A DNA stretch of 40,940 nt. Source: Escherichia phage K30. The DNA is taken from sequence record NC_015719.1; one strand, given 5' to 3'. This document shows, one piece after another, positions 1-40,940 of this stretch. Position numbers and translations under genes: made by a program. Every line of letters starts with the position of its first letter. Positions within the stretch are counted from its first letter, which is position 1. The notes beneath the pieces are model-generated. The model had not been told where the DNA came from. It worked only from the letters and a program-made list of their open reading frames with translations, and did not search any database.

Positions 1-193
1 TCTCACAGTTTACACTTTTGGTTATCCCCCGGTACCCTCTAAGTTAGCCCAAAGTAACCATAGGCCACCCTAAACCTTCGGTTTAACCTTAGGTTGGACT
101 GTTGGGAACCTTGGGTGATACTATATGTAGTGGTTAGTGTGACCTTGGGATACTATATGTTGATCTCTCTGTATCCCTATCTGTTGGTACTCT

Positions 194-224
194 CTAAGTA
201 TCCACTAAGTATCCACTAAGTAAC
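194..224. repeat. Tandem 11-bp repeat CTAAGTATCCA (about 2.7 copies)
   Basis: Read directly: ctaagtatcca ctaagtatcca ctaagtaac; position is analogous to the short repeats next to the T7 left terminal repeat. Confidence 0.7.
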
Positions 225-334
225 AACCTGAGGTTAGACCTGAGGACATCCATCGACACTATACCTAAGGTTAACTATGCGTCTAACGTTTAGTTACTAT
301 AAGGCTATTGGTGACCATTGTCCATACACCAATC

Positions 335-357
335 AATTAGGTCACACTATAGGGAGA
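335..357 (+). promoter_or_regulatory. Phage RNAP promoter (phiOL-like), aattaggtcacactatagggaga
   Basis: Matches the 23-bp consensus shared by the other 12 promoters; +1 G at about 352. Confidence 0.8.
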
Positions 358-459
358 CACTTAAAGTATTACTAAGAGACCTTTACCATAAAACTACTAT
401 CACTATAGGTCTAACTATAAGACTAACTATAGGTCTAACTAAAAGTTTAACTTTAGGTG

Positions 460-488
460 TTGACATTCAGCTTACGCTATGAGACATT
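460..488 (+). promoter_or_regulatory. Candidate host sigma70 early promoter (T7 A1-like)
   Basis: TTGACA at 460-465, 17-bp spacer, weak -10 GACATT; aligns with the T7 A1 region from memory. Confidence 0.35.
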
Positions 489-593
489 AGCAACCGTTGA
501 GAGACACAACGTCACCAACAACCAGACAATACCGCGAGTTATCTGGTTAGACTGAAGGTCTCAAGTAGTCATCAACCGGACATACGAAAGTGG

Positions 594-622
594 TTGACTC
601 AACGATGAACAAGTAGTAAGAT
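594..622 (+). promoter_or_regulatory. Candidate host sigma70 early promoter (T7 A2/A3-like)
   Basis: TTGACT at 594-599, 17-bp spacer, -10 TAAGAT at 617-622; resembles T7 A3. Confidence 0.45.
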
Positions 623-723
623 GTACCACAGATTCACAGCAACGAAGTACCGCTACCTAGTAGCATCGCTCTTTAACAATATAGTTTGTGTCTTGATAGG
701 CTTACTCACAAAGGTGAACTATT

Positions 724-888
724 ATGACTAACGCACAACGTAAACGCTATGAAGCATTACAAGAGAAACTTGCTGTTGCTTATGCCGCTTGGCAAGCTAA
801 CACAGACAAGAGCAAACACGATAAACTTTACAGTAAAGTGGTTGCAATTAATGCTAAAATAGATAAACTTGTGAATAGTACCTTATAA
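724..888 (+). CDS. Hypothetical small early protein (54 aa, MTNAQRKRYEALQEKL...)
   Basis: ORF below the track threshold; ATG preceded by aaaggtga; lies downstream of the host-type promoters and is flanked by inverted repeats. Confidence 0.35.
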   Translation: MTNAQRKRYEALQEKLAVAYAAWQANTDKSKHDKLYSKVVAINAKIDKLVNSTL

Positions 889-1109
889 GATAGTTGCTGG
901 CACTAGCCGGCCTATCAAGGCACAAACCAAGCTCTTTAACAATTTGGATTAGTCGCTGATATGTATACCACCGCAATAGTGTTTAACTAGTGGTCACATT
1001 CAGGTCTCTGGCAAGGTACGCCCTGCCACCCTGATGGTTAGGCATTGCGCCTAATGAGAGTGACCATAATGATAACCACTAACTATCAATTAACTGAAGG
1101 ATATACACC

Positions 1110-1460
1110 ATGGAACGTAATGCTAACGCTTACTATGAACTTTTGGCAGCCACTGTTGAAGCATTCAACGAGCACATTCAGTACGATAAACTCACCGAGG
1201 ATGATGACTGGTATGATGCACTGCACGAGGTGGTAGACAGTCATGTTCCGCACTATTACCACGAGATTTTCACGGTGATGGCTGCCGATGGTATTGATCA
1301 CGAGTTCGATGACTCAGATCTCATTCCTGACACCAAGGATGTAAGCCGAATCTGTCAAGCACGCATCTATGAGGCACTCTATAATGACATATTGAACGAC
1401 TCTAGAGTCATCTGGTGTGAGCAGGGTGAAGATGATGAAGAGGACGACTATAATGATTAA
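1110..1460 (+). CDS. ocr: Ocr-like DNA-mimic anti-restriction protein (T7 gene 0.3)
   Basis: 116 aa, very acidic; recalled similarity to T7 Ocr (VPHYY..IF.VMA..GID.EF.DS.L.PDTKDV.RI.QARIYE); first gene after the early promoters. Confidence 0.85.
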   Translation: MERNANAYYELLAATVEAFNEHIQYDKLTEDDDWYDALHEVVDSHVPHYYHEIFTVMAADGIDHEFDDSDLIPDTKDVSRICQARIYEALYNDILNDSRVIWCEQGEDDEEDDYND

Positions 1461-1635
1461 GTATGGCATCACTCAGCAGGACATGCAGGAATACCGCAGC
1501 GCCTTTAAGACCGCTTGCGAGTGCACTGCTGGTATGCCTGAAGCAAAAGCCGACTGGTTCGGCTACTACATGGCCCAAATGGCCCAGACCTATCGCACAC
1601 GCAAGGTAATGTATGATAACCCTGTTCGTAATTAG
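1453..1635 (+). CDS. Hypothetical early protein (gene 0.4-0.6 class)
   Basis: ORF with GAGGA upstream of the ATG; overlaps the ocr stop; no recognised homolog. Confidence 0.4.
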   Translation: MIKYGITQQDMQEYRSAFKTACECTAGMPEAKADWFGYYMAQMAQTYRTRKVMYDNPVRN

Positions 1636-1810
1636 CGTATACGCCCTGATTGTCCTGTACTTTGTGCGGGACTTTCGCAAGGGTCTCAAAGTGCACAAAG
1701 CATCATTCAGTTACCTGAAGTGGGGCTTCTTGCCTCGCTTTACTGTACGGCTGCCTAATGGCCGCTTTAAGGCAAACAAAGTGGGGATATTCTATGTCGC
1801 AACATACTAA
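1613..1810 (+). CDS. Hypothetical small early protein with hydrophobic N-terminus
   Basis: 65-aa ORF; N-terminal ITLFVISVYALIVLYFV suggests a transmembrane helix; AAGG upstream. Confidence 0.3.
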   Translation: MITLFVISVYALIVLYFVRDFRKGLKVHKASFSYLKWGFLPRFTVRLPNGRFKANKVGIFYVATY

Positions 1811-2027
1811 CCTGAAGAAAGCATTCAAGATTGCACGGATGGCGATGGCGTACGGCGCCGGGGAGAGGCGCACAAAGAGAATACTCGCGGCAGGTGCTGG
1901 AAGATTGCCAGCTAGACAACGTAAATGGGTAATGCAGCAAGTATACACGGAGTTATATCACCCTCAGCGTATACCGGATGATTGTATATGGTCATCTGTG
2001 GGCTGGAAACGAGTAGTAATTAACTAA
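1794..2027 (+). CDS. Hypothetical basic early protein
   Basis: ORF track 1758..2027; internal ATG at 1794 has a better-placed purine-rich stretch; start is uncertain. Confidence 0.3.
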   Translation: MSQHTNLKKAFKIARMAMAYGAGERRTKRILAAGAGRLPARQRKWVMQQVYTELYHPQRIPDDCIWSSVGWKRVVIN

Positions 2028-2052
2028 CTAACTAACACAAGGAAACAACCTA

Positions 2053-3057
2053 ATGAACTACACCGACATGCAAGCACGCTTAGACGTCATCCGCAACCTG
2101 CCAATCTGTGAACTTGACAAGCGCCAGCCGCTGCTGGTATCACTCATCGCAAACATCGTGAACTACGAGACGTCTGACGGTGACGATACGGACAGCAATT
2201 GGGGTCTTGAAAGTCAGGGCTACTGGCAAACCTTGAAGATTAAGGCTAAAGACGCTGGGTTTAACCTGCTGGGTAATGGCCACTTCAGCGCGGCGTTTAA
2301 GCACGAGCTACTGCCGGGCAAGGTCATTAAGGTTGGCTTTAAGAAAGAAGACTCAGGGGCCGCCTATGTGGCTTTCTGTCGGATGCACCAAGGTCGGGTA
2401 GGGATACCTAATGTCTATCACGTAGCGCGTCACGCTGGCTGCTATACGGTGGTACTTGATGAGCTGGAACCATGTCAGCGCCGTGATAACCATAAGCACG
2501 ACCATTATGCAGACCTTGCGTATTACTTTGTCGAGGGAGAACCAGACCCAGAGGTATACGCGAAGGATGATCTACCATTCATCGAGACGTGCCAGATGAT
2601 TCGTAAGTTCTTCTACGGGATTGCATCATTTGATATGCATAGTGGCAACATTATGTTTACACCGGATGGTAAACCAGTGATTACCGACCCAGTGTCATTC
2701 TCAGCGGACCGGGACCGCAAGCCTTTCTCGCTGGAGCCTGAGGGCCTGCTCGCAGAGATTGAGCAGATAGCGCACGACAAGATGATTGAACGCTGTAAGC
2801 GTAACAAGGCCAAACGTGACCGTGACAGTACGCTGTGTCGTGCCCGTAGAGCAAACAACAAGGCCCGTAGAAACCGCGCTAAAGCAGCCGCGCGATGGCG
2901 GAAGGAGCGGGAAAAGCGTGTTGCCGAGCGCTTTAAGTATGACCTTGCGAAAATCGAGGAGCGCGTTCTAGCGTGGCAAGTGGGACCCGGCCTAGCAATA
3001 CAACAAGGCAAGCCGCTACCAATCGACAACTACCTTCAAGGTAGACTTATGGGTTAA
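2053..3057 (+). CDS. 0.7: Serine/threonine protein kinase, host shut-off (T7 gene 0.7)
   Basis: 334 aa; recalled strong similarity to T7 gp0.7 (LPICELDKRQ, AGF..LGNGHFSAA, KVGFKKEDSGAAY.AFCRM, FDMHSGNIMF); synteny. Confidence 0.9.
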   Translation: MNYTDMQARLDVIRNLPICELDKRQPLLVSLIANIVNYETSDGDDTDSNWGLESQGYWQTLKIKAKDAGFNLLGNGHFSAAFKHELLPGKVIKVGFKKEDSGAAYVAFCRMHQGRVGIPNVYHVARHAGCYTVVLDELEPCQRRDNHKHDHYADLAYYFVEGEPDPEVYAKDDLPFIETCQMIRKFFYGIASFDMHSGNIMFTPDGKPVITDPVSFSADRDRKPFSLEPEGLLAEIEQIAHDKMIERCKRNKAKRDRDSTLCRARRANNKARRNRAKAAARWRKEREKRVAERFKYDLAKIEERVLAWQVGPGLAIQQGKPLPIDNYLQGRLMG

Positions 3058-3070
3058 CGAGGTGTATCTT

Positions 3071-3094
3071 AGGTGCCTCCACCGCGAGGCACCT
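3071..3094 (+). promoter_or_regulatory. Perfect 9-bp stem-loop upstream of gene 1 (possible R1-type processing site)
   Basis: aggtgcctc / caccgc / gaggcacct read directly; no T-run follows, so not a classic intrinsic terminator. Confidence 0.35.
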
Positions 3095-3144
3095 ATAGAT
3101 AAACTTTATTCACCGCCAGTTTACTGGCACCAAAGAGGCACACA

Positions 3145-5865
3145 ATGAACGCATTAAACATTGCACGTAATGACTTCTCAGAGATTGAACTGGCCGCTAT
3201 TCCGTACAACATCCTCAGTGAGCACTACGGGGACAGACTGGCACGTGAGCAGTTAGCACTGGAGCACGAAGCGTACGAGCTGGGCGAACAGCGTTTCCTG
3301 AAGATGTTAGAACGTCAGGTTAAAGCTGGTGAGTTCGCCGACAACGTGGCCGCTAAGCCGCTGGTCTTAACGCTGCACCCACAGCTAACCAAACGCATCG
3401 ACGATTGGAAGGAGGAGCAAGCAAACGCTCGCGGCAAGAAGCCTCGCGCATACTACCCGATTAAGCACGGCGTTGCCTCAGAGTTAGCCCTTAGCATGGG
3501 AGCTGAGGTACTCAATGAGAAGCGTGGAGTGTCCAGTGAGGCTATCGCACTGCTGACCATTAAGGTCGTCTTAGGGACGCTCACAGACGCCTCTAAAGCC
3601 ACCATCCAGCAAGTATCCTCGCAGTTAGGCAAGGCGCTTGAGGATGAGGCCCGCTTCGGTCGTATCCGTGAGCAGGAGGCTTCCTACTTCAAGAAGAACG
3701 TAGCGGACCAGCTGGACAAGCGTGTGGGTCACGTGTACAAGAAGGCTTTCATGCAGGTCGTCGAGGCCGATATGATTTCCAAGGGGATGCTAGGCGGTGA
3801 CAACTGGTCCAGCTGGAAGACCGACGAGCAGATGCACGTTGGGACCAAGCTACTGGAACTACTCATTGAGGGCACTGGTCTGGTGGAAATGACCAAGAAC
3901 AAGATGGCCGATGGCTCTGACGATGTGACCAGCATGCAAATGGTCCAGCTGGCTCCAGCCTTCGTGGAACTACTGAGTAAACGAGCGGGAGCACTCGCAG
4001 GAATCAGCCCAATGTACCAACCGTGCGTAGTCCCTCCGAAACCTTGGGTTGAAACCGTGGGAGGTGGCTACTGGTCTGTAGGTCGTCGTCCGCTGGCACT
4101 GGTGCGTACCCACTCCAAGAAGGCACTGCGTCGCTACGAAGACGTTCACATGCCAGAGGTATACAAAGCGGTCAACCTCGCGCAGAACACACCGTGGAAG
4201 GTAAACAAGAAGGTACTGGCGGTAGTCAATGAGATTATCAACTGGAAGCACTGCCCGGTGGGTGACGTCCCAGCGATTGAACGCGAAGAGCTACCACCAC
4301 GCCCGGACGATATCGACACCAACGAGGTGGCACGTAAGGCTTGGCGCAAGGAGGCCGCAGCGGTTTACCGTAAGGACAAGGCCCGCCAGTCTCGCCGCTT
4401 GTCGATGGAGTTCATGGTCGCACAGGCCAACAAGTTCGCTAACCACAAGGCCATCTGGTTCCCGTACAACATGGACTGGCGTGGTCGTGTGTACGCTGTG
4501 AGCATGTTTAACCCACAGGGTAATGATATGACCAAGGGTATGCTGACATTGGCCAAAGGTAAGCCAATCGGTCTCGATGGGTTCTACTGGCTGAAGATTC
4601 ATGGTGCAAACTGTGCAGGCGTCGATAAGGTTCCTTTCCCTGAGCGCATCAAGTTCATCGAAGAGAACGAGGCCAACATTCTAGCGAGTGCAGCCGACCC
4701 GCTGAATAACACTTGGTGGACCCAGCAAGATTCACCGTTCTGTTTCTTAGCGTTCTGCTTTGAGTATGCAGGGGTAAAACATCACGGCCTGAATTATAAC
4801 TGTTCGCTGCCACTGGCGTTCGATGGGTCCTGCTCTGGGATTCAGCACTTCAGCGCAATGCTCCGCGATTCTATCGGTGGTCGTGCTGTTAACCTGCTGC
4901 CTTCTGATACCGTGCAGGATATCTACAAGATTGTTGCCGACAAGGTTAATGAGGTACTCCACCAGCACGTTATCAACGGGTCTCAGACGGTGGTCGAGCA
5001 GATTGCTGATAAGGAGACTGGTGAGTTCCGCGAGAAGGTAATGTTGGGCGAGTCTGTACTAGCTGCTCAATGGTTACAATACGGGGTGACCCGCAAGGTG
5101 ACCAAGCGTTCTGTCATGACGTTGGCGTATGGTTCCAAAGAGTTTGGCTTCCGCCAGCAAGTTCTGGAAGATACCATTCAGCCCGCTATCGACAATGGTG
5201 AGGGCCTGATGTTTACGCACCCTAACCAAGCGGCTGGCTACATGGCTAAGCTGATTTGGGACGCTGTGACCGTGACCGTAGTAGCCGCTGTCGAGGCGAT
5301 GAACTGGCTGAAGTCTGCTGCTAAACTGCTTGCCGCTGAAGTCAAGGATAAGAAGACCAAGGAGGTACTTCGTAAGCGTTGCGCAATCCACTGGGTAACA
5401 CCAGATGGCTTCCCAGTGTGGCAAGAGTACCGCAAGCAGAATCAAGCGCGCCTGAAGCTGGTCTTCCTAGGTCAAGCCAACGTTAAGATGACGTACAACA
5501 CCGGGAAGGACTCAGAGATTGACGCTCACAAGCAGGAATCTGGTATCGCTCCTAACTTTGTACACTCGCAAGACGGTAGTCACCTTCGCATGACCGTAGT
5601 ACATGCCAACGAGGTCTACGGGATTGACTCCTTCGCACTCATCCATGACTCCTTCGGGACCATTCCGGCAGACGCTGGGAATCTCTTTAAGGCAGTCCGT
5701 GAGACGATGGTAAAGACCTACGAGGACAACGATGTAATCGCTGACTTCTACAACCAGTTCGCTGACCAGCTGCACGAGTCTCAGCTTGACAAGATGCCAG
5801 CGGTACCAGCCAAAGGTGACCTTAATCTGCGTGATATCTTAGAGTCTGACTTTGCGTTTGCGTAA
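3145..5865 (+). CDS. 1: Single-subunit DNA-directed RNA polymerase (T7 gene 1)
   Basis: 906 aa; colinear recalled similarity to T7 RNAP across the whole length; C-terminal ...ILESDFAFA. Confidence 0.98.
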   Translation: MNALNIARNDFSEIELAAIPYNILSEHYGDRLAREQLALEHEAYELGEQRFLKMLERQVKAGEFADNVAAKPLVLTLHPQLTKRIDDWKEEQANARGKKPRAYYPIKHGVASELALSMGAEVLNEKRGVSSEAIALLTIKVVLGTLTDASKATIQQVSSQLGKALEDEARFGRIREQEASYFKKNVADQLDKRVGHVYKKAFMQVVEADMISKGMLGGDNWSSWKTDEQMHVGTKLLELLIEGTGLVEMTKNKMADGSDDVTSMQMVQLAPAFVELLSKRAGALAGISPMYQPCVVPPKPWVETVGGGYWSVGRRPLALVRTHSKKALRRYEDVHMPEVYKAVNLAQNTPWKVNKKVLAVVNEIINWKHCPVGDVPAIEREELPPRPDDIDTNEVARKAWRKEAAAVYRKDKARQSRRLSMEFMVAQANKFANHKAIWFPYNMDWRGRVYAVSMFNPQGNDMTKGMLTLAKGKPIGLDGFYWLKIHGANCAGVDKVPFPERIKFIEENEANILASAADPLNNTWWTQQDSPFCFLAFCFEYAGVKHHGLNYNCSLPLAFDGSCSGIQHFSAMLRDSIGGRAVNLLPSDTVQDIYKIVADKVNEVLHQHVINGSQTVVEQIADKETGEFREKVMLGESVLAAQWLQYGVTRKVTKRSVMTLAYGSKEFGFRQQVLEDTIQPAIDNGEGLMFTHPNQAAGYMAKLIWDAVTVTVVAAVEAMNWLKSAAKLLAAEVKDKKTKEVLRKRCAIHWVTPDGFPVWQEYRKQNQARLKLVFLGQANVKMTYNTGKDSEIDAHKQESGIAPNFVHSQDGSHLRMTVVHANEVYGIDSFALIHDSFGTIPADAGNLFKAVRETMVKTYEDNDVIADFYNQFADQLHESQLDKMPAVPAKGDLNLRDILESDFAFA

Positions 5866-5875
5866 GGTCTCAGGC

Positions 5876-5898
5876 AATTAGGGCACACTATAGGGAAC
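5876..5898 (+). promoter_or_regulatory. Phage RNAP promoter (phi1.1A-like), aattagggcacactatagggaac
   Basis: Consensus match; followed by AT-rich repeats of acttaaag. Confidence 0.85.
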
Positions 5899-5963
5899 CT
5901 TCGAACGACCGAGGTTTCCATTACTTAAAGTCTTAACTTAAAGAATACTTAAAGAGGCACACC

Positions 5964-6524
5964 ATGACTTACTCAATCGTTGTAACCATCTTGTTAATCA
6001 TCACCACAACGCTCTTCATTGTGAGTCTTCGCAATGCAATACGCAACGAAGAACTATTGGGGCGTTTGATTCAAGAAGCAAACTCCCAGCTTAGTGATGC
6101 GTCGACCAAGGTTCTTCGACTGACGGACAAGGCTAACTTCCTTGGTAAACAGGTGCGTTACTTAGAGAGTGAACTTGAGGAAGAAAAGCAGAAGGTGCTA
6201 GATGTGTACGAACTACGGAAGCGACAGCGGGACCGCATGAAGTTCCTGAGCAAGTCTCTTAAGGAAGCCCAAGATGAGCTGATGATGGTCTCTGACCTGA
6301 TTCACGTTAAGTTCACCGCTGTGTTACCTGATGGCACTCGCTCTAAGACTCTCTTTAAGTTAGGACTTGGACCTTGTGGTCTACACGTTAAGTCCCTTCG
6401 CTGGACTGAGCTAGACGACCGCTATCTGATAGACCAGCTGTGCACCAACGGCGAGCGCAAGCAGTTCACTTACTTTAAGAGCGAAGTAGTAGGGCGTATC
6501 GAGTTCCGCCACGGTAAGGTTTAA
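5964..6524 (+). CDS. Hypothetical membrane-anchored coiled-coil protein (gene 1.05 position)
   Basis: 186 aa; N-terminal hydrophobic helix, heptad-like charged stretch, about 80-aa C-terminal domain; AAAGAGG RBS; sits between two phage promoters. Confidence 0.6.
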   Translation: MTYSIVVTILLIITTTLFIVSLRNAIRNEELLGRLIQEANSQLSDASTKVLRLTDKANFLGKQVRYLESELEEEKQKVLDVYELRKRQRDRMKFLSKSLKEAQDELMMVSDLIHVKFTAVLPDGTRSKTLFKLGLGPCGLHVKSLRWTELDDRYLIDQLCTNGERKQFTYFKSEVVGRIEFRHGKV

Positions 6525-6545
6525 TTAGGGCACACTATCAGGAAC
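6523..6545 (+). promoter_or_regulatory. Variant phage promoter (phi1.1B-like), aattagggcacactatCAggaac
   Basis: Upstream half matches the consensus exactly; the initiation region is TATCAGG instead of TATAGGG. Confidence 0.55.
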
Positions 6546-6547
6546 AT

Positions 6548-6578
6548 ACTCAAGGTCATCGTTCGGTGGCCTTTATGA
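6548..6578 (+). promoter_or_regulatory. RNase III-type processing hairpin (R1.1-like)
   Basis: actcaaggtcatc-gttc-ggtggcctttatga: 9-bp stem with G:U pairs; same conserved flanks as T7 R1.1 (recalled). Confidence 0.6.
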
Positions 6579-6609
6579 ATGTCCCTAACAACCACTCAGG
6601 AGTAACACC

Positions 6610-6786
6610 ATGTATCAGAACACAATCAACTTTGAGCGCAAACGTGAACGTCAGCAGACTGAGGGTTATATCCCTAAGGGCCGCAAGTTGAACAAGACGA
6701 AGCGCGGTGGTGGCATGAAGGGTTCCTTCCGTAATGCGAAGGGCGACAGTGTTGTCAACCAAGAGAAATACTTCGTAGGAGCATAA
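6610..6786 (+). CDS. 1.1: Gene 1.1-like small basic protein
   Basis: 58 aa; shares KGRKLNKTKR with T7 gp1.1 (recalled); GGAG RBS; not in the ORF track because under 60 aa. Confidence 0.6.
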   Translation: MYQNTINFERKRERQQTEGYIPKGRKLNKTKRGGGMKGSFRNAKGDSVVNQEKYFVGA

Positions 6787-6789
6787 CAA

Positions 6790-7056
6790 ATGGCTGAGCA
6801 AACTAAATGGCTGTTCGATGGTAGCACTTCACAGTGGTCACGATTGGGCGCTACCGAACGAAGACTGACGGATGAGACGGGACTACATGTAATCATGACG
6901 TATATCCATTTCAACCGCACAGTTTTACTCTCCGTGTATGAACCAAGACCAGATTATGACGAGGTACTCATAGAGAAATCCTTCAGTCGCTGGTCGATTG
7001 ACTCAGCGTCAGACTGGCTGGCAAAACTCACAGCCGACTACTCAAGTTGGAAGTAA
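6790..7056 (+). CDS. 1.2: Gene 1.2-like protein (candidate host dGTPase inhibitor)
   Basis: 88 aa; position between 1.1 and ligase; weak recalled similarity at the C-terminus (..DW..K..WK). Confidence 0.55.
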   Translation: MAEQTKWLFDGSTSQWSRLGATERRLTDETGLHVIMTYIHFNRTVLLSVYEPRPDYDEVLIEKSFSRWSIDSASDWLAKLTADYSSWK

Positions 7057-7077
7057 TTAGGACACACTATAGGCAGA
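7055..7077 (+). promoter_or_regulatory. Phage RNAP promoter (phi1.3-like), aattaggacacactataggcaga
   Basis: Consensus match; overlaps the gene 1.2 stop. Confidence 0.8.
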
Positions 7078-7110
7078 CTCAAGGTCATCGGATTCCGGTG
7101 GCCTTTATGA
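7077..7110 (+). promoter_or_regulatory. RNase III-type processing hairpin (R1.3-like)
   Basis: actcaaggtcatcgg-att-ccggtggcctttatga; about 11-bp stem. Confidence 0.6.
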
Positions 7111-7156
7111 TTGCTTATTGCACACTAAATAAATACTACACTTCGGAGACATCATC

Positions 7157-8209
7157 ATGATGAACATTACGACTAATCCATATAAAGCCGTTTCATACGT
7201 ACGCTCTGCTATCGAGAAGGCGCTGGAGACTTCCGGTTACCTCATCGCGGACACTAAGCACGATGGTGTACGCGGGAACATTTGCGTAGACAACACGGCC
7301 AACGCAGCGTGGCTAAGCCGGGTCTCAAAGACCATTCCGGCCCTTGAGCACCTCAACGGTTTCGACCAGCGCTGGCAGCAGTTACTGAAAGATGACCGCT
7401 GGATTTTCCCGGATGGCTTCATGCTTGATGGTGAACTCATGGTCAAAGGTGTGGACTTCAACACTGGGTCTGGCCTGCTGCGTACCAAGTGGCTAAAGGC
7501 TACCAACTACGGGTTCGACTTCGGAGGTGTTCCACCACTGAAGGGTAGCAAGGTAGATTTCTGCCTCGACCCTAAGCAACTAAAAGTTGTTCTGTACGAT
7601 ATCATTCCGCTTGACATTATCGAATCCGGTGATGACTACAACGTGATGACCCTCCTCCGCCTTGAGCACGTCAAGGTAGCCTTACCAGTCCTGCAAGACC
7701 ACTTCCCTGAAGTTGAGTGGTGCCTCTCTGAGTCCCATGAAGTTTACGACATGGACGAACTCGATGCGCTGTACCGACAGAAACGAGGAGAAGGTCATGA
7801 AGGTCTGGTGGTTAAGGACCCTCAGGGTATATATAAGCGCGGTAAGAAGTCCGGCTGGTGGAAACTGAAGCCAGAGAATGAGGCTGACGGTGTAGTAGTT
7901 GGTCTCGTGTGGGGCACTCCCGGTAAGGCCAACGAGGGTAAAGTGATTGGCTTCGAGGTTCTCCTTGAGAGTGGTAGAGTGGTTAACGCTACGAACATCT
8001 CACAGGAACTTATGGATGAGTTCACCTCTCGCGTCAAGGAATACACTACCGAGTGTAATGCTAATGAAGCTGGCTGCTGGTATATGAACCCTTACGAGGG
8101 CTGGGCGTGCCAAATCAAGTACATGGAGGAGACTCCAGACGGTTCTCTGCGTCACCCATCGTTCGATAAATGGCGTGGTAGCGAGGCTGACCCAACCATC
8201 AAGATGTAA
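7157..8209 (+). CDS. 1.3: ATP-dependent DNA ligase (T7 gene 1.3)
   Basis: 350 aa; recalled strong similarity to T7 ligase including the adenylation motif region (IKYDGVRG in T7, TKHDGVRG here) and C-terminal ETPDGSLRHPSF. Confidence 0.95.
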   Translation: MMNITTNPYKAVSYVRSAIEKALETSGYLIADTKHDGVRGNICVDNTANAAWLSRVSKTIPALEHLNGFDQRWQQLLKDDRWIFPDGFMLDGELMVKGVDFNTGSGLLRTKWLKATNYGFDFGGVPPLKGSKVDFCLDPKQLKVVLYDIIPLDIIESGDDYNVMTLLRLEHVKVALPVLQDHFPEVEWCLSESHEVYDMDELDALYRQKRGEGHEGLVVKDPQGIYKRGKKSGWWKLKPENEADGVVVGLVWGTPGKANEGKVIGFEVLLESGRVVNATNISQELMDEFTSRVKEYTTECNANEAGCWYMNPYEGWACQIKYMEETPDGSLRHPSFDKWRGSEADPTIKM

Positions 8210-8230
8210 TTAGGACCCACTATAGGAGAC
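8208..8230 (+). promoter_or_regulatory. Phage RNAP promoter, aattaggacccactataggagac
   Basis: Consensus match; overlaps the ligase stop. Confidence 0.8.
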
Positions 8231-8235
8231 ACCAA

Positions 8236-8322
8236 ATGTCTATCGACCTAATTCTAATCATCGTGTTCATCCTCGCGGCTATCGTGTGGTCAATGAACGA
8301 CGAGCCACCTAAAGGAGCATAA
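8236..8322 (+). CDS. Hypothetical 28-aa hydrophobic peptide (MSIDLILIIVFILAAIVWSMNDEPPKGA)
   Basis: Short ORF immediately after a promoter, AGGAGA upstream; single predicted transmembrane segment. Confidence 0.3.
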   Translation: MSIDLILIIVFILAAIVWSMNDEPPKGA

Positions 8323-8325
8323 ACC

Positions 8326-8589
8326 ATGCGCTTACACTTCAATAAATCAAACGGTATCTTCTCGGTTCGCCGGGAAGACCGCAGCACTGTGGTAGCCTCC
8401 GAGCGCCACGGTAAGATTCCACGTATCGGAGACACCTTCGAGCTGGCTCCTCGCGTGCACATCTTGGTTACTCGCGGTCTCTACGAATTGGCTCAGACTA
8501 AGAGCCGTCCTTTCGTACCCGTAGTGGTAACCAAGTGGCCACGCCTTCGTCTATTCTGGGAGCGCATCAAGGAGGTCGTAAATGACTGA
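8326..8589 (+). CDS. 1.6: Gene 1.6-like protein
   Basis: 87 aa; recalled similarity to T7 gp1.6 (MFRLHYNKS...VRRADRS..ASER..KIP...RIKEV); AAAGGAG RBS. Confidence 0.7.
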   Translation: MRLHFNKSNGIFSVRREDRSTVVASERHGKIPRIGDTFELAPRVHILVTRGLYELAQTKSRPFVPVVVTKWPRLRLFWERIKEVVND

Positions 8590-9007
8590 ACATGAAATTC
8601 TAGTGGTGAACCTGCTGGTTGACCAGAATGCTGACCGCCCAGACTCCACGACGTGCTCTGATGGCGTAAAGTGCTACAAGGTAGCGTGCAAGGAGTGTCC
8701 GCTTAATGTCAAAGGAATGACCATTGGGAAGGTGCGTGCAATGCAGGACAGTAAGACTCCAGATGTAGACAATGGTGTCAAGCAGCCAAGTCACTATCAA
8801 CTGTTCGAAGGCGTCGAGGCCATCGAGGTTATTGCTCGAAGCATGACCCAAGAGATGTTCAAAGGGTACTGCCTTGGGAACATCCTCAAGTACCGACTCC
8901 GTGCTGGTAAGAAGTCCGAGCTGGCTACCTTAGAGAAAGACATGGCAAAGGCCGCTTTCTATCTGGAGCTGTATACCAAGCACAAAGGTCTGTGTTATGA
9001 CGCCTAG
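8582..9007 (+). CDS. 1.7: Nucleotide kinase (T7 gene 1.7)
   Basis: 141 aa; C-terminal half matches T7 gp1.7 from memory (PSHY.LF...EAIEVIARSMT.E.FKGYC.GNILKYRLRAGKKSELA.LEKD.AKA.FY.EL); shorter N-terminus than T7. Confidence 0.85.
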   Translation: MTEHEILVVNLLVDQNADRPDSTTCSDGVKCYKVACKECPLNVKGMTIGKVRAMQDSKTPDVDNGVKQPSHYQLFEGVEAIEVIARSMTQEMFKGYCLGNILKYRLRAGKKSELATLEKDMAKAAFYLELYTKHKGLCYDA

Positions 9008-9122
9008 TGAATGGGCAAGAAAGATGTACGAGAAGACGCTCGACCCTGCGTACATCACCATGTATAACATGTGGAAGGAGCGAGAAGATGCAAAAGTTCG
9101 TCGTAACGGTCGAGACAGCTAA
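8997..9122 (+). CDS. 1.8: Gene 1.8-like small protein
   Basis: 41 aa; SEWARKMYEKTLDPAYITMYNMWK resembles T7 gp1.8 SEWCRKMWEETFDDAYIKLYELWK (recalled). Confidence 0.5.
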   Translation: MTPSEWARKMYEKTLDPAYITMYNMWKEREDAKVRRNGRDS

Positions 9123-9237
9123 CGCATCGTATGAACTCCCGGTACACGCTGGGTCTCTTGAGGAGGCCCTCGAAGTTGCCGAGGCAGAGTACGAAGAGTT
9201 AGGCCAAGTGACTCGGGTACGCCCTGATAGTCATTAG
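9088..9237 (+). CDS. 2: Host RNA polymerase inhibitor (T7 gene 2)
   Basis: 49 aa from an internal ATG with AAGGAG RBS; LEEALEVAE...VTRVRP resembles T7 Gp2 (recalled). Confidence 0.7.
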   Translation: MQKFVVTVETANASYELPVHAGSLEEALEVAEAEYEELGQVTRVRPDSH

Positions 9238-9254
9238 GGCACACTATAGGGACA
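9232..9254 (+). promoter_or_regulatory. Phage RNAP promoter (phi2.5-like), cattagggcacactatagggaca
   Basis: Consensus match. Confidence 0.8.
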
Positions 9255-9296
9255 CAGGCTGTCCCTCTTTCTGTTATAAACCAAAGGAGATTCATC

Positions 9297-9992
9297 ATGG
9301 CATTCGCTAAGAAGAAGATTTACACCACCAAGATTGGTACCTGTGAGCCGTACGCTTACTTCAACAAGCCGGACTATGGCGGTGAGGGTTTTGAGAACCC
9401 ACGCGGTACCTACAAAGGTTCCGTAACGTTCAAGAACGAAGACTGTCAGGAGCTGGTAGACCTCATCGTTAAGACCCATGAGGAAAACTACGCTGCTCGT
9501 CTGGAAGCACATGAAGCGAACCCGCCGAAGGTTCAGAAGGGTAAGAAACCTCTGAAGCCGTATGAAGGCGACATGCCATTCTTCGACAATGGTGATGGTA
9601 CAACCACGTTCAACTTCAAGTGCTACGGTTCGTACGAGGACAAGAAAACCGGCGAGACCAAGAAGATTGTTCTGGGTGTAGTTGACGCCAAGGGCAAACG
9701 TATCCAAGATGTTCCAATTATTGGTGGTGGTTCCAAAGTGAAAATTCGCTTCTCTCTGGTACCGTATGGCTGGTCCGCTGTGGCTGGTGCTTCCGTTAAG
9801 TTGCAACTGGAAGGCGTAATGCTGGTCGAACTGGCTACCTTTGGTGGTGGCGAAGACGATTGGGCTGACGAAGCTGTAGAAGGTGGCTATGAAGCTGACG
9901 AATCTCGCAGCCGCAAACCTCAGGAAGACCCGGAAGACTGGTCTGGTGAGGAAGCGGATGAGGGCGAAGCTGAAGAAGACGATGACTTCTAA
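9297..9992 (+). CDS. 2.5: Single-stranded DNA-binding protein (T7 gene 2.5)
   Basis: 231 aa; recalled strong similarity to T7 gp2.5 (EPYAY..KPDYG, KPLKPYEGDMPFFDNGDGTTTF, VPIIGGGSK, acidic C-terminal tail ending DF). Confidence 0.95.
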   Translation: MAFAKKKIYTTKIGTCEPYAYFNKPDYGGEGFENPRGTYKGSVTFKNEDCQELVDLIVKTHEENYAARLEAHEANPPKVQKGKKPLKPYEGDMPFFDNGDGTTTFNFKCYGSYEDKKTGETKKIVLGVVDAKGKRIQDVPIIGGGSKVKIRFSLVPYGWSAVAGASVKLQLEGVMLVELATFGGGEDDWADEAVEGGYEADESRSRKPQEDPEDWSGEEADEGEAEEDDDF

Positions 9993-10441
9993 TGGCTGGC
10001 TACGGAGCCAAAGGGATTCGGAAGGTGGGTGCCTTCCGGTCTGGCCTTGAGGATAAGGTATCCAAGCAGTTAGAATCAAAGGGCGTCACGTTCGACTACG
10101 AATTGTGGCGCATCCCTTACGTTATTCCTGCGAGTGACCACCTTTACACTCCAGACTTCTTGTTACCTAACGGTATCTTCGTGGAGACTAAGGGTCTCTG
10201 GGAAGCCGAGGACCGCAAGAAGCACCTATTGATTCGCGAGCAATACCCGGAGTTAGACATCCGGTTAGTGTTCTCTTCGAGTCGCACTAAGATTTACAAA
10301 GGGTCACCAACCAGTTACGCTGAGTGGTGCGAGAAGCATAACATCTTGTTTGCCGACAAATTGATTCCCGTAGACTGGCTGAAGGAGCCGAAGCGTGATG
10401 TACCGTTCGGCAAGTTCAAACAGAAGAAAGGAGCAAAGTAA
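9992..10441 (+). CDS. 3: Endonuclease I, Holliday junction resolvase (T7 gene 3)
   Basis: 149 aa; N-terminal MAGYGAKGIRKVGAFRSGLEDKVSKQLESKG identical to recalled T7 gp3. Confidence 0.95.
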   Translation: MAGYGAKGIRKVGAFRSGLEDKVSKQLESKGVTFDYELWRIPYVIPASDHLYTPDFLLPNGIFVETKGLWEAEDRKKHLLIREQYPELDIRLVFSSSRTKIYKGSPTSYAEWCEKHNILFADKLIPVDWLKEPKRDVPFGKFKQKKGAK

Positions 10442-10443
10442 GT

Positions 10444-10899
10444 ATGGCTAAGGTTCAATTCACTAAGCGACAGGAGACCTCTCAGATTTTCGTTCACTGC
10501 TCAGCTACCAAGGCGACCATGAATATTGGCGTCCGTGAGATTCGCCAGTGGCACAAGGAGCAGGGCTGGCTGGACGTAGGGTATCACTTCATCATCCGCC
10601 GTGACGGTACCGTTGAGGTAGGTCGAGACCAAGATGCTGTAGGTTCACACGTCAAAGGCTACAACTCGACTTCGGTCGGCGTGTGTTTGGTGGGAGGTAT
10701 CGACGCCAAGGGCAACCCTGAGGCAAACTTCACTCCAGCCCAGATGCAGGCACTGCGTTCACTGTTGGTAGAACTGAAGGTGCAATACGATGGGGCTGTT
10801 CTGATGGCACACCACGATGTAGCACCTAAAGCCTGCCCGAGCTTCGACCTGAAGCGCTGGTGGGAGAAGAATGAACTGGTCACTTCAGACCGTGGGTAA
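10444..10899 (+). CDS. 3.5: Lysozyme / N-acetylmuramoyl-L-alanine amidase, RNAP inhibitor (T7 gene 3.5)
   Basis: 151 aa; recalled near-identity blocks with T7 lysozyme (IFVHCSATK, VREIRQWHKEQGWLDVGYHFII, AHH.VAPKACPSFDLKRWWEKNELVTSDRG). Confidence 0.95.
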   Translation: MAKVQFTKRQETSQIFVHCSATKATMNIGVREIRQWHKEQGWLDVGYHFIIRRDGTVEVGRDQDAVGSHVKGYNSTSVGVCLVGGIDAKGNPEANFTPAQMQALRSLLVELKVQYDGAVLMAHHDVAPKACPSFDLKRWWEKNELVTSDRG

Positions 10900-10900
10900 A

Positions 10901-10923
10901 CATTAGGGCACACTACAGGGAGA
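10901..10923 (+). promoter_or_regulatory. Variant phage promoter (phi4-like), cattagggcacactaCagggaga
   Basis: Consensus match except TACAGGG instead of TATAGGG. Confidence 0.6.
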
Positions 10924-10962
10924 CAATTACGTTTCCCTGTTGTCGCTTGAGGAGATTACTTT

Positions 10963-12897
<1,935 letters not shown>

Positions 12898-12907
12898 GAG
12901 AACCATC

Positions 12908-13117
12908 ATGTTTAAACTCATCGAAACTTTAGGCCGTCTGGTCATCGCGCTGTACATCCGTGAAGCCAAGGCACTGGACAAAGCGTCCAAGGTGGAAGCA
13001 GAAGCAGCCACTAAGCTGGCTAAGGCAGCCGACAAGGCACGTCAGGCATCTCTGGATGCAACCGCAGAGGCAGCGAAAGTTGCACTTAAAGCTCAGAAAC
13101 TTAAGGAGTTCTTCTAA
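12908..13117 (+). CDS. 4.3: Gene 4.3-like protein
   Basis: 69 aa; MFKLIETLGRLVIALY resembles the recalled T7 gp4.3 N-terminus; AGGAGA RBS. Confidence 0.6.
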   Translation: MFKLIETLGRLVIALYIREAKALDKASKVEAEAATKLAKAADKARQASLDATAEAAKVALKAQKLKEFF

Positions 13118-13425
13118 TGACTACCAAAGCTAAATTCCCCGGTAATACCATTCAGCTGTCCGACACTGTAGACCAGTGGGGCCGCAAGGTTCACATCAAC
13201 GTTCGCAACGACAAGGTTACTCTGGTCTACCGCTGGAAGGCTAAGAGCGATAATCGTGCACATACTCAGCGTGTGACACTTGACGATGTTCAAGCAGCTC
13301 GACTACTGGCCTCCGTGGCTGTCGCAGCGACTGTGGCGGTTGGTGAAGATAAGGTGCGTGAGGCTATCCTGAGTAAAGAGGTAGGCTCGACGGCAACCCG
13401 ACTGGCTGAAGCGTCAGAAGCCTAG
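13117..13425 (+). CDS. 4.5: Gene 4.5-like hypothetical protein
   Basis: 102 aa; TAATG overlap with 4.3; call is by position only. Confidence 0.5.
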   Translation: MTTKAKFPGNTIQLSDTVDQWGRKVHINVRNDKVTLVYRWKAKSDNRAHTQRVTLDDVQAARLLASVAVAATVAVGEDKVREAILSKEVGSTATRLAEASEA

Positions 13426-13431
13426 TGATAA

Positions 13432-13467
13432 ACTCAAGGTCATTACTATATGTAGTGGCCTTTATGA
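13432..13467 (+). promoter_or_regulatory. RNase III-type processing hairpin (R4.7-like)
   Basis: actcaaggtcattac-tatat-gtagtggcctttatga; about 11-bp stem. Confidence 0.6.
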
Positions 13468-13500
13468 TTATCATACACAACATATTGAGAGGACATAACC

Positions 13501-13884
13501 ATGCGTAAACCTGAAGAAATCCGTGCAGACATCGAGAAGCTGACCAAAGAGCTGGAAGCTATTAAGGTTCATGAGTCCAGACAGGTTGCTGCTGTTAACA
13601 TCCTGTATAACTTAGGTTGGAAACATGACAACCTTAAGGGTTGGCAGAAGCCTGCTCCGAAGTGTAGCGACTACAAGGCCCCGCTGAAGGCTGGAGAGCT
13701 TGCAACGTTGGAGAAGACTCATTGTATAGGATTATATATCCACAGCGTTGGCAACAAGTTCTCACAGGTGTCTCTCATACGCAACGTAAACATGCGTGGT
13801 GTAGATGTTCTGTCTAGCAGCTTTTTTGTAGAAAACAGTAAGTTGACCGTTCGTCCGCGTGAATACTTCATCGGGCGCCGGTAA
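13501..13884 (+). CDS. 4.7: Gene 4.7-like hypothetical protein
   Basis: 127 aa; GAGAGGA RBS; call is by position only. Confidence 0.5.
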   Translation: MRKPEEIRADIEKLTKELEAIKVHESRQVAAVNILYNLGWKHDNLKGWQKPAPKCSDYKAPLKAGELATLEKTHCIGLYIHSVGNKFSQVSLIRNVNMRGVDVLSSSFFVENSKLTVRPREYFIGRR

Positions 13885-13900
13885 TTAATAGGAGACCACT

Positions 13901-16018
13901 ATGTTAGTAACCGATATCGAGGCGAACAACCTCTTAGAGAAAGTCACTCAGTTCCACTGCGGGGTCATCTATGACTACAGCACGGACGAGTACGTATCGT
14001 ATCGACCTTGGGACTTCTCAGCGTATCTCGATGCGTTGGAAGCTGAGGTGGCTCGTGGTGGTCTCATTGTATTCCACAACGGTCACAAATATGATGCCCC
14101 AGTGTTAACCAAACTGGCCAAGCTCCAGTTAAACAGAGAGTTCCACCTGCCGCGTGAGAACGTAGTGGACACGTTGGTGCTCAGTCGTTTACTGTTTGCG
14201 AACATTAAAGACACCGACATGGCCCTACTGCGTTCCGGTAAGTTACCCGGTAAGCGCTTCGGGTCTCACGCTCTTGAGGCGTGGGGTTACCGCTTAGGCG
14301 AGATGAAGGGCGAGTACAAGGACGACTTCAAGAAGCTCCTTGAGGAACAGGGAGAGGATTACGTGGACGGCGCTGAGTGGATTAGCTTTAACGAGCCGAT
14401 GATGGACTATAACGTTCAGGACGTTGTGGTCACCAAGGCGCTCTTAGAGAAGCTACTTAGTGATAAGCACTACTTCCCGGATGGTGATATCCACTGGTGG
14501 GCGCACGATGCCGTGTCGTTTTGGGGCAACTCCTGTGAGGCCGTATGGCTGGAACACAGAGCCGCTTGGTTACTCGCTAAGCAGGAGCGCAACGGATTCC
14601 CGTTCAACACCAAGGCCATAGAGGAACTCTACGTTGAACTCGCGGGTCGTCGTTCTGAACTCCTTCAGACACTCACCGACACTTTCGGAACTTGGTATCA
14701 ACCTAAGGGCGGTACTGAGTTATTCCTACACCCTCGCACCGGTAAGCCTCTGGGTAAATACCCGCGAGTGAAGTACCCGAAGCAGGGTGGCATCTACAAG
14801 AAACCCAAGAACAAAGCTCAGCGTGAGGGACGTGAACCCTGTGAGCTGGACACTCGGGATTACGTAGAGGGCGCTCCGTATACACCAGTAGAGCACGTTG
14901 TGTTTAACCCAAGTAGTCGAGACCACATTGCTATCAAGCTGAAGGAAGCCGGATGGGTACCTACAGAGTTCACCGAAAAGGGTGCACCTAAGGTAGACGA
15001 CGAGGTCCTTGAGCATGTGCGTGTGGATGACCCTGAGAAGCAGCGCTGCATCGACCTAATCAAAGAGTACCTGATGGTACAGAAGCGTATCGGTCAGGCA
15101 GCTGAGGGAGACAAGGCGTGGCTTCGTTACGTTCAAGAGGATGGTAAAATTCATGGAAGTGTTAACCCTAATGGTGCAGTTACAGGGCGAGCAACGCATA
15201 GCTTCCCTAACCTTGGTCAAGTTCCGGGCGTTCGTTCGCCGTATGGTGAGCCTTGTCGAGCAGCGTTCGGCGCAGAGCATCACTTGGACGGACTTACCGG
15301 AAAGCCTTGGGTTCAAGCGGGTATCGACGCCAGTGGACTCGAACTCCGTTGTCTGGCACACTTCATGTCTAAGTACGACGGAGGGGCATATGCGGATGTT
15401 ATTCTCAACGGTGATATCCACACAGTCAACCAAACGGCGGCTGAGTTGCCAACACGTGATAACGCCAAGACATTCATCTACGGTTTCCTCTATGGTGCTG
15501 GAGACGAAAAGATTGGACAGATTGTGGGAGCAGGTAAGGAACGCGGAAAGGAACTCAAGAAGAAATTCCTTGAGAACACCCCAGCAATCGCAGCCCTGCG
15601 TGAAGGAATCCAACAGACCCTCGTCGAGTCATCCCGATGGGTCGCCGGAGAGCAGAAGGTCAAGTGGAAACGACGTTGGATTAAGGGACTGGATGGAAGA
15701 AAGGTACACGTACGGTCACCACATGCCGCGCTCAACACCCTCCTTCAGTCAGCGGGTGCACTCATTTGTAAGCTGTGGATTGTCGAGACTGAAGAGTTAC
15801 TTCTCAAAGCAGGCTTGAAACACGGCTGGGATGGGGACTTTGCGTACATGGCGTGGGTTCATGATGAAATTCAAGTAGCGTGTCGAACCCCAGAGATTGC
15901 ACAGCAGGTTATCGACACTGCGCAACAAGCTATGCGCAACGTTGGGGAACACTTTAAGTTCCGTTGCCGTCTGGATACAGAAGGTAAGATGGGTCCTAAC
16001 TGGGCCGTATGTCACTAA
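13901..16018 (+). CDS. 5: DNA polymerase (T7 gene 5)
   Basis: 705 aa; recalled extensive identity with T7 gp5 (DIEAN.LLE, HNGHKYD, YGFLYGAGDEKIG, C-terminal GKMGPNWA.CH). Confidence 0.98.
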   Translation: MLVTDIEANNLLEKVTQFHCGVIYDYSTDEYVSYRPWDFSAYLDALEAEVARGGLIVFHNGHKYDAPVLTKLAKLQLNREFHLPRENVVDTLVLSRLLFANIKDTDMALLRSGKLPGKRFGSHALEAWGYRLGEMKGEYKDDFKKLLEEQGEDYVDGAEWISFNEPMMDYNVQDVVVTKALLEKLLSDKHYFPDGDIHWWAHDAVSFWGNSCEAVWLEHRAAWLLAKQERNGFPFNTKAIEELYVELAGRRSELLQTLTDTFGTWYQPKGGTELFLHPRTGKPLGKYPRVKYPKQGGIYKKPKNKAQREGREPCELDTRDYVEGAPYTPVEHVVFNPSSRDHIAIKLKEAGWVPTEFTEKGAPKVDDEVLEHVRVDDPEKQRCIDLIKEYLMVQKRIGQAAEGDKAWLRYVQEDGKIHGSVNPNGAVTGRATHSFPNLGQVPGVRSPYGEPCRAAFGAEHHLDGLTGKPWVQAGIDASGLELRCLAHFMSKYDGGAYADVILNGDIHTVNQTAAELPTRDNAKTFIYGFLYGAGDEKIGQIVGAGKERGKELKKKFLENTPAIAALREGIQQTLVESSRWVAGEQKVKWKRRWIKGLDGRKVHVRSPHAALNTLLQSAGALICKLWIVETEELLLKAGLKHGWDGDFAYMAWVHDEIQVACRTPEIAQQVIDTAQQAMRNVGEHFKFRCRLDTEGKMGPNWAVCH

Positions 16019-16036
16019 TAATACAGGAGATTTACC

Positions 16037-16339
16037 ATGGCTATTACCAAACGTTTTAAAGTTACTTTCGAAGTGACCACCGTAATTGACAGCGAAGCTG
16101 AGAAGAACCTAAGCGAGTCCGTTCTGCGTATTGCACATATGGTTTCCAAAGGTGAGAAGGTGGACAGCTTCAAGCTGGGTTTCCTTGAGGCAGCACTCAA
16201 TGGTGGACCTGACGAAGCAGCTACGTACTGTATCCGACATGGTCTACGTTCATTGGTCAAAGAGGCCTATAACGACCTTTCGTTTAACGAGAAGAAACTT
16301 ATGCGATTCTCCCCGGCAACCGTGAGGGTAACCAAGTGA
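16037..16339 (+). CDS. 5.5: Gene 5.5 protein (H-NS-binding in T7)
   Basis: 100 aa; recalled similarity to T7 gp5.5 (TKRFKV.F.VT.VIDS, RFSPATVR). Confidence 0.8.
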   Translation: MAITKRFKVTFEVTTVIDSEAEKNLSESVLRIAHMVSKGEKVDSFKLGFLEAALNGGPDEAATYCIRHGLRSLVKEAYNDLSFNEKKLMRFSPATVRVTK

Positions 16340-16545
16340 GTGAGTACCTCAAAGTTCTGGCGGCCCTCAAGGGCTGCCCTAAGTCCTTCCAGTCGAACTA
16401 CGTGCGGAACAACGCTACGTTAGTCGCGGAGGCCGCTTCCCGTGGTCACATTTCGTGTCTGACCATGAGTGGTCGTAATGGCGGCGCTTGGGAAATTACC
16501 AGTGCCGGAGTGAGATTCCTTAAGAAACACGGGGGTTGTTTATGA
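16336..16545 (+). CDS. 5.7: Gene 5.7 protein
   Basis: 69 aa; GTG start overlapping the 5.5 stop; recalled near-identity with T7 gp5.7 (CPK.FQSNYVRNNA.LVAEAASRGHISCLT.SGRNGGAWEIT). Confidence 0.8.
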   Translation: MSEYLKVLAALKGCPKSFQSNYVRNNATLVAEAASRGHISCLTMSGRNGGAWEITSAGVRFLKKHGGCL

Positions 16546-16706
16546 GTAACGTCACCATTAGTTCAGACCGCCTTAAATACTTAGAGAGTCGGGACGAAAT
16601 CCTGAGCGCTCTTGAGGCAGGCGGCGTAGATAACTGGGAGTGGTACTCAGAGTCGTTGCAGAAAGCAGGGCTTCTGGATGACGATGAGGAGGAAGACGAT
16701 GAGTAA
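16542..16706 (+). CDS. 5.9: Gene 5.9-like small acidic protein (candidate RecBCD inhibitor)
   Basis: 54 aa, acidic C-terminus; position between 5.7 and 6; call is by synteny. Confidence 0.5.
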   Translation: MSNVTISSDRLKYLESRDEILSALEAGGVDNWEWYSESLQKAGLLDDDEEEDDE

Positions 16707-17604
16707 GCACACATTGTTATCCTTCAGAGACTACCGGGCAACCCAGAAGATTGCCAAAGGTGTCCTTGTGATGGATGGTGACTGGTTGGTATTTCAAGCT
16801 ATGAGTGCCGCTGAGTTCGATGCCTCTTGGGAGGAGGAGATTTGGCACCGCTGCTGTGACCATGCTAAGGCTCGCGAGATTCTGGAGAACTCCATTAAGT
16901 CCTACAAGGGCCGCAAGAAGGCATGGAAGAATGCTGATGTAGTCCTCGCGTTCACTGACCGTGTCAACTGGCGTAAGCTGCTGGTGGACCCAACGTACAA
17001 AGAGAACCGCGCAGTCGTTAAGAAGCCTGTGGGTTACTACGAGTTCCTAGAGTCTGTCTTCGAGACCTACACGTGTGTCCTTGAGCCTCAGCTCGAGGGT
17101 GATGACGTGATGGGTATCATCGGGTCTGGCCCTCTCGTGTACAACTATGAGAAGGCTGTACTGGTCGCCTGTGACAAGGACTTTAAGACAGTCCCGGATT
17201 GCGACTTCCTGTGGTGTACGACTGGTAACATCCTCGTGCAGACGCAGGAGACCGCTGACTACTGGCATCTCTTCCAGACTATCAAGGGAGACATCACCGA
17301 TGGTTACGGTGGGATTCCCGGATGGGGCGATACCGCTGAGGACTTCCTCAAGGAACCATTCATTGTGGAGCCTGTAACATCCGTACTGAAGTCTGGTAAG
17401 AACAAAGGCCAAGAGGTAACCAAGTGGGTGAAACGCGCTCCTGAGCCGGGAGAGACGCTCTGGGACTGCATTAAGTCCATTGGTGCCAAAGCAGGGATGA
17501 CCGAAGAGGAAGTAATCAAGCAGGGCCAGATGGCTCGAATCCTCCGTTCTGATGAGTACAACATCGAGACTGGGGAGATTACTCTATGGCAACCGGGCAG
17601 CTGA
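16699..17604 (+). CDS. 6: 5'-3' exonuclease (T7 gene 6)
   Basis: Recalled long identity blocks with T7 gp6 (GILVMDGDWLVFQAMSAAEFDASWEEEIWHRCCDHAKAR); start taken at the ATG with AGGAGG RBS rather than the upstream ATG at 16678. Confidence 0.95.
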   Translation: MSKHTLLSFRDYRATQKIAKGVLVMDGDWLVFQAMSAAEFDASWEEEIWHRCCDHAKAREILENSIKSYKGRKKAWKNADVVLAFTDRVNWRKLLVDPTYKENRAVVKKPVGYYEFLESVFETYTCVLEPQLEGDDVMGIIGSGPLVYNYEKAVLVACDKDFKTVPDCDFLWCTTGNILVQTQETADYWHLFQTIKGDITDGYGGIPGWGDTAEDFLKEPFIVEPVTSVLKSGKNKGQEVTKWVKRAPEPGETLWDCIKSIGAKAGMTEEEVIKQGQMARILRSDEYNIETGEITLWQPGS

Positions 17605-17621
17605 TTCTTATTGTCCTGACC

Positions 17622-17696
17622 ATGGGCTTAGTCGCTCGTGGTCTCTGGATGTTGGTCTTAATTATCAAGCAGATAGTTGAGCATAAAATAGAGTGA
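17622..17696 (+). CDS. Possible 24-aa hydrophobic peptide (gene 6.3 position)
   Basis: Short ORF after gene 6; no clear RBS. Confidence 0.15.
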   Translation: MGLVARGLWMLVLIIKQIVEHKIE

Positions 17697-17697
17697 T

Positions 17698-17746
17698 AAA
17701 CTCATGGGCACAATTAGGACCCACTATAGGGAAGTGCCCATTATGA
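17698..17746 (+). promoter_or_regulatory. RNase III-type hairpin enclosing a phage promoter (R6.5/phi6.5-like)
   Basis: 8-bp stem atgggcac (17704-17711) / gtgcccat (17734-17741) brackets the promoter core; flanks aaactca...ttatga are those of the hairpin family. Confidence 0.55.
17712..17734 (+). promoter_or_regulatory. Phage RNAP promoter (phi6.5-like), aattaggacccactatagggaag
   Basis: Consensus match. Confidence 0.8.
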
Positions 17747-17781
17747 TTATTACTTAAAGATTACTTAAAGAGGAGACTCAA

Positions 17782-18018
17782 ATGTTAAAACCTATAGAGC
17801 ACATCCTTAACAATCCTAATGACCTTCCTGACGTACCGCGAGCTGTCAAGGAGTACCTACAGTCTCGCTTCAATGCCGACTTCCTGTATCAGTCAGAGGT
17901 CCGTAAGCTACGTGAGGCTGGCCACAGTGAGGAGTTCATCTCCGGGGTACTGTATGGTCACTACATGGCTTCTCGTGTCCTTGATGAGATGGAGGGCCGT
18001 CAGCGTGCACTTGAATAA
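17782..18018 (+). CDS. 6.5: Gene 6.5-like hypothetical protein
   Basis: 78 aa; AAGAGGAG RBS; call is by position. Confidence 0.6.
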   Translation: MLKPIEHILNNPNDLPDVPRAVKEYLQSRFNADFLYQSEVRKLREAGHSEEFISGVLYGHYMASRVLDEMEGRQRALE

Positions 18019-18029
18019 GGAGATTGATT

Positions 18030-18251
18030 ATGTGTTTCTCACCTAAGATGAAAGCACCTAAGGTCGACACGACGACTGTCCCTGAGCCAGCGCCACTCAC
18101 TGAGGAACCTAAGGGTATCCAGTATGGTGGCGACGAGGATTCAAACAGCACAACTCCTGAGGTGTCAGGGCGTAAGTCACTCAAGGTGACCAAGACGACC
18201 GAGCCTACAGGGTCCAGTACTAAAATTCGCAAGTCAGCTTTAGGAGGCTAA
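18030..18251 (+). CDS. 6.7: Gene 6.7 virion protein
   Basis: Recalled similarity to T7 gp6.7 (MCFSPK.K.PK.DT, EPAPLT, EVSGRK.LKV, IRKSA.GG); ATG at 18030 with TAAGGAG RBS. Confidence 0.8.
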   Translation: MCFSPKMKAPKVDTTTVPEPAPLTEEPKGIQYGGDEDSNSTTPEVSGRKSLKVTKTTEPTGSSTKIRKSALGG

Positions 18252-18252
18252 C

Positions 18253-18513
18253 ATGGGACTGTTCAAGAAGATTAAGAAGGCCGTCAAGAAGGTAATCAAG
18301 GCACCACTCAAAGCTGTTGGTCTGGCAGCAGATGCACCAAACGTACAGACAGCCGCTGAGACACCCGTGGCAGTACCTCAGGAGCCACCGAAAGAGGTCG
18401 TGGAGGATGTTGAGTCTTCAGCAGACACTGAGTCTGGTAAGAAGAAAACTCGTGCGTCCGGTAAGAAATCCCTCTCGGTTTCCCGAAGCTCGGGCGGTGG
18501 GATTAACCTGTAA
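18253..18513 (+). CDS. 7.3: Gene 7.3 virion protein
   Basis: 86 aa; recalled similarity to T7 gp7.3 (KKAVKKV, C-terminal GKKSLSV.RSSGGGIN). Confidence 0.8.
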   Translation: MGLFKKIKKAVKKVIKAPLKAVGLAADAPNVQTAAETPVAVPQEPPKEVVEDVESSADTESGKKKTRASGKKSLSVSRSSGGGINL

Positions 18514-18524
18514 GGAGGTGACCT

Positions 18525-20132
18525 GTGGCAGAAGTTAAACTCGAAGGCTTCGCAGAGGAGGGAGCCAAGGCGGTGTATGACCGTCTGAAGAACGACCGAC
18601 AACCCTACGAGACACGAGCAGAGTCCTGTGCGCAGTACACGATTCCCTCACTGTTCCCTAAGGACTCCGATAACGCATCAACCGATTATACGACTCCGTG
18701 GCAATCCGTAGGTGCACGTGGCCTGAACAACCTAGCGTCCAAGCTGATGCTGGCACTGTTCCCGATGCAGTCATGGATGAAGTTGACCATTAGTGAATAC
18801 GAAGCTAAGAACCTTCTGGGTGACGCTGAGGGTCTAGCTAAGGTCGATGAAGGTCTCTCGATGGTAGAGCGAATCATCATGAACTACATCGAGTCCAACA
18901 GTTACCGAGTGACTCTCTTTGAGTGCTTGAAGCAACTGTGTGTGGCAGGGAACGCGCTGCTGTACTTACCGGAGCCTGAGGGTTATACCCCGATGAAGCT
19001 CTATCGCCTGAACTCATATGTGGTCCAGCGAGATGCTTTCGGTAACGTACTACAGATTGTCACTCTCGACAAGATTGCGTTCAACGCTCTACCTGAGGAT
19101 GTCCGCAGCCAAGTTGAAGCAGCCCAAGGTGAGCAGAAGGAAGACGCTGAGATTGATGTCTACACCCACGTTTACCTTAACGAAGCCGGAGATGGTTACT
19201 CGAAGTACGAAGAGGTTGCCGAAGAGGTGGTGCCGGGCAGTGAAGCTGAGTATCCGCTCGAAGAGTGTCCGTACATTCCGGTCCGCATGGTCCGTATAGA
19301 TGGTGAATCTTACGGTCGTTCCTACGTGGAAGAGTATCTGGGCGACCTTAAGTCCCTAGAGAACCTCCAAGAGTCTATCGTTAAGATGGCCATGATTACC
19401 GCTAAGGTTATCGGTCTGGTAGACCCGGCAGGTATCACTCAGGTTCGCCGACTCACGGCAGCACAGTCTGGTGCGTTCGTACCGGGCCGTAAGCAGGACA
19501 TTGAGTTTCTCCAGCTGGAGAAGTCTGGTGACTTTACCGTAGCGAAGAACGTAAGCGACACCATTGAGGCTCGCCTCTCGTATGCCTTTATGCTCAACAG
19601 TGCGGTACAACGTACAGGTGAGCGAGTCACAGCTGAAGAGATTCGGTATGTGGCGTCAGAGCTGGAAGATACCCTTGGTGGTGTATACTCGATTCTCTCA
19701 CAGGAACTCCAGCTGCCTCTGGTAAGAGTGCTCTTGAAGCAACTACAAGCCACGCAGCAAATCCCGGAGTTACCTAAAGAGGCCGTCGAGCCAACTATCA
19801 GCACTGGCCTTGAGGCTATCGGACGTGGTCAGGACCTTGACAAGCTGGAGCGGTGCATTGCCGCATGGTCAGCTCTTAAGGCCCTCGAAGGTGATGATGA
19901 CCTCAACTTGGCTAACCTCAAGTTACGCATCGCTAACGCTATCGGACTTGACACGGCTGGTATGCTACTTACTCAGGAAGAGAAGAACGCCCTTATGGCA
20001 CAACAAGGCGCTCAGATTGCTACACAGCAAGGGGCCGCAGCGTTGGGTCAAGGGATGGCTGCACAGGCTACTGCAAGTCCTGAAGCGATGGCAGCGGCTG
20101 CTGACTCGGTAGGTATGCAACCGGGCATGTAA
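18525..20132 (+). CDS. 8: Portal (head-tail connector) protein (T7 gene 8)
   Basis: 535 aa; recalled extensive identity with T7 gp8; GTG start with AAGGAGGTGA RBS. Confidence 0.97.
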   Translation: MAEVKLEGFAEEGAKAVYDRLKNDRQPYETRAESCAQYTIPSLFPKDSDNASTDYTTPWQSVGARGLNNLASKLMLALFPMQSWMKLTISEYEAKNLLGDAEGLAKVDEGLSMVERIIMNYIESNSYRVTLFECLKQLCVAGNALLYLPEPEGYTPMKLYRLNSYVVQRDAFGNVLQIVTLDKIAFNALPEDVRSQVEAAQGEQKEDAEIDVYTHVYLNEAGDGYSKYEEVAEEVVPGSEAEYPLEECPYIPVRMVRIDGESYGRSYVEEYLGDLKSLENLQESIVKMAMITAKVIGLVDPAGITQVRRLTAAQSGAFVPGRKQDIEFLQLEKSGDFTVAKNVSDTIEARLSYAFMLNSAVQRTGERVTAEEIRYVASELEDTLGGVYSILSQELQLPLVRVLLKQLQATQQIPELPKEAVEPTISTGLEAIGRGQDLDKLERCIAAWSALKALEGDDDLNLANLKLRIANAIGLDTAGMLLTQEEKNALMAQQGAQIATQQGAAALGQGMAAQATASPEAMAAAADSVGMQPGM

Positions 20133-20153
20133 TTAGGGCACACTATAGGGAGA
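20131..20153 (+). promoter_or_regulatory. Phage RNAP promoter (phi9-like), aattagggcacactatagggaga, with 5' leader hairpin
   Basis: Consensus match; transcript begins gggagacc-gctt-ggtttccc (8-bp stem). Confidence 0.85.
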
Positions 20154-20195
20154 CCGCTTGGTTTCCCTCTTAGTCTTAACTTTAAGGAGATTGAA

Positions 20196-21152
20196 ATGGC
20201 TGGTGAATCTAACGCAGACGTATACGCATCCTTCGGTGTTAACAGTGCTGTACTGACTGGTAGTACACCTGAGGAGCACCAAGAAAACATGTTGGCTCTT
20301 GATGTTGCTGCCCGTGATGGCGATGATGCAATCGAGCTGAACACCAACAGTGATGACCCGTATGGCTCCGATGTGGACCAGTTCGGTGAACCTGAAGAGG
20401 GCCGTATGCAGGTCCGTATCTCCGCTGACGGTGATGACCCTGAAGAAGAGTCTACCGAAGAAGAACAGCAGGGTGACGAAGAGAGTAAGTCGGAGGAAGT
20501 AGCCGATGACGATGACGATGGTGAACCTGAAGAGTTCAAACCTATTGGTGAAACTCCGGCTGACATCAACGAAGCCTCTCAGCAGCTGGAAGAACACGAA
20601 GCTGGCTTTAACGACATGGTTGCCACTGCAATCGAACGCGGTCTCTCACAGGATGCTGTGACCCGTATTCAGCAGGAGTACCAGAACGAAGACAGTTTGT
20701 CCGATGAGTCTTACCGAGAGCTGGCCGAGGCTGGCTACAGTAAGGCATTCGTCGATGCGTACATTCGCGGTCAGGAAGCTCTGGTCAACCAGTACGTAGA
20801 GAAAGTGATGGACTTCGTAGGAGGCCGTGAGCGCTTCCAGCAGGTATACAGCCACATGCAGACCAATAACCCTGAGGGTGCCGAGGCGCTTATCAAGGCT
20901 TTTGAGTCTCGTGATGTAGCCACCATGAAGACGATTCTGAACCTAGCGGGACAGTCTCGTGATAAAACCTTTGGTAAGAAAGCAGAGCGCTCTATTGCCA
21001 AACGTGCAACCCCAGCGAAACCTGTGGCCCGTAAGGCTGTGGGCTTTGAGTCTCAAGCTGAGATGATTAAGGCGATGTCCGACCCGCGCTACCGTACTGA
21101 CTCTAAGTATCGTCGTGAAGTAGAGCAAAAGGTAATCGACTCTAAGTTTTAA
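20196..21152 (+). CDS. 9: Capsid assembly (scaffolding) protein (T7 gene 9)
   Basis: 318 aa, acidic; recalled similarity to T7 gp9 at both termini (ESNADVYASFGVNSAV; AMSDPRYRTD..YRR.VEQKVIDS.F). Confidence 0.95.
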   Translation: MAGESNADVYASFGVNSAVLTGSTPEEHQENMLALDVAARDGDDAIELNTNSDDPYGSDVDQFGEPEEGRMQVRISADGDDPEEESTEEEQQGDEESKSEEVADDDDDGEPEEFKPIGETPADINEASQQLEEHEAGFNDMVATAIERGLSQDAVTRIQQEYQNEDSLSDESYRELAEAGYSKAFVDAYIRGQEALVNQYVEKVMDFVGGRERFQQVYSHMQTNNPEGAEALIKAFESRDVATMKTILNLAGQSRDKTFGKKAERSIAKRATPAKPVARKAVGFESQAEMIKAMSDPRYRTDSKYRREVEQKVIDSKF

Positions 21153-21173
21153 TTAGGGCCCACTATAGGGAGA
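21151..21173 (+). promoter_or_regulatory. Phage RNAP promoter (phi10-like), aattagggcccactatagggaga
   Basis: Consensus match; about 165 nt upstream of the gene 10 ATG. Confidence 0.85.
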
Positions 21174-21332
21174 CACATCCGGTTCTACTGTAATGTAGAG
21201 TTTGTGCTCCCTTCGAGTTACACAATGAGTATCACCTCGTTTCAAGTAGTACCTCAACAGCTTGGCAACGATAGGCCCGTTTGGTCAGCGTAGTGACTAA
21301 TTCTATACTTAAACAACATAAGGAGATTCAAC

Positions 21333-22367
21333 ATGGCTAACATGCAAGGTGGACAGCAGCTCGGTACTAACCAAGGTAAAGGTCAATCCGCAGCAGACAA
21401 GCTGGCGCTATTCCTGAAAGTATTTGGCGGTGAAGTACTGACCGCATTCGCTCGTACCTCTGTGACCGCCAACCGTCACATGCAGCGTCAAATCAGCTCC
21501 GGTAAGTCCGCACAGTTCCCTGTGATTGGTCGCACCAAGGCTGCTTACCTGCAACCGGGCGAGTCTCTGGATGACAAACGTAAAGACATCAAGCACACAG
21601 AGAAGACCATTAACATTGACGGACTGCTGACTGCTGACGTGCTGATCTACGACATCGAAGACGCGATGAACCACTACGACGTGCGCTCCGAGTACACCTC
21701 TCAGATTGGTGAGTCTCTGGCGATGGCGGCTGATGGTGCGGTTCTGGCAGAACTAGCTGGTCTGATTAACTTGGCGGATGGCGTCAACGAGAACATCGCT
21801 GGTCTGGGCAAACCGTCCCTGCTGGAAGTTGGCGCTAAGGCTGACCTTACCGACCCTGTCAAACTGGGCCAAGCGGTTATCGCACAGCTGACCATTGCTC
21901 GTGCAGCTCTGACCAAGAACTACGTCCCGGCTAACGACCGTACGTTCTACACCACTCCAGACGTGTACTCTGCGATTCTGGCGGCTCTGATGCCTAACGC
22001 TGCGAACTATGCGGCTCTGATTGACCCTGAGCGTGGTTCTATCCGTAACGTGATGGGCTTCGAGGTTGTGGAAGTTCCGCACCTGACTGCTGGTGGTGCT
22101 GGCGATGACCGCCCGGAAGAAGGCACAGATGCGTCCAACCAGAAGCACGCCTTCCCGGCAACTGGTGGTAAGGTTAACAAAGAGAACGTTGTGGGCCTGT
22201 TCCAGCACCGTTCCGCTGTCGGCACCGTTAAGTTGAAAGATCTGGCTCTGGAGCGTGCTCGCCGTGCTGAGTATCAGGCTGACCAGATTATTGCTAAGTA
22301 CGCGATGGGTCACGGCGGTCTGCGTCCAGAATCTGCTGGTGCACTGGTTTTCAAAGCGGGGGCTTAA
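21333..22367 (+). CDS. 10: Major capsid protein 10A (T7 gene 10)
   Basis: 344 aa; recalled extensive identity with T7 gp10A (GGQQ.GTNQGKG, KLALFLKVFGGEVLTAFARTSVT, ADQIIAKYAMGHGGLRPE). Confidence 0.98.
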   Translation: MANMQGGQQLGTNQGKGQSAADKLALFLKVFGGEVLTAFARTSVTANRHMQRQISSGKSAQFPVIGRTKAAYLQPGESLDDKRKDIKHTEKTINIDGLLTADVLIYDIEDAMNHYDVRSEYTSQIGESLAMAADGAVLAELAGLINLADGVNENIAGLGKPSLLEVGAKADLTDPVKLGQAVIAQLTIARAALTKNYVPANDRTFYTTPDVYSAILAALMPNAANYAALIDPERGSIRNVMGFEVVEVPHLTAGGAGDDRPEEGTDASNQKHAFPATGGKVNKENVVGLFQHRSAVGTVKLKDLALERARRAEYQADQIIAKYAMGHGGLRPESAGALVFKAGA

Positions 22368-22504
22368 GAGTAGAAGCCTTTAGTGTGAACGTTGAGAGCG
22401 AAGCGGAGACTACCGTAGAGGCAGTCGCTGAAGTAACTCTAACGCCTCAGCAGAAGGCCGCTATCACACGTGCACGAAATAAGGCACTTAAGTCTCAGGA
22501 ATAA
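21333..22504 (+). CDS. 10B: Minor capsid protein 10B (predicted -1 frameshift product)
   Basis: ggttttc near the 10A stop (about 22346-22352); the -1 frame stays open for 52 codons to TAA at 22502-22504 (checked codon by codon). Confidence 0.55.
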
Positions 22505-22513
22505 TAAGCCAAA

Positions 22514-22551
22514 CCCCTTGGGGACCACTCACGGTCTCTGAGGGGTTTTTT
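22514..22551 (+). terminator. T-phi-like terminator for phage RNAP
   Basis: ccccttggggacc-actcac-ggtctctgagggg followed by tttttt; resembles T7 T-phi (AACCCCTTGGGG...GAGGGGTTTTTTG) from memory. Confidence 0.8.
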
Positions 22552-22568
22552 CGTTAGGAGCTTACAAT

Positions 22569-23147
22569 ATGAACATGCAAGATGCTTACTTTGGGTCTGC
22601 CGCTGAGCTGGATGCTATCAACGAGATGCTCGCAGCCATCGGTGAATCCCCAGTGACCACCCTTGATGAAGATGGTAGTGCAGACGTAGCGAATGCTCGT
22701 CGTATCCTCAACAGGATTAACCGCCAGATTCAATCGAAGGGTTGGGCCTTCAACATCAATGAGTCGGCCACACTGACCCCTGATGCCAGCACTGGGCTTA
22801 TCCCATTCCGTCCGGCCTACCTGTCCATCCTTGGTGGCCAGTACGTTAACCGTGGTGGCTGGGTGTACGATAAGTCGACCGACAGTGACACGTTCTCTGG
22901 ACCAATCACAGTGACTCTTATTACCCTTCAGGATTACGACGAGATGCCTGAATGTTTCCGCCAGTGGATTGTCACCAAGGCCAGCCGTCAGTTCAACTCT
23001 CGGTTCTTCGGAGCTGAGGACGTAGAGAACTCTCTGGCACAGGAAGAGATGGAAGCACGGATGGCGTGCAACGAGTACGAGATGGACTTCGGGCAATACA
23101 ACATGCTTGACGGTGACGCATACGTACAGGGTCTCATCGGTCGTTAA
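22569..23147 (+). CDS. 11: Tail tubular protein A (T7 gene 11)
   Basis: 192 aa; recalled similarity to T7 gp11 ([55 protein letters not shown]). Confidence 0.95.
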
Positions 23148-23169
23148 TCAGAAACTTAAGGAGGACCAA

Positions 23170-25545
23170 ATGGCTCTCGTATCACAATCAATCAAGAACC
23201 TCAAGGGAGGCATTAGCCAGCAGCCTGAAATCCTACGGTACCCAGAACAGGGTTCGATTCAGGTCAACGGTTGGTCCTCCGAGACTGAGGGTCTCCAGAA
23301 GCGACCGCCGATGGTGTTCATCAAGTCCTTAGGAGACCGTGGGTACCTTGGGGAAGACCCGTACGTTCACCTCATCAACCGCGATGAGTACGAGCAGTAT
23401 TATGCTGTGTTCACAGGGAATGACGTTCGGGTATTCGACCTGTCCGGATACGAGTATCAGGTCCGAGGTGACCGCTCGTACGTGACAGTTAATAACCCTA
23501 AGGATAACTTGCGGATGGTCACCGTGGCTGACTACACGTTCATCGTGAACCGTACCCGACAGGTCCGTGAGAACCAGAACGTGACCAACAATGGTACCTT
23601 CAGGGATAACGTGGATGGCATCATTAACGTTCGTGGTGGTCAGTATGGTCGTAAGCTGGAAGTGAACATTAATGGCGTCTGGGTAAGCCACCAGCTTCCA
23701 CCCGGAGACAACGCCAAGGATGACCCGCCGAAGGTTGACGCACAGGCTATCGCTGAGGCCCTAGCGGTTCTTCTCCGCACAGCCCACCCTACGTGGACGT
23801 TCAACGTTGGAACAGGGTTCATTCACTGTATCGCCCCAGCTAACACCACTCTGGATGTGTTCGAAACGAAGGATGGCTACGCCGACCAGTTAATCAACCC
23901 AGTAACCCATTACGTCCAGAGCTTCTCTAAGTTGCCACTGAACGCCCCCGATGGATACATGGTGAAGATTGTTGGGGACACGTCCAAGACCGCCGACCAG
24001 TATTACGTTAAGTACGACAAGAGTCAGAAGGTCTGGAAGGAAACCGTTGGTTGGAACATCTCGGTAGGGTTGGAGTACCACACAATGCCTTGGACGCTTG
24101 TCCGAGCTTCTGATGGTAACTTTGACCTTGGGTATCATGAGTGGAAGGACCGCCGAGCTGGCGATGATGATACCAACCCTCAGCCATCCTTTGTGAACTC
24201 AACTATAACCGACGTGTTCTTCTTCAGGAACCGCTTAGGGTTCATCTCTGGGGAGAACATCGTGATGTCCCGGACCAGTAAATACTTCGAGTTCTACCCA
24301 CCGTCAGTGGCCAATTACACGGATGATGACCCACTAGATGTTGCCGTAAGTCATAACCGGGTGTCGGTCATTAAGTACGCTGTGAGCTTCGCTGAGGAGC
24401 TTCTACTGTGGTCTGATGAGGCACAGTTCGTCCTGTCGGCCAACGGTGTGTTATCCGCTAAGACAGCACAACTGGACCTGACCACCCAGTTCGATGTGTC
24501 AGACCGTGCACGGCCTTACGGTATCGGTAGGAACATCTACTATGCGTCTCCTCGCAGCTCCTTTACGTCCATCATGCGTTACTACGCGGTACAGGATGTA
24601 AGCTCTGTGAAGAACGCAGAGGACATGACAGCTCACGTCCCTAACTACATTCCGAACGGTGTGTACAGCATCAACGGGTCTGGTACGGAGAACTTCGCGT
24701 GTGTACTCACCAAGGGTGCCCCTAGCAAGGTGTTCATCTACAAGTTCCTCTACATGGACGAGAACATTCGGCAGCAGTCATGGTCACACTGGGACTTCGG
24801 GGATGGTGTGGAGGTGGTGGCCGCAAACTGTATCAACTCAACGATGTACCTACTGATGCGGAACGCCTACAACGTGTGGATAGCTGCGGTGGACTTCAAG
24901 AAGAACTCTACGGACTTCCCGTTCGAGCCTTACAGGTTCCACGTGGACGCCAAGCGGTCGTATCACATCTCAGAGACTGCGTATGACATCGAGACTAACC
25001 AGACGGTAGTGAACGTCAAGGACATCTACGGTGCATCGTTCTCGAAGGGTACAGTGGCAATCTGCGAGAGTGATGGGAAAATCACTACGTATGAGCCGAT
25101 GGGTGACTCTTGGAACTCAACCCCAGACATTCGTATTAGCGGTGACATTGCTGGTAAGGATATCGTCATTGGGTTCCTGTATGACTTCCAGTATGTGTTC
25201 AGTCGCTTCCTCATCAAGCAGGAGCAGAACGATGGCACAACGTCCACAGAGGATGCAGGACGCTTACAGCTTCGTAGAGCATGGGTGAACTATCAGGACA
25301 CTGGTGCGTTCACTGTGAGCGTCAATAATGGTAGCCGTGAGTTCAACTATCTGGTCAACGCCAGAGTAGGTTCTACCGGTCTACGTCTGGGACAGAAGGC
25401 AACAACCACTGGTCAGTATCGTTTCCCGGTGACAGGTAACGCTCTGTATCAGAAGGTGTCCCTGAGTTCCTTCAATGCTTCCCCGGTGTCAATCATTGGG
25501 TGCGGCTGGGAGGGTAACTACAGTAGACGCGCCAACGGTATTTAA
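23170..25545 (+). CDS. 12: Tail tubular protein B (T7 gene 12)
   Basis: Recalled similarity to T7 gp12 from MAL.SQSIKNLKGGISQQP to GCGWEGNY.RR; start at ATG 23170 with AAGGAGGA RBS, not the track start 23107. Confidence 0.95.
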   Translation: MALVSQSIKNLKGGISQQPEILRYPEQGSIQVNGWSSETEGLQKRPPMVFIKSLGDRGYLGEDPYVHLINRDEYEQYYAVFTGNDVRVFDLSGYEYQVRGDRSYVTVNNPKDNLRMVTVADYTFIVNRTRQVRENQNVTNNGTFRDNVDGIINVRGGQYGRKLEVNINGVWVSHQLPPGDNAKDDPPKVDAQAIAEALAVLLRTAHPTWTFNVGTGFIHCIAPANTTLDVFETKDGYADQLINPVTHYVQSFSKLPLNAPDGYMVKIVGDTSKTADQYYVKYDKSQKVWKETVGWNISVGLEYHTMPWTLVRASDGNFDLGYHEWKDRRAGDDDTNPQPSFVNSTITDVFFFRNRLGFISGENIVMSRTSKYFEFYPPSVANYTDDDPLDVAVSHNRVSVIKYAVSFAEELLLWSDEAQFVLSANGVLSAKTAQLDLTTQFDVSDRARPYGIGRNIYYASPRSSFTSIMRYYAVQDVSSVKNAEDMTAHVPNYIPNGVYSINGSGTENFACVLTKGAPSKVFIYKFLYMDENIRQQSWSHWDFGDGVEVVAANCINSTMYLLMRNAYNVWIAAVDFKKNSTDFPFEPYRFHVDAKRSYHISETAYDIETNQTVVNVKDIYGASFSKGTVAICESDGKITTYEPMGDSWNSTPDIRISGDIAGKDIVIGFLYDFQYVFSRFLIKQEQNDGTTSTEDAGRLQLRRAWVNYQDTGAFTVSVNNGSREFNYLVNARVGSTGLRLGQKATTTGQYRFPVTGNALYQKVSLSSFNASPVSIIGCGWEGNYSRRANGI

Positions 25546-25570
25546 CTGAAGGAATCCTTATGGTGTGCTC

Positions 25571-25593
25571 AATTAGGGCACACTATAGGGAGA
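25571..25593 (+). promoter_or_regulatory. Phage RNAP promoter (phi13-like), aattagggcacactatagggaga
   Basis: Exact consensus match. Confidence 0.85.
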
Positions 25594-25617
25594 CCACACT
25601 AAGAGGGGACTTAAAGC

Positions 25618-26028
25618 ATGTACATTAGAAACACTGTAAGTAATGACTTCGAGTTATTCATCCCGGCCTACCATGACGTACTTGAGGCACAGGCCATGGG
25701 TATAGAACCATCGTTCCCAGCGGTTACTGAGTGTGTCACGTTAGACCACGATGGTTTTCCTTTGGCTATAGGTGGACACTGCGGAGACCAGTGCTGGTTC
25801 GTCACGAGCGACCAAGTGTGGAGACTCGACAGGGCTGGCAAGCTGGAGTTCCGTGAGAGAATCATGGAGTACAGGGACATGTTATTAAATGTTTACCCAT
25901 CCCTGTGGAACTTCGTATGGGTCGGTAATGGTCCCCACAAGCGGTTCCTTAAGTCCATCGGTGCTGTATTCCACGAGGAGTACACTCAGGGTGGGAAGTT
26001 CCAACTGTTCACCATAACGAGGAGGTAA
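25618..26028 (+). CDS. 13: Internal virion protein A (T7 gene 13 position)
   Basis: 136 aa; own promoter, AGAGGGGA RBS; called by synteny between genes 12 and 14. Confidence 0.7.
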   Translation: MYIRNTVSNDFELFIPAYHDVLEAQAMGIEPSFPAVTECVTLDHDGFPLAIGGHCGDQCWFVTSDQVWRLDRAGKLEFRERIMEYRDMLLNVYPSLWNFVWVGNGPHKRFLKSIGAVFHEEYTQGGKFQLFTITRR

Positions 26029-26030
26029 CT

Positions 26031-26621
26031 ATGTGCTGGATGGCAGCTATTCCTATTGCAATGACAGCAGTACAAGCTATCGGTCAGTCACGCAATGAAG
26101 CCAAGATGATTGGCCTCCAGAATGACCAGATGCGACGACAGTCTGTCCAGATGATTAAAGAGTCAAACATTCAGAACGCCAACGCCAGCCTTGAGCAGAA
26201 GCAGAAGCTGGAAGAAGCCAGTGCGGACTTAACCACTAAGAATCTCAATAAGGTTCAGGCCATGGGTACAATCCGTGCAGCAATCGGAGAGGGAAACCTT
26301 GAGGGAGCCAGTATGGACCGTATCAGTCGAATCGAGGAGGGCAAGTTCATTCGGGAGGCCAACGCGGTCACCGATAACTACCGTCGAGATTATGCGTCAC
26401 TGTTCGCTCAGCAGCTCGGTAACTCAGAGTCGACTATTGACCAAGTTAAGTCCATGCAGAAAGCTGAGGCCAAAGGTAAATCCAAACTGGAACAGGTCCT
26501 TGACCCGCTGGCAATGATGGGTTCACAGGCAGCATCCGCATATGTTGACGGGAAATTCGACAGCAAGTCCACCAAGGCCCCAATCAGTCAGGCCAAAGGC
26601 ACCAAGGTAGGAGGTAAGTAA
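26031..26621 (+). CDS. 14: Internal virion protein B (T7 gene 14)
   Basis: 196 aa; recalled similarity to T7 gp14 (MCW.AAIPIA, IRAAIGE..LEG.SMDRI.R, FIREAN.VT.NYRRDY...FAQQLG). Confidence 0.9.
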   Translation: MCWMAAIPIAMTAVQAIGQSRNEAKMIGLQNDQMRRQSVQMIKESNIQNANASLEQKQKLEEASADLTTKNLNKVQAMGTIRAAIGEGNLEGASMDRISRIEEGKFIREANAVTDNYRRDYASLFAQQLGNSESTIDQVKSMQKAEAKGKSKLEQVLDPLAMMGSQAASAYVDGKFDSKSTKAPISQAKGTKVGGK

Positions 26622-28876
26622 TGGCTAGTAAATTAGAACAAGCGTTGGGCCAACTACCGCAGCCCGGGTCTACCCGCATCCGTGGCGGCTCAGCGTCCAT
26701 GCAGTATCGCCCAGTAACCATTCAACAGGAAGGTTTCCGGCAGTCCAACCTAGTACAGTCCTTGGCGAAGTTTGGGGCAGCGATGGGTGAAGCAGTAGAT
26801 GCTTACGACAAGCGCCAGCGCGATAAGGCTGAGGAGCGGTCCGATGAGATTATCCGTAAGTTGACCCCAGAGCAACGTCGTGAGGCAATCAAGAACGGGA
26901 CCCTGCTGTATCAAGATGACCCATACGCTATGGAGGCCCTACGGTTCAAGACTGGACGTAACGCTGCGTTCCTCATCGACGACGAAGTAGCGCAGAAGGT
27001 TCAGAGCGGTGAGTTCCGCACTCGTGCTGAGATGGAAGAGTACCGTCACAAACGGTTGACCGAAGGAGCCAACGAGTTCGCCGAACAGTTTATGATTAAC
27101 CCTGAGGACTCTGAGTTCCAGAGAGGGTTCAACGCAAACATAACCGAGCGCAACATCTCACTGTACGGTAAGCACGATGTGTTCCTGAGTGAGCAGGCCC
27201 AGAAGGGTGCCATACTGGCCTCGAAGGTTGAGCTGTCAGGCGTGCTCAAAGACCCTGCCGTTCTGGCCCGTCCAGAGTCGGGTGAGTTCTTCCAGCGCTA
27301 CATCGACAACGCACTTAAGACTGGGAGTATCCCTAGCGACGCTCAGGCACAGCAGGTCATCATTGGGTCACTTAATGACGTCATTCAGCGTCCGGGTGCT
27401 ACCAACTTCCTCCAGAGCCTTGAAGGACGACCAGTAACCCTTAATGGGAAGACAACGACCTATAAGGAACTGATGGGAGAGGAGCAATGGAACGCCCTGA
27501 TGGTAAAGGCCCAGTCAACTCAGTTCGACAATGACGCTAAGTTGTCCGAAGGTTTCCGACTCGGGATTACCAGCGCGTTGAACCAAGATGATACCAGCAA
27601 GGGCTGGGAGATGCTTCAGGGTGCCAAGGCTGAACTTGACCGCCTACAACCCGGCGAGCAGATGACCCCAGAGCGTGAGCGTTTGATTCAAGCTGAGGAG
27701 CAGATGCAGACCCGTTTCCGTCAGGAGGCCCAAGCAGCAGCTAAGGAGATGGACAAACGTCAGAAGACTATTAACAAGAATCAGGTCATTGACCAGCAGT
27801 TCACCAAGCGTATCAGCGGTCAGTACGTATCCACCAGCTACAAGGACATGCCGACCAATGAGAACACTGGTGAGTTCACTCACAGTGACATGGTGAACTA
27901 TGCCAATGGTAAGCTGGCTGAGATTGACCAGATGCAGCTCACGGAGCAACAGAAGGACCGCATGAAGCTGAGCTACCTACGGGCAGACTCAGAGGGTGGA
28001 GCCTTCCGAACCGCTGTGGGACAGATGGTAACCGACGCTGGGTCTGAATGGTCTGCCGCTGTGATTAATGGTAAGTTACCAGAGGACACCACGGCGTTGA
28101 ACAAACTGCGCACCATGCGTAACACCGACCCGGACCTCTTCGCTGCGCTGTACCCAGACAAGGCTGACTTATTCCTGACGATGGACATGATGGATAAGCA
28201 GGGAATCGACCCGCAGATTCTTATCGACGCTGACCGTTCCCGCCGTAGTCTCACCAAAGAGATGCAGTACGAGGACGATAAGGCGTGGGCGTCCCTGAAG
28301 AACAACTCAGAGTCTCCTGAGCTGTCCCGTATTCCAGCCAGTCTGGATGGTATGGCCCGTAAGATTTACGACAGCGTCAAGTACCGGACAGGTAACAGCG
28401 ACATGGCGATGCAGCAGGTAGACAAATTCCTCAAGGAATCCACTGTGACTTTCAAAGGCGATGACGTGGATGGTGATACCATTGGCATTATCCCTAAGAA
28501 CATCCTACAGGTAAGTGATGACCCTAAGAGCTGGGAGCAGGGCCGAGACATCCTCGAAGAAGCCCGTAAGGGAATAATCGCGGCTAACCCTTGGGTGACC
28601 AACAAGCAGCTGACGATGTACCAGCAGGGTGACTCTATCTACATGATGGACACCACTGGGACTGTACGCATCCGCTACGACAAGGAGCTACTGACTCGGA
28701 CCTATCAGGAACAGCAGCAGCGACTGGCCAAGGAAGCTGAAGAGAAGGCACTGAAGGAAGCAACCAAGCGTGCACCTATCGCCGCAGCCACTAAGGCCCG
28801 TAAGGCCGCTGGTGAGCGTGTCCGTTCGAAACGTAAAGCCACTCCGAAGTTCATCTATGGAGGTGGTGACCAATAA
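26621..28876 (+). CDS. 15: Internal virion protein C (T7 gene 15)
   Basis: 751 aa; synteny and size match T7 gp15; TAATG overlap with gene 14. Confidence 0.9.
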   Translation: MASKLEQALGQLPQPGSTRIRGGSASMQYRPVTIQQEGFRQSNLVQSLAKFGAAMGEAVDAYDKRQRDKAEERSDEIIRKLTPEQRREAIKNGTLLYQDDPYAMEALRFKTGRNAAFLIDDEVAQKVQSGEFRTRAEMEEYRHKRLTEGANEFAEQFMINPEDSEFQRGFNANITERNISLYGKHDVFLSEQAQKGAILASKVELSGVLKDPAVLARPESGEFFQRYIDNALKTGSIPSDAQAQQVIIGSLNDVIQRPGATNFLQSLEGRPVTLNGKTTTYKELMGEEQWNALMVKAQSTQFDNDAKLSEGFRLGITSALNQDDTSKGWEMLQGAKAELDRLQPGEQMTPERERLIQAEEQMQTRFRQEAQAAAKEMDKRQKTINKNQVIDQQFTKRISGQYVSTSYKDMPTNENTGEFTHSDMVNYANGKLAEIDQMQLTEQQKDRMKLSYLRADSEGGAFRTAVGQMVTDAGSEWSAAVINGKLPEDTTALNKLRTMRNTDPDLFAALYPDKADLFLTMDMMDKQGIDPQILIDADRSRRSLTKEMQYEDDKAWASLKNNSESPELSRIPASLDGMARKIYDSVKYRTGNSDMAMQQVDKFLKESTVTFKGDDVDGDTIGIIPKNILQVSDDPKSWEQGRDILEEARKGIIAANPWVTNKQLTMYQQGDSIYMMDTTGTVRIRYDKELLTRTYQEQQQRLAKEAEEKALKEATKRAPIAAATKARKAAGERVRSKRKATPKFIYGGGDQ

Positions 28877-28892
28877 CCATTAAGGAGACAAC

Positions 28893-31800
28893 ATGAGCTA
28901 CGATAAGTCCAAACCTAGCGATTACGATGGCATCTTCCAGAAGGCAGCAGACTCTCATGGGGTCTCCTATGACCTCCTGCGTAAGTTATCGTTTAACGAA
29001 TCATCCTTCAAACCTAAGGCCGTCTCTAAGACTGGACCTAAGGGCATCATGCAGTTCACCCGCAACACGGCCCGAGCTATGGGCCTTAACGTGACAGATA
29101 GTGACGACGATGGGCGATACAACCCAGAGTTAGCTATTGACGCTGGCGCTAAGCTACTTGCTAGTCTCGTTAAGAAGTACAATGGGGATGAACTTAAAGC
29201 GGCCCTAGCGTACAACCAAGGGGAAGGACCAGCGGGTGCTCCCCAGCTTCAAGCTTATGATAATGGAGACTTCGGGTCTATCTCGGAGGAAGGACGTAAC
29301 TATATGCGCAAGTTGCTGGACGTGGCCAAGAGTCCTCGCTCTGGCGCTCTGGAAGAGTTCGGTGGTATCACCCCAAAGGGTAAAGGGATTCCCGCAGAGG
29401 ATGCCTTCAAGGGCATCTCCAATGCTGGCAAGGTAGGTACCGAACTGCCGGAGTCCCATGGGTTCGACGTTGAGGGTGTAGCTCAGGAAGCACCCAACAC
29501 TCCATACGCTAAGGACTTCTGGGAGAAGACCGGGACGACTATTGAAGAGTACAACTCTCGGTCTACCTTCTTCGGGTTCAGTGATGCTGCAAGTGCTGAG
29601 CTTCAAAACTCTACGCTTGGTATAGCCTTCCGTGCAGCACGAGCTGATGATGGATATGATGTGTTCAAGGACACAATGACCCCGACTCGCTGGAACTCAT
29701 ACGCTCCATCCAAGGAGGACTTACAGAAGCTGCGCGACTCCGGGTTACCTCCGAGTTACTACGGTGTGGTGACTGGTGGTGACGGTGAGAACTGGGACTC
29801 ACTCATTAAGCTGGCCAAGGATAACTTCGAGGCTGACCAACGTGCCGCTGAGGCTGGAACTGGCGCGAAACTCGCTGCTGGTATCGTTGGTGCTGGTGTA
29901 GACCCGCTCAGCTATGTTCCTCTGGTCGGTGTGGCCGGGAAGGGACTCAAGGTGGTCAATAAGGCCTTGCGTGTAGGCGCACAGGCTGGAGCACTCAACG
30001 TTGCCTCTGAGGGAATCCGTACGTCTATCGCTGGCGGTGAGGCTCACTACGCTGATGCAGCACTAGGTGGGTTACTGTTCGGCGCAGGAATGTCGGCTCT
30101 CAGTGATGCTGTGGCCGCTGGTATCCGTAAGGCACGTGGAGTCGACTCTGTGAACGAGTTCGCTGGCCCAGCATTACGAATGGAAGCACGAGAGACTGCC
30201 ATCAACACTGGTGGTCACGACACCTCGACGCTACCTCCAGAGAATTTCTCGTTCGAGCAGAGTCACAGAGGTGTTCCATTTGCTGACCACCCGACCGAAG
30301 AGGGAGCAGTGGTTCTGGCCAATGGTTCCATCCTGAGCGATACCAACCCGCTTAACCCAAGGACTCAACGTGACTTCGCAGAGATTGACCCAGAGCGTGC
30401 AGCTCCCGGTATCAAACTAGGTGGGTTCACTGAGATTGGCCTGAAGACCTTAGGGTCCAAGGATGCTGGTGTTCGTGCAATCGCTCAGGACCTCGTGCGC
30501 TCACCTACAGGGATGCAATCAGGGTCTAGCGGTAAGTTCGGTGCGACAGCTTCGGATATCCACGAGCGACTCCATGCGACTGACCAACGGATGTATAACC
30601 AACTGTATGACGCTGTTGACCGTGCCATGAAGGACCCAGAGTTCTCCGTAGGTGAGCAGAAGATGTCACGCAGAGCCATCCGTCAGGAAGTCTACAAGCG
30701 TGCTGCCTTGGCGATTGAGCGCCCAGAGTTACAGGCTGATTTGACCAAAGGTGAACGTGAGGTGATGGACCTGCTGAAAGAGCACTTCGACACCAAGCGT
30801 GAACTTATGGAGCAGCCGGGTATCTTTGGTAACGCTGACGCCGTGAGCGTCTTCCCCGGCAGTCGTCACAAGGGAACCTACGTACCTAACGTGTACGACA
30901 GGGGAGCTAAGGAGCTGATGACTCAGAAACTGGGTGGACCTGAAGGACTACAACAGGCTATCGCGCAGAGCTGGCTTACCAGTTACCGAGTGAGACCTGA
31001 GGTCAAGGCGCGCGTCGATGAGTACCTTATGGAACTAAACGGCTACAAGTCGGTTGACCAAGTGACACCTGAGGTGGTCCAGAAGCACGCTATGGATAAG
31101 GCGTATGGTATCAGCCACACCGAGGACTTCACAGCATCCAGTGTCATTGATGACAACATCACAGGTCTGGTAGGTATTGAGAACAACTCATTCCTTGAAG
31201 CCCGTAACATGTTTGATAGTGATATCCCGGTTACCTTACCGGATGGGTCAACCTTCAGTGTCAACGACCTGCGGGACTTCGACATGTCACGGATTATCCC
31301 AGCGTACGACCGTCGAGTTAACGGTGATATCTCCATAATGGGAGGTAGTGGTAAGACCACGAAGCAGCTCAAGGATGAAATCATGGCGTTAGACAAACGG
31401 GCCGAACGTAAGGGACAGCTTAAGGGTGAAGTGGAAGCACTGAAGGATACCGTTAAGATTCTCACTGGACGTGCTCGACGCAACAATGACACAGCCTTCG
31501 AGACAGCTATGCGTTCCCTGAATGACCTAGCGTTCTTCGCTAAGAACTTCTATATGGGTCCACAGAACCTCACCGAGATTGCTGGGATGCTGGCTAAGGG
31601 TAACGTCAAGGCGATGCTCCACGGTATCCCAACGCTGCGAGACCTTGCCACCAGAACCTCTCCGGTGTCCGGTAGTGAACTCCGTGAACTACATGGGGCG
31701 CTGTTCGGTAAGGAACTCGACCAGTTAATACGTCCGGGACGTGAGGACATCGTACAGCGAATCCGTGAGGCTTCCGATACCAGTGGAGCCATGTCGTCAG

Positions 31801-32858
31801 TCATTGGCACCATCAAGTTTGGTACTCAGGAGCTGTCAGCCCGTTCTCCTTGGACCAAGATGCTTAATGGTACGGCTAACTACATTCTGGACACTGCCCG
31901 TCAGGGTGTGCTAGGTGATGTGGCTGGTGCTGCCCTCGGTGGCAAGGGTTCCAAGTTTGGCAAAGAGAACTTCCTTAAAGCTGCCTCTATTAGTCCTGAG
32001 CAGTGGAAGGGAATCAAGCAGCTTTTTGTCGACCATGCGACTCGTGATGCTAACGGTCAGTTCTCCATCAAGGACAAGAAGGCTTTCAGTCAGGACCCGA
32101 GGGCGATGGACCTGTGGCGTCTTGCTGATAAGGTTGCCGATGAAACCATGCTGAGACCACACAAGGTATCCCAGCAGGATTCCAAGGCATACGGTGCTGG
32201 TGTTAAGATGGCTATGCAGTTCAAGAACTTCACCATCAAATCACTAAACGCCAAGTTCATTCGGTCCTTCTATGAGGGTTACAAGAACAACCGTGCTATC
32301 GACATGGCGTTGACCCACGTGTTGTCTCTTGGTATCGCCGGGACTTACTTTGCGATGCAGGCCCACGTGAAGGCTTACGGTCTCCAAGAGTCTCAGCGTA
32401 AGGACTACCTGAAGAAAGCCTTGAACCCGACCATGCTGGGATACGCAGCGTTGACTCGAAGTTCCCACACTGGTGCCCCGCTGTCCATCGTCTCGATGAT
32501 TGCTGGTGCCGCTGGGTTCCAAGACGCCAACATGCTGCGTTCCACCATCTTACCGAAGGAGGAACAGTTCCAGAAGAAAGACGGAGCGTCCAAAGGTCGC
32601 GCTGAGTCGAGCAATCTTGCGGGTAACTTGGGGTCTCAGGTTCCAGCGCTAGGTTACGTAGGGAACGTTATTGCGACCGCTAAGAACGCCTACGGTGTTG
32701 CTACAGCTCCCAACAAGCCGACCGAGCGTGACTACATGACTGGCCTGATGAACTCCACCAAAGAGCTTGTGCCTAATGACCCACTGACCCAACAGCTCAT
32801 CATGAAAATTTATGAGGCTAACGGGGTCACCATCAAGCAGCAGCCGAAGCCTAACTAA
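28893..32858 (+). CDS. 16: Internal virion protein D with N-terminal lytic transglycosylase domain (T7 gene 16)
   Basis: 1321 aa; N-terminus carries a soluble-lytic-transglycosylase-like block (GPKGIMQFTRNTARAMG...ALAYNQGEG); synteny. Confidence 0.95.
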   Translation: MSYDKSKPSDYDGIFQKAADSHGVSYDLLRKLSFNESSFKPKAVSKTGPKGIMQFTRNTARAMGLNVTDSDDDGRYNPELAIDAGAKLLASLVKKYNGDELKAALAYNQGEGPAGAPQLQAYDNGDFGSISEEGRNYMRKLLDVAKSPRSGALEEFGGITPKGKGIPAEDAFKGISNAGKVGTELPESHGFDVEGVAQEAPNTPYAKDFWEKTGTTIEEYNSRSTFFGFSDAASAELQNSTLGIAFRAARADDGYDVFKDTMTPTRWNSYAPSKEDLQKLRDSGLPPSYYGVVTGGDGENWDSLIKLAKDNFEADQRAAEAGTGAKLAAGIVGAGVDPLSYVPLVGVAGKGLKVVNKALRVGAQAGALNVASEGIRTSIAGGEAHYADAALGGLLFGAGMSALSDAVAAGIRKARGVDSVNEFAGPALRMEARETAINTGGHDTSTLPPENFSFEQSHRGVPFADHPTEEGAVVLANGSILSDTNPLNPRTQRDFAEIDPERAAPGIKLGGFTEIGLKTLGSKDAGVRAIAQDLVRSPTGMQSGSSGKFGATASDIHERLHATDQRMYNQLYDAVDRAMKDPEFSVGEQKMSRRAIRQEVYKRAALAIERPELQADLTKGEREVMDLLKEHFDTKRELMEQPGIFGNADAVSVFPGSRHKGTYVPNVYDRGAKELMTQKLGGPEGLQQAIAQSWLTSYRVRPEVKARVDEYLMELNGYKSVDQVTPEVVQKHAMDKAYGISHTEDFTASSVIDDNITGLVGIENNSFLEARNMFDSDIPVTLPDGSTFSVNDLRDFDMSRIIPAYDRRVNGDISIMGGSGKTTKQLKDEIMALDKRAERKGQLKGEVEALKDTVKILTGRARRNNDTAFETAMRSLNDLAFFAKNFYMGPQNLTEIAGMLAKGNVKAMLHGIPTLRDLATRTSPVSGSELRELHGALFGKELDQLIRPGREDIVQRIREASDTSGAMSSVIGTIKFGTQELSARSPWTKMLNGTANYILDTARQGVLGDVAGAALGGKGSKFGKENFLKAASISPEQWKGIKQLFVDHATRDANGQFSIKDKKAFSQDPRAMDLWRLADKVADETMLRPHKVSQQDSKAYGAGVKMAMQFKNFTIKSLNAKFIRSFYEGYKNNRAIDMALTHVLSLGIAGTYFAMQAHVKAYGLQESQRKDYLKKALNPTMLGYAALTRSSHTGAPLSIVSMIAGAAGFQDANMLRSTILPKEEQFQKKDGASKGRAESSNLAGNLGSQVPALGYVGNVIATAKNAYGVATAPNKPTERDYMTGLMNSTKELVPNDPLTQQLIMKIYEANGVTIKQQPKPN

Positions 32859-32879
32859 TTAGGACACACTATAGGGAGA
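32857..32879 (+). promoter_or_regulatory. Phage RNAP promoter (phi17-like), aattaggacacactatagggaga, with 5' leader hairpin
   Basis: Consensus match; transcript begins gggagacc-gatt-ggtttccc. Confidence 0.85.
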
Positions 32880-32919
32880 CCGATTGGTTTCCCTCCTCAT
32901 TCAACTAAAGGAGGTCACA

Positions 32920-35631
32920 ATGGACCAAGACATTAAAACAGTCATTCAGTACCCAGTAGGGGCCACTGAGTTCGACATCCCGTTCGACTACCTGTCCCGC
33001 AAGTTTGTCCGTGTGTCGCTGGTGACAGGCGACAACCGAAGACTGCTGAGTAACATCACTGAGTACCGCTACGTGTCTAAGACCAGAGTGAAGCTCCTTG
33101 TGGAGACCGCTGGGTTCGACCGTGTGGAAATCCGTAGGTTCACCTCGGCATCTGAGCGAATCGTTGACTTCAGTGATGGCTCGGTTCTCCGTGCGGCTGA
33201 CCTTAACGTGTCTCAGATACAGTCGGCACATATCGCAGAGGAAGCACGTGATGCGGCACTTATGGCAATGCCTCAGGATGATGTCGGTAACCTTGATGCA
33301 CGTAACCGTAGAATCGTGCGGCTGGCACCGGGCATTGATAGTACAGATGCAATCAATAAGAACCAACTGGACACCACCTTAGGTGAGGCTGGTGGTATTC
33401 TGTCACAAGTCAAGGATACCCAGAAGGACATTCAGAACTACATTCAGAAGTTCGGCGATGACACCGCTATGGTTCGTGGAGTAAATTGGGTGTATAACGG
33501 TGGGTCTGCCATTGGTGGAGAGACCTCCTTTATCATCGACAAGTCAGCGCCAGTGTTCGCCGTACCATACATTGAGGTAAACGGAAGCCGTCAGTTCCGA
33601 GACTGGCAGTACGAGTATGACCCTGCAACCAAGCGTGTCACTCTGGTTAAACCTCTGGAGGCTGGAGACTTTGTTGTATGCCTCACTACCGAGAATAAGT
33701 TACCTTTAGAAGACCTGCTGGCTAGTACAGGAGGTGCCGATTCCATTGGTAAGGCTGGAGGTGGTACAGTTCAGGATGGTCTGGATGCAACGATACATGG
33801 TACTGATGTCCACCGAGACACTGTGACTCCCGGTAAACTGGACACACTCCTTGTGTACAATGGGACCAACGCTGGGCGCGACCTACGTGGCCATGAGTTC
33901 GTAATGCCCCACGGCACATTCTCCGCGACTCGCATCTTGAGAACTCGTGGTATCTCAGCGGCTGAATCTAAGTACACTGGGTTCACTTGGCGCGGACAGG
34001 GTAGTTCGTTCACCAAGTTGGTCCACCCTGCGACTGGTGGTCAGGGTGATATTGCATTCATGGACTACCTGAAGGATGTTACGATGTCTGGGTTCATGAT
34101 GGACAACACCGCGCTAGGTCAGGGGACTTCCAATCAGGATACCCGTAACGGTCAGTTCTGGATTCGACATTCGGTTGACTCCTACTTCGACGACCTGCGC
34201 TTCGCTGGTGCTGACGCCCTTACGTTCTGTCTGGACCACTGTAAGAACATCTACTCGACAAACCTCAAGGTAGACTATCAGCTGCGCTATCCGACTGGTA
34301 CAGGTAAGTCCCCGCTAATAGTTGGTGACTACTCGGAGCAGTGCATGTTCATCGGCGGCTACGTTAAGACCGTGTCACCTGACGGAACCATAAAGTATGC
34401 TGGTGACCTCGCAGATAACGACCAAGCGGATGATACCAAATGGGCGTTCATTAACCTGTACGGATTGACGTTTGAACAGAAGCCTAACTCTAACGCCTGT
34501 ATGTGGCAAGAAGGGGAGGGTGCACCATCCAACGCTCACTTCATCGGTATGAACTACATCAACAACGGTGTAGGTCATGGTGTGTCTGAGAAAGCTGTGG
34601 GTACTGACATCGGGTCTACCTTCCGTCAGGCTCAGGTTCGTGCTGTGTGGAACCGTGCTGAGTACATCTCAATCGGCAGTCACTTCATTAACAACGATGC
34701 CAAGTATCCTGCTGGCACTGGTGGCGCAGGTACTGCGGCTGCTGGTGGTGTTCATAATGACAACGCCAAGTTCACCTCTCTGGTTGGTGACTACTTCCGT
34801 GGTAACTTCGCGGATTATACAGACTACACAGGGGCATCTGGTGTTAACCCGGAGAACTCAACCCACATCACCAACGCAAAGTTGACATCCATCATTCGTA
34901 CATCGTCCTCCAGTACCTCTCAGCATTTAGCCATTGTGAACTGCCAGTTAACTTCTGCGGGTCGTATTAGCGGCGGCGGTAACGGGAGACTCCACGTGTC
35001 CGTTGTGGCATCTCACTGCGTCGGGCCTCTGGGGCAGTTTGGTCACGGACAGTCCGAGACGTACCTTGACGTCATAAACTCTACGTTCACTGCCGCTGGT
35101 AGCACTGAGGCTATGATTACCCAGTCAGGTGTTGGTAATATCTCGTTCGCTAACTCCACGTTCCGTGATTATATCCGTGTGGTAGATGGCTCGCATACCC
35201 GTGTTACCTTCCGTAACTGTACGTTCTACACTTGTACTTTCACTGAGGACGACCGAAAAGCTCGCTACGTTAACTGCCGATTTATCTCGTGCACTGACGC
35301 TCCAGACTCCTTCGGCCTCAACTTTGCGGCAGACTCTCTGGACCGCCCTAGCTCACTTCGAGTTAACGTAACGTTAACTGCTGGCGGCAGCTATACGTTC
35401 CCGGCTTGGGTACTTCAGGGTCGTGGTGCTTACTTCATCAACGTGGGTGGTAATGGTGCCAACCTTCCTGCCTGCGCTGGTATCATTGGTAAGAGTAGCG
35501 CGACTGGTAGTGGTGTATGGACCCCTCAGTGGGAAAGCACTCCTAGTAGTATTGTTGTATCTTGGCCATCCAACGGATACATTACTGTTACGGCCACAAC
35601 TGCTGGCAACTACACAATCGGCGTCCACTAA
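32920..35631 (+). CDS. 17: Tail fibre / tailspike with T7 gp17-like N-terminal anchor and beta-helix (depolymerase-like) C-terminal region
   Basis: N-terminal 150 aa resemble T7 gp17 ([48 protein letters not shown]); C-terminus has repetitive N.TF / NCTFYTCTF segments typical of parallel beta-helix enzymes; start at ATG 32920 with AAGGAGGT RBS. Confidence 0.9.
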
Positions 35632-35644
35632 TAAGGAGAACCAC

Positions 35645-37198
35645 ATGTTAGACAAATTGAATCAGCCGAAAGGCTCAACCATTGGTGTGCTCAAGGATGG
35701 GCGCACCACCCAAGAGGCCATTGACGAACTCACTAATGATGTAACAGGAAGTATCACAACTACCCGGTATGCATCGAGTGCTTCCCAGGCGCTGTTCCCG
35801 AAGCTCATTGACAAGATGACTGCGTATCGGCATGGTGTCTCTGGATTCCAAGACAAGTTTCGAATCTACGGGTATGGCTCCTCTGTAGGCAATGGGGCAA
35901 CGATTGGTGGAAACTCCTCGCCAAATACCCCAGTAGCAAAATTCTTTGAGCACTTCCAGAGGACGGTCAACAAGGCTGGAATCTACCCATTCGAATACTC
36001 GAACAAGTCGGTGGATGGTTCCAACATCAACGATTTCCTCAACCGGGAGTGGCCTGCGACTGTCGCCACTGGTGTCTTCCCGGACCTAGCGGTTTTCGCT
36101 TACGGTATGAATGACTTCCCCTCGGCGCAGTATAATGCTGGGATGACCTTCGGGGCCAACGGTTTCAAACAGAGACTTCGCAATGCAATACAGAAGGTTC
36201 GAGACGCTGGCGGAGATGTAGTTCTCCTGACCACCCCACACCCAAACATTGAGGAATACTCGTGGGAACTCCCGTCAAGTATAGACATGGTGTGGCCCCA
36301 GTTTGCTGCCAAACCCGTGGCTGGTGACGTTCTTATTCCACCAGTGTCACAATCAAATGTGTCCTTCGACTTCATGGGCAAACGCATCACTCAGGGTGTT
36401 CGCTTCCTGAGAGGTAACGATGCGATGCGTGAGGTTGCTGTGGAGATGGGTTGCGTCTTGATTGACGTTGAGAAATACTGGTTCGAGGCCGTTGGTAAGT
36501 ATGGGAACGTACTACTGTTCGACCGCGTGCCAGCAATGCAGACAGTGCACCCTAACCTACTGGGTCACCAGCAGTCGTACTGGCGGGCAATCGAAGAGTT
36601 CTTCAACAATGTGGATTCCTCTGGATGGATTGCTCCAGACGCTAAGTTGAACCAGACGCTGGATGTTGGCGGTAACGCCCTGAACCCCGCGAAGATGGAA
36701 GCTGATGTCGACCTTCAGGCCAACGGCATCCGTCAGCGTGCATTCGTGCGCCGGGATAAGTCTGGCCGTGTCATGGAGGAGCTGACGCAGGACAGCAGGG
36801 TCAAGCGCACATCCTACACGGTGTCAGACCCTACAGTATCAGCTCCGGGATATAGCCTAACATGGGACGAGTGGTTTACCCGCACCAAGGGATTATTCAC
36901 CAGTGGGGAGACTTTGGGCATCCCTGTAAATAACCGCACCGAAGGTCGACTATTAGTCACAGCGTGGATTTCAGGCCAGACTGGCTGGACCCAGCTTGAG
37001 GACTACTTAGTCTCTAACCGTGAGGGTGTTGTATTGGTCTCCAAGATTGGCTCTTTAGATAATACTCCACCGGCTGGTGGTACAGGGACCAACGGTCAGC
37101 GCCTGTTCACCGTGTCCACCTCTGCGAACAATGTCGTGGTTAATATCCTATCGGATAACGCCACTGTGAAGTTCAAACTGGACACCTTTGGGGCATAA
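35645..37198 (+). CDS. Second receptor-binding protein candidate with SGNH/GDSL-hydrolase-like motifs (putative esterase tailspike)
   Basis: 517 aa from ATG 35645 with TAAGGAGAA RBS; motifs YGYGSS, YGMNDF, VHPNLLGH in the order expected for an SGNH fold; sits between gene 17 and the holin. Confidence 0.6.
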   Translation: MLDKLNQPKGSTIGVLKDGRTTQEAIDELTNDVTGSITTTRYASSASQALFPKLIDKMTAYRHGVSGFQDKFRIYGYGSSVGNGATIGGNSSPNTPVAKFFEHFQRTVNKAGIYPFEYSNKSVDGSNINDFLNREWPATVATGVFPDLAVFAYGMNDFPSAQYNAGMTFGANGFKQRLRNAIQKVRDAGGDVVLLTTPHPNIEEYSWELPSSIDMVWPQFAAKPVAGDVLIPPVSQSNVSFDFMGKRITQGVRFLRGNDAMREVAVEMGCVLIDVEKYWFEAVGKYGNVLLFDRVPAMQTVHPNLLGHQQSYWRAIEEFFNNVDSSGWIAPDAKLNQTLDVGGNALNPAKMEADVDLQANGIRQRAFVRRDKSGRVMEELTQDSRVKRTSYTVSDPTVSAPGYSLTWDEWFTRTKGLFTSGETLGIPVNNRTEGRLLVTAWISGQTGWTQLEDYLVSNREGVVLVSKIGSLDNTPPAGGTGTNGQRLFTVSTSANNVVVNILSDNATVKFKLDTFGA

Positions 37199-37207
37199 GG
37201 AGGTACC

Positions 37208-37411
37208 ATGTTGTCCCTAGACTTCAACAACGAAGTTATCAAGGCGGCTCCCATTGCGGGGGTCGCTGGGGCTGACGGTGTAGCGAGGCTCTTCTGGGGC
37301 CTCTCACTCAACGAGTGGTTCTACGTCGCGGCAATCGCCTACACAGTGGTTCAGATTGGTGCCAAGGTAGTCGACAAAATCATTGACTGGAAGAAAGCAA
37401 ATAAGGAGTAA
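37208..37411 (+). CDS. 17.5: Class II holin (T7 gene 17.5)
   Basis: 67 aa; recalled near-identity to T7 gp17.5 (MLSLDFNNE.IKAAPI, LSLNEWFYVAAIAYTVVQIGAKVVDK.IDWKKANKE). Confidence 0.9.
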   Translation: MLSLDFNNEVIKAAPIAGVAGADGVARLFWGLSLNEWFYVAAIAYTVVQIGAKVVDKIIDWKKANKE

Positions 37412-37414
37412 CAT

Positions 37415-37672
37415 ATGGACCTGATTAAGTTCCTCGAAATGTTAGACACTGAGATGGCTCAGCAGATGCTCATGGACCTGAAGAATCCAGAGAAGCGGAC
37501 CCCTCAGTTGTACAACGCCATTGGTAAACTACTGGAGCGTCACAAGTTCCAAATCTCTAAGCTAACCCCTGACGTTAACATCTTGGGTGGACTGGCTGAG
37601 GGTCTGGAGGCTTACAACTCCAAGGTGGGTGCTGATGGTCTTACAGACGACGATACGTTCACCCTACAGTGA
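37415..37672 (+). CDS. 18: Terminase small subunit (T7 gene 18)
   Basis: 85 aa; recalled similarity to T7 gp18 (FLEMLDT.MAQ.ML.DL, PQLYNAI.KLL.RHKFQI.KL.PDV.ILGGLA, GLTDDD..TLQ). Confidence 0.9.
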   Translation: MDLIKFLEMLDTEMAQQMLMDLKNPEKRTPQLYNAIGKLLERHKFQISKLTPDVNILGGLAEGLEAYNSKVGADGLTDDDTFTLQ

Positions 37673-37675
37673 TAT

Positions 37676-37709
37676 ACTCAAGGTACTACTATATGTAGTG
37701 CCTTTATGA
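37676..37709 (+). promoter_or_regulatory. RNase III-type processing hairpin (R18.5-like)
   Basis: actcaaggtactac-tatat-gtagtgcctttatga; about 10-bp stem. Confidence 0.6.
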
Positions 37710-37768
37710 ATGTCATTGCACTACGCTAGGCGTTCCTACGTGAAATCTGAGAAACAACGGGAGGCATT

Positions 37769-38215
37769 ATGCTGGGGTTCACAAAGAGAATCGTCCCGTA
37801 TCTTGTGGCTATCATGGTGTTTGCCTTCGGGTGGCACTTGGGTTCGCAATCTACGGACGCTAAATGGAAGGAGGTAGTACAGAATGAGTACGTTTCGAAG
37901 CAAACAGCTAGAGTTCAAACTCAAGCAGCACTTGATGAGATATCGGCTAAGTACCAAGCAGACCTTGAGGGGCTGGAGGGCAGCACTGATAGGATTATTG
38001 CTGATTTGCGTAGCGACAATAAGCGGCTGCGCGTTAGAGTCAAACCTACCAGTGTCGCCGCAGGACCAGACGGTCGATGCCTCGTTGATGGTTCCGTCGA
38101 ACTACACGAAGCAACTGCTCGAAGTCTTATCGCAATAACCCAGAAGGCCGACCTCAAAGAGAAGGCCCTACAGGACACTATTCGTAAGCTACAGCGGAAA
38201 GGAGGTGAACATTGA
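37769..38215 (+). CDS. 18.5: Rz-like i-spanin (T7 gene 18.5)
   Basis: 148 aa; N-terminal TM segment; recalled similarity to T7 gp18.5 ([43 protein letters not shown]). Confidence 0.9.
37884..38138 (+). CDS. 18.7: Rz1-like o-spanin lipoprotein, embedded in gene 18.5 (T7 gene 18.7)
   Basis: 84 aa in the +1 frame inside 18.5; lipobox ...[11 protein letters not shown]; recalled similarity to T7 gp18.7. Confidence 0.8.
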   Translation: MSTFRSKQLEFKLKQHLMRYRLSTKQTLRGWRAALIGLLLICVATISGCALESNLPVSPQDQTVDASLMVPSNYTKQLLEVLSQ

Positions 38216-39969
38216 GTAACTCTCAGCAAGCCAAGAACGCCTTAATCATTGCACAACTGAAGGGTGACTTTGTCGCCTTTCTCTTCGTGCTCTGGAAGGC
38301 CCTGAATCTGCCGGAACCAACCAAGTGTCAAATCGACATGGCTAAATGTCTGGCAGACCCAAAGAACAAGAAGTTTATCCTTCAGGCTTTCCGTGGTATC
38401 GGGAAGTCGTTCATCACGTGTGCGTTCGTTGTGTGGACCCTGTGGCGTGACCCTCAGTTAAAGATACTGATTGTCTCAGCCTCAAAGGAACGTGCGGACG
38501 CTAACTCCATCTTCATTAAGAACATCATCGACTTGTTGCCTTTCCTGAGTGAGCTTAAACCTCGCCCCGGTCAGCGTGACTCCGTGATTAGTTTTGATGT
38601 AGGCCCTGCCAAGCCAGACCACAGCCCGTCAGTTAAGTCTGTAGGTATTACGGGTCAGCTTACTGGTAGCCGTGCCGATATCATCATTGCAGATGACGTG
38701 GAGATTCCCGGTAACTCTGCAACTCAAGGTTCTCGTGAGAAACTCTGGACGTTGGTTCAGGAGTTCGCCGCGCTGTTGAAACCTCTACCGACTAGCCGTG
38801 TTATCTATCTGGGTACCCCTCAGACCGAGATGACGCTCTACAAGGAACTTGAGGACAACCGTGGTTACTCTACAATTATCTGGCCAGCACAGTATCCTCG
38901 CTCCAAAGAGGAAGACCTGTACTATGGCGACCGACTGGCTCCTATGCTCCGTAGCGAGTACGATGAGGACAAAGAGGGTCTCGCCAGTCAGCCAACAGAC
39001 CCGGTGCGGTTCGACTCTATGGACCTTCAGGAGCGTGAGGTGGAGTACGGCAAGGCTGGCTATACGCTTCAGTTCATGCTCAACCCAAACCTCAGTGACG
39101 CCGAGAAGTACCCTCTACGCCTCCGTGACGCTATCGTGTGCAGTCTACAGGTAGACAAGGCCCCAATGCACTACCAGTGGTTACCTAACCGTCAGAACCG
39201 CAATGAGGAGCTTCCTAACGTGGGTATGAAGGGTGACGAGATTTACTCCTTCCATACGGCCTCAAGTAACACTGGTGCGTATCAAGGTAAGATTCTGGTC
39301 ATTGACCCAAGCGGTCGTGGTAAGGATGAGACTGGCTGGTGCGTATTGTATACCCTCAACGGTTACATCTACTTGATGGACGCTGGTGGTACTCGTGGTT
39401 ACGAGGAGAAGTCCCTTGAGTTCCTCGCCAAGAAGGCCAAACAGTGGCAGGTTCAGACTGTGGTCTTCGAGAGTAACTTCGGTGACGGTATGTTCGGTAA
39501 TGTGTTCCAGCCTGTTCTCCTGAAGCATCACCCAGCGCAACTCGAAGAGATTCGTGCTCGTGGTATGAAAGAGGTCCGCATCTGCGATACCCTTGAGCCT
39601 GTACTGGCAAGTCACCGCTTGGTCATCCGTGATGAGGTAATCCGACAGGACTACCAGACGGCACGTGATGCAGACGGTAAGCACGCTCTGAAGTACAGCC
39701 TGTTCTACCAGATGACCCGTATGAGCCGTGAGAAGGGAGCTGTGGCACATGATGACCGACTTGATGCATTAGCATTGGGTGTTGAGTTCCTACGCTCTAC
39801 GATGCAGCAGGACGCTGTGAAGATAGAGGCTGAGGTACTTCAGGAGTTCTTGGAGCACCACATGGAGAAACCTCTGAGTAATATCTCACAGTTCAGAACC
39901 ACCAGCAGTAACGGTGTGGACATCCGGTGGGAAGACGATGGGGATGACTCTATGTTCATCGCATGGTAA
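38212..39969 (+). CDS. 19: Terminase large subunit (T7 gene 19)
   Basis: 585 aa; recalled extensive identity to T7 gp19 ([70 protein letters not shown]); TTG start with AAAGGAGGTGA RBS. Confidence 0.97.
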
Positions 39970-40049
39970 CTATGCAGGGATTGTGCATAAGGATTCATTG
40001 GGCCACGGAAGGCTGCTTTGGGGAAACTCCATGTATAACAGACACTTGG

Positions 40050-40072
40050 AATTAGGACCCACTATAGGGAGA
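40050..40072 (+). promoter_or_regulatory. Phage RNAP promoter (phiOR-like), aattaggacccactatagggaga
   Basis: Consensus match, downstream of gene 19 as in T7. Confidence 0.85.
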
Positions 40073-40213
40073 GACCACTCAAAGATTACTATAAGACAAC
40101 TTAAAGATTCATTCATATAGTTATTCACTTTAAGTCTCCTTACAGATAGAGGGTAGTGATGATAATATCACCCTCTCACTCTAAGACACTAAGAGCCAAC
40201 ATAAGGAGGACCT

Positions 40214-40363
40214 ATGCGCTTATTGTTAACCTTACTGCGCCATAGGACTACTTGGCGATTTCTGCTGGTACTTGCTGGTGCCCTTGGGGCTTCACTGGTT
40301 ACTCAGCAGCAACTCGGTGGACTGGAGACTCTCGTGTGCTCTCTACTCACTTGTAGCGATTAG
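40214..40363 (+). CDS. 19.5: Gene 19.5-like small hydrophobic protein (49 aa)
   Basis: TAAGGAGGA RBS; MRLLLTLLRH...LVLAGALGASLV is hydrophobic; positioned after phiOR like T7 gene 19.5. Confidence 0.45.
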   Translation: MRLLLTLLRHRTTWRFLLVLAGALGASLVTQQQLGGLETLVCSLLTCSD

Positions 40364-40540
40364 GGTCTTCCTGACGCGCTAGGGATTCCGTAGTGATGCT
40401 TATCAGCATACACCACTCCATCCCTCTATAGTCAATACTTAAAGTTAACCTTAGGTGATTCACTGGGTCTACCTACGGGTCTATGCACTGACCTGAGGAT
40501 TACCTGAGGTTACCTTTAAGAATATTACATAAAGTTCTGA

Positions 40541-40940
40541 GTGTATATCTCACAGTTTACACTTTTGGTTATCCCCCGGTACCCTCTAAGTTAGCCCAAA
40601 GTAACCATAGGCCACCCTAAACCTTCGGTTTAACCTTAGGTTGGACTGTTGGGAACCTTGGGTGATACTATATGTAGTGGTTAGTGTGACCTTGGGATAC
40701 TATATGTTGATCTCTCTGTATCCCTATCTGTTGGTACTCTCTAAGTATCCACTAAGTATCCACTAAGTAACAACCTGAGGTTAGACCTGAGGACATCCAT
40801 CGACACTATACCTAAGGTTAACTATGCGTCTAACGTTTAGTTACTATAAGGCTATTGGTGACCATTGTCCATACACCAATCAATTAGGTCACACTATAGG
40901 GAGACACTTAAAGTATTACTAAGAGACCTTTACCATAAAA
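40541..40940. repeat. Right copy of 400-bp direct repeat (includes a second copy of the phiOL-like promoter at about 40875-40897)
   Basis: Identical to positions 1-400 by direct reading. Confidence 0.8.

What the first reader, a model, noticed from the sequence alone, without database searches (positions are those of the whole stretch)
5876..6545. Membrane-anchored coiled-coil early gene between two phage promoters
In T7 the phi1.1A and phi1.1B promoters are adjacent. Here a 186-aa ORF (5964-6524) separates them. It has an N-terminal transmembrane helix, a long charged heptad-like region and a compact C-terminal domain, with no homolog I recognise. Its early position fits host takeover, superinfection exclusion or anti-defence.
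Basis: partly seen in the sequence, partly recalled or inferred. Interest (0 to 1): 0.65.

Follow-up and report, generated by a model that had tools for sequence, protein, structure and literature searches.

The report
K11-type gene 1.05 membrane-tethered protein

Summary
The window is a complete K11-like Przondovirus genome. ORF 5964-6524 (186 aa) lies between two K11-type promoters, 5876-5898 and 6523-6545, as reported.

It is not an orphan. It is the ortholog of K11 gene 1.05, annotated "gp1.05 fusion protein". It matches PHROG 6440 over its full length (E 4e-91). Residues 112-182 are Pfam PF25755, the T3 gene 1.05 protein (E 6e-26). T3, phiYeO3-12, Berlin-like and Pectobacterium phages have the same promoter-gene-promoter layout; T7 lacks the gene.

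The architecture is confirmed:
- a transmembrane helix at residues 4-22;
- an unbroken heptad coiled coil at 23-108;
- a six-stranded beta domain at 112-183 (AlphaFold pLDDT 91).

The beta domain is under strong purifying selection (dN/dS 0.07). Residues about 13-79 form a sharply bounded recombining cassette with three allele classes. The cassette co-varies with no other phage gene.

About one third of 196 diverse family members carry an N-terminal membrane anchor. Most of the rest are the bare soluble domain.

No structural or sequence neighbour of known function was found, and the literature searched reports no role. My best reading is a cytoplasm-facing, membrane-tethered binding module for an unidentified partner. 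That function is inferred, not shown.

The parts
5876..5898 (+). Phage RNA polymerase promoter, equivalent to K11/T3 phi1.05. Transcription would start at G5893.
   Evidence: Exact match to the K11 consensus. The window has 13 such sites and 0 are expected by chance. K11 annotates phi1.05 at the same position.
5893..5919 (+). 5' hairpin of the phi1.05 transcript
   Evidence: The centroid structure is -13.4 kcal/mol. The z-score for the 83-nt leader is -2.4. The hairpin arms are kept in K11-type relatives, and KP32 has a shorter variant.
5920..5963 (+). AT-rich leader with three ACTTAAAG repeats (5923-5930, 5936-5943, 5947-5954) and the Shine-Dalgarno AAGAGG at 5952-5957. It is a candidate equivalent of the T3 primary replication origin.
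   Evidence: The repeats are invariant in six Przondovirus sequences, including KP32. The T3 and phiYeO3-12 records annotate rep_origin directly after phi1.05, overlapping the start of gene 1.05. Origin function in this phage is inferred only.
5964..6524 (+). Gene 1.05 (186 aa plus stop), ortholog of the K11 'gp1.05 fusion protein'
   Evidence: PHROG 6440 matches residues 1-186 of its 186 positions, E 3.7e-91. Identity to K11 gp1.05 is 81%. 164 homologs were found. dN/dS is 0.07-0.57 by region.
5973..6029 (+). Transmembrane helix, residues 4-22 (SIVVTILLIITTTLFIVSL)
   Evidence: Kyte-Doolittle mean 2.56 over 19 residues. There is no K/R in the 3-residue N-tail and 3 K/R in the next 15 residues. 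It lies within the confident helix of the AF2 model.
6030..6287 (+). Coiled-coil stalk, residues 23-108 (about 12 heptads, about 13 nm)
   Evidence: A single register is kept throughout. The a/d positions stay hydrophobic in all allele types and vary less than the other positions. AF2 gives a helix at 2-108 with pLDDT above 90.
6000..6200 (+). Hypervariable recombining cassette, about residues 13-79. It covers the C-terminal half of the membrane helix, the juxtamembrane stretch and the first five heptads.
   Evidence: This stretch has the lowest mean pairwise nucleotide identity (0.57-0.69) in the 8.5-kb early region. It falls into three allele classes of 23, 18 and 3 loci, each under purifying selection at about 0.2. 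Correlation with the flanks drops to about 0.1 within 150 bp.
6297..6512 (+). Gp1.05 beta domain, residues 112-183. It has six strands and the motifs F-x-LGLGxCG and GRI.
   Evidence: Pfam PF25755 scores 90.6 bits against a cut-off of 27. AF2 pLDDT is about 90. F131, L133, G136, C138 and G139 are invariant in 91 diverse sequences. dN/dS is 0.07.
6523..6545 (+). Phage promoter, equivalent to K11/T3 phi1.1, overlapping the stop codon of gene 1.05
   Evidence: Two mismatches to the consensus. K11 annotates phi1.1 at the same position.
6540..6586 (+). Stem-loop in the phi1.1 leader, probably equivalent to the T3 R1.1 RNase III site
   Evidence: The hairpin at 6552-6573 is in the centroid structure, though the z-score is only -0.6. 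T3 annotates R1.1 at the equivalent place with a similar sequence.

Best explanation
Shown. This is gene 1.05 of a K11-like Klebsiella phage, an accessory gene that T7 lacks. It would be transcribed from promoter phi1.05 directly after the RNA polymerase gene. The protein has three parts: a single N-terminal membrane helix (residues 4-22), an unbroken coiled-coil stalk of about 86 residues, and a 75-residue all-beta domain. The beta domain is the only part shared with the 90-residue T3 gp1.05.

Inferred topology. The three-residue N-terminus faces the periplasm, and the stalk and beta domain face the cytoplasm. The stalk probably forms a parallel dimer, because a positions are mostly I/V and d positions mostly L.

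Inferred mechanism, my best guess. The beta domain is a binding module for a conserved cytoplasmic partner, more likely a protein than nucleic acid. The anchor and stalk display it as an oligomer about 13 nm below the inner membrane. The partner would then be held or inactivated at the membrane from early in infection. The membrane-proximal cassette (residues about 13-79) occurs as three freely recombining allele classes. It would tune something other than the beta domain's target, such as self-association or contact with a variable host membrane component.

I rate identity and architecture at about 0.9 and the sequestration mechanism at about 0.3.
For: Identity:
- PHROG 6440 matches over the full length, and Pfam PF25755 matches residues 112-182.
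- K11 annotates the same gene between phi1.05 and phi1.1.
- In 16 of 17 more distant loci the gene lies next to the RNA polymerase gene, downstream in 15 and upstream in one.

Architecture:
- Hydrophobicity and heptad analysis.
- AF2 model with pLDDT 91.

Cytoplasmic orientation:
- There is no positive charge before the helix, and R23, R27 and R34 follow it.
- The phage's own i-spanin, which has the opposite orientation, carries K6 and R7 before its helix.
- 117 of 196 diverse family members are the bare domain with no signal peptide, so the domain works in the cytoplasm.

Binding-module reading:
- The domain is strongly conserved (dN/dS 0.07, entropy 0.17) while everything N-terminal to it is replaceable.
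- The domain has been joined to a membrane helix alone, to a coiled coil alone, or to both, with N-terminal sequences that are not alike between lineages.
- No catalytic family matches it.

Protein rather than nucleic acid as partner:
- The domain's pI ranges from 5.4 to 9.3 across the family, and 27% of domains are net negative.

Accessory status:
- T7 lacks the gene.
- Natural frameshifted and internally deleted versions exist.
Against: - No partner, localisation or phenotype is known. The function is inferred from architecture alone.
- The charge bias around the membrane helix is weak across the family. Mean net charge is -0.18 before and +0.39 after the helix, and only 47% of members show the expected direction.
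- The oligomeric state was not modelled.
- The cassette's allele type co-varies with no other phage protein segment. A phage-encoded partner for the cassette is therefore unlikely, and its diversity could be largely neutral.
- Two thirds of family members need no membrane anchor, so tethering is not central to what the domain does.
Confidence: 0.4

Rival explanations
1. It is a replication or genome organiser, like phage phi29 p16.7. On this reading the beta domain binds phage DNA, ssDNA or a replication protein and attaches the replicating genome to the membrane. The gene sits beside the primary origin.
For: The architecture and timing match p16.7, an integral membrane protein that recruits phi29 terminal protein and displaced ssDNA to the membrane (paper PMC4974454). 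The TM/coiled-coil/DNA-binding layout of p16.7 is from my own knowledge. The T3 and phiYeO3-12 records place the primary origin at the start of gene 1.05. The best, non-significant, structural neighbours are WYL domains (BrxR, PafBC). That WYL domains are small beta barrels, some of which bind nucleic acid, is from my own knowledge. A Sphingobium homolog lies beside ORFs that I read, by eye and without a family search, as a 5'-3' exonuclease and a nucleotidase. The window's domain is basic, pI 9.3.
Against: The domain's charge is not conserved: pI runs from 5.4 to 9.3 and 27% of domains are net negative. There is no homology to p16.7 or to any DNA-binding family. T7 replicates from the same origin region without this gene. 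Most family members are not membrane-bound.
Confidence: 0.15
2. It mediates superinfection exclusion or phage-phage competition. An early membrane protein would block entry or establishment of a second related phage, with the allelic membrane-proximal cassette setting which competitors are excluded.
For: It is made early and is membrane-anchored. The membrane-proximal cassette exists as three discrete, individually conserved allele classes that recombine freely among otherwise about 93% identical genomes. That pattern would fit frequency-dependent selection. The cassette co-varies with no other phage gene.
Against: The conserved functional part faces the cytoplasm and occurs mostly as a soluble protein in other phages. 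It shows no similarity to known exclusion proteins in Pfam, PHROGs or NCBIfam. Within each allele class the signal is purifying selection, not positive selection (about 0.2).
Confidence: 0.15
3. It is an anti-defence protein. The beta domain would inhibit or sponge a component of a host immune system, and tethering would remove that component from the cytoplasm.
For: It sits in the early accessory block alongside the known host-interference genes 0.3, 0.7, 1.2 and 2. It is accessory and patchily distributed among T7-like genera. The variable cassette is one of several divergence hot spots. Others fall in the 0.7 kinase and in the dGTPase inhibitor gp1.2. A 2025 paper lists this 'fusion protein' among the differences that might explain the differing replication efficiency of two Przondoviruses, and states that no role has been published (PMC12295037).
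Against: No anti-defence or defence model matches it; the only PADLOC hit is coiled-coil noise, E 0.02. The beta domain is almost invariant among phages that infect many different Klebsiella strains, which argues against an arms race at that surface. No experiment exists.
Confidence: 0.15
4. It is a lysis protein of the i-spanin type (membrane helix plus coiled coil), or else a meaningless ORF that merely spaces two promoters around the origin.
For: The layout of a membrane helix followed by a coiled coil resembles Rz or T7 gp18.5. The first 22 codons show unusually low synonymous divergence (dS 0.08-0.20 against 0.3-0.5 elsewhere). That hints at a constraint on the DNA itself.
Against: The window has its own holin (37208-37411), i-spanin (37769-38215) and embedded o-spanin (37884-38138) in the late region. 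Gene 1.05 lies in the early region. Its charge distribution, R23/R27/R34 after the helix and none before, is the reverse of the i-spanin's K6/R7 before its helix. The ORF length is kept at 186-187 codons in more than 110 orthologs, and dN/dS for the domain is 0.07. It therefore encodes a protein under selection.
Confidence: 0.03

Closest known systems
Klebsiella phage K11 gene 1.05, 'gp1.05 fusion protein' (YP_002003794; PHROG 6440)
   Same: Same length of 186 aa. Same position between gene 1 and gene 1.1. Same flanking promoters phi1.05 and phi1.1. Same three-part architecture. 81% amino-acid identity.
   Different: The differences are concentrated in residues about 13-79. The window carries its own sub-variant of allele class A. 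No function is known for either protein.
Phage T3 gene 1.05 protein (NP_523302; Pfam PF25755 Phage_T3_1_05)
   Same: The C-terminal beta domain is homologous: about 36% identity, with the shared motifs FKLGLGPCG and GRI. Both genes lie between phi1.05 and phi1.1, beside the annotated primary origin.
   Different: T3 gp1.05 has 90 residues and no membrane helix or coiled coil. It has only a short N-terminal peptide, MINIKTFFKNIFKL.
Phage phi29 p16.7 (membrane organiser of DNA replication)
   Same: An early phage membrane protein (PMC4974454). The TM helix, coiled coil and cytoplasmic C-terminal domain of p16.7 are from my own knowledge.
   Different: There is no sequence or structural similarity. 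The domain here is all-beta. p16.7 did not appear in the PDB sequence or fold searches. The p16.7 host is Gram-positive and its replication is protein-primed. DNA binding by gp1.05 is untested and not favoured by the charge data.
i-spanins (lambda Rz, T7 gp18.5)
   Same: An N-terminal membrane helix followed by a coiled coil.
   Different: Opposite predicted orientation. Early rather than late gene. No partner lipoprotein. The window encodes a separate gp18.5/18.7 pair.
WYL / Sm-like small beta-barrel domains (for example BrxR 7qfz, PafBC 9fnd)
   Same: These are the best Foldseek hits for the beta domain (probability 0.93-0.97, about 75-84 aligned columns).
   Different: The hits are not significant (E 0.06-0.1, query-normalised TM 0.19-0.23). 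No Pfam WYL match was found in any of 91 family members.

Membership tests
K11-type gp1.05 'fusion protein' (PHROG 6440) | Full-length sequence match to the family profile | tested here: met
   PHROG 6440, E 3.7e-91, residues 1-186 on profile positions 1-186. Identity to 120 listed Przondovirus orthologs is 63-94%.
K11-type gp1.05 'fusion protein' (PHROG 6440) | Position between the RNA polymerase gene and gene 1.1, flanked by promoters phi1.05 and phi1.1 | tested here: met
   The window layout is the same as the K11 annotation.
K11-type gp1.05 'fusion protein' (PHROG 6440) | N-terminal membrane helix plus coiled coil fused to the T3-type domain | tested here: met
Pfam PF25755 Phage_T3_1_05 | Score above the curated gathering cut-off | tested here: met
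   90.6 bits against a cut-off of 27. Residues 112-182 match profile positions 2-72 of 73.
Pfam PF25755 Phage_T3_1_05 | Conserved core residues of the family (F-x-L-G-L-G-x-C-G and G-R-I) | tested here: met
   F131, L133, G136, C138 and G139 are invariant. G134, L135, V142, L145, Q158, K166, F168, Y170, G177 and R178 are at least 90% conserved in 91 sequences.
phi29 p16.7-like membrane replication organisers | Homology to the p16.7 C-terminal DNA-binding domain | tested here: not met
   The domain here is all-beta. p16.7 appeared in neither the PDB sequence searches nor the Foldseek PDB search.
phi29 p16.7-like membrane replication organisers | Binds DNA or ssDNA and a replication protein at the membrane | not testable with these tools
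   This needs gel-shift, cross-linking or localisation experiments. The variable domain charge is weak evidence against it.
i-spanin (Rz / T7 gp18.5) | Encoded in the late lysis cassette together with an o-spanin lipoprotein | tested here: not met
   Gene 1.05 is in the early region. The window has a separate i-spanin at 37769-38215 with an embedded lipoprotein ORF at 37884-38138.
i-spanin (Rz / T7 gp18.5) | N-in/C-out orientation with a periplasmic coiled coil | tested here: inconclusive
   The charge distribution predicts the opposite orientation, and the bare-domain homologs are cytoplasmic. No experimental topology exists, and the family-wide charge bias is weak.
WYL / Sm-like small beta barrels | Significant structural or profile similarity | tested here: not met
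   Best Foldseek E is 0.06-0.1. None of 91 members matches a WYL model. The test was weakened because the search had to use the full-length model with its long helix.
Known anti-phage defence or anti-defence proteins (PADLOC models) | Match to a defence-system protein model | tested here: not met
   The only hit is a coiled-coil match to LmuB at E 0.02. T3 gp1.05 matches nothing.

The most novel reading that the evidence does not exclude
The gp1.05 beta domain is a new effector fold of Autographiviridae that captures a conserved host protein. In enterobacterial lineages it has repeatedly been fitted with a membrane anchor and stalk. The membrane-proximal cassette, with three discrete alleles shuffled among near-identical Klebsiella phages and unlinked to any other phage gene, would then be a specificity determinant maintained by frequency-dependent selection. 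Candidate pressures are allele-specific exclusion of competing phages or recognition of a polymorphic host membrane component.
Probability: 0.15. Interest if true: 0.6.

Novelty: already known. Interest (0 to 1): 0.3.

Why it matters
Gene 1.05 is among the most widespread unexplained early genes of T7-like phages. The beta domain forms at least 268 sequence clusters at 50% identity. Homologs occur in nearly every K11/KP32-type Klebsiella phage, a group now being engineered for therapy.

A 2025 paper lists this gene among the few differences that might explain why two such phages replicate with different efficiency on the same strains. It also notes that nothing is known about the gene's role (PMC12295037).

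This analysis does not solve the function, but it narrows the experiments:
- the conserved beta domain is the piece to use as bait;
- the protein should face the cytoplasm;
- the variable part is a bounded cassette of about 200 bp with three alleles that can be swapped cleanly;
- no phage-encoded partner for that cassette is visible.

It also offers a simple origin for T7's tandem promoters phi1.1A and phi1.1B, namely loss of this gene.

Tried and rejected
- **Single-sequence AlphaFold.** It modelled only the helix, and the domain scored below pLDDT 50. It was replaced by the alignment-based model.
- **Foldseek against PDB.** Nothing reached E 0.001. WYL, PH-like and ribosomal small barrels appeared only at E 0.06 or worse.
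- **Foldseek against viral structures.** It returned only uncharacterised family members.
- **PDB sequence searches.** Only noise: Fin at E 0.48 and ezrin at E 0.34.
- **Pfam on all 91 alignment members at E up to 10.** Only PF25755 plus coiled-coil noise.
- **NCBIfam and PADLOC.** Coiled-coil noise only.
- **Longer family members scanned for fused domains.** None found.
- **Rfam on 5700-6800.** Nothing. The sigma-70 scan also found nothing.
- **Literature searches.** Gene tables only. Two older phiYeO3-12 papers were not held.
- **Nucleic-acid-binding idea.** Weakened by the variable domain pI.
- **T3-type N-terminal amphipathic peptide as a universal membrane signal.** Rejected because most bare-domain members have no N-terminal extension at all.
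- **Positive selection as the source of cassette diversity.** Within allele classes dN/dS is about 0.2. The elevated between-class dS (1.2) points instead to old alleles exchanged by recombination.
- **Search for a co-varying phage partner of the cassette.** I ran nucleotide and protein scans over 44 near-complete genomes. The first version was flawed because blastn could not align allele classes B and C. The type-label versions found only the cassette's own flanks. The next best windows are a DNA window at 8851-9000 (z 4.5, Fst 0.18), ligase residues 241-280 (z 3.6) and primase residues 361-400 (z 3.4). At that strength I would not rely on them. The very divergent tailspike regions could not be assessed.

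Full report
**What is at the coordinates.** The window is a complete T7-like phage genome of the K11 type. It carries 13 copies of the K11 promoter consensus AATTAGGGCACACTATAGGGA (up to three mismatches), where shuffles give none. It is identical to IMG/VR contig UViG_651703039. An exact promoter lies at 5876-5898. A second, with two mismatches (TATCAGGA), lies at 6523-6545 and overlaps the stop codon. Between them is one ORF, 5964-6524, of 186 codons. It is preceded by AAGAGG at 5952-5957. The opposite strand holds only 30-33 codon ORFs. In T7 the corresponding promoters phi1.1A and phi1.1B are 75 bp apart with nothing between them.

**Identity.** The ORF is not an orphan.
- Megablast finds the region in 369 phage records, almost all from Klebsiella.
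- In phage K11 the same ORF is annotated as gene 1.05, "gp1.05 fusion protein", flanked by promoters named phi1.05 and phi1.1.
- The protein matches PHROG 6440 end to end (E 3.7e-91).
- Residues 112-182 match Pfam PF25755, "Enterobacteria phage T3 gene 1.05 protein", at 90.6 bits against a cut-off of 27.
- T3 itself has phi1.05, an annotated primary replication origin, a 90-residue gene 1.05, phi1.1 and the RNase III site R1.1, in that order. phiYeO3-12 is annotated likewise.
- An alignment of the window, K11, kpssk3, a Berlin-like Yersinia phage, Pectobacterium phage PP81 and T3 shows that only the last 75 or so residues are shared. T3 has no N-terminal module. PP81 has a membrane helix only. 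Berlin-like and K11-like phages have a membrane helix plus a coiled coil.

**Architecture.**
- Residues 4-22 average 2.56 on the Kyte-Doolittle scale.
- Residues 23-108 keep one heptad register with 83% L/I/V/M/F/A at the a/d positions. Across 44 orthologs the a/d positions vary less than the others (p=0.004).
- The a positions are mostly I/V and the d positions mostly L. From my own knowledge of coiled-coil rules, that pattern favours a parallel dimer. I could not model this.
- A single-sequence AlphaFold run gave only the helix.
- With a 91-sequence alignment the model reached pLDDT 91. It has a helix at 2-108 and six strands at 112-120, 126-132, 141-149, 153-160, 165-171 and 175-183.

**Orientation (inferred).**
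- The N-tail (MTY) has no charge, and R23, R27 and R34 follow the helix. The phage's own i-spanin, which must point the other way, has K6 and R7 before its helix.
- More persuasively, most family members are the bare domain with no signal sequence, so the domain works in the cytoplasm.
- Across the family the charge bias is weak, so the orientation remains a prediction.

**Selection and population structure.** I took 44 Przondovirus loci from IMG/VR.
- dN/dS is 0.07 for the beta domain, 0.24 for the distal coiled coil, 0.47 for residues 23-60 and 0.57 for the membrane helix.
- The stretch 6014-6193 has the lowest mean pairwise nucleotide identity (0.57-0.69) in 8.5 kb of early region, where the background is about 0.93.
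- This diversity is not a continuum. Residues 13-60 fall into three allele classes of 23, 18 and 3 loci, and the window belongs to the largest. Within each of the two large classes dN/dS is only 0.21-0.24; the three-locus class gives 0.47.
- Synonymous divergence between classes is saturated (1.2). These are old alleles moved by recombination, not products of recent positive selection.
- The cassette is sharply bounded. Correlation of its distances with the flanking DNA falls to about 0.1-0.2 within 150 bp on each side.

**Is there a phage-encoded partner for the cassette?** I tiled 44 genomes with three further IMG/VR scans. I then asked which other segment differs by cassette type.
- At the DNA level only the immediate flanks stand out: z 5.4 and 3.5. 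One weak distant window lies at 8851-9000, with z 4.5 and Fst 0.18.
- At the protein level, across 252 forty-residue windows, only gp1.05 itself is associated (z 15-17). The next best are ligase 241-280 (z 3.6) and primase 361-400 (z 3.4). At that strength I would not rely on them.
- The cassette therefore assorts independently of every alignable phage protein. Highly divergent tailspike segments could not be assessed.

**Breadth of the family.**
- An exhaustive profile search with the domain found 268 clusters at 50% identity with E up to 0.001.
- Of 196 diverse members, 117 are essentially the bare domain, five of them with a C-terminal tail. Another 62 have an N-terminal membrane helix, 49 of those with a linker of at least 40 residues. 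The remaining 17 have a non-membrane N-terminal extension of 40 residues or more, most of which look coiled-coil on inspection.
- The N-terminal modules of different lineages are not alike in sequence, and no other known domain is ever attached.
- In 15 of the 17 more distant loci the gene lies directly downstream of the RNA polymerase gene. In one Pseudomonas locus it lies directly upstream. One Sphingobium contig has no polymerase gene near it; there I read the neighbouring ORFs by eye as exonuclease- and nucleotidase-like.

**What the domain resembles.** Nothing convincingly.
- Foldseek against PDB gave no hit below E 0.001. The best were the WYL domains of BrxR and PafBC (E 0.06-0.1), then PH-like and ribosomal small barrels.
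- The viral structure library returned only uncharacterised relatives.
- afdb50 was unavailable.
- PDB sequence searches, NCBIfam and PADLOC gave only noise.
- The domain's pI ranges from 5.4 to 9.3 across the family, and 27% of domains are net negative. That argues against a conserved general nucleic-acid-binding role.

**Interpretation.**
- Shown: a real, expressed-looking, conserved accessory early gene. It encodes a membrane helix, a coiled-coil stalk of about 13 nm and a strongly conserved small beta domain. A bounded allelic cassette lies next to the membrane.
- Inferred: the cytoplasmic orientation, a dimeric stalk, and a role as a tethered binding module that holds an unidentified conserved cytoplasmic partner at the membrane.
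- The rivals are a phi29 p16.7-like replication tether (PMC4974454), superinfection exclusion with allele-specific recognition, and anti-defence. None is excluded, and each needs the experiments listed.
- A lysis role is contradicted by the separate holin and spanin genes. A non-coding spacer role is contradicted by the selection data.

**Verdict.** Its function remains open. The interest lies in the family's breadth and in the cassette structure described here, not in the existence of the ORF.

Noticed in passing
window 5893-5963: The phi1.05 leader has a 5' hairpin (5893-5919) followed by three ACTTAAAG repeats (5923-5930, 5936-5943, 5947-5954). The repeats are invariant even in KP32. The T3 and phiYeO3-12 records place the primary replication origin at the equivalent spot. 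This is probably the origin of this phage too.
   Followed up: partly
window 5964-6029: Synonymous divergence in the first 22 codons of gene 1.05 is only 0.08-0.20, against 0.3-0.5 in the rest of the gene. This suggests a constraint on the DNA or RNA itself, such as the origin or translation initiation.
   Followed up: no
L066 1263-1821; L068 617-814; L067 349-424: There is a decay series for this gene. One Klebsiella phage assembly has a 1-nt frameshift that splits it into 72-aa and 106-aa ORFs, and that product cluster has 27 member sequences. Yersinia phage fPS-9 keeps only a 65-aa ORF, a membrane helix plus the last half of the beta domain, still between two promoters. T7 has no ORF and two promoters 75 bp apart. 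T7's tandem phi1.1A/B may be what remains after loss of gene 1.05.
   Followed up: partly
window 2804-3043, 6764-7003, 7484-7603, 7964-8083, 8564-8803: There are other sharp divergence hot spots among otherwise about 93% identical Przondovirus early regions. They fall in the C-terminal part of the 0.7 kinase, in the dGTPase inhibitor gp1.2, in two patches of the ligase, and in the N-terminal part of gp1.7. None is linked to the gene 1.05 cassette.
   Followed up: partly
window 8851-9000: This is the only distant DNA window with some association to the gene 1.05 cassette type (Fst 0.18, z 4.5). It lies at the end of gp1.7 and the start of gp1.8. The protein-level scan did not reproduce it.
   Followed up: partly
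window 6523-6545: The phi1.1 promoter reads TATCAGGA where the consensus has TATAGGGA around the start site. It may therefore be weaker or start differently from the other class II promoters.
   Followed up: no
L003 1234-1290 (T3 gene 1.05 start): T3-type gp1.05 and some relatives begin with a short hydrophobic-basic peptide (MINIKTFFKNIFKL, MFNFIKNIF...). It looks like an amphipathic membrane-binding helix. Most bare-domain members have no such extension.
   Followed up: partly
L063 3860-4255: A homolog of the domain sits on a GC-rich Sphingobium contig that IMG/VR classes as viral. It is next to ORFs that I read, by eye only, as a 5'-3' exonuclease and a HAD-type nucleotidase, and no T7-type RNA polymerase gene lies in the 8.2 kb held.
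   Followed up: no
L002 (KN3-1) 2226-3196: In phage KN3-1 the match to the window spans about 330 bp more than the query. The record annotates nothing between gene 1.05 and the ligase gene. There may be an insertion or unannotated genes downstream of gene 1.05.
   Followed up: no

What the first reader, a model, noticed from the sequence alone, without database searches (positions are those of the whole stretch)
6523..6545. Two promoters with altered initiation regions (TATCAGG at 6523, TACAGGG at 10901)
Both keep the upstream recognition half of the consensus but change the -2 to +1 region that governs open-complex formation and start-site choice. They may be intrinsically weak or differently regulated, or the first may be a decaying duplicate of the promoter 650 bp upstream.
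Basis: seen in the sequence. Interest (0 to 1): 0.4.

Follow-up and report, generated by a model that had tools for sequence, protein, structure and literature searches.

The report
Two conserved variant phage early promoters
These are two ordinary, already annotated early promoters of a K11-like Klebsiella phage; their odd start regions are conserved across relatives and have direct counterparts in T7 and T3, so they are not decaying copies.

Summary
The window is a K11-like Klebsiella podophage (Przondovirus) whose RNA polymerase is 98% identical to K11's. It carries 13 unique K11-type promoters, all on the + strand. The two flagged sites are real. Site 6523-6545 reads AATTAGGGCACACTATC|AGGAAC (-1C, +1A). 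Site 10901-10923 reads CATTAGGGCACACTACA|GGGAGA (-2C). Both match, base for base, the promoters annotated in K11 as phi1.1 and "phi" (the phi3.8 position). The -2C occurs in 54 of 54 Przondovirus loci. TATC|AGGAAC occurs in 26 of 26 loci with K11-type polymerase; relatives with a different polymerase specificity loop have TATA|GGAAC or TACA|GGAAC. Decay is therefore excluded. Precedents exist: T7 phi2.5 (TATT|AGGGAA, starts with A), T3 phi1.3 and phi1.5 (CTAAC|AGGAGA), and T7 and T3 phi3.8 (-2A). T7 in-vitro data give about 48% activity for -2C and about 40% for +1A, so "somewhat weaker" is plausible but untested for K11 polymerase. One addition: the -2 base lies inside the RNase III stem R3.8, which T3 annotates as overlapping phi3.8. 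It pairs C:G here and A:U in T7 and T3, which suggests the promoter and RNA stem share bases. Overall this is already known and of low interest.

The parts
6523..6545 (+). phi1.1 promoter (-17..+6), AATTAGGGCACACTATC|AGGAAC. Position -1 is C at 6539; the predicted +1 is A at 6540. Its 5' end overlaps the gene 1.05 stop codon (6522-6524).
   Evidence: Identical initiation region in K11's annotated phi1.1. 26 of 26 K11-group loci.
6540..6586 (+). R1.1-type RNase III hairpin in the phi1.1 leader. Upper stem is AAGGUCAUC/GGUGGCCUU; lower stem is AGGAACAU/AUGUCCCU and starts at +1.
   Evidence: Fold. Positional and sequence match to the R1.1 stem-loop annotated in T3 and to the T7 phi1.1A leader. 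Cleavage not tested.
6610..6786 (+). Gene 1.1, the first gene downstream of phi1.1.
10901..10923 (+). phi3.8-position promoter (-17..+6), CATTAGGGCACACTACA|GGGAGA. Position -2 is C at 10916; +1 is G at 10918. It begins 2 nt after the gp3.5 (amidase/lysozyme) stop codon.
   Evidence: Identical to K11's annotated 'phi' at 10908-10930. 54 of 54 Przondovirus loci.
10915..10940 (+). R3.8-type stem-loop spanning the start site. 5' arm ACAGGGAGAC (-3..+7), loop AATTAC, 3' arm GTTTCCCTGT. The -2 C (10916) pairs with G at 10939.
   Evidence: Folds (read-through RNA z = -4.4). T3 annotates R3.8 from promoter position -4. Stem invariant and loop variable in 54 loci. -2/partner table.
5876..5898 (+). phi1.05 promoter, AATTAGGGCACACTATA|GGGAAC. 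This is the 'promoter 650 bp upstream'.
   Evidence: K11's annotated phi1.05.
5964..6524 (+). Gene 1.05, an optional cassette bracketed by phi1.05 and phi1.1.
   Evidence: Absent from 9 of 54 related loci, with junctions at the promoters.
3145..5865 (+). Gene 1, the single-subunit RNA polymerase that reads these promoters.
   Evidence: 890 of 906 residues identical to K11 RNAP, with the same specificity loop.

Best explanation
Both sites are working, conserved early-region ("class II"-type) promoters for the phage's own K11-type single-subunit RNA polymerase. Site 6523 is phi1.1, corresponding to T3 phi1.1 and T7 phi1.1A. Site 10901 is the phi3.8-position promoter.

The polymerase binds the intact -17..-5 element and melts -4..+2. 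Inferred from the T7 and T3 analogy:
- The -2 T>C change at 10901 makes melting harder and costs roughly half the activity.
- At 6523 the base placed at +1 by spacing is A, so transcripts most likely begin pppAGGAAC, as at T7 phi2.5 and T3 phi1.3 and phi1.5. Some starts may occur at the next G.

These private initiation sequences are fixed lineage traits, not decay. Part of the constraint is that the same bases also encode RNase III processing hairpins. The R3.8-type stem covers -3..+7, so -2C pairs with G10939. The R1.1-type stem begins at +1 of phi1.1.

The expected result is modestly weaker, condition-sensitive promoters that supplement read-through transcription of genes 1.1-1.3 and of gene 4 onward.
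For: Shown here:
- The motif occurs 13 times on one strand against 0 expected.
- The cognate RNAP is 98% identical to K11's.
- Both sites equal K11's annotated promoters base for base in -5..+6.
- -2C is present in 54 of 54 Przondovirus loci, across two polymerase and promoter dialects and two upstream contexts. Variation is confined to the -10..-8 triplet and the hairpin loop.
- TATC|AGGAAC is present in 26 of 26 K11-group loci.
- Every early promoter keeps its own initiation sequence across the genus.

Precedents:
- T7 phi2.5 is TATT|AGGGAA, T7 phiOL starts with A, and five T7 class II promoters have a non-T base at -2, including phi3.8.
- T3 phi1.3 and phi1.5 are CTAAC|AGGAGA.
- phi2.5 initiates with A and gives useful yields (PMC3683919).
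- T7 variant activities: WT 141-188, -2C 80.5, +1A 68.0 (PMC5937735 S2).

Hairpin evidence:
- T3 annotates R3.8 overlapping phi3.8 from position -4.
- In T7, R3.8 lies just downstream of the phi3.8 start (PMC6938266).
- Read-through RNA folds with z = -4.4.
- -2 pairs C:G here and A:T in T7 and T3. The same position is unpaired in 32 of 33 phi9/10/17-type hairpin promoters.
Against: - There is no transcription, start-site or RNase III cleavage data for this phage or genus.
- The strength estimates come from T7 RNAP on a T7 promoter, not from K11 RNAP. The -1C/+1A double variant was not in the accessible part of that dataset.
- phi2.5 can match class III yields in vitro, so the variants may not be weak at all.
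- The C:G versus A:U covariation is essentially one evolutionary event. Two T7-like loci tolerate a T.T mismatch, and another clade (L079-81) shows no stem extension.
- The -1 C of phi1.1 is not explained by any pairing.
Confidence: 0.8

Rival explanations
1. Site 6523 is a decaying, non-functional duplicate of the phi1.05 promoter at 5876, and 10901 is similarly a degenerate copy.
For: phi1.05 and phi1.1 share the whole upstream half and the GGAAC start region. They bracket an optional gene 1.05 cassette that is lost in 9 of 54 loci, with junctions inside the promoters.
Against: The variant bases are invariant in 26 of 26 and 54 of 54 loci, while adjacent neutral positions (the -10..-8 triplet, the loop, the flanks) vary. 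Both sites are annotated promoters in K11. Positional orthologs exist in T3 and T7. Only 2 to 4 of 23 positions differ from the consensus.
Confidence: 0.03
2. The variants are functionally neutral. These promoters fire as well as consensus ones, from the same position, and the odd bases were simply fixed in an ancestor and carried along.
For: T7 phi2.5 (-1T/+1A) can give yields similar to class III promoters in vitro. -2A is near wild type in T7. RNA started at phi1.1 contains the complete R1.1-type hairpin, so its 5' end is probably cut off, making an A or G start irrelevant to the mature mRNA.
Against: Strict invariance over a genus that differs by about 10-27% elsewhere and varies at neighbouring promoter positions. 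T7 -2C and +1A single variants drop to about 40-50%. Class II promoters as a group are weaker and more condition-sensitive (PMC11617373).
Confidence: 0.15
3. The -2C at 10901 is selected purely to tune promoter strength, setting the gene 4 primase/helicase dose. Its complementarity to G10939 is coincidental.
For: -2C halves T7 promoter activity. The promoter-initiated RNA does not contain -2, so pairing matters only for read-through RNA. L079-81 show no extended stem.
Against: T3's annotated R3.8 stem includes -4..-1. In the collection-wide scan, -2C never occurs without partner G and partner G never occurs without -2C (54 C:G, 15 A:T, against unpaired -2 at non-R3.8 hairpin promoters). Stem bases are invariant while the loop varies.
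Confidence: 0.25

Closest known systems
Klebsiella phage K11 promoters phi1.1 (NC_011043 6428-6450) and 'phi' (10908-10930)
   Same: Same genomic positions and the same -5..+6 sequences (TATC|AGGAAC and TACA|GGGAGA). The polymerase is 98% identical.
   Different: The window's phi1.1 has -10G/-8A (GGGCAC) where K11 has -10A/-8C (GGACCC). Overall genome identity is only about 90%.
T7 class II promoter phi2.5 (TAATACGACTCACTATT|AGGGAA) and T3 phi1.3/phi1.5 (…CACTAAC|AGGAGA)
   Same: A pyrimidine at -1 and A at +1 followed by GG, in the early gene region. phi2.5 is known to initiate with ATP.
   Different: Different polymerase specificity and different genome positions. The start nucleotide at the window's site has not been mapped.
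T7 phi3.8/R3.8 and T3 phi3.8/R3.8 (promoter overlapping an RNase III stem-loop)
   Same: Same position after the lysozyme gene, the same GGGAGAC…GTTTCCC hairpin, a non-consensus -2 in T7, and a stem that reaches into the promoter's -4..-1.
   Different: The -2 base pair is C:G here and A:U in T7 and T3. In T3, -2A is simply the consensus. RNase III cleavage has not been shown for the Klebsiella phages.
T7 phi1.1A (CAATACGACTCACTATA|GAGGGAcaaACTCAAGGTCAT…)
   Same: It is the positional ortholog of the 6523 site. It is the first promoter after gene 1 that leads into an ACTCAAGGTCAT…GTGGCCTTTATGA RNase III hairpin and gene 1.1, and it has a non-consensus initiation region.
   Different: T7 starts with G and has +2A. 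T7 has no gene 1.05 cassette and has a second promoter, phi1.1B, 75 bp downstream.

Membership tests
T7-group single-subunit RNAP promoter, K11 specificity | A 23-bp element whose -17..-5 binding region matches the genome's own repeated consensus | tested here: met
   Site 6523 matches the consensus at all of -17..-2. Site 10901 differs only at -17 and -2. 0 matches expected by chance.
T7-group single-subunit RNAP promoter, K11 specificity | The cognate polymerase is encoded in the same genome | tested here: met
   Gene 1 at 3145-5865 is 98% identical to K11 RNAP and has the same specificity loop.
T7-group single-subunit RNAP promoter, K11 specificity | Co-oriented with the genes, intergenic, and at a position orthologous to annotated promoters | tested here: met
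   K11 phi1.1 and 'phi'; T3 phi1.1 and phi3.8; T7 phi1.1A and phi3.8.
T7-group single-subunit RNAP promoter, K11 specificity | Specific transcription initiation at +1 | not testable with these tools
   No start-site or in-vitro data could be found. The Han et al. 2002 paper on K11 promoters is not held.
Class II (early/DNA-metabolism) promoter subclass | Located in the gene 1-6 region and deviating from the late-promoter consensus, mainly in -4..+6 | tested here: met
   All six promoters from 5876 to 10901 deviate in -2..+6. All late promoters except phi6.5 read TATA|GGGAGA; phi6.5 reads GGGAAG.
Class II (early/DNA-metabolism) promoter subclass | Weaker, and more sensitive to salt and lysozyme, than class III promoters | not testable with these tools
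   Only the T7 analogy is available: -2C about 48% and +1A about 40% of wild type; general statement in PMC11617373.
RNase III processing site overlapping a promoter (R3.8 type) | A stable stem-loop at the position of the annotated T3 R3.8 and the T7 R3.8, extending into promoter positions -4..-1 | tested here: met
   A 10-bp stem at 10915-10940, with read-through RNA z = -4.4. T3 annotation. T7.
RNase III processing site overlapping a promoter (R3.8 type) | Base pairs maintained by compensatory change | tested here: inconclusive
   -2/partner is C:G in 54 loci and A:T in 15, with mismatches only at 2 phi3.8 loci, while the position is unpaired at non-R3.8 hairpin promoters. However, this is effectively one evolutionary event.
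RNase III processing site overlapping a promoter (R3.8 type) | Cleavage by host RNase III | not testable with these tools
   This needs an in-vitro cleavage assay or 5'/3'-end mapping in wild-type versus rnc hosts.
Decaying duplicate / pseudo-promoter | Relaxed constraint, meaning the variant positions differ among close relatives | tested here: not met
   The variant bases are invariant in 26 of 26 and 54 of 54 loci, while neighbouring positions vary.

The most novel reading that the evidence does not exclude
At the phi3.8 position the promoter and an RNase III site are written in the same bases. On this reading, the "weakening" -2C is there because it must pair with G10939 to keep the R3.8 stem in read-through RNA (C:G in Przondovirus, A:U in T7 and T3). 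Promoter strength at this site would then be a by-product of RNA-level selection.

A more remote possibility concerns the A(+1) start of phi1.1. It could let the phage polymerase initiate with NAD or other adenosine cofactors, as T7 phi2.5 does in vitro. However, the 5' end is probably removed at the R1.1-type hairpin, which makes this unlikely to matter.
Probability: 0.45. Interest if true: 0.3.

Novelty: already known. Interest (0 to 1): 0.15.

Why it matters
It matters little beyond annotation. Both elements are already annotated in phage K11, and they follow the well-known pattern that early promoters of T7-like phages deviate from the late consensus in the melting and start region. The useful outcomes are practical:
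- These sites should be annotated as phi1.1 and phi3.8.
- They should not be "repaired" or treated as defects when Klebsiella phage genomes are engineered.
- Anyone editing the -4..+23 region of phi3.8 should remember that it probably also encodes an RNase III stem.

Tried and rejected
- A fuzzy-regex extraction timed out, and a first strict regex missed the K11-type hairpin. Both were replaced by a looser regex.
- MAFFT shifted the 3' arm by one column between clades. I therefore did not use column-based pair counting and instead anchored pairs on +1 and CCC in a script.
- The experimental paper on K11 genomic promoters (Han et al. 2002) is not held.
- Searches for K11 or Przondovirus promoter and start-site data found nothing specific.
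- The T7 records shown by the tool do not list RNase III sites. The T3 record does.
- Rfam has no family matching anywhere in the window.
- I looked for a pairing partner for the -1 C of phi1.1 in the R1.1-type hairpin and found none (and inspection).
- The idea of two freely mixing promoter types within a genome was rejected. Most genomes use one dialect, and it tracks the RNAP specificity loop; only 3 genomes are mosaics.

Full report
**What the window is.** The 7-kb region around the finding is about 90% identical to many Klebsiella phages of the genus Przondovirus, the K11/KP32 group. The window's gene 1 polymerase matches K11 RNA polymerase at 890 of 906 residues, with an identical specificity loop. 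The window appears to be IMG/VR contig IMGVR_UViG_651703039_000001. That contig is also 40,940 bp long, and two loci fetched from it are exact substrings of the window.

**Checking the observation.** The sequence at 6523-6545 is AATTAGGGCACACTATC|AGGAAC. The sequence at 10901-10923 is CATTAGGGCACACTACA|GGGAGA. The core motif TTAGGGCACACTATAGGGA occurs 13 times with up to 3 mismatches, always on the + strand, against none in 100 shuffles. A looser scan adds one more site at 8208 and nothing on the - strand. The first 393 nt of the window repeat at its end, so there are 13 unique promoters. The -1 and +1 bases are altered at the first site, and the -2 base at the second.

**These sites are already annotated.** The K11 reference record annotates 13 phage promoters. 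Two of them, phi1.1 (6428-6450) and an unnamed "phi" (10908-10930), occupy the same positions as the two flagged sites. Their -5..+6 sequences are identical to the window's, TATC|AGGAAC and TACA|GGGAGA. This holds even though K11's phi1.1 differs in the upstream half, GGACCC against GGGCAC.

**Conservation.** I collected 80 loci from IMG/VR, anchored on the gp3.5 amidase rather than on the promoters, spanning 97% down to 73% protein identity.
- The promoter after gp3.5 reads TACA|GGGAGAC…GTTTCCCTGT in 54 of 54 Przondovirus loci. This covers two promoter dialects and two upstream contexts.
- Per position, only the -10..-8 triplet and the hairpin loop vary. The -2C, its partner and all other stem bases are invariant.
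- At phi1.1, 26 of 26 loci of the K11 dialect have TATC|AGGAAC. In the TAG dialect, 22 loci have TATA|GGAAC and 2 have TACA|GGAAC. The C therefore behaves as a 1-nt indel ahead of a fixed AGGAACATACTCAAGG leader.
- Every early promoter keeps its own private start sequence across the genus: phi1.05 GGGAAC, phi1.3 GGCAGA, phi1.6 GGAGAC, phi2.5 GGGACA.

Together these results exclude decay.

**Precedents in the model phages.**
- T7's annotated promoters include phi2.5 TATT|AGGGAA, phiOL TATA|AGGAGA, and five class II promoters with A at -2, among them phi3.8.
- T7 phi1.1A is the positional ortholog of the 6523 site. It reads TATA|GAGGGA and runs into the same ACTCAAGGTCAT… hairpin.
- T3 phi1.3 and phi1.5 read CTAAC|AGGAGA, the same -1C/+1A pattern as the window. 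T3 phi1.05, phi1.1 and phi4.3 also have -1C.
- Other lineages show the same heterogeneity, for example TACT|AGGAGA and CAGT|AGGAAC in L072.
- phi2.5 is documented as A-initiating and productive (PMC3683919).
- Class II promoters are described as weaker and more condition-sensitive (PMC11617373).

**Likely functional effect.** A high-throughput T7 dataset (PMC5937735, S2 File) gives these activities:

| T7 variant | Activity (RNA reads / DNA reads) | Approximate share of wild type |
|---|---|---|
| Wild type | 141-188 | 100% |
| -2A | 138-161 | near wild type |
| -2C | 80.5 | 48% |
| +1A | 68.0 | 40% |

By analogy the two sites are probably weakened about two-fold, not disabled. This is inference from a related polymerase. 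The -1C/+1A double variant was not in the accessible part of that file.

**An additional constraint at 10901.**
- RNA reading through the site folds into a 10-bp stem, ACAGGGAGAC/GUUUCCCUGU, which includes promoter positions -3..-1 (dG -22.3 kcal/mol, z = -4.4). RNA started at the promoter keeps only 7 bp.
- The T3 record annotates "RNase III recognition site R3.8" as a stem-loop beginning at position -4 of promoter phi3.8.
- In T7, R3.8 lies just downstream of the phi3.8 start (PMC6938266).
- The -2 base pairs C:G in the Przondovirus clade and A:T in T7- and T3-like phages. Two loci carry a T.T mismatch.
- A collection-wide scan that left both bases free gave C:G 54 and A:T 15, all in the phi3.8 context. 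Among hairpin promoters of the phi9/10/17 type (plus the two T.T phi3.8 loci), it gave T.C 22, T.T 10, A.C 1 and T:A 1.

So pairing through -2 is specific to the site where an RNase III stem is annotated. The evidence is suggestive only. It amounts to about one compensatory event, and one clade (L079-81) lacks the stem extension.

**At 6523.** The leader forms an R1.1-type hairpin whose lower stem begins at +1, spanning 6540-6586. This matches the R1.1 annotated in T3. RNA started at phi1.1 contains the whole hairpin, so its 5' end is probably removed. That reduces any consequence of an A or G start. No pairing explains the -1 C.

**The "duplicate" idea.** phi1.05 and phi1.1 bracket gene 1.05. 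The gene is missing from 9 of 54 loci, and either promoter type is left at the junction. T3's phi1.05 and phi1.1 also share one private start sequence. A historical duplication or recombination link is therefore plausible, but the copy is conserved.

**Verdict.** Both sites are known, conserved, class II-type phage promoters. Novelty is "already known", and interest is low.

Noticed in passing
window 1-393 and 40548-40940: The first 393 nt are repeated exactly at the end of the window, so phiOL appears twice (335 and 40882). K11's annotated terminal repeat is only 180 bp and does not include phiOL, so this may be an assembly overlap or a permuted start. The window matches IMGVR_UViG_651703039_000001.
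   Followed up: partly
window 5876-6545 (phi1.05, gene 1.05, phi1.1); loci L012, L017, L021, L028, L030, L037, L039, L043, L050: The gene 1.05 cassette lies between two near-identical promoters and is absent from 9 of 54 related loci. The junctions keep either the phi1.05-type or the phi1.1-type promoter, which suggests promoter repeats act as recombination or deletion end-points.
   Followed up: partly
window 5385-5545 (RNAP specificity loop) and all promoters; loci L002-L057: Przondovirus genomes fall into two promoter dialects: -10..-8 is GCA/ACC/ACA in one and TAG in the other. These track the RNAP specificity loop (…LGQANVKMTYNTGKDSE… versus …LGQANVFMTYNKGEAKE…), with K versus F at the equivalent of T7 Q758, the residue that contacts -8. 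Three genomes are mosaics carrying both promoter kinds.
   Followed up: partly
loci L004, L005, L011, L013, L020, L033, L035, L039, L052, just after gp3.5: Some relatives carry an extra short ORF of about 100 nt between the lysozyme gene and the phi3.8-position promoter, at the place of T3 gene 3.7. The window and K11 lack it.
   Followed up: no
window 7055-7130 and 6546-6586: phi1.1 and phi1.3 are each followed at once by the same ACTCAAGGTCATC…GGTGGCCTTTATGA hairpin type, matching the R1.1 and R1.3 stem-loops annotated in T3. No Rfam family covers these elements.
   Followed up: partly
window 5899-5963: The AT-rich leader after phi1.05 (…CCATTACTTAAAGTCTTAACTTAAAGAATACTTAAAGAGG) lies where the T3 record annotates the primary origin of DNA replication, so phi1.05 may also serve as the origin promoter.
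   Followed up: no

Follow-up and report, generated by a model that had tools for sequence, protein, structure and literature searches.

The RNase III sites of phage T7 and its relatives are an element kind that has been known since 1983. The T7 sites, from R0.3 to R18.5, share the flanks ACUCAAGG...CCUUUAUGA and a structure of two helices separated by a 4/5-nt internal loop. Such internal loops restrict RNase III to one cut, which leaves protective hairpins at 3' ends, and a rule against inhibitory base pairs applies to the RNase III proximal and distal boxes (PMC1540722). Of the T7 sites, R1.1 serves the Nicholson laboratory as model substrate (PMC1540722), and strong cleavage is documented at R3.8, R4.7, R6.5 and R18.5 (bioRxiv 10.1101/106799, citing Dunn and Studier 1983). 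Ten sites, seven of them canonical, are annotated in phage T3 (AJ318471). At the level of DNA maturation, T7 gp18 recognizes pacB and gp19 cuts pacC (PMC9860248), and the T7/T3 concatemer junction carries pacB, pacC and the class II pause site ATCTGTT.

The window analyzed here, 40,940 nucleotides of Escherichia phage K30 (NC_015719.1), is the complete genome of a K11-like phage (Przondovirus), with nucleotide identity of ~90% to the KP32/K11 phages and promoter copies of the K11 type. Five of its intergenic hairpins are very probably the K11-group orthologues of the T7/T3 sites R1.1, R1.3, R4.7, R6.5 and R18.5, and are predicted to be cleaved. Their identity as T7-type sites is ordinary. The single oddity is that the tip of two hairpins, 12-15 bases long, is also found in a conserved pair of DNA elements near the right end of the genome.

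Features of the K30 window, with the fold and covariance-model values computed for each hairpin
Feature	Position	Strand	Fold (kcal/mol)	Fold z-score	Model score (bits)	Context
Probable R1.1 orthologue	6538..6589	+	-16.9	-3.7	64	between gene 1.05 (with phi1.1 promoter) and gene 1.1
Probable R1.3 orthologue	7067..7121	+	-22.4	-4.8	60.8	between gene 1.2 and ligase gene 1.3
Probable R4.7 orthologue	13422..13478	+	-19.8	-4.3	62.5	between gene 4.5 (PF17574) and gene 4.7
Probable R6.5 orthologue	17690..17757	+		-4.2	37-40	junction 6.3/6.5; phi6.5 promoter inside loop
Probable R18.5 orthologue	37666..37720	+	-23.0	-5.0	60.8	between gene 18 (small terminase, PF11123) and gene 18.5 (Rz)
Candidate R0.3-type site	976..1083	+		-4.1	21	upstream of gene 0.3; weak model match, default filters only
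Candidate R3.8-type hairpin	10915..10940	+		-5.6		5' end of phi3.8 transcript, GGGAGAC...GUUUCCC
Candidate R13-type hairpin	25555..25591	+	-30.8	-7.0		3' arm formed by phi13 promoter sequence
Predicted physical terminal repeat	1..178	.				homology to annotated K11 terminal repeat 1-180
Element E1, left copy	119..133	+				identical to R4.7 tip
Element E1, right copy	40666..40680	+				right terminal-repeat copy
Element E2, left copy (TACTATATGTTGATC)	151..165	+				core starts 27 nt before predicted terminal-repeat end
Element E2, right copy	40698..40712	+				right terminal-repeat copy

Five hairpins at T7-type gene junctions

Homology, fold and covariation of the five sites were all computed here. 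Flank pattern, folds and open reading frame context confirm the existence of the five hairpins and their intergenic place, as originally predicted; all lie on the + strand and are oriented with transcription. The junctions that they occupy (1.05/1.1, 1.2/1.3, 4.5/4.7, 6.3/6.5 and 18/18.5) are syntenic with those of the named T7/T3 sites, as judged from open reading frames, Pfam families and the K11 and T3 annotation, and the R18.5 orthologue abuts the stop codon of gene 18. The pattern CTCAAGG-N(8-38)-CCTTTATGA is exact at 6549-6578, 7078-7110, 13433-13467 and 37677-37709, with 0 occurrences expected from 100 shuffles. The flanks of the fifth element (17698-17746), which has a complete phage promoter in its loop, are degenerate (ACTCATGG...CCATTATGA), and flanks proposed to be shared by all five are thus exact in four. 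The prefix A(C/A) that had been given before ACTCAAGG was too loose, the actual prefixes being AT, AG, AA, AA and AT.

A base-for-base alignment pairs all five elements with the T7 sites and with the T3 stem_loop features annotated as 'RNase III recognition site' (AJ318471), and places the R1.1 orthologue with T7/T3 R1.1. In this alignment of sites 7 columns are invariant and 10 nearly invariant, and through the conserved arms the window sites are homologous to the experimentally mapped T7 sites. In minimum-energy and centroid folds alike, each hairpin has two stems, lower and upper, that are separated by a 4/5-nt internal loop, include G:U pairs and together span about two helical turns; energies range from -16.9 to -23.0 kcal/mol, and z-scores from -3.7 to -5.0. 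The G:U-containing stems of the original prediction are thereby confirmed, with upper stems that measure 8-11 bp: 9 bp with a GUUC loop in R1.1, 11 bp with the tip TACTATATGTAGTGG in R4.7, and 10 bp with the tip TACTATATGTAGTGC in R18.5. Two of the hairpins overlap promoters. The phi1.3 promoter (copy at 7054-7076) covers the 5' arm of the lower stem of R1.3, and phi6.5 (17713-17735) lies within the loop of R6.5, as it does in T7 and in the R6.5 stem_loop annotated in T3.

The paired structure is conserved beyond the window. Compensatory changes on both sides are found at 13 of the 17 consensus pairs (RNAalifold), and among 85 model hits from relatives (40 distinct) pairing is kept in 96.3% of cells, against 28-51% with slid partners; none of 500 shuffles reaches the covariation score observed for the relatives' sites. 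For the covariance model we used sites of T7, T3, K11 and the window, with R6.5 left out; run on the window with filters off, it returned the five + strand sites at 37-64 bits, together with one chance-level match on the - strand (E = 6.4). R6.5 was recovered (E about 1e-6) though it had been left out of the model. The T3 sites, which align with the window elements, score 44-65 bits under the same model. The proposal of RNase III sites like T7 R1.1 is thus borne out by the base-for-base alignment, the same junctions, the two-helix architecture, the compensatory changes and the recovery by the model.

Three further candidate sites are present. The R0.3-type candidate has the lower stem and internal loop of the family with a branched insertion instead of a simple tip, and at the same place K11 has a simple site of 33.5 bits. 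The window differs from T7 in this branched R0.3 candidate. The R3.8-type candidate is matched by T3 R3.8 in sequence and position, and the arrangement of the R13-type candidate is that of R13 in T3 and T7. Equivalents of canonical R0.5 and R1 were not detected in the window.

Predicted processing by RNase III

RNase III cleavage at the five sites and its consequences are what we infer from homology with T7. Phage transcripts of the + strand would fold into a lower stem of 6-9 bp, an asymmetric 4/5-nt internal loop and an upper stem of 8-11 bp. Host RNase III would, as in T7, bind roughly two turns of the stacked helix and, because of the internal loop, would cut only one phosphodiester per site, on the 3' side of that loop. 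The predicted cuts, CCUUUAU^GA, fall after 6576 (R1.1), 7108 (R1.3), 13465 (R4.7), 17744 (R6.5) and 37707 (R18.5). These positions follow T7 coordinates that we take to be those of Dunn and Studier 1983, the agreement with our alignment being the sole check on them. On the T7 model, cutting would split polycistronic transcripts into defined, stable mRNAs; the upstream mRNA would retain the hairpin at its 3' end, where it would hinder 3' exonucleases. Both arms of R6.5 would be present only on read-through transcripts, and transcripts started at phi6.5 would escape cutting because they begin inside the R6.5 loop and lack its 5' arm. In the literature we found no transcript-end mapping for K11-like phages, K30 included.

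A hairpin tip sequence in the terminal repeat

The 15-mer TACTATATGTAGTGG is exact in the hairpin at 13432 and has one mismatch in the hairpin at 37676; in the window it otherwise occurs in the terminal-repeat copies, with no further match at up to three mismatches. The original prediction had one of the hairpins recur in the terminal region, with the loop core of two hairpins at 121-135. The core is indeed present in the terminal repeat, at 119-133 (also 40666-40680), but the repeat carries the 15-nt tip alone and no hairpin. We considered the copy at 119-133 as a sixth RNase III site and rejected it: on inspection its flanks have no similarity to the site family, the copy and its transcript have no significant fold (z-scores -1.7 and -0.3), and the covariance model gives no match even at E = 10 with filters off. 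A related second element at 151-165, which we term E2, had been missed earlier.

The predicted terminal repeat ends ...CTCTGTATCCCT, and the concatemer-junction pause motif ATCTGTT then lies at 179-185; the K11 record annotates a 'concatemeric junction' at 180-188. The element that holds the terminal-repeat copy is conserved in relatives. E1 and E2 form conserved islands in 42 Przondovirus terminal repeats, the E2 core ACTATATGTTGAT is invariant across these 42 sequences, and in 58 of 60 unique T7-like sequences E1 starts 59 nt and E2 27 nt before the end of the repeat, a spacing of 32 nt. With the start of E2 only 27 nt from the predicted mature right end, E1 and E2 most likely belong to the signal region for DNA maturation or packaging, an assignment drawn from position and conservation. 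They are, as expected of pac-type signals, conserved cis elements in a fixed position beside the terminase cut site. Both fall within the last 60 nt of the repeat, where the conserved right end ...CTCTGTRTCCCT and ATCTGTT follow them directly, at the place of the K11 concatemeric junction. T7 and T3, in which alone pac signals have been mapped, lack elements of the ACTATATGT type, and equating E1/E2 with pacB is therefore a positional inference only.

The sequence common to the two contexts is a quasi-palindrome, ACTA-N4-TAGT, which several genera of the Studiervirinae carry both in E1/E2 and at the tips of RNase III hairpins. We detected it in the window, fPS-50, Erwinia L1, the L127/BSP161 clade and contig 2706795353. 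A second sequence variant also occurs in both contexts, contig 2706795353 carrying each variant in each context, and in some genomes this variant is inverted. In L127 and BSP161 the R18.5 tip, read on the opposite strand, gives exactly the terminal-repeat 15-mer. The R4.7 and R18.5 tips of the K11 group carry UACUAUAUGUAGUG, whereas T7 has AAAG and CAGA loops; tips in T3 bear no relation to the module of the terminal repeat, and the T3 repeat has no clear E1/E2. A T/A difference between E1 and the tip is stable in most Przondovirus genomes, so that ongoing homogenization is not evident, and several genomes keep the tip module with degenerate terminal-repeat elements.

Hairpin function and the origin of the shared sequence

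As about 50-bp imperfect DNA palindromes, the hairpins might act in DNA (as cruciforms, protein-binding palindromes or replication/recombination signals) or as terminators and not be RNase III substrates. R1.1 and R1.3 adjoin promoters in the region where T7/T3 have their primary replication origin (T3 rep_origin), and the tip is common to a terminal-repeat element conserved at the DNA level. We nevertheless consider this highly improbable. G:U pairs, which in DNA would be mismatches, occupy many of the stem positions, and the covariation passes via G:U intermediates. The signal is strand-specific, with reverse-strand model scores near zero (for T3 R4.7, 12.9 versus 63 bits), and all sites face the direction of transcription. 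Inspection of the sequence finds no U-run 3' of the stems, and cleavage is documented for the orthologous sites of T7 (bioRxiv 10.1101/106799). RNase III processing is thus the reading that we retain for the five hairpins. It is also quite unlikely that AT-rich, palindrome-like sequence produced the match between tip and terminal repeat by chance, without a common origin. In favour of coincidence, K11 itself matches at only 12 of the 15 positions, 0.87 chance matches are expected in the window at up to three mismatches, the window's exact match hangs on one E1 T-to-A polymorphism that is rare among Przondovirus, and many unrelated contigs carry these 14- and 15-mers, at about the frequency that chance would give. 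However, genome-wide matches at up to two mismatches in the window and fPS-50 are the other hairpin tip and the terminal-repeat elements only, and matches of 12 to 15 nt recur across genera and in the second variant (fPS-50, L127, BSP161, contig 2706795353).

The most economical cause of the sequence common to E1/E2 and the tips would be DNA-level copying between short hairpin-forming sequences, through conversion or template switching; an RNase III hairpin tolerates any pairing sequence at its tip. The stable T/A difference in most Przondovirus genomes and the genomes with degenerate terminal-repeat elements count against copying. The alternative is a functional link, in which one factor (for example the small terminase gp18, whose gene ends at R18.5) recognizes both the R18.5/R4.7 tip and E1/E2, or in which tip and elements pair with one another as RNA in read-through late transcripts. 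In favour of a link, at least four clades have the module in both contexts, in two sequence variants; the E1-E2 spacing is fixed at 32 nt beside the cut site, and the TATG variant reads as self-complementary RNA if G:U is allowed. T7 gp18 recognizes pacB (PMC9860248), and it is the gene 18 stop codon that R18.5 abuts. In L127 and BSP161 complementarity is kept and not identity, but an inverted copy is complementary automatically, and this result therefore does not separate a functional link from copying. Further observations speak against a link: T7 R18.5 has a CACTA/TAGTG tip with no terminal-repeat elements, T3 has neither, TTG replaces TAG in most Przondovirus E1 and E2 and so breaks the palindrome and perfect complementarity, and the tip is kept where the terminal-repeat elements are degenerate. 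The terminal-repeat transcript has no significant structure, and the sample contains few independent clades. We therefore regard a functional link as unlikely, and copying as the more economical account. Were such a link to hold, RNA processing or gene 18-19 expression would be coupled to genome maturation.

Five intergenic hairpins of the T7 RNase III family

The window is IMG/VR entry IMGVR_UViG_651703039_000001, a complete genome from the genus Przondovirus, and belongs to a K11-like podovirus of Klebsiella. An 8-kb piece of it shares ~90% identity with KP32, K11 and several hundred relatives. The left end is of the T7 type (TCTCACAG), and the K11-type phage promoter AATTAGGGCACACTATAGGGAGA is present in about a dozen copies.

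The original prediction grouped five elements of this genome into one hairpin family, and this grouping is borne out. All five are intergenic and each folds as RNA into a lower stem of 6-9 bp, a 4-nt/5-nt internal loop and an upper stem of 8-11 bp, with several G:U pairs, fold energies of -16.9 to -23.0 kcal/mol and z-scores of -3.7 to -5.0. The flank pattern CTCAAGG-N(8-38)-CCTTTATGA has four + strand matches, at 6549, 7078, 13433 and 37677, with 0 expected from shuffled sequence. In the fifth element (17698-17746) the arms are degenerate (ACTCATGG...CCATTATGA) and the loop contains a complete phage promoter.

The proposal that these are RNase III sites of the T7 type was also right, as judged from alignment with T3 and T7, matching gene junctions and a covariance model. 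When the elements are set side by side with the T7 sites and with the T3 features annotated 'RNase III recognition site' in GenBank AJ318471, they share the consensus ...ACUCAAGGUC-tip-GUGGCCUUUAU^GAUUAUCA.... We looked for RNase III features in the T7 RefSeq and V01146 records and found none annotated; the T7 cut coordinates used are those we take to be reported by Dunn and Studier (1983), checked for consistency with the alignment only. Junctions were matched through the K11 and T3 gene maps and Pfam matches to gp4.5, gp18 and Rz (Table). On these sequence comparisons the five hairpins belong to the same family as the T7 and T3 sites. For the T7 group this family is textbook material; it is already known, and its occurrence here is ordinary.

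Hairpins, candidate sites and terminal-repeat elements in the window
Feature	Position	Strand	Context	Predicted cut after
R1.1 orthologue	6548	+	after phi1.1, before gene 1.1	6576
R1.3 orthologue	7077	+	after phi1.3, before ligase gene	7108
R4.7 orthologue	13432	+	genes 4.5/4.7	13465
R6.5 orthologue	17698	+	phi6.5 inside loop, as annotated in T3	17744
R18.5 orthologue	37676	+	gene 18/gene 18.5	37707
R0.3-type candidate	976-1083		upstream of gene 0.3; 21 bits, fold z -4.1	
R3.8-type candidate hairpin	10915-10940		folded; also 5' start of phi3.8 transcript	
R13-type candidate hairpin	25555-25591		3' arm is phi13 promoter sequence	
E1	119-133		last 60 nt of predicted terminal repeat	
E2 (TACTATATGTTGATC)	151-165		last 60 nt of predicted terminal repeat	

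We aligned 22 canonical sites drawn from the window, K11, T7 and T3; their consensus structure has 7 + 10 base pairs, with pairing kept through two-sided changes at 13 of the 17 pairs. No Rfam family matched anywhere in the window at gathering thresholds and, since to our knowledge T7 RNase III sites are absent from Rfam, we built our own covariance model on this alignment with the R6.5 sites excluded. The model recovered the left-out R6.5 in four of four genomes (40-48 bits). With filters off, its matches in the window are exactly the five hairpins, all on the + strand, and a sole extra match on the - strand at chance level (E = 6.4). A further 46 loci from relatives yielded 85 sites, 40 of them distinct; standard pairs fill 96.3% of their pair cells, as against 28-51% with slid partners, and none of 500 shuffles reached the observed covariation score. 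Model scores on the reverse strand are near zero, so the signal, as the model captures it, is one of RNA rather than of a DNA palindrome.

Further candidate sites and predicted processing

Three more hairpins, which the original prediction had not listed, match T3 non-canonical sites in position and form. The R0.3-type candidate has a branched insertion of ~55 nt in place of a simple tip, in contrast to K11, where the hairpin upstream of gene 0.3 (1091-1143) is a simple RNase III-type structure scoring 33.5 bits. Equivalents of R0.5 and R1 were not detected in a covariance model search of the window. The phi2.5, phi3.8, phi9 and phi17 transcripts start with short 5' hairpins of the form GGGAGACC-loop-GGTTTCCCTC (9245-9268, 10915-10940, 20147-20169 and 32873-32895; phi3.8 alone was folded), which resemble the T7 phi10 leader stem-loop.

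By analogy with T7, host RNase III would bind the stacked helices and the internal loop would confine it to a single phosphodiester cut on the 3' side of the loop. The upstream mRNA would then keep the hairpin at its 3' end, as a block to 3' exonucleases. An internal loop is known to direct one RNase III cut that leaves a protective 3' hairpin (PMC1540722). In the lower stems of R1.1 and R1.3, the 5' arm includes the start site of phi1.1 and phi1.3, respectively. Transcripts started at phi6.5 have the 3' arm of R6.5 but not the 5' arm and would therefore be expected to escape cutting. The hairpins matter chiefly for annotation, being unmarked in K11-group records including that of K11 itself (EU734173). 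If they act as in T7 they would set the mRNA boundaries and 3'-end stability of early, DNA-metabolism and late genes, and the engineering of therapeutic Klebsiella phages should respect them.

A hairpin-tip module in the terminal repeat

The window carries an exact end duplication of 393 bp (1-393 and 40548-40940). The K11 record annotates a terminal repeat at 1-180 and a 'concatemeric junction' at 180-188, and homology to these features predicts a physical terminal repeat in the window of 1-178, ending ...CTCTGTATCCCT. Given this difference in length, the ~215 terminal bases of the record may lie past the true right end, or the repeat may be unusually long. Directly after the predicted repeat end, at 179-185 and 40726-40732, is ATCTGTT, which is invariant in all collected relatives and serves in T7 as the class II pause/termination signal at the concatemer junction. 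A copy of the phiOL promoter (334-356) falls within the 393-bp duplication, and just downstream (402-449) are three tandem 12-nt units, ACTATAGGTCTA / ACTATAAGACTA / ACTATAGGTCTA, each with the promoter core ACTATAGG.

One of the hairpins had been described as present also in the terminal region, with a tip copy at 121-135. The tip sequence is indeed there, at corrected coordinates of 119-133 and 40666-40680, and the hairpin itself is not. This 15-mer, TACTATATGTAGTGG, is found exactly in the 13432 hairpin and with one mismatch in the 37676 hairpin; no further matches with up to three mismatches occur in the whole window. We rejected the idea that the terminal copy is a vestigial RNase III site: its flanks, read directly, are unlike those of the hairpins, folding of its region is not significant (z -1.7 and -0.3), and it has no covariance-model match.

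The copy is one of a pair of elements, E1 and E2. Among 60 unique T7-like terminal repeats collected, the pair is missing only in T7 and T3; in the other 58 the E1 core starts 59 (58-60) nt and the E2 core 27 (26) nt upstream of the final base of the repeat, so that the two starts are 32-33 nt apart. The 42 unique Przondovirus repeats all have the same E2 core and nearly the same E1, with a variable spacer. This fixed position and conservation mark E1 and E2, on sequence grounds, as DNA elements that are under selection next to the terminase cut site. In T7, pacB is recognised by gp18 and pacC is cut by gp19 (PMC9860248); from their position, our guess is that E1/E2 could be the pacB of K11-like phages and their relatives. 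The same architecture is seen in unclassified metagenomic contigs of ~38-55 kb from IMG/VR (L244, L214/L218, L287/L290, L289, L200 and L210), which have two CACTA-N4-TAG-type elements ~18-30 nt apart; the spacer is often G-rich, as in CCACTAGATGTAGTG-GGTGGGGGGACATTGGGG-CACTATGTGTAG near one end of L244. Beyond Studiervirinae, an E1/E2-like pair may be widespread as a terminal signal.

The hairpin tips and E1/E2 have in common the quasi-palindrome ACTA-N4-TAGT. E1 is TACTATATGTTGTGG in most Przondovirus genomes, one mismatch from the hairpin tip, and its A variant, an exact tip match, is carried by two sequences, the window and contig L174. In Yersinia phage fPS-50 (Helsettvirus), CACTATATGTAGTGG and TACTATATGTAGTCC occur in the terminal repeat, the R18.5 and R4.7 tips are TACTATATGTAGTGG and TACCATATGTAGTGG, and a genome-wide search found no matches beyond these. 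A second variant, CACTACATCTAGTGG, forms the R18.5 tip of contig L127 and Salmonella phage BSP161, in both of which E1 is the exact 15-nt reverse complement of the genome's own R18.5 tip. Contig 2706795353 has one element of each variant in its terminal repeat, one variant in R4.7 and the other in R18.5, and in Erwinia phage L1 the repeat contains the second variant, directly oriented, and R18.5 the first. An accident specific to the window is rejected, given that E1 is one mismatch off in relatives and that exact matches occur in other genera. The link between tip and repeat is frequent, not universal, some genomes having the tip together with degenerate repeat elements, and the sample comprises two tip variants in about six independent clades. 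In another T7-like clade (L202, L205, L284, L294 and L295) the hairpins retain the tip CCACTACATCTAGTGG on changed arms, with GAGAGG...TCTC rather than CAAGG...CCTT in the upper stem and GAGTGATAGAC...GATTATTACTCAC in the lower. Literature searches by motif strings returned unrelated primer matches only, and the module is not described in the matches on Przondovirus terminal repeats, T7-like transcriptomes or packaging. Its recurrence in a conserved terminal-repeat pair across genera is real, modestly interesting and unexplained.

Origin and meaning of the shared module

One reading examined was that ACTATATGT arose by decay of a phage promoter core (CACTATAGG). The motif is constant while promoters differ by genus (CACTATAGGGAGA in K11, CACTATTGGGAGA in fPS-50, CACTAACGGGAGA in L1), so it is independent of the genus promoter consensus, and its spacing to an upstream GGG is inconsistent; this reading was rejected. 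Ongoing gene conversion is not supported either, as a T/A difference between E1 and tip is stable in most of the 42 Przondovirus sequences. We favour DNA-level copying of the module, with no shared function. Loop inversions (GATG/CATC) are seen between orthologous elements, and template switching within quasi-palindromes yields such inversions; in addition, an RNase III hairpin tip accepts any pairing sequence, and promoters occupy the tips of R6.5 and R13.

We think it unlikely that ACTA-N4-TAGT is instead a genuine cis element shared by the R18.5 and R4.7 tips and E1/E2, the two contexts co-evolving through a common factor (e.g. the small terminase gp18) or long-range RNA pairing. The element would be in direct form in K11-like phages and fPS-50 and inverted in the L127/BSP161 clade. 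Complementarity is indeed kept by the inverted variant, and as RNA the TATG variant can pair with itself if G:U is allowed. However, most Przondovirus E1 and E2 have TTG, not TAG, and T7 has an R18.5 tip with the same stem (CCACTACAGATAGTGG) but not the terminal-repeat elements, which are absent from T3 also. DNA-level copying remains the preferred account, and the presence, in several genera, of a 12-15-nt module both at RNase III tips and where the terminal repeat is best conserved is a small but real puzzle. If functional, the module would point to a poorly defined packaging recognition signal outside T7/T3, one that could connect to RNA processing or terminase expression. Were the shared element genuine, many Studiervirinae, T7 and T3 excepted, would have mRNA processing or terminase expression tied to the maturation of concatemers.

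What the first reader, a model, noticed from the sequence alone, without database searches (positions are those of the whole stretch)
8236..40363. Several very short hydrophobic ORFs with good ribosome-binding sites
ORFs of 28 aa (8236-8322), 39 aa (10963-11082) and 49 aa (40214-40363) each follow a promoter, have a Shine-Dalgarno sequence and encode a single predicted membrane helix. A 35-aa Cys-rich ORF (12790-12897) also has a good RBS. Such micro-proteins are missed by standard gene callers and in phages can act as membrane effectors or lysis/exclusion modulators.
Basis: partly seen in the sequence, partly recalled or inferred. Interest (0 to 1): 0.45.

Follow-up and report, generated by a model that had tools for sequence, protein, structure and literature searches.

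The report
Conserved T7-family membrane micro-genes

Summary
The window is the whole genome of Escherichia phage K30, a K11-like (Przondovirus) member of the T7 group. The four ORFs are separate things, not one system.

- **8236-8322 (28 aa):** positional and architectural counterpart of T7/T3 gene 1.5. It is open in all 56 K11-like loci examined, with pN/pS 0.15. It is unannotated in almost all relatives.
- **10963-11082 (39 aa):** a K11-group-specific single-helix protein (phrog_13077). It overlaps the primase/helicase gene 4A start by ATGA. pN/pS is 0.25. K11 and many relatives already annotate an ORF here as "hypothetical".
- **40214-40363 (49 aa):** gene 19.5 (DUF5465), annotated in T7. 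Published T7 work treats it as a candidate secondary holin.
- **12790-12897 (35 aa):** not a gene of its own. Its ATG is unique to this phage. The Cys-rich stretch is the selected C-terminal tail (pN/pS 0.12) of gene 4.2 (12529-12897), which overlaps gene 4.

The promoters and ribosome-binding sites are real for the three hydrophobic ORFs.

Novelty is low: these are new or unannotated members of known kinds.

The parts
8208..8230 (+). K11-type phage-RNAP promoter (T7 phi1.5 equivalent; K11 record calls it phi1.6). +1 is at 8225, and its GGAG (8225-8228) serves as the SD of ORF1.
   Evidence: Sequence. Identical to K11's annotated promoter 8158-8180. The same promoter-to-ATG arrangement is seen in T7, T3-like and other clades.
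8236..8322 (+). Gene 1.5-like micro-gene, 28 aa: an N-terminal TM helix followed by the acidic tail NDEPPKGA.
   Evidence: Open in 56 of 56 K11-like loci. pN/pS is 0.148 in frame against 1.19 and 5.98 in the other frames. Same slot and same architecture as T7/T3 gene 1.5.
10901..10923 (+). K11-type phage promoter (T7 phi3.8 equivalent), +1 at 10918.
   Evidence: K11 annotates the equivalent at 10908-10930.
10918..10937 (+). Predicted 5' leader stem-loop at the start of the transcript (GGGAGAC...GUUUCCC).
   Evidence: The fold of 10917-10965 gives -13.1 kcal/mol with z = -1.96. This is modest support.
10963..11082 (+). 39-aa single-helix micro-gene (phrog_13077). Its stop overlaps the gene 4A start as ATGA.
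   Evidence: phrog_13077 at E = 2e-24. 299 phage records carry it at full length with 55-95% aa identity. pN/pS is 0.251 in frame against 0.83 and 2.08. ATGA overlap shown.
11079..12809 (+). Gene 4A primase/helicase, the downstream partner of ORF2 and the gene overlapped by gene 4.2.
12529..12897 (+). Gene 4.2 (122 aa), in the +1 frame over the gene 4 3' end. It has two TM-like segments and a basic C-terminal half.
   Evidence: phrog_5140 at E = 3e-49 and DUF5480. Annotated in K30 itself as AEH41033.1. The ORF is open in T7, T3 and K11 clades. Gene 4 synonymous diversity is 0.078 in the overlap against 0.235 elsewhere.
12810..12897 (+). Cys-rich tail of gp4.2 downstream of the gene 4 stop (WCSCEHCC...).
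   Evidence: pN/pS is 0.122 in the 4.2 frame, 0.92 in the '4.3-extension' frame and 2.37 in the third frame. The tail is one of several interchangeable cassettes.
12908..13117 (+). Gene 4.3, with its likely true start at 12908 (SD TAGGAGA at 12895-12901).
   Evidence: phrog_1950 and DUF5471 align only from residue 33 of the 12812 ORF. K11 and KP32 annotate the 210-nt form.
40050..40072 (+). phiOR-type phage promoter, +1 at 40067.
   Evidence: K11's phiOR is at 40503-40525.
40214..40363 (+). Gene 19.5, 49 aa: basic N-terminus, one TM-like segment, and a C-terminal CS.L.C.D motif.
   Evidence: phrog_2193 at E = 1.4e-22. DUF5465 scores 24.2 bits against a cutoff of 25. The same 90% cluster is named 'gp19.5 family protein', and K30's own entry is AEH41062.1. 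A 49-50 aa ORF is kept in T7, T3 and K11 clades.
17586..17696 (+). Gene 6.3-like 36-aa single-helix micro-gene.
   Evidence: phrog_5008 at E = 1e-19. K11 annotates 6.3 at 17667-17777. T7 gp6.3 is also hydrophobic.

Best explanation
The window is phage K30, a K11-like T7-group phage, and the four ORFs are four separate items of the standard T7-group gene set.

1. **8236-8322** encodes a 28-aa gp1.5-type peptide: one membrane helix plus a short acidic tail. It is the first cistron of the class II transcript started at 8225, and the promoter's own GGAG acts as its ribosome-binding site. Shown: it is a conserved coding sequence under purifying selection. Inferred: it inserts in the inner membrane. 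Inferred from T7/T3 literature only: it acts on host physiology or DNA metabolism.

2. **10963-11082** encodes a 39-aa K11-group-specific single-helix peptide. It is the first cistron after the phi3.8-type promoter and is joined to primase/helicase gene 4A by an ATGA overlap. It probably has two roles: a membrane peptide in its own right, and delivery of ribosomes to gene 4A. The coupling is inferred from the overlap and was not tested.

3. **40214-40363** is gene 19.5, a small protein with a basic N-terminus and one hydrophobic segment. In T7 it influences lysis timing and is a candidate secondary holin. N-in topology is inferred from the positive-inside rule.

4. **12790-12897** is not a gene. 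It is the Cys-rich C-terminal tail of gp4.2, translated from the conserved start at 12529 in the +1 frame over the end of gene 4.
For: Identity of the genome:
- Exact protein matches to Escherichia phage K30 entries.
- 100% match to a 40,940-bp IMG/VR contig.
- K11/T7 synteny throughout.

ORF1:
- 56 of 56 K11-like loci keep the ORF open from the same start.
- pN/pS is 0.148 in frame against 1.19 and 5.98 off frame.
- Almost all 80 T7-group loci carry a 24-30 aa ORF in the same slot with a helix plus a DD/DE..P tail.
- The ATG follows closely after the promoter's GGAG in every clade, 11 nt after +1 in K30/K11 and 13 nt in T7.
- Gene 1.5 knock-outs arose in parallel in T7 and T3 ligase-deletion lines (PMC2696425).
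- T7 gp1.5 is toxic on expression.

ORF2:
- phrog_13077 at E = 2e-24.
- 299 records carry it at full length with 55-95% aa identity.
- pN/pS is 0.251 against 0.83 and 2.08.
- The ATGA overlap with the next gene is kept in all alleles.

ORF4:
- Family hits.
- 51 of 53 K11-like loci have an intact 49-aa ORF, and the ORF is kept with in-frame indels in T7 and T3 clades.
- It is the only open frame there.
- T7 genetics (PMC2680503).

ORF3:
- Met-1 is unique to the window. Relatives have Thr, and tblastn alignments start at residue 2 in nearly all listed rows.
- The tail is selected in the 4.2 frame, pN/pS 0.122.
- The 4.2 frame is open for about 90 codons in all clades.
- Gene 4 synonymous diversity drops about 3-fold across the overlap.
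Against: - No expression data exist for K30 itself.
- Similarity of ORF1 to T7/T3 gp1.5 is not statistically detectable: no hit to phrog_12128 or phrog_10145, and hhalign gives probability 2.7%. Orthology therefore rests on synteny and architecture.
- gp19.5 shows a weak codon signature. In-frame pN/pS is 0.36 within K11-like phages (frame +1 gives 0.20) and about 0.7 across clades, with unusually conserved synonymous sites. Part of its conservation must be at the nucleotide level.
- The drop in gene 4 synonymous diversity begins about 30-60 codons before the 4.2 start. It could partly reflect recombination history.
- The 4.2 start codon sits inside a conserved helicase motif, so its conservation is not independent evidence.
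- Membrane insertion is inferred from hydropathy only.
Confidence: 0.85

Rival explanations
1. The short ORFs are chance open frames in intergenic or regulatory DNA and are not translated into functional peptides.
For: Short hydrophobic ORFs do occur by chance: 9 of 165 small six-frame ORFs are as hydrophobic, and one antisense ORF inside gene 4 also has an SD. ORF1's SD is simply the promoter's +1 GGAG.
Against: Frame-specific purifying selection for ORF1, ORF2 and the 4.2 tail: in-frame pN/pS of 0.15, 0.25 and 0.12 against 0.8-6 off frame. The ORFs are kept open in 56 of 56 loci, 299 records and 51 of 53 loci respectively. T7/T3 genetics exist for genes 1.5 and 19.5.
Confidence: 0.03
2. The 35-aa Cys-rich ORF (12790-12897) is an independently initiated micro-protein.
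For: The tail is clearly coding. The window has an ATG at 12790, and also a GTG at 12769 preceded by AAGGAG.
Against: Neither start is conserved. Relatives carry Thr at the ATG position and Ile or Met at the GTG position, and tblastn alignments begin at residue 2. The SD spacing at 12790 is too short. The upstream 4.2 frame is open back to a conserved start in all clades.
Confidence: 0.07
3. ORF2 is mainly a translational-coupling leader that loads ribosomes onto gene 4A, and the peptide itself has no function.
For: The ATGA overlap with the next gene is kept in every allele. Quite different peptides occupy the slot: a 39/40-aa type, K11's 31-aa type, a 38/40-aa type and a 28-aa type in distant relatives. 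No strong SD is seen directly upstream of the gene 4A ATG.
Against: Peptide-level purifying selection holds within alleles, with pN/pS of 0.25 and 0.24. All alleles remain single-helix hydrophobic peptides, which a pure leader would not require. The two roles are not mutually exclusive.
Confidence: 0.15
4. The 19.5 region is conserved mainly as a DNA or RNA element near the right genome end (packaging or concatemer processing), and the ORF is secondary.
For: Synonymous sites are unusually conserved and several codons are invariant across clades, with cross-clade pN/pS of 0.6-0.9. The T7 literature notes that the 19.5 deletion phenotype may be largely due to the adjacent M-hairpin.
Against: Start codon, strong SD and length (49-50 aa) are kept, and all indels are in frame. 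It is the only open frame. Amino-acid substitutions A24D and E38G in T7 gp19.5 arose as compensatory changes affecting lysis.
Confidence: 0.1

Closest known systems
T7 gene 1.5 (NP_041965, 29 aa, phrog_12128) and T3-group gene 1.5 (phrog_10145)
   Same: Same slot, between ligase 1.3 and gene 1.6. Same length class (24-30 aa). Same architecture: an N-terminal hydrophobic helix plus an acidic D-D/E..P tail. Same placement of the ATG 11-13 nt after +1 of a phage promoter whose GGAG is the SD.
   Different: No statistically detectable sequence similarity. K11-like phages have one promoter here where T7 has two (phi1.5 and phi1.6). The tail is NDEPPKGA rather than DDDMPDGHA.
T7 gene 19.5 (NP_042013; DUF5465; phrog_2193)
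   Same: 49 aa. Located between phiOR and the right end. The conserved pattern LL.LLRHR.T[WY]RFL.VL...LG...LE..CS.L.C.D is present.
   Different: About 50% aa identity to T7, with one codon lost near the N-terminus and one gained mid-protein. The Pfam score is just under the cutoff (24.2 against 25).
T7 gene 4.2 (NP_041978; DUF5480; phrog_5140)
   Same: An ORF in the +1 frame over the 3' end of gene 4, with a hydrophobic N-terminal half, ending just before gene 4.3.
   Different: K30 carries a Cys-rich tail cassette (WCSCEHCC...) that T7 lacks. Tails are mosaic among relatives.
K11 'unknown product' ASC_0017 (YP_002003805) and phrog_13077
   Same: A small hydrophobic ORF directly upstream of gene 4A, overlapping its start by 4 nt, downstream of the same promoter.
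   Different: K11's allele is 31 aa and shares only the N-terminal MN(K/N)(F/L)K motif. K30's 39-aa allele is the phrog_13077 type.
Small phage holins and lysis-timing peptides (for example T7 gp17.5)
   Same: Small size, a membrane helix and charged ends. T7 gp19.5 mutations change lysis time.
   Different: No holin activity has been shown for gp19.5. ORF1 and ORF2 are class II (DNA-metabolism region) genes, not part of the lysis cluster.

Membership tests
T7/T3 gene 1.5 micro-protein | Lies between ligase (1.3) and gene 1.6, immediately downstream of a phage-RNAP promoter. | tested here: met
   Promoter at 8208-8230, ORF at 8236-8322, gene 1.6 at 8326. The same layout is seen in T7 (7778 / 7791-7880 / 7906) and in the other clades.
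T7/T3 gene 1.5 micro-protein | A 24-30 aa peptide with an N-terminal hydrophobic helix followed by a short acidic tail containing proline. | tested here: met
   MSIDLILIIVFILAAIVW-SMNDEPPKGA. Alignment of clade variants; hydropathy.
T7/T3 gene 1.5 micro-protein | Detectable sequence homology to T7 or T3 gp1.5. | tested here: inconclusive
   No hit to phrog_12128 or phrog_10145. hhalign probability is 2.7%. Peptides this short and hydrophobic give little statistical power. T3 and T7 gp1.5 are themselves only 33% similar (PMC2696425).
gp19.5 / DUF5465 / phrog_2193 | Sequence match to the family profile. | tested here: met
   phrog_2193 at E = 1.4e-22 over the full length. Pfam DUF5465 scores 24.2 bits against a cutoff of 25. 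The same 90% cluster is named 'gp19.5 family protein' or DUF5465 by NCBI and UniRef.
gp19.5 / DUF5465 / phrog_2193 | Located after phiOR, between terminase gene 19 and the right terminal repeat. | tested here: met
gp4.2 / DUF5480 / phrog_5140 (for the Cys-rich ORF) | An ORF of about 110-125 aa overlapping the gene 4 3' end in another frame, matching the family profile. | tested here: met
   12529-12897 hits phrog_5140 at E = 3.4e-49 (residues 1-105) and DUF5480 at E = 3.6e-17. The 35-aa ORF alone hits nothing.
phrog_13077 (K11-group pre-primase micro-protein) | Full-length profile match, and position directly upstream of gene 4A or the HNH 3.8 gene with a 4-nt overlap. | tested here: met
   E = 2e-24 over residues 1-39 of a 40-position profile. 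Overlap shown. Homologs occur only on contigs consistent with przondovirus genomes (longest about 40 kb) or in named Klebsiella phages.
Holin (for gp19.5) | Forms membrane lesions that release endolysin and sets lysis timing. | not testable with these tools
   Only indirect T7 genetics are available (PMC2680503).
Independent small ORF (for 12790-12897) | Its own conserved start codon with an RBS. | tested here: not met
   The ATG is present only in the window, and relatives have Thr. SD spacing is 2 nt.

The most novel reading that the evidence does not exclude
K11-like phages maintain a recombining toolkit of single-helix membrane micro-proteins. One part is an unrecognised accessory hot-spot between the amidase and primase genes, where one to three such genes (32-, 38- and 39/40- or 31-aa types) are chained by ATGA overlaps and swapped between phages. 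Another is a gp4.2 membrane protein with interchangeable, mostly Cys-rich tails. These could be host-strain-specific effectors, for example counter-defence, exclusion or envelope modulators, rather than housekeeping leftovers.
Probability: 0.2. Interest if true: 0.5.

Novelty: new member of a known kind. Interest (0 to 1): 0.25.

Why it matters
The practical consequences concern annotation.

- A micro-gene found in nearly all T7-group loci examined (the gene 1.5 type) goes unannotated in most przondovirus records. It is 87 nt; from my own knowledge, the usual gene-caller minimum is 90 nt.
- Some records mis-start gene 4.3 at the equivalent of 12812.
- Klebsiella przondoviruses are widely developed for phage therapy, so a complete list of their membrane-active small proteins is useful for safety assessment and engineering.

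Biologically, the result adds comparative support that gp1.5, gp4.2 and gp19.5 are real, selected proteins. It also points to the 3.5-to-4 slot and the gp4.2 tail as fast-evolving modules. It does not reveal a new kind of system.

Tried and rejected
- **Profile comparison of gp1.5 variants.** Comparing K11-type ORF1 variants with T7/T3-type gp1.5 variants gave no significant match. Homology by sequence therefore could not be claimed.
- **Rfam.** A scan of the whole window found no known RNA family overlapping any ORF.
- **K30 GenBank record.** NC_015719 is not in the phage collection. K30's own annotation was inferred from exact-sequence look-up instead.
- **Homology search with ORF2.** The 40-aa allele was used and found only przondovirus hypothetical proteins.
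- **Literature.** No ribosome-profiling data set for T7-group phages was found in the library.
- **The 101-aa reading of gene 4.3 (start 12812), rejected.** Family profiles align only from residue 33, and that frame evolves neutrally across 12814-12897, with pN/pS 0.92.
- **The 29-aa 'MVRLRCTW' ORF seen in relatives between amidase and primase, considered non-coding.** pN/pS is about 0.7-0.84 in all three frames.
- **+1 ribosomal frameshift from gene 4 into the Cys-rich tail, considered unlikely.** No slippery or stimulatory motif is evident at the gene 4 end, and the 4.2 frame is open for about 90 codons in all clades, which a frameshift would not require.

Full report
**What the window is**

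The 40,940-bp window is a complete genome of a T7-group phage.
- Megablast finds hundreds of Klebsiella przondoviruses (K11-like) at about 91-92% identity.
- An IMG/VR contig of exactly 40,940 bp matches at 100%.
- Two of its proteins are exact matches to entries of Escherichia phage K30, AEH41033.1 and AEH41062.1.
- Gene order follows T7 and K11 throughout.
- Thirteen copies of the K11-type phage promoter consensus are present.

**Checking the observation**

The three hydrophobic ones each have one TM-like segment, and each sits downstream of a phage promoter with a real Shine-Dalgarno sequence.

| ORF | Promoter | SD | Spacer to ATG |
|---|---|---|---|
| ORF1 (8236-8322) | 8208-8230 | GGAG, 8225-8228 | 7 nt |
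| ORF2 (10963-11082) | 10901-10923 | GAGGAG, 10949-10954 | 8 nt |
| ORF4 (40214-40363) | 40050-40072 | AAGGAGG, 40203-40209 | 4 nt |

ORF1's SD is the first four bases of the transcript made from its own promoter.

A six-frame census shows this is more than chance. There are 165 small ATG-ORFs, of which 9 are hydrophobic and 11 have a good SD. About 0.6 would be expected to have both. Four do, and three of those are the claimed ORFs.

The fourth ORF (12790-12897) does not hold up as described.
- Its RBS is poorly spaced.
- It is simply the last 35 codons of a 122-aa ORF.

**ORF1 (8236-8322) is the K11-group counterpart of T7/T3 gene 1.5**

I fetched 80 related loci around the amidase gene, spanning K11-like, T3-like, T7-like and more distant clades.

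Nearly all carry a 24-30 aa ORF just upstream of gene 1.6 with the same design: a hydrophobic helix, then D-D/E, a few residues, then P. Two examples:
- T7 gp1.5: MMYLMPLLIVIVGCLALHCSDDDMPDGHA
- T3-type: MWLILFAIVATLGLMVADDDIWPDC

In every clade the ATG follows closely after the GGAG that begins the transcript of a clade-specific phage promoter, and that GGAG serves as the SD. The ATG is 11 nt after +1 in K30 and K11 and 13 nt in T7.

Among 56 K11-like loci the ORF is open from the same start in all of them:
- 52 have ATG and 28 aa.
- One has 29 aa.
- One has a GTG start.
- Two have late frameshifts that only extend the tail.

Pooled Nei-Gojobori pN/pS is 0.148 in frame against 1.19 and 5.98 in the other frames.

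Sequence homology to T7/T3 gp1.5 cannot be shown statistically. Membership therefore rests on synteny and architecture.

The ORF is not annotated in K11. In the 60 listed tblastn rows, most records have no annotated feature under it. In the two annotated cases I inspected, the call is longer (123 and 153 nt) and begins upstream of the conserved ATG, inside or before the promoter. The consensus peptide is absent from a 15-billion-protein collection.

Literature on gene 1.5:
- Knock-outs arose in parallel in T7 and two T3 lines adapting to ligase deletion (PMC2696425).
- T7 gp1.5 is toxic on expression in minimal medium, and stringent-like RNAP alleles suppress this toxicity (bioRxiv 10.64898/2026.01.27.700999).

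**ORF2 (10963-11082) is a K11-group-specific single-helix micro-gene**

- It matches phrog_13077 over its full length (E = 2e-24).
- tblastn finds it at full length in 299 phage records with only 55-95% aa identity. This is far more divergent than the flanking genes, yet the frame is always kept.
- pN/pS is 0.251 against 0.83 and 2.08.
- Its stop overlaps the gene 4A start as ATGA.
- K11 annotates a 31-aa allele here as 'unknown product'.
- Protein-database homologs are all unnamed or 'hypothetical', on contigs consistent with przondovirus genomes (longest about 40 kb) or in named Klebsiella phages.
- The transcript leader can form a 5' stem-loop (z = -1.96, modest support).

The coupling to gene 4A is inferred from the overlap alone.

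**ORF4 (40214-40363) is gene 19.5**

- It hits phrog_2193 (E = 1.4e-22) and lies just under the Pfam DUF5465 cutoff.
- It is annotated in K11, in T7 and in K30 itself.
- It is intact at 49 aa in 51 of 53 K11-like loci. It is kept at 49-50 aa, with in-frame indels, in T7- and T3-type clades.
- It is the only open frame there.
- In T7 it is non-essential, predicted membrane-spanning, and a candidate secondary holin, because substitutions in it compensate holin or endolysin defects (PMC2680503).

One caveat is that its codon signature is weak.
- pN/pS is 0.36 within K11-like phages, against 0.20 in frame +1.
- Across clades it is about 0.7, with several codons invariant even at synonymous sites.
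- This suggests an additional nucleotide-level constraint near the genome end.

**ORF3 (12790-12897) belongs to gene 4.2**

- The 122-aa ORF 12529-12897 matches phrog_5140 (E = 3e-49) and DUF5480. It is K30's annotated gp19.
- The proposed Met at 12790 is Thr in relatives. tblastn alignments in 111 records start at residue 2 in nearly all listed rows.
- The Cys-rich tail downstream of the gene 4 stop is nevertheless clearly translated. pN/pS is 0.122 in the 4.2 frame, against 0.92 in the frame of the alleged 4.3 N-terminal extension.
- The 4.2 frame stays open for about 90 codons over gene 4 in all clades.
- Gene 4's synonymous diversity falls from 0.235 to 0.078 across the overlap, though the fall begins somewhat upstream of the 4.2 start.
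- gp4.2 has two TM-like segments.
- The tail is mosaic. At least six unrelated cassettes occur between the gene 4 stop and gene 4.3, and four or five of them are Cys-rich.
- T7 gp4.2 is also toxic on expression.

**Verdict**

Three of the four belong to gene families annotated in the T7 reference genome (1.5, 4.2, 19.5). The fourth family is already in PHROGs and in many records.

The functional suggestion (membrane, lysis or exclusion effectors) has support only for gp19.5, and there only indirectly. Novelty is limited to unannotated members of known kinds, plus the side observations on modular micro-ORF arrays and gp4.2 tails.

Noticed in passing
window 17586-17696 (+): A further 36-aa single-helix micro-ORF (MATGQLILIVLTMGLVARGLWMLVLIIKQIVEHKIE) overlaps the end of gene 6. 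It is the gene 6.3 homolog (phrog_5008, E = 1e-19).
   Followed up: partly
window 10899-11082, and the amidase-to-gene-4 interval of L005-L060: In K11-like phages this interval is a variable array of one to three single-helix micro-genes chained by ATGA overlaps. The types are 32 aa (pN/pS 0.17), 38/40 aa (0.42), and 39/40 aa (0.25) or 31 aa (0.24), with or without an HNH endonuclease gene. There are 17 different architectures among 56 loci. The window has the minimal form, the 39-aa gene alone.
   Followed up: partly
window 12810-12907, and the same interval in L001-L084: The stretch between the gene 4 stop and gene 4.3 is mosaic, with at least six unrelated cassettes. Four or five of them give gp4.2 a Cys-rich C-terminus (CxC...C...C/H patterns), which suggests a recurrent metal-binding or disulfide tail.
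   Followed up: partly
window 12812-13117: The 101-aa ORF starting at 12812, annotated as gp4.3 in phage K5-2, is probably mis-started. Family profiles align only from residue 33, the extension frame evolves neutrally (pN/pS 0.92), and a strong SD (TAGGAGA) precedes the ATG at 12908.
   Followed up: yes
window 40214-40363, and L085-L164: Gene 19.5 has unusually conserved synonymous sites across the T7, T3 and K11 clades (for example CGA TTT CT., GTA CTT, TGT AGC GAT). This hints at an overlapping DNA- or RNA-level signal near the right genome end.
   Followed up: partly
window 12430-12809 (gene 4 codons about 450-576): Synonymous diversity of gene 4 among 50 K11-like sequences drops about 3-fold here (0.06-0.08 against 0.13-0.37 elsewhere). 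The drop starts roughly 30-60 codons before the gene 4.2 start, so the overlap may not explain all of it.
   Followed up: no
L068 and L074 (T7-like loci), upstream of gene 1.6: Two T7-like contigs lack the gp1.5-type ORF. They carry instead a 64-aa ORF with a hydrophobic N-terminus (MWPALLFIFAASSPAGG...) in the same slot.
   Followed up: no
window 277-375 and 40824-40922: An identical 32-aa ORF, followed by a phage promoter copy (336-355 and 40883-40902), occurs near both ends of the window. This is consistent with the terminal repeat of a T7-like genome rather than with genes.
   Followed up: no

What the first reader, a model, noticed from the sequence alone, without database searches (positions are those of the whole stretch)
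17698..17746. A phage promoter sits inside the loop of a processing-type hairpin
The stem atgggcac / gtgcccat encloses the promoter core at 17712-17733, so upstream transcripts would fold this promoter sequence into the loop of an RNase III-type hairpin. T7 has a comparable phi6.5/R6.5 overlap. The arrangement couples processing of early/middle readthrough transcripts with initiation of the late operon.
Basis: partly seen in the sequence, partly recalled or inferred. Interest (0 to 1): 0.45.

Follow-up and report, generated by a model that had tools for sequence, protein, structure and literature searches.

The report
Phage promoter nested in RNase III hairpin
In this K11-like Klebsiella phage, the late promoter before gene 6.5 lies inside the loop of an RNA hairpin that matches the known R6.5 RNase III processing site of phages T7 and T3, so the finding is real but is a long-known arrangement.

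Summary
ATGGGCAC (17704-17711) pairs with GTGCCCAT (17734-17741), and the 22-nt loop (17712-17733) is positions -17..+5 of a K11-type phage promoter (+1 = G17729).

An 8-bp inverted repeat is not rare in this window. The whole 65-nt hairpin folds far better than shuffles (z = -4.3).

It is the positional and sequence counterpart of R6.5/phi6.5:
- The T3 and phiYeO3-12 GenBank records annotate an RNase III stem-loop R6.5 with promoter phi6.5 nested inside it.
- Across 15 distinct relatives, 6 of 9 upper-stem pairs show changes on both sides and 97% of cells stay paired.
- G·U pairs make the structure specific to the + strand, so it acts as RNA.
- A covariance model built only from seven other annotated T3 RNase III sites hits 17691-17755 over its full length (39 bits, E ~ 8e-8). 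It also finds five more such hairpins in the window.

Transcripts reading through from upstream can form the hairpin. Promoter-initiated transcripts lack the 5' arms and cannot.

Cleavage itself is inferred, not shown. Verdict: interpretation supported; a new member of a known kind; low interest.

The parts
17691..17699 (+). Lower stem, 5' arm (GAGUGAUAA). It contains the tandem stop codons TGA (17694-17696) and TAA (17697-17699) of gene 6.3.
   Evidence: MFE and centroid folds. Full-length match to the covariance model of T3 RNase III sites. The gene 6.3 end follows from the K11 annotation.
17700..17703 (+). 5' side of the internal loop (ACUC)
   Evidence: The same ACUC occurs in T7 and T3 R6.5 and in other T3 RNase III sites.
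17704..17711 (+). Upper stem, 5' arm (AUGGGCAC), lying at -25..-18 relative to the promoter start
   Evidence: Sequence and covariation.
17712..17734 (+). phi6.5 promoter, -17..+6 (AATTAGGACCCACTATAGGGAAG), with +1 = G17729. Positions 17712-17733 form the hairpin loop in readthrough RNA.
   Evidence: One of 14 consensus copies in the window. Annotated as promoter phi6.5 in K11.
17734..17741 (+). Upper stem, 3' arm (GUGCCCAU), which is +6..+13 of the phi6.5 transcript
17742..17746 (+). 3' side of the internal loop (UAUGA). This is the predicted site of single-strand RNase III cleavage, around U17744/G17745 by analogy with T7.
   Evidence: The motif is shared with annotated T3 sites. The cleavage position is inferred, using PMC1540722 for the internal-loop rule and my recollection of the T7 R6.5 coordinate.
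17747..17755 (+). Lower stem, 3' arm (UUAUUACUU)
   Evidence: Invariant in 53 Przondovirus loci.
17586..17696 (+). Gene 6.3 (36 codons), whose stop codon lies in the lower stem
   Evidence: K11 annotation transferred to the window and the sequence.
17782..18018 (+). Gene 6.5 (DUF2717 protein), the first gene downstream. Its ribosome-binding site GAGGAG is at 17770-17775.

Best explanation
The element at 17691-17755 is the Przondovirus (K11-like) ortholog of the T7/T3 RNase III processing site R6.5, with the late promoter phi6.5 nested in its terminal loop.

Shown: the sequence forms a two-helix hairpin. A 9-bp lower stem and an 8-bp upper stem are joined by an asymmetric ACUC/UAUGA internal loop. 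The hairpin belongs to the same family as annotated T3 RNase III sites, and its pairing is kept by compensatory changes across genera.

Inferred: phage RNA polymerase starting at upstream promoters (for example +1 at 9249 and 10918) meets no strong terminator before 22511, so it transcribes through 17691-17755. That RNA folds, and the host (Klebsiella) RNase III nicks it once in the 3' side of the internal loop, near 17744/17745. This leaves a protective hairpin, with the promoter sequence in its loop, at the 3' end of the gene 6/6.3 message. The gene 6.5 message then starts with a monophosphate end at about GAUUAUUACUU.

Transcripts initiated at the promoter itself start at G17729. They contain only the 3' arms, are essentially unstructured, and so escape processing. 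The two classes of gene 6.5 mRNA would differ by about 16 nt at the 5' end and in phosphate status.
For: - Structure: MFE and centroid folds give the two-helix hairpin. z = -4.29, and 0 of 200 shuffles fold as well.
- Orthology: the T3 and phiYeO3-12 records annotate stem_loop 'RNase III recognition site R6.5' (T3 17135-17206) with phi6.5 (17160-17182) nested inside. It sits between gene 6.3 and gene 6.5 as here, and the flanks align exactly. T7 has the same layout. The literature treats R6.5/phi6.5 as paired (PMC6938266). [quoted passage not shown]
- Covariation: on 15 distinct sequences 97.4% of cells are paired, against 31-57% when the partner is slid. The covariation score is 0.389 against at most 0.10. 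In the upper helix 6 of 9 pairs change on both sides. At least eight different upper-stem sequences keep pairing across genera.
- Strand and RNA level: G·U pairs are frequent (cols 1, 5, 18, 21). These would be A·C mismatches on the other strand.
- Family membership: a covariance model built from seven other annotated T3 sites, excluding R6.5, hits 17691-17755 over its full length with all 17 pairs standard (39.3 bits, E ~ 8e-8). The six best hits are all on the + strand, next to gene boundaries.
- Selection: in 53 Przondovirus loci, 17692-17764 is invariant except for the promoter -10..-8 block and two pairing-compatible changes (G17695A, A17710G). The adjacent gene 6.3 coding sequence varies.
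- Promoter-initiated RNA (from 17729) is unstructured: -6.8 kcal/mol, z = +0.74.
- Readthrough: there is no strong terminator-like site between the upstream phage promoters and 17729. The Tphi-like terminator is at 22511-22548.
- Substrate rule: about two helical turns, coaxial short helices, and an internal loop that restricts cleavage to one strand and leaves a protective 3' hairpin (PMC1540722).
Against: - No cleavage data exist for this phage or any K11-like phage in what I could search.
- The base of the upper stem is AUGGGC/GCCCAU. The other five hits in the window and seven T3 sites have AAGGUC/GGCCUU. Base pairs next to the cleavage site tune RNase III binding and cleavage, and binding-competent but uncleaved variants are known (PMC1540722). 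Reactivity could therefore be weaker or absent.
- The upper stem is only 8 bp, closed by a 22-nt loop, which is thermodynamically marginal on its own.
- T7 grows on hosts lacking RNase III (stated in PMC6938266), so any fitness effect is modest.
Confidence: 0.85

Rival explanations
1. The hairpin is a conserved RNA structure that RNase III binds but does not cleave, or that works without RNase III. For example it could act as a 3'-end stabiliser, or as a structure that modulates translation termination at gene 6.3 and initiation at gene 6.5.
For: - The base of the upper stem departs from the AAGGUC/GGCCUU seen in the other RNase III-type hairpins.
- Base-pair changes next to the cleavage site can uncouple binding from cleavage (PMC1540722).
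- The gene 6.3 stop codons lie in the lower stem, so terminating ribosomes would open it.
Against: - It is positionally orthologous to sites annotated as RNase III sites in T3 and phiYeO3-12 and named R6.5 in T7.
- It matches the RNase III-site model over its full length.
- T3's own annotated R6.5 also departs from AAGGUC (AAGGCU).
Confidence: 0.09
2. The inverted repeat acts on DNA. It could be a cruciform or a protein-binding palindrome that regulates promoter phi6.5, or the footprint of a mobile or recombining promoter cassette.
For: - The arms abut the promoter exactly.
- Within Przondovirus, two promoter alleles sit between identical arms: 29 against 24 of 53 loci.
- Three T7-like phages have lost the promoter precisely from between the arms. 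This could be read as cassette gain or loss.
Against: - Pairing relies on G·U wobble pairs, which work on one strand only.
- The lower stem and internal-loop architecture match RNA processing sites that carry no promoter, such as 13423-13475.
- The hairpin persists when the promoter is absent.
- None of the other 13 promoters has flanking arms of this kind.
Confidence: 0.04
3. It is a chance palindrome that happens to flank a promoter.
For: Perfect 8-bp inverted repeats with loops of 3-40 nt are no more frequent in the window than in shuffles: 15 against 24 +/- 6.5.
Against: - The extended hairpin has z = -4.29.
- There is compensatory covariation across genera.
- It matches an independent model at E ~ 8e-8.
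- It is invariant across 53 related genomes.
Confidence: 0.01

Closest known systems
T7 RNase III site R6.5 overlapping class III promoter phi6.5 (Dunn & Studier 1983, from my own knowledge; discussed in PMC6938266)
   Same: - Same genomic slot, between the gene 6.3 stop codon and gene 6.5.
- Near-identical lower stem ((A/G)AGUGAUAA / UUAUUACUU).
- Same internal loop (ACUC / UAYGA).
- The promoter sits in the terminal loop, with the start site upstream of the cleavage site.
   Different: - The upper stem is completely different in sequence and shorter: AUGGGCAC/GUGCCCAU (8 bp) against AAGGUCCCUA/UAGGGGCCUU (10 bp).
- The promoter has K11 specificity, not T7 specificity.
- Here the loop is exactly -17..+5; T7 has 3 extra nucleotides upstream.
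T3 (AJ318471) and phiYeO3-12 (AJ251805) 'RNase III recognition site R6.5' with nested promoter phi6.5, as annotated in GenBank
   Same: An annotated stem_loop of 71-72 nt with the 23-bp promoter nested inside. Flanks, internal loop and gene context are identical.
   Different: The upper stem is AAGGCUCUCU/AGGGAGCCUU. Its 3' arm begins right after +6 of the transcript. The promoter has T3 specificity.
T3 R13 / phi13 (annotated) and its counterpart in this window at 25555-25591
   Same: This is another case where a phage promoter is embedded in a hairpin annotated as an RNase III site.
   Different: There the promoter itself (-12..+4) forms the 3' arm of a near-perfect 16-bp hairpin. It has no internal loop and no ACUC/UAUGA motif.
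T7 R1.1 and related canonical T7-group RNase III substrates (Nicholson laboratory model substrates; PMC1540722)
   Same: Two short coaxial helices with an internal loop. These give single-strand cleavage and leave a protective 3' hairpin on the upstream product. The window has five further hairpins of this type.
   Different: Canonical sites have small terminal loops (3-8 nt) and an AAGGUC/GGCCUU base to the upper stem. This one has a 22-nt loop carrying a promoter and an AUGGGC/GCCCAU base.

Membership tests
T7-group RNase III processing site (R site), specifically R6.5 | A hairpin of two short coaxial helices, about two helical turns in total, separated by an asymmetric internal loop | tested here: met
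   9-bp lower stem, 4x5 internal loop and 8-bp upper stem in both the MFE and centroid folds; z = -4.29. The criterion comes from PMC1540722.
T7-group RNase III processing site (R site), specifically R6.5 | Sequence and structure match to independently annotated RNase III sites of a T7-group phage | tested here: met
   A covariance model built from T3 R0.3, R0.5, R1, R1.1, R1.3, R4.7 and R18.5 (R6.5 excluded) hits 17691-17755 on the + strand. The score is 39.3 bits, E ~ 8e-8, model positions 1-51 of 51, with 17 of 17 pairs standard.
T7-group RNase III processing site (R site), specifically R6.5 | Syntenic position: it starts at the gene 6.3 stop codon, precedes gene 6.5, and encloses promoter phi6.5 | tested here: met
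   K11, T7, T3 and phiYeO3-12 annotations plus the alignment.
T7-group RNase III processing site (R site), specifically R6.5 | Base pairing maintained in relatives by compensatory change, on the transcribed strand | tested here: met
   97.4% of cells are paired; 6 of 9 upper-stem pairs change on both sides; slid controls give 31-57%; G·U pairs are present. More divergent genera also keep a stem around the promoter.
T7-group RNase III processing site (R site), specifically R6.5 | AAGGUC...GGCCUU at the base of the upper stem. This is common but not defining: T3 R6.5, R1, R3.8 and R13 also lack it. | tested here: inconclusive
   The window has AUGGGC...GCCCAU. The first, third and fourth pairs are retained and the second is flipped from A-U to U-A. 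The effect on RNase III reactivity is unknown.
T7-group RNase III processing site (R site), specifically R6.5 | Site-specific cleavage by host RNase III, in vivo or in vitro | not testable with these tools
   I found no end-mapping or cleavage data for K11-like phages in the searchable literature.
K11-type single-subunit RNA polymerase promoter | A 23-bp consensus (AATTAGGGCACACTATAGGGAGA type) on the coding strand upstream of a gene | tested here: met
   AATTAGGACCCACTATAGGGAAG at 17712-17734. It is one of 14 copies in the window and is annotated phi6.5 in K11.
K11-type single-subunit RNA polymerase promoter | Initiation at +1 (G17729) by the phage polymerase | not testable with these tools
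   This needs transcript 5'-end mapping.
Intrinsic transcription terminator | A G+C-rich stem with a small loop, followed directly by a U run | tested here: not met
   The terminator scan does not report it. The loop is 22 nt and no U run follows. The real Tphi-like terminator is at 22511-22548.

The most novel reading that the evidence does not exclude
The nesting itself may be selected, rather than being a by-product of compact genomes. A promoter sits inside a covarying hairpin upstream of gene 6.5 in Przondovirus, Teseptimavirus, Teetrevirus, Berlinvirus, Helsettvirus and Unyawovirus. It does so even in Pseudomonas phages (Pifdecavirus, Troedvirus), where both the stem and the apparent promoter sequence are unrelated; I recognised the promoter there only by resemblance to gh-1-type promoters.

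If so, the layout would work as a switch. Middle-phase readthrough RNA would be cut and given a monophosphate 5' end. Late, promoter-initiated RNA would be immune to cutting and keep a triphosphate 5' end. Gene 6.5 and the downstream structural genes would then have different stability or translation at different times.

The two promoter alleles inside an invariant stem and the natural promoter-less hairpins would be natural variants of that switch.
Probability: 0.12. Interest if true: 0.4.

Novelty: new member of a known kind. Interest (0 to 1): 0.15.

Why it matters
The practical value is mainly in annotation and engineering. More than 400 sequenced K11/KP32-like Klebsiella phages carry this region, and many are therapy candidates. 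The listed records annotate at most the promoter here, not the RNase III site.

Anyone deleting, moving or swapping the phi6.5 promoter would also destroy or split a conserved processing hairpin. The same applies to copying the promoter with its flanks as a K11-promoter part. Such edits would change the ends of the gene 6 and gene 6.5 messages.

Biologically, the finding adds a further genus, and a clean covariation data set, to a feature known in T7 and T3 since the 1980s. It does not open a new question by itself.

Tried and rejected
- Rfam gathering-threshold scan of the whole window: no hits. None of Rfam's 4227 families matched, so this says nothing for or against the site.
- T7 records NC_001604 and V01146: as shown by the tool they list phi6.5 but no RNase III feature. 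I therefore took the annotation evidence from T3 and phiYeO3-12.
- Literature: searches for K11-like RNase III sites and for the phiYeO3-12 genome paper found nothing usable. The exact T7 R6.5 cleavage coordinate therefore rests on my memory only.
- Chance test on the 8-bp stem alone: not significant. The argument rests on the extended structure, covariation and the model match instead.
- Terminator reading: rejected.
- Flanking arms as a general property of the promoters: rejected. None of the other 13 promoters has them, although phi13, the 7072 promoter and a degenerate promoter at 6522-6544 overlap other hairpins in different ways.
- L090 in alignment A2 has its 5' arm shifted by one column, so it adds spurious unpaired cells. 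I left it in rather than editing the alignment.
- Ghunavirus (gh-1-like) phages do not nest the promoter; the hairpin there starts at about +1. The arrangement is widespread but not universal.

Full report
**What the window is.** The window is the complete 40,940-bp contig of a K11/KP32-like Klebsiella podophage (Przondovirus, Studiervirinae). The region around the finding is 96-99% identical to several hundred Klebsiella phage genomes, and the window equals IMG/VR contig UViG_651703039 (L019). Gene order is that of T7: gene 6 exonuclease at 16678-17604, gene 6.3 at 17586-17696 and gene 6.5 at 17782-18018.

**Checking the observation.** ATGGGCAC (17704-17711) and GTGCCCAT (17734-17741) are exact reverse complements. 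The 22 nt between them are AATTAGGACCCACTATAGGGAA. That is -17..+5 of one of 14 copies of the phage promoter consensus in the window, with +1 at G17729. The K11 GenBank record annotates the same sequence as promoter phi6.5.

The 8-bp repeat alone is not remarkable. The window holds 15 perfect 8-bp inverted repeats with loops of 3-40 nt, and shuffles give 24 +/- 6.5.

GAGUGAUAA (17691-17699) pairs with UUAUUACUU (17747-17755), joined to the upper stem by an asymmetric internal loop ACUC / UAUGA. The whole element folds at -22.2 kcal/mol against -11.0 +/- 2.6 for shuffles (z = -4.29; 0 of 200 shuffles fold as well).

**Homology.** T7 has, at the same position, AAGUGAUAA-ACUC-AAGGUCCCUA-[phi6.5 promoter]-UAGGGGCCUU-UACGA-UUAUUACUU. 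The GenBank records of T3 and phiYeO3-12 annotate a stem_loop 'RNase III recognition site R6.5' with promoter phi6.5 nested inside. In T3 the stem_loop is 17135-17206 and the promoter 17160-17182, and the stem_loop starts at the gene 6.3 stop codon. In a five-way alignment the lower stem and both internal-loop strands are nearly identical, while the upper-stem arms differ.

The literature treats R6.5/phi6.5 as a pair in T7, with the start site upstream of the cut (PMC6938266). [quoted passage not shown]

**Covariation.** I collected the region upstream of gene 6.5 from 16 phage records of different genera and from 80 IMG/VR loci. I then ran the pair count on 15 distinct sequences (Przondovirus, T7-like, T3-like and Citrobacter YSYH-like), with these results:

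- 97.4% of cells form standard pairs.
- When the 3' partner is slid by 1-3 columns, this drops to 31-57%.
- The covariation score is 0.389, against at most 0.10 for slid versions and 0.16 for shuffles.
- In the upper helix, 6 of 9 pairs show changes on both sides and 98.5% of cells stay paired.

At least eight unrelated upper-stem sequences enclose the promoter across genera. Berlinvirus, Helsettvirus, Unyawovirus and the Pseudomonas phages of Pifdecavirus and Troedvirus also place their apparent promoter inside a strongly folding hairpin (z from -3.3 to -5.8). Ghunavirus does not.

Many pairs are G·U. They would be A·C mismatches on the complementary strand, so the structure belongs to the + strand transcript and not to duplex DNA.

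**Family membership, tested independently of R6.5.** T3's record annotates ten RNase III stem-loops. Most share the plan lower stem - (A)ACUC - AAGGUC...GGCCUU - UAUGA - lower stem. I built a covariance model from seven of them, leaving R6.5 out, and ran it over the window with filters off.

| Window hit | Strand | Bits | Likely counterpart / context |
|---|---|---|---|
| 13423-13475 | + | 43.8 | R4.7-like |
| 37667-37718 | + | 43.8 | R18.5-like |
| 6539-6587 | + | 43.2 | R1.1-like |
| 17691-17755 | + | 39.3 | the finding (E ~ 8e-8; full model length; all 17 pairs standard; promoter taken as a loop insertion) |
| 7068-7119 | + | 36.2 | R1.3-like |
| 3059-3107 | + | 20.7 | R1-like, just before the RNA polymerase gene |

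**Population data.** In 53 Przondovirus loci, 17692-17764 is invariant apart from a block at promoter positions -10..-8 and two single changes (G17695A and A17710G). Both single changes keep pairing. The gene 6.3 coding sequence just upstream varies at many sites.

Three T7-like phages (vB_Yep_9, vB_Yep_15 and AH67C600_Q5) carry the hairpin with the 30-nt promoter segment precisely missing, leaving AAGGUC-CAGG-GGCCUU. The hairpin is therefore kept without the promoter, which argues that it has a function of its own.

**Mechanism.** The hairpin, its family and its conservation are shown. The rest is inferred from established knowledge of T7-group transcription and of E. coli RNase III.

- Upstream phage promoters (+1 at 9249, 10918 and others) have no strong terminator before the Tphi-like hairpin at 22511-22548. 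Readthrough RNA should therefore cover 17691-17755 and fold.
- RNase III substrates typically span about two helical turns and can be built from coaxial short helices. Internal loops restrict cutting to one strand, leaving a 3' hairpin that protects the upstream product (PMC1540722).
- By analogy with T7, the cut should fall in UAUGA, near 17744/17745. The T7 coordinate is from my memory.
- RNA started at G17729 lacks both 5' arms and is essentially unstructured (-6.8 kcal/mol, z = +0.74), so it should escape processing.

**Rivals.**

- Bound but uncleaved, or an RNase III-independent RNA structure (about 0.09). This stays open because the base of the upper stem is AUGGGC/GCCCAU rather than AAGGUC/GGCCUU, and such pairs tune reactivity.
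- A DNA-level palindrome (about 0.04). This is disfavoured by the G·U pairs and by the promoter-less hairpins.
- Chance (about 0.01). This is excluded.

**Novelty and verdict.** The promoter-in-hairpin arrangement is known and annotated in T7, T3 and phiYeO3-12. T3 annotates a second nested case (phi13 in R13) and three overlapping ones. The K11-type records I saw annotate only the promoter.

This is therefore a new member of a known kind. The most novel reading still open is that the nesting itself is selected as a timing switch between processed and unprocessed 5' ends. I give that about 12%.

Noticed in passing
window 25555-25591: A 16-bp near-perfect hairpin (UCCUUAUGGUGUGCUC-AAUUA-GGGCACACUAUAGGGA). 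Its 3' arm is the phi13-like promoter itself (-12..+4; +1 at 25588). It matches the layout of T3's annotated R13 with nested phi13. It is a second and different kind of promoter/hairpin overlap in this genome.
   Followed up: partly
window 3059-3107, 6539-6587, 7068-7119, 13423-13475, 37667-37718: Five more hairpins, all on the + strand, match the model of annotated T3 RNase III sites. Several begin at or just after the stop codon of the upstream ORF: UAG at 13423-13425, UGA at 37670-37672, and an ORF ending at 3057. The GUGAUAA arm doubles as tandem stop codons.
   Followed up: partly
window 6522-6544 and 7056-7078: A degenerate promoter (TTAATTAGGGCACACTATCAGGAAC, with -1 = C) overlaps the start of the 6539-6587 hairpin. 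The promoter with +1 at 7072 overlaps the lower stem of the 7068-7119 hairpin. This is the same pattern as T3 phi1.1/R1.1 and phi1.3/R1.3.
   Followed up: partly
window 17719-17721 (plus a 1-nt insertion after 17711); loci L019-L071: There are two promoter alleles inside the invariant hairpin among 53 Przondovirus loci. 29 carry AATTAGGACCCACTATA and 24 carry T+AATTAGGTAGCACTATA; all three of -10, -9 and -8 differ, and there is one extra T that adds a ninth stem pair. The pattern looks like allele replacement rather than stepwise mutation. The effect on promoter strength is unknown.
   Followed up: partly
L008 (Yersinia phage vB_Yep_9), ~70-120 nt upstream of its gene 6.5 start (locus position 401); also PV596791 and MZ833439: Three T7-like phages have the R6.5 hairpin with the 30-nt phi6.5 promoter segment cleanly absent, giving AAGGTC-CAGG-GGCCTT. 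I did not check whether this is natural loss or an assembly or laboratory artefact.
   Followed up: partly
window 17749-17770: An exact tandem duplication ATTACTTAAAG x2 overlaps the 3' arm of the lower stem and runs into the gene 6.5 ribosome-binding site. The second copy could pair with the 5' arm as an alternative 7-bp lower stem. 'ACTTAAAG'-like motifs recur in the leaders after many of the window's promoters.
   Followed up: no
window 17660-17678 (inside gene 6.3): A small hairpin AAUUAUC-AAGCA-GAUAGUU is predicted. Its outer pair 17660/17678 is A-U here but G-C in most relatives (A:4/G:49 and T:9/C:44 of 53). G·U intermediates occur, and at least one locus, L034, carries an A/C mismatch.
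   Followed up: no
window +1 sites 5893, 9249, 10918, 20148, 32874: Several promoter-initiated transcripts begin with a stem-loop formed by the initial GGGAGA/GGGACA sequence, for example GGGAGACCGCUUGGUUUCCCUC. This resembles what I recall of the 5' stem-loop of the T7 phi10 leader.
   Followed up: no
window ~324-391 and ~40871-40938: The sequence around the promoters with +1 at 352 and 40899 is identical for at least 68 bases (-28..+40). This is consistent with the direct terminal repeat of a complete T7-like genome. An inverted repeat ATTGGTG...CACCAAT lies just upstream of each copy.
   Followed up: no

What the first reader, a model, noticed from the sequence alone, without database searches (positions are those of the whole stretch)
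18525..18527. Essential genes use non-ATG starts (GTG portal, TTG large terminase)
The portal gene begins at GTG after AAGGAGGTGA. The large terminase begins at TTG (38212) after AAAGGAGGTGA, overlapping the Rz stop. Alignment to the recalled T7 N-termini supports these positions. Both cases could be mis-annotated by automatic pipelines and may tune expression levels.
Basis: partly seen in the sequence, partly recalled or inferred. Interest (0 to 1): 0.3.

Follow-up and report, generated by a model that had tools for sequence, protein, structure and literature searches.

The report
Non-ATG starts of portal and terminase
The portal gene and the large terminase gene of this T7-like phage (Escherichia phage K30) really do start at GTG and TTG, but this is ordinary: public records already annotate both starts, and the main practical point is that some related records get them wrong.

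Summary
The window is the complete 40,940-bp genome of Escherichia phage K30, genus Przondovirus. Gene 8 (portal, 18525-20132) can only begin at GTG 18525. Gene 19 (large terminase, 38212-39969) can only begin at TTG 38212. In each case an in-frame TGA lies one codon upstream, and the encoded N-termini align with T7 gp8 and gp19 from the first residues.

Each start sits 3 nt after AAGGAGGTGA. This 10-mer occurs only twice in the genome, and these are the two strongest ribosome-binding sites of 47 genes. The TTG overlaps the Rz stop (TTGA).

Relatives settle the positions. At the portal codon they carry either ATG or GTG, sometimes on an otherwise identical junction. All 52 IMG/VR przondovirus contigs carry TTG for terminase, and T7 gene 19 uses GTG.

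The mis-annotation worry is real. KP32 and Henu1 truncate the portal by 74 codons. About a quarter of sampled records do not start terminase at the TTG.

The "tuning" idea is untested. It is plausible for TTG and doubtful for GTG.

None of this is new. K30's own records, K11 (GenBank EU734173), T7 and a published pK3-24 gene table already carry these starts. Interest is low.

The parts
18253..18513 (+). Gene 7.3 (virion assembly / host-range protein), the gene upstream of the portal. Its TAA stop (18511-18513) lies inside the portal Shine-Dalgarno sequence, 11 nt before the GTG.
   Evidence: ORF list. Pfam PF11653 VirionAssem_T7, 50.7 bits. Aligns with K11 gene 7.3.
18511..18521 (+). Shine-Dalgarno sequence of gene 8, TAAGGAGGTGA. 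It gives 11 nt of perfect complementarity to the 16S rRNA 3' tail and ends 3 nt before the start. Its last three bases form the in-frame TGA that closes the upstream reading frame.
   Evidence: Sequence. Duplex energy -17.8 kcal/mol, rank 1 of 47 genes. The 10-mer occurs only twice in the genome.
18525..18527 (+). GTG initiation codon of gene 8 (portal).
   Evidence: First possible start of the ORF. K11 has ATG at the aligned position. Relatives with the same junction have ATG or GTG.
18525..20132 (+). Gene 8, portal (head-to-tail connector), 535 aa.
   Evidence: PF12236, 348 bits. 80% identical to T7 gp8 from residue 1. 534/535 identical to the Kp9 portal sequence in PDB 7Y1C. Exact match to AEH41045.1 / YP_004678752.1 of Escherichia phage K30.
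37769..38215 (+). Gene 18.5 (Rz, i-spanin), 148 aa. Its last codons (K-G-G-E-H) are encoded by the gene 19 Shine-Dalgarno sequence and spacer, and its TGA stop overlaps the TTG start as TTGA.
   Evidence: PF03245, 30.6 bits. Sequence. K11 annotates the same 4-nt overlap of 18.5 and 19.
37884..38138 (+). Gene 18.7 (Rz1, o-spanin), embedded in 18.5.
   Evidence: PF17531 O_Spanin_T7, 94 bits.
38199..38208 (+). Shine-Dalgarno sequence of gene 19, AAGGAGGTGA (10 nt). It ends 3 nt before the start, and its last three bases form the in-frame TGA.
   Evidence: Sequence. -17.7 kcal/mol, rank 2 of 47. The GGAGGTG(A/G)ACATTGA core is invariant in 47 related loci.
38212..38214 (+). TTG initiation codon of gene 19 (large terminase).
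   Evidence: First possible start of the ORF. TTG in K11. TTG in 47/47 related IMG/VR loci. 52 IMG/VR contigs carry TTG and none carries A, C or G at the first base. TTG listed for the pK3-24 terminase (PMC11533715).
38212..39969 (+). Gene 19, terminase large subunit, 585 aa.
   Evidence: PF22530, 127.6 bits. 79% identical to T7 gp19. Exact match to AEH41060.1 / YP_004678767.1 of phage K30.
16336..16338 (+). It overlaps the gene 5.5 stop as GTGA and has only a weak Shine-Dalgarno sequence.
   Evidence: K11 annotates GTG at the aligned position. Junction sequence ...aaccaaGTGAgtg. SD rank 37 of 47.
17714..17732 (+). phi6.5-type phage promoter, the nearest upstream promoter of genes 6.5-6.7-7.3-8. 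That it supplies the gene 8 message is inferred.
   Evidence: Match to the K11 promoter consensus with 2 mismatches. K11 annotates phi6.5 in the same place.
32859..32877 (+). phi17-type phage promoter, the nearest upstream promoter of genes 17 through 19. That it supplies the gene 19 message is inferred.
   Evidence: Match to the K11 promoter consensus with 1 mismatch, and no other promoter match before 40052. K11 annotates phi17.

Best explanation
GTG 18525 and TTG 38212 are the genuine initiation codons of gene 8 (portal) and gene 19 (large terminase) of Escherichia phage K30.

Inferred mechanism: ordinary Shine-Dalgarno-directed initiation. The 30S subunit is positioned by an unusually long SD (TAAGGAGGTGA or AAGGAGGTGA, 11 or 10 bp with the 16S rRNA 3' tail) that ends 3 nt before the start. 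Initiator tRNA reads GUG or UUG, so both proteins should begin with Met.

Both genes lie in polycistronic late transcripts directly behind a translated gene. The gene 7.3 stop lies inside the portal SD, and the Rz stop overlaps the terminase start as UUGA. Terminating ribosomes can therefore also re-initiate there (inferred).

The long SD and this coupling make a weaker start codon workable. UUG probably keeps terminase synthesis low, and terminase is needed in few copies. GUG on the portal gene is probably close to neutral.

Shown here: the positions, the SDs, the overlaps, the conservation and the homology. Inferred: the coupling, any effect on expression level, and the N-terminal Met.
For: No start is possible upstream, because in-frame TGA codons lie at 18519-21 and 38206-08.

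Downstream candidates have poor ribosome-binding sites. Portal ATG75 scores -0.6, terminase GTG26 -1.4 and ATG43 -3.7 kcal/mol, against -17.8 and -17.7 for the proposed starts.

The products are colinear with T7 gp8 and gp19 from the first residues. The Pfam portal model matches from residue 14.

Among przondovirus relatives, codons lying before any in-frame ATG vary almost only at third positions: 5/0/35 for portal and 3/0/21 for terminase. For terminase codons 2-25 alone the split is 2/0/10.

At the portal position, K11-type genomes have ATG (33 of 51 IMG/VR loci) and 18 have GTG. GenBank phages 150031 and 175041 have ATG on the identical taaggaggtgaccc junction, as do 18 records in all.

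Terminase: TTG in 47/47 loci. The same motif is found 52 times with T and 0 times with A, C or G at the first base in IMG/VR. K11 has TTG and T7 has GTG. Of 33 other Studiervirinae loci, 14 have GTG and 19 have ATG.

The exact 535-aa and 585-aa products are the deposited K30 proteins. The portal chain of PDB 7Y1C (phage Kp9), 534/535 identical, is deposited starting MAEVKLEGF.

E. coli reporter data from PMC3592434: UUG gives 6-8 times less expression than AUG or GUG; natural E. coli SDs reach 8 nt, with a single case of 9; a start within -4 to +3 nt of the preceding stop gains about 2-fold through re-initiation.
Against: No N-terminal peptide, ribosome-profiling or toeprint data were found for any przondovirus.

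Portal codon 17 is a GTG preceded by GAGGAGGG (-13.1 kcal/mol, but about 10 nt away). Codons 2-16 show little variation within the genus (1/0/2). A minor secondary start there is therefore not formally excluded.

The tuning idea is weakened for the portal. ATG/GTG polymorphism coexists with three different initiation-region alleles: strong SD with GTG, strong SD with ATG, and weak SD with ATG.

The extended SD is not a specific compensation for the weak codons. Other genera have ggaggtgacct followed by ATG. In T7, non-ATG genes do not have stronger SDs than ATG genes (p = 0.47).

Invariance of the single T of TTG is not statistically strong on its own, because about half of the nearby synonymous sites are also invariant. 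That base is also the third base of the last Rz codon (CAT).
Confidence: 0.9

Rival explanations
1. The real starts are internal codons downstream, as some public records annotate: portal at ATG codon 75 (or GTG codon 17), terminase at GTG codon 26 or ATG codon 43.
For: KP32 (GenBank and RefSeq) and Henu1 annotate the portal from ATG codon 75. KP32_isolate 194 (RefSeq) and KMI2 annotate terminase from GTG codon 26. The RCIP0101 record is rotated so that it begins at ATG codon 43. Portal GTG17 has an SD-like GAGGAGGG upstream.
Against: Apart from portal GTG17, these codons lack an SD, scoring -0.6 to -3.7 kcal/mol. The skipped codons are conserved as protein out to T7 and vary at third positions. 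K11-type genomes place ATG exactly at codon 1. In T7 the portal N-terminal end lies within the wing domain (PMC6702177). Most records, including curated K11 and K30, use codon 1.
Confidence: 0.03
2. The positions are right, but the codon identities have no regulatory meaning. GTG and TTG are near-neutral variants that a very strong SD and translational coupling make tolerable, and they were fixed by drift.
For: The portal start is polymorphic among close relatives: about 113 GTG against 18 ATG on the strong-SD junction, plus about 240 K11-type ATG records. Three different portal initiation-region alleles all exist in viable phages. Gene 19 switches among ATG, GTG and TTG across genera. GUG equalled AUG in an E. 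coli reporter (PMC3592434).
Against: TTG is invariant in 52/52 IMG/VR przondovirus contigs, while the portal codon varies in the same genomes. In the sampled Teseptimavirus and Przondovirus groups gene 19 is usually non-ATG: 61 of 80 loci. UUG costs 6-8 fold in reporters, so it is unlikely to be invisible to selection.
Confidence: 0.4
3. TTG is retained because of the overlapping Rz reading frame. T38212 is the third base of the last Rz codon (CAT, His148), and changing it to A or G would make Gln.
For: Sequence...GAA CAT TGA in the Rz frame. All 47 related loci keep ...ACATTGA.
Against: T7 Rz ends earlier (...RK*) and lacks this tail entirely. The KGGEH tail therefore looks like a by-product of reading through the gene 19 SD, and a terminal His to Gln change is unlikely to matter. 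T7 gene 19 is also non-ATG without any overlap.
Confidence: 0.12
4. The non-ATG codons are sequencing or assembly errors in this record.
For: None found.
Against: The same codons occur in many independent isolates and metagenomic contigs.
Confidence: 0.01

Closest known systems
Bacteriophage T7 gene 19 (large terminase, DNA maturase B), GTG start
   Same: It is the orthologous gene (79% protein identity, colinear N-terminus). It has a non-ATG start preceded by a strong SD (TAAGGAGG).
   Different: T7 uses GTG, not TTG. Its SD is 8 nt rather than 10 nt. T7 has 21 nt between the Rz stop and the start, with no overlap.
Klebsiella phage K11 gene 19 and gene 8 (GenBank EU734173)
   Same: Same genus. 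Gene 19 is annotated from the identical ...aaaggaggtgaacaTTGagtaac junction, overlapping gene 18.5 by 4 nt.
   Different: K11 gene 8 starts with ATG behind a different, 12-nt longer intergenic spacer with a weak SD (ggggaggg; -11.5 against -17.8 kcal/mol).
Published przondovirus gene tables, e.g. pK3-24 (PMC11533715)
   Same: The only TTG start among its 45 ORFs is the terminase large subunit, overlapping the preceding lysis gene by about 4 nt.
   Different: Its portal is ATG (K11-type). The paper tabulates codons without comment.
E. coli infC (IF3) AUU start: expression set by a non-canonical start codon
   Same: It shows that a weak start codon can set the expression level of an essential gene (established knowledge; discussed in PMC3592434).
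   Different: infC is autoregulated through IF3 discrimination against the AUU start. Nothing here indicates feedback, and GUG and UUG are standard alternative starts.

Membership tests
T7-type portal (Pfam PF12236 Head-tail_con; T7 gp8 orthologue) | Profile match above the curated cut-off | tested here: met
   348.4 bits against a cut-off of 27, covering residues 14-478.
T7-type portal (Pfam PF12236 Head-tail_con; T7 gp8 orthologue) | Full-length colinearity with T7 gp8, including the N-terminus | tested here: met
   80% identity, residues 1-535 against 1-536. 534/535 identical to the Kp9 portal sequence in PDB 7Y1C.
T7-type terminase large subunit (gp19, DNA maturase B) | T7 terminase RNase H-like nuclease domain and an N-terminal ATPase domain | tested here: met
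   PF22530 at 127.6 bits and PF03237 at 22.4 bits. The RGIGKS Walker-A region aligns with T7.
T7-type terminase large subunit (gp19, DNA maturase B) | Full-length colinearity with T7 gp19 and with solved homologues | tested here: met
   79% identity, residues 3-585 against 2-586. PDB 8DGC aligns 1-585 against 1-586.
Genus Przondovirus (Studiervirinae); specifically Escherichia phage K30 | High nucleotide identity and synteny with K11/KP32-group genomes | tested here: met
   94-98% identity over two 2.2-kb segments. K11 gene order is recovered across the window. Both proteins are exact matches to K30 proteins on a 40,940-bp contig. The IMG/VR contig of the same length places both genes at the window's coordinates. 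Whole-genome identity was not computed.
Canonical SD-directed initiation at an alternative start codon (GUG/UUG) | GUG or UUG is the first possible start after an in-frame stop, with an SD complementary to the 16S 3' tail at working distance | tested here: met
Canonical SD-directed initiation at an alternative start codon (GUG/UUG) | The protein begins with (f)Met decoded at that codon | not testable with these tools
   This needs N-terminal sequencing or proteomics. The PDB and GenBank sequences begin with M only by annotation convention.
Translationally coupled gene pair (-4 overlap, NTGA) | The stop of the upstream gene overlaps the start of the downstream gene | tested here: met
   TTGA at 38212-38215 for Rz and gene 19. 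GTGA at 16336-16339 for genes 5.5 and 5.7.
Translationally coupled gene pair (-4 overlap, NTGA) | Downstream translation depends on upstream translation | not testable with these tools
   Only reporter data from E. coli are available as an analogy (PMC3592434).

The most novel reading that the evidence does not exclude
The portal and the large terminase are the two halves of the DNA-packaging motor. In this lineage they share an identical and otherwise unique initiation module: AAGGAGGTGA, then 3 nt, then a non-AUG codon. This could be a deliberate device rather than coincidence. An SD longer than any in E. coli might hold ribosomes on a weak start codon and make both genes respond together to changes in initiation-factor (IF3) stringency late in infection. 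T7-group protein kinases are reported to phosphorylate initiation factors; that point is from my own recollection and was not checked here.
Probability: 0.05. Interest if true: 0.45.

Novelty: already known. Interest (0 to 1): 0.12.

Why it matters
Mostly for annotation quality. The two starts are correct in the K30 and K11 records, but some przondovirus records truncate these genes. RefSeq KP32 and Henu1 lose 74 portal residues. KP32_isolate 194 and KMI2 lose 25 terminase residues. Several RCIP records appear to be rotated to begin at an internal terminase ATG; this was verified for RCIP0101 only. These truncated proteins spread into protein databases and affect terminase-based genome re-orientation and phylogenies. 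Biologically, an invariant TTG on terminase beside a polymorphic ATG/GTG on portal is a small natural experiment on start-codon choice. It could be tested in the synthetic Klebsiella phage rebooting systems that now exist (PMC12295037, listed).

Tried and rejected
1. mRNA accessibility. Predicted unpaired probability around the two starts is unremarkable, at ranks 30 and 38 of 47, so no structural switch is suggested.

2. A general rule that non-ATG starts carry stronger SDs. It holds for ranks 1 and 2 in this genome. It fails for gene 5.7 (rank 37) and for T7 (Mann-Whitney p = 0.47). Other genera combine the same extended SD with ATG. Compensation specific to the weak codons is therefore rejected.

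3. A scan of IMG/VR for przondovirus terminase junctions with ATG, GTG or CTG found none.

4. Literature searches for N-terminal or proteomic evidence, and for the Kp9 cryo-EM paper, found nothing usable in the held library. One search failed on term length and one on phrase length.

5. Upstream alternative starts are impossible, because a stop lies one codon before each start.

6. Sequencing error is rejected by recurrence in independent genomes.

Full report
[quoted passage not shown] An exact-sequence look-up shows that the two predicted proteins are AEH41045.1 / YP_004678752.1 and AEH41060.1 / YP_004678767.1 of Escherichia phage K30, on a 40,940-bp contig. An IMG/VR contig of that length carries both genes at the window's coordinates. 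The window is therefore the K30 genome. One paper calls this genome "well curated" and uses it as the representative of the genus (PMC10438801).

**The observation.** All coordinates are correct.
- Portal: the ORF runs 18525-20132 (535 codons) and opens with GTG.
- TAAGGAGGTGA lies at 18511-18521. Its last three bases are an in-frame TGA, so only one codon (CCT) separates that stop from the GTG.
- The stop of gene 7.3 (TAA, 18511-18513) lies inside the same SD.
- Terminase: the ORF runs 38212-39969 (585 codons) and opens with TTG.
- AAGGAGGTGA lies at 38199-38208 and again ends in an in-frame TGA, with one codon (ACA) between.
- The Rz ORF (37769-38215) ends at TGA 38213-38215, so the junction reads TTGA.
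- Pfam confirms portal, T7-type terminase, Rz, Rz1 and gp7.3.

**Are these the real starts?**
- Nothing upstream is possible in either frame.
- Downstream in-frame candidates are portal GTG17 and ATG75, and terminase GTG26 and ATG43. All but GTG17 lack a ribosome-binding site, scoring -0.6 to -3.7 kcal/mol against -17.8 and -17.7 for the proposed starts.
- The products align with T7 gp8 from residue 1 (80% identity) and with T7 gp19 from residue 3 onto 2 (79%).
- Among 51 and 47 przondovirus loci from IMG/VR, variable sites in the codons that precede any in-frame ATG fall 5/0/35 (portal) and 3/0/21 (terminase) at codon positions 1/2/3. That is the signature of translated sequence. Terminase codons 2-25 alone give 2/0/10.
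- The most direct evidence is comparative. K11 and 33 of 51 IMG/VR przondovirus loci have ATG exactly where K30 has GTG. GenBank phages 150031 and 175041 have ATG on the very same taaggaggtgaccc junction that KP32, Henu1 and VLCpiA3d carry with GTG.
- For terminase, K11 has the identical TTG junction, and all 47 related IMG/VR loci have TTG. A pattern scan finds 52 contigs with T and none with A, C or G at the first base.
- The deposited sequence of the Kp9 portal in PDB 7Y1C, 534/535 identical, starts MAEVKLEGF. In T7 the portal N-terminal end lies within the wing domain (PMC6702177).
- No experimental N-terminus for a przondovirus was found.

**Is it more than chance?** The count of non-ATG starts is ordinary.
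- In K30 the well-supported non-ATG genes are 5.7 (GTG 16336), 8 and 19. The doubtful embedded ORFs 19.2 and 19.3 add two more GTGs.
- K11's curated annotation has 47 ATG, 3 GTG and 1 TTG. T7 has 51 ATG and 6 GTG, and gene 19 is one of the six.

The context is what stands out.
- AAGGAGGTGA occurs only twice in the genome, where 0.10 matches are expected, and each copy ends 3 nt before one of these two starts.
- The two genes rank 1 and 2 of 47 for SD/anti-SD pairing energy.
- According to PMC3592434, natural E. coli SDs span 2-8 nt with a single 9-nt case, so 10-11 nt is beyond the host's own range.

**How it probably works.** The mechanism is ordinary SD-directed initiation with initiator tRNA on GUG or UUG. 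It is helped by re-initiation of ribosomes terminating at gene 7.3 (stop inside the SD) or at Rz (UUGA overlap).
- In E. coli reporters, a start within -4 to +3 nt of the preceding stop gains about 2-fold, half of it from re-initiation.
- In the same study UUG gives 6-8 times less expression than AUG or GUG, while GUG equals AUG.
- The inference for terminase is that TTG holds its synthesis down. Terminase is needed catalytically, in few copies. The maximal SD and the coupling keep initiation reliable.
- Non-ATG gene 19 starts recur across the group: TTG in all przondoviruses sampled, GTG in T7, and GTG in 14 of 33 other Studiervirinae loci.
- For the portal, the tuning idea is weak. GenBank holds about 131 records with the strong-SD junction, of which 18 carry ATG, 12 carry the exact K30 60-mer with GTG, and the remainder are consistent with the cccGTG form. 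About 240 records carry the K11-type weak-SD junction with ATG. Three initiation-region alleles coexist in viable phages.
- Other genera carry ggaggtgacct followed by ATG. The K30 form therefore looks like a single A-to-G change on an already strong SD, not an SD that evolved to compensate.
- T7 shows no association between non-ATG starts and SD strength. Predicted mRNA accessibility is unremarkable.
- TTG invariance could partly reflect the overlapping last Rz codon (CAT). However, T7 Rz lacks that tail and T7 gene 19 is still non-ATG.

**Mis-annotation.**
- Portal: among 55 annotated records with the strong-SD junction, 4 have no portal CDS over the start. These are KP32 and Henu1, each in GenBank and RefSeq. 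Both are annotated from ATG codon 75.
- Terminase: in an evenly spaced sample, 11 of 44 annotated records have no terminase CDS over the TTG.
- KP32_isolate 194 (RefSeq) and KMI2 start terminase at GTG codon 26.
- The RCIP0101 record ends so that it begins at ATG codon 43.

**Comparison with what is known, and novelty.** These starts are already annotated for K30 itself and for K11 (EU734173). The T7 GTG start is in the reference annotation. A published table for pK3-24 lists TTG for terminase. The finding is correct but already known. The additions made here are the allele frequencies, the shared unique SD module, the ATG/GTG polymorphism, and a list of mis-annotated records.

**Verdict.** Novelty: already known. 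Interest 0.12.

Noticed in passing
window 16336-16545 (junction 16336-16339): Gene 5.7 is a third non-ATG gene that the finding does not mention. Its GTG start overlaps the gene 5.5 stop as GTGA and has only a weak SD (gagggt; rank 37 of 47). K11 annotates the same GTG. Pfam gives no match for the product.
   Followed up: partly
window 1-393 and 40548-40940: The record carries a 393-bp exact direct terminal repeat that includes a phiOL-like promoter (337-355 and 40884-40902). K11's annotated repeat is 180 bp, and przondovirus repeats are reported as 180-183 bp (PMC10438801). K11's right end aligns only as far as about window 40725. The extra 215 bp or so may be an over-extended end or a genuinely longer repeat.
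   Followed up: partly
window 22346-22352, just before the gene 10A stop at 22365-22367: G GTT TTC sits in the gene 10A frame, like the T7 10A/10B slippery site. A -1 shift there opens a 50-codon extension, a likely minor capsid protein 10B. K11 annotates only 10A.
   Followed up: partly
GenBank/RefSeq records GQ413937 and NC_013647 (KP32), MK203841 and NC_048138 (Henu1), NC_047969 (KP32_isolate 194), MN101216 (KMI2), OR532895 (RCIP0101): These public records truncate the portal by 74 codons or the terminase by 25 codons, or are rotated to begin at the internal terminase ATG (codon 43). In the samples read, about 7% of annotated records miss the portal start and about 25% miss the terminase start.
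   Followed up: yes
L080 (IMGVR_UViG_3300031372_000020), about 370-403: A phage outside the K11/K30 portal group (portal 81% identical, N-terminus MATTERKGF) carries a K11-like weak-SD spacer (ggttatggggagggctaactaaATG). The two intergenic alleles are therefore either old or exchanged by recombination.
   Followed up: no
window 35645-37198: The second receptor-binding (tailspike) gene starts at ATG 35645 behind TAAGGAG. The GTG at 35423 given by the mechanical ORF list is only upstream read-through overlapping gene 17. The gene has no blastn similarity to the K11 ORF in the same position, consistent with a swapped capsule-specific depolymerase.
   Followed up: partly
window 337, 5878, 6525, 7057, 9234, 10903, 17714, 20133, 21153, 25573, 32859, 40052 (plus the repeat copy at 40884): Twelve K11-type phage-RNA-polymerase promoter matches (TTAGGGCACACTATAGGGA, up to 2 mismatches), all on the + strand. 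The phi9 match begins at 20133, immediately after the portal stop codon.
   Followed up: partly
window 38861 and 39395: The embedded ORFs 19.2 and 19.3 inside gene 19 begin with GTG, as annotated in K11 (and 19.2 in T7). They have no SD, and whether they are real genes is unclear.
   Followed up: no
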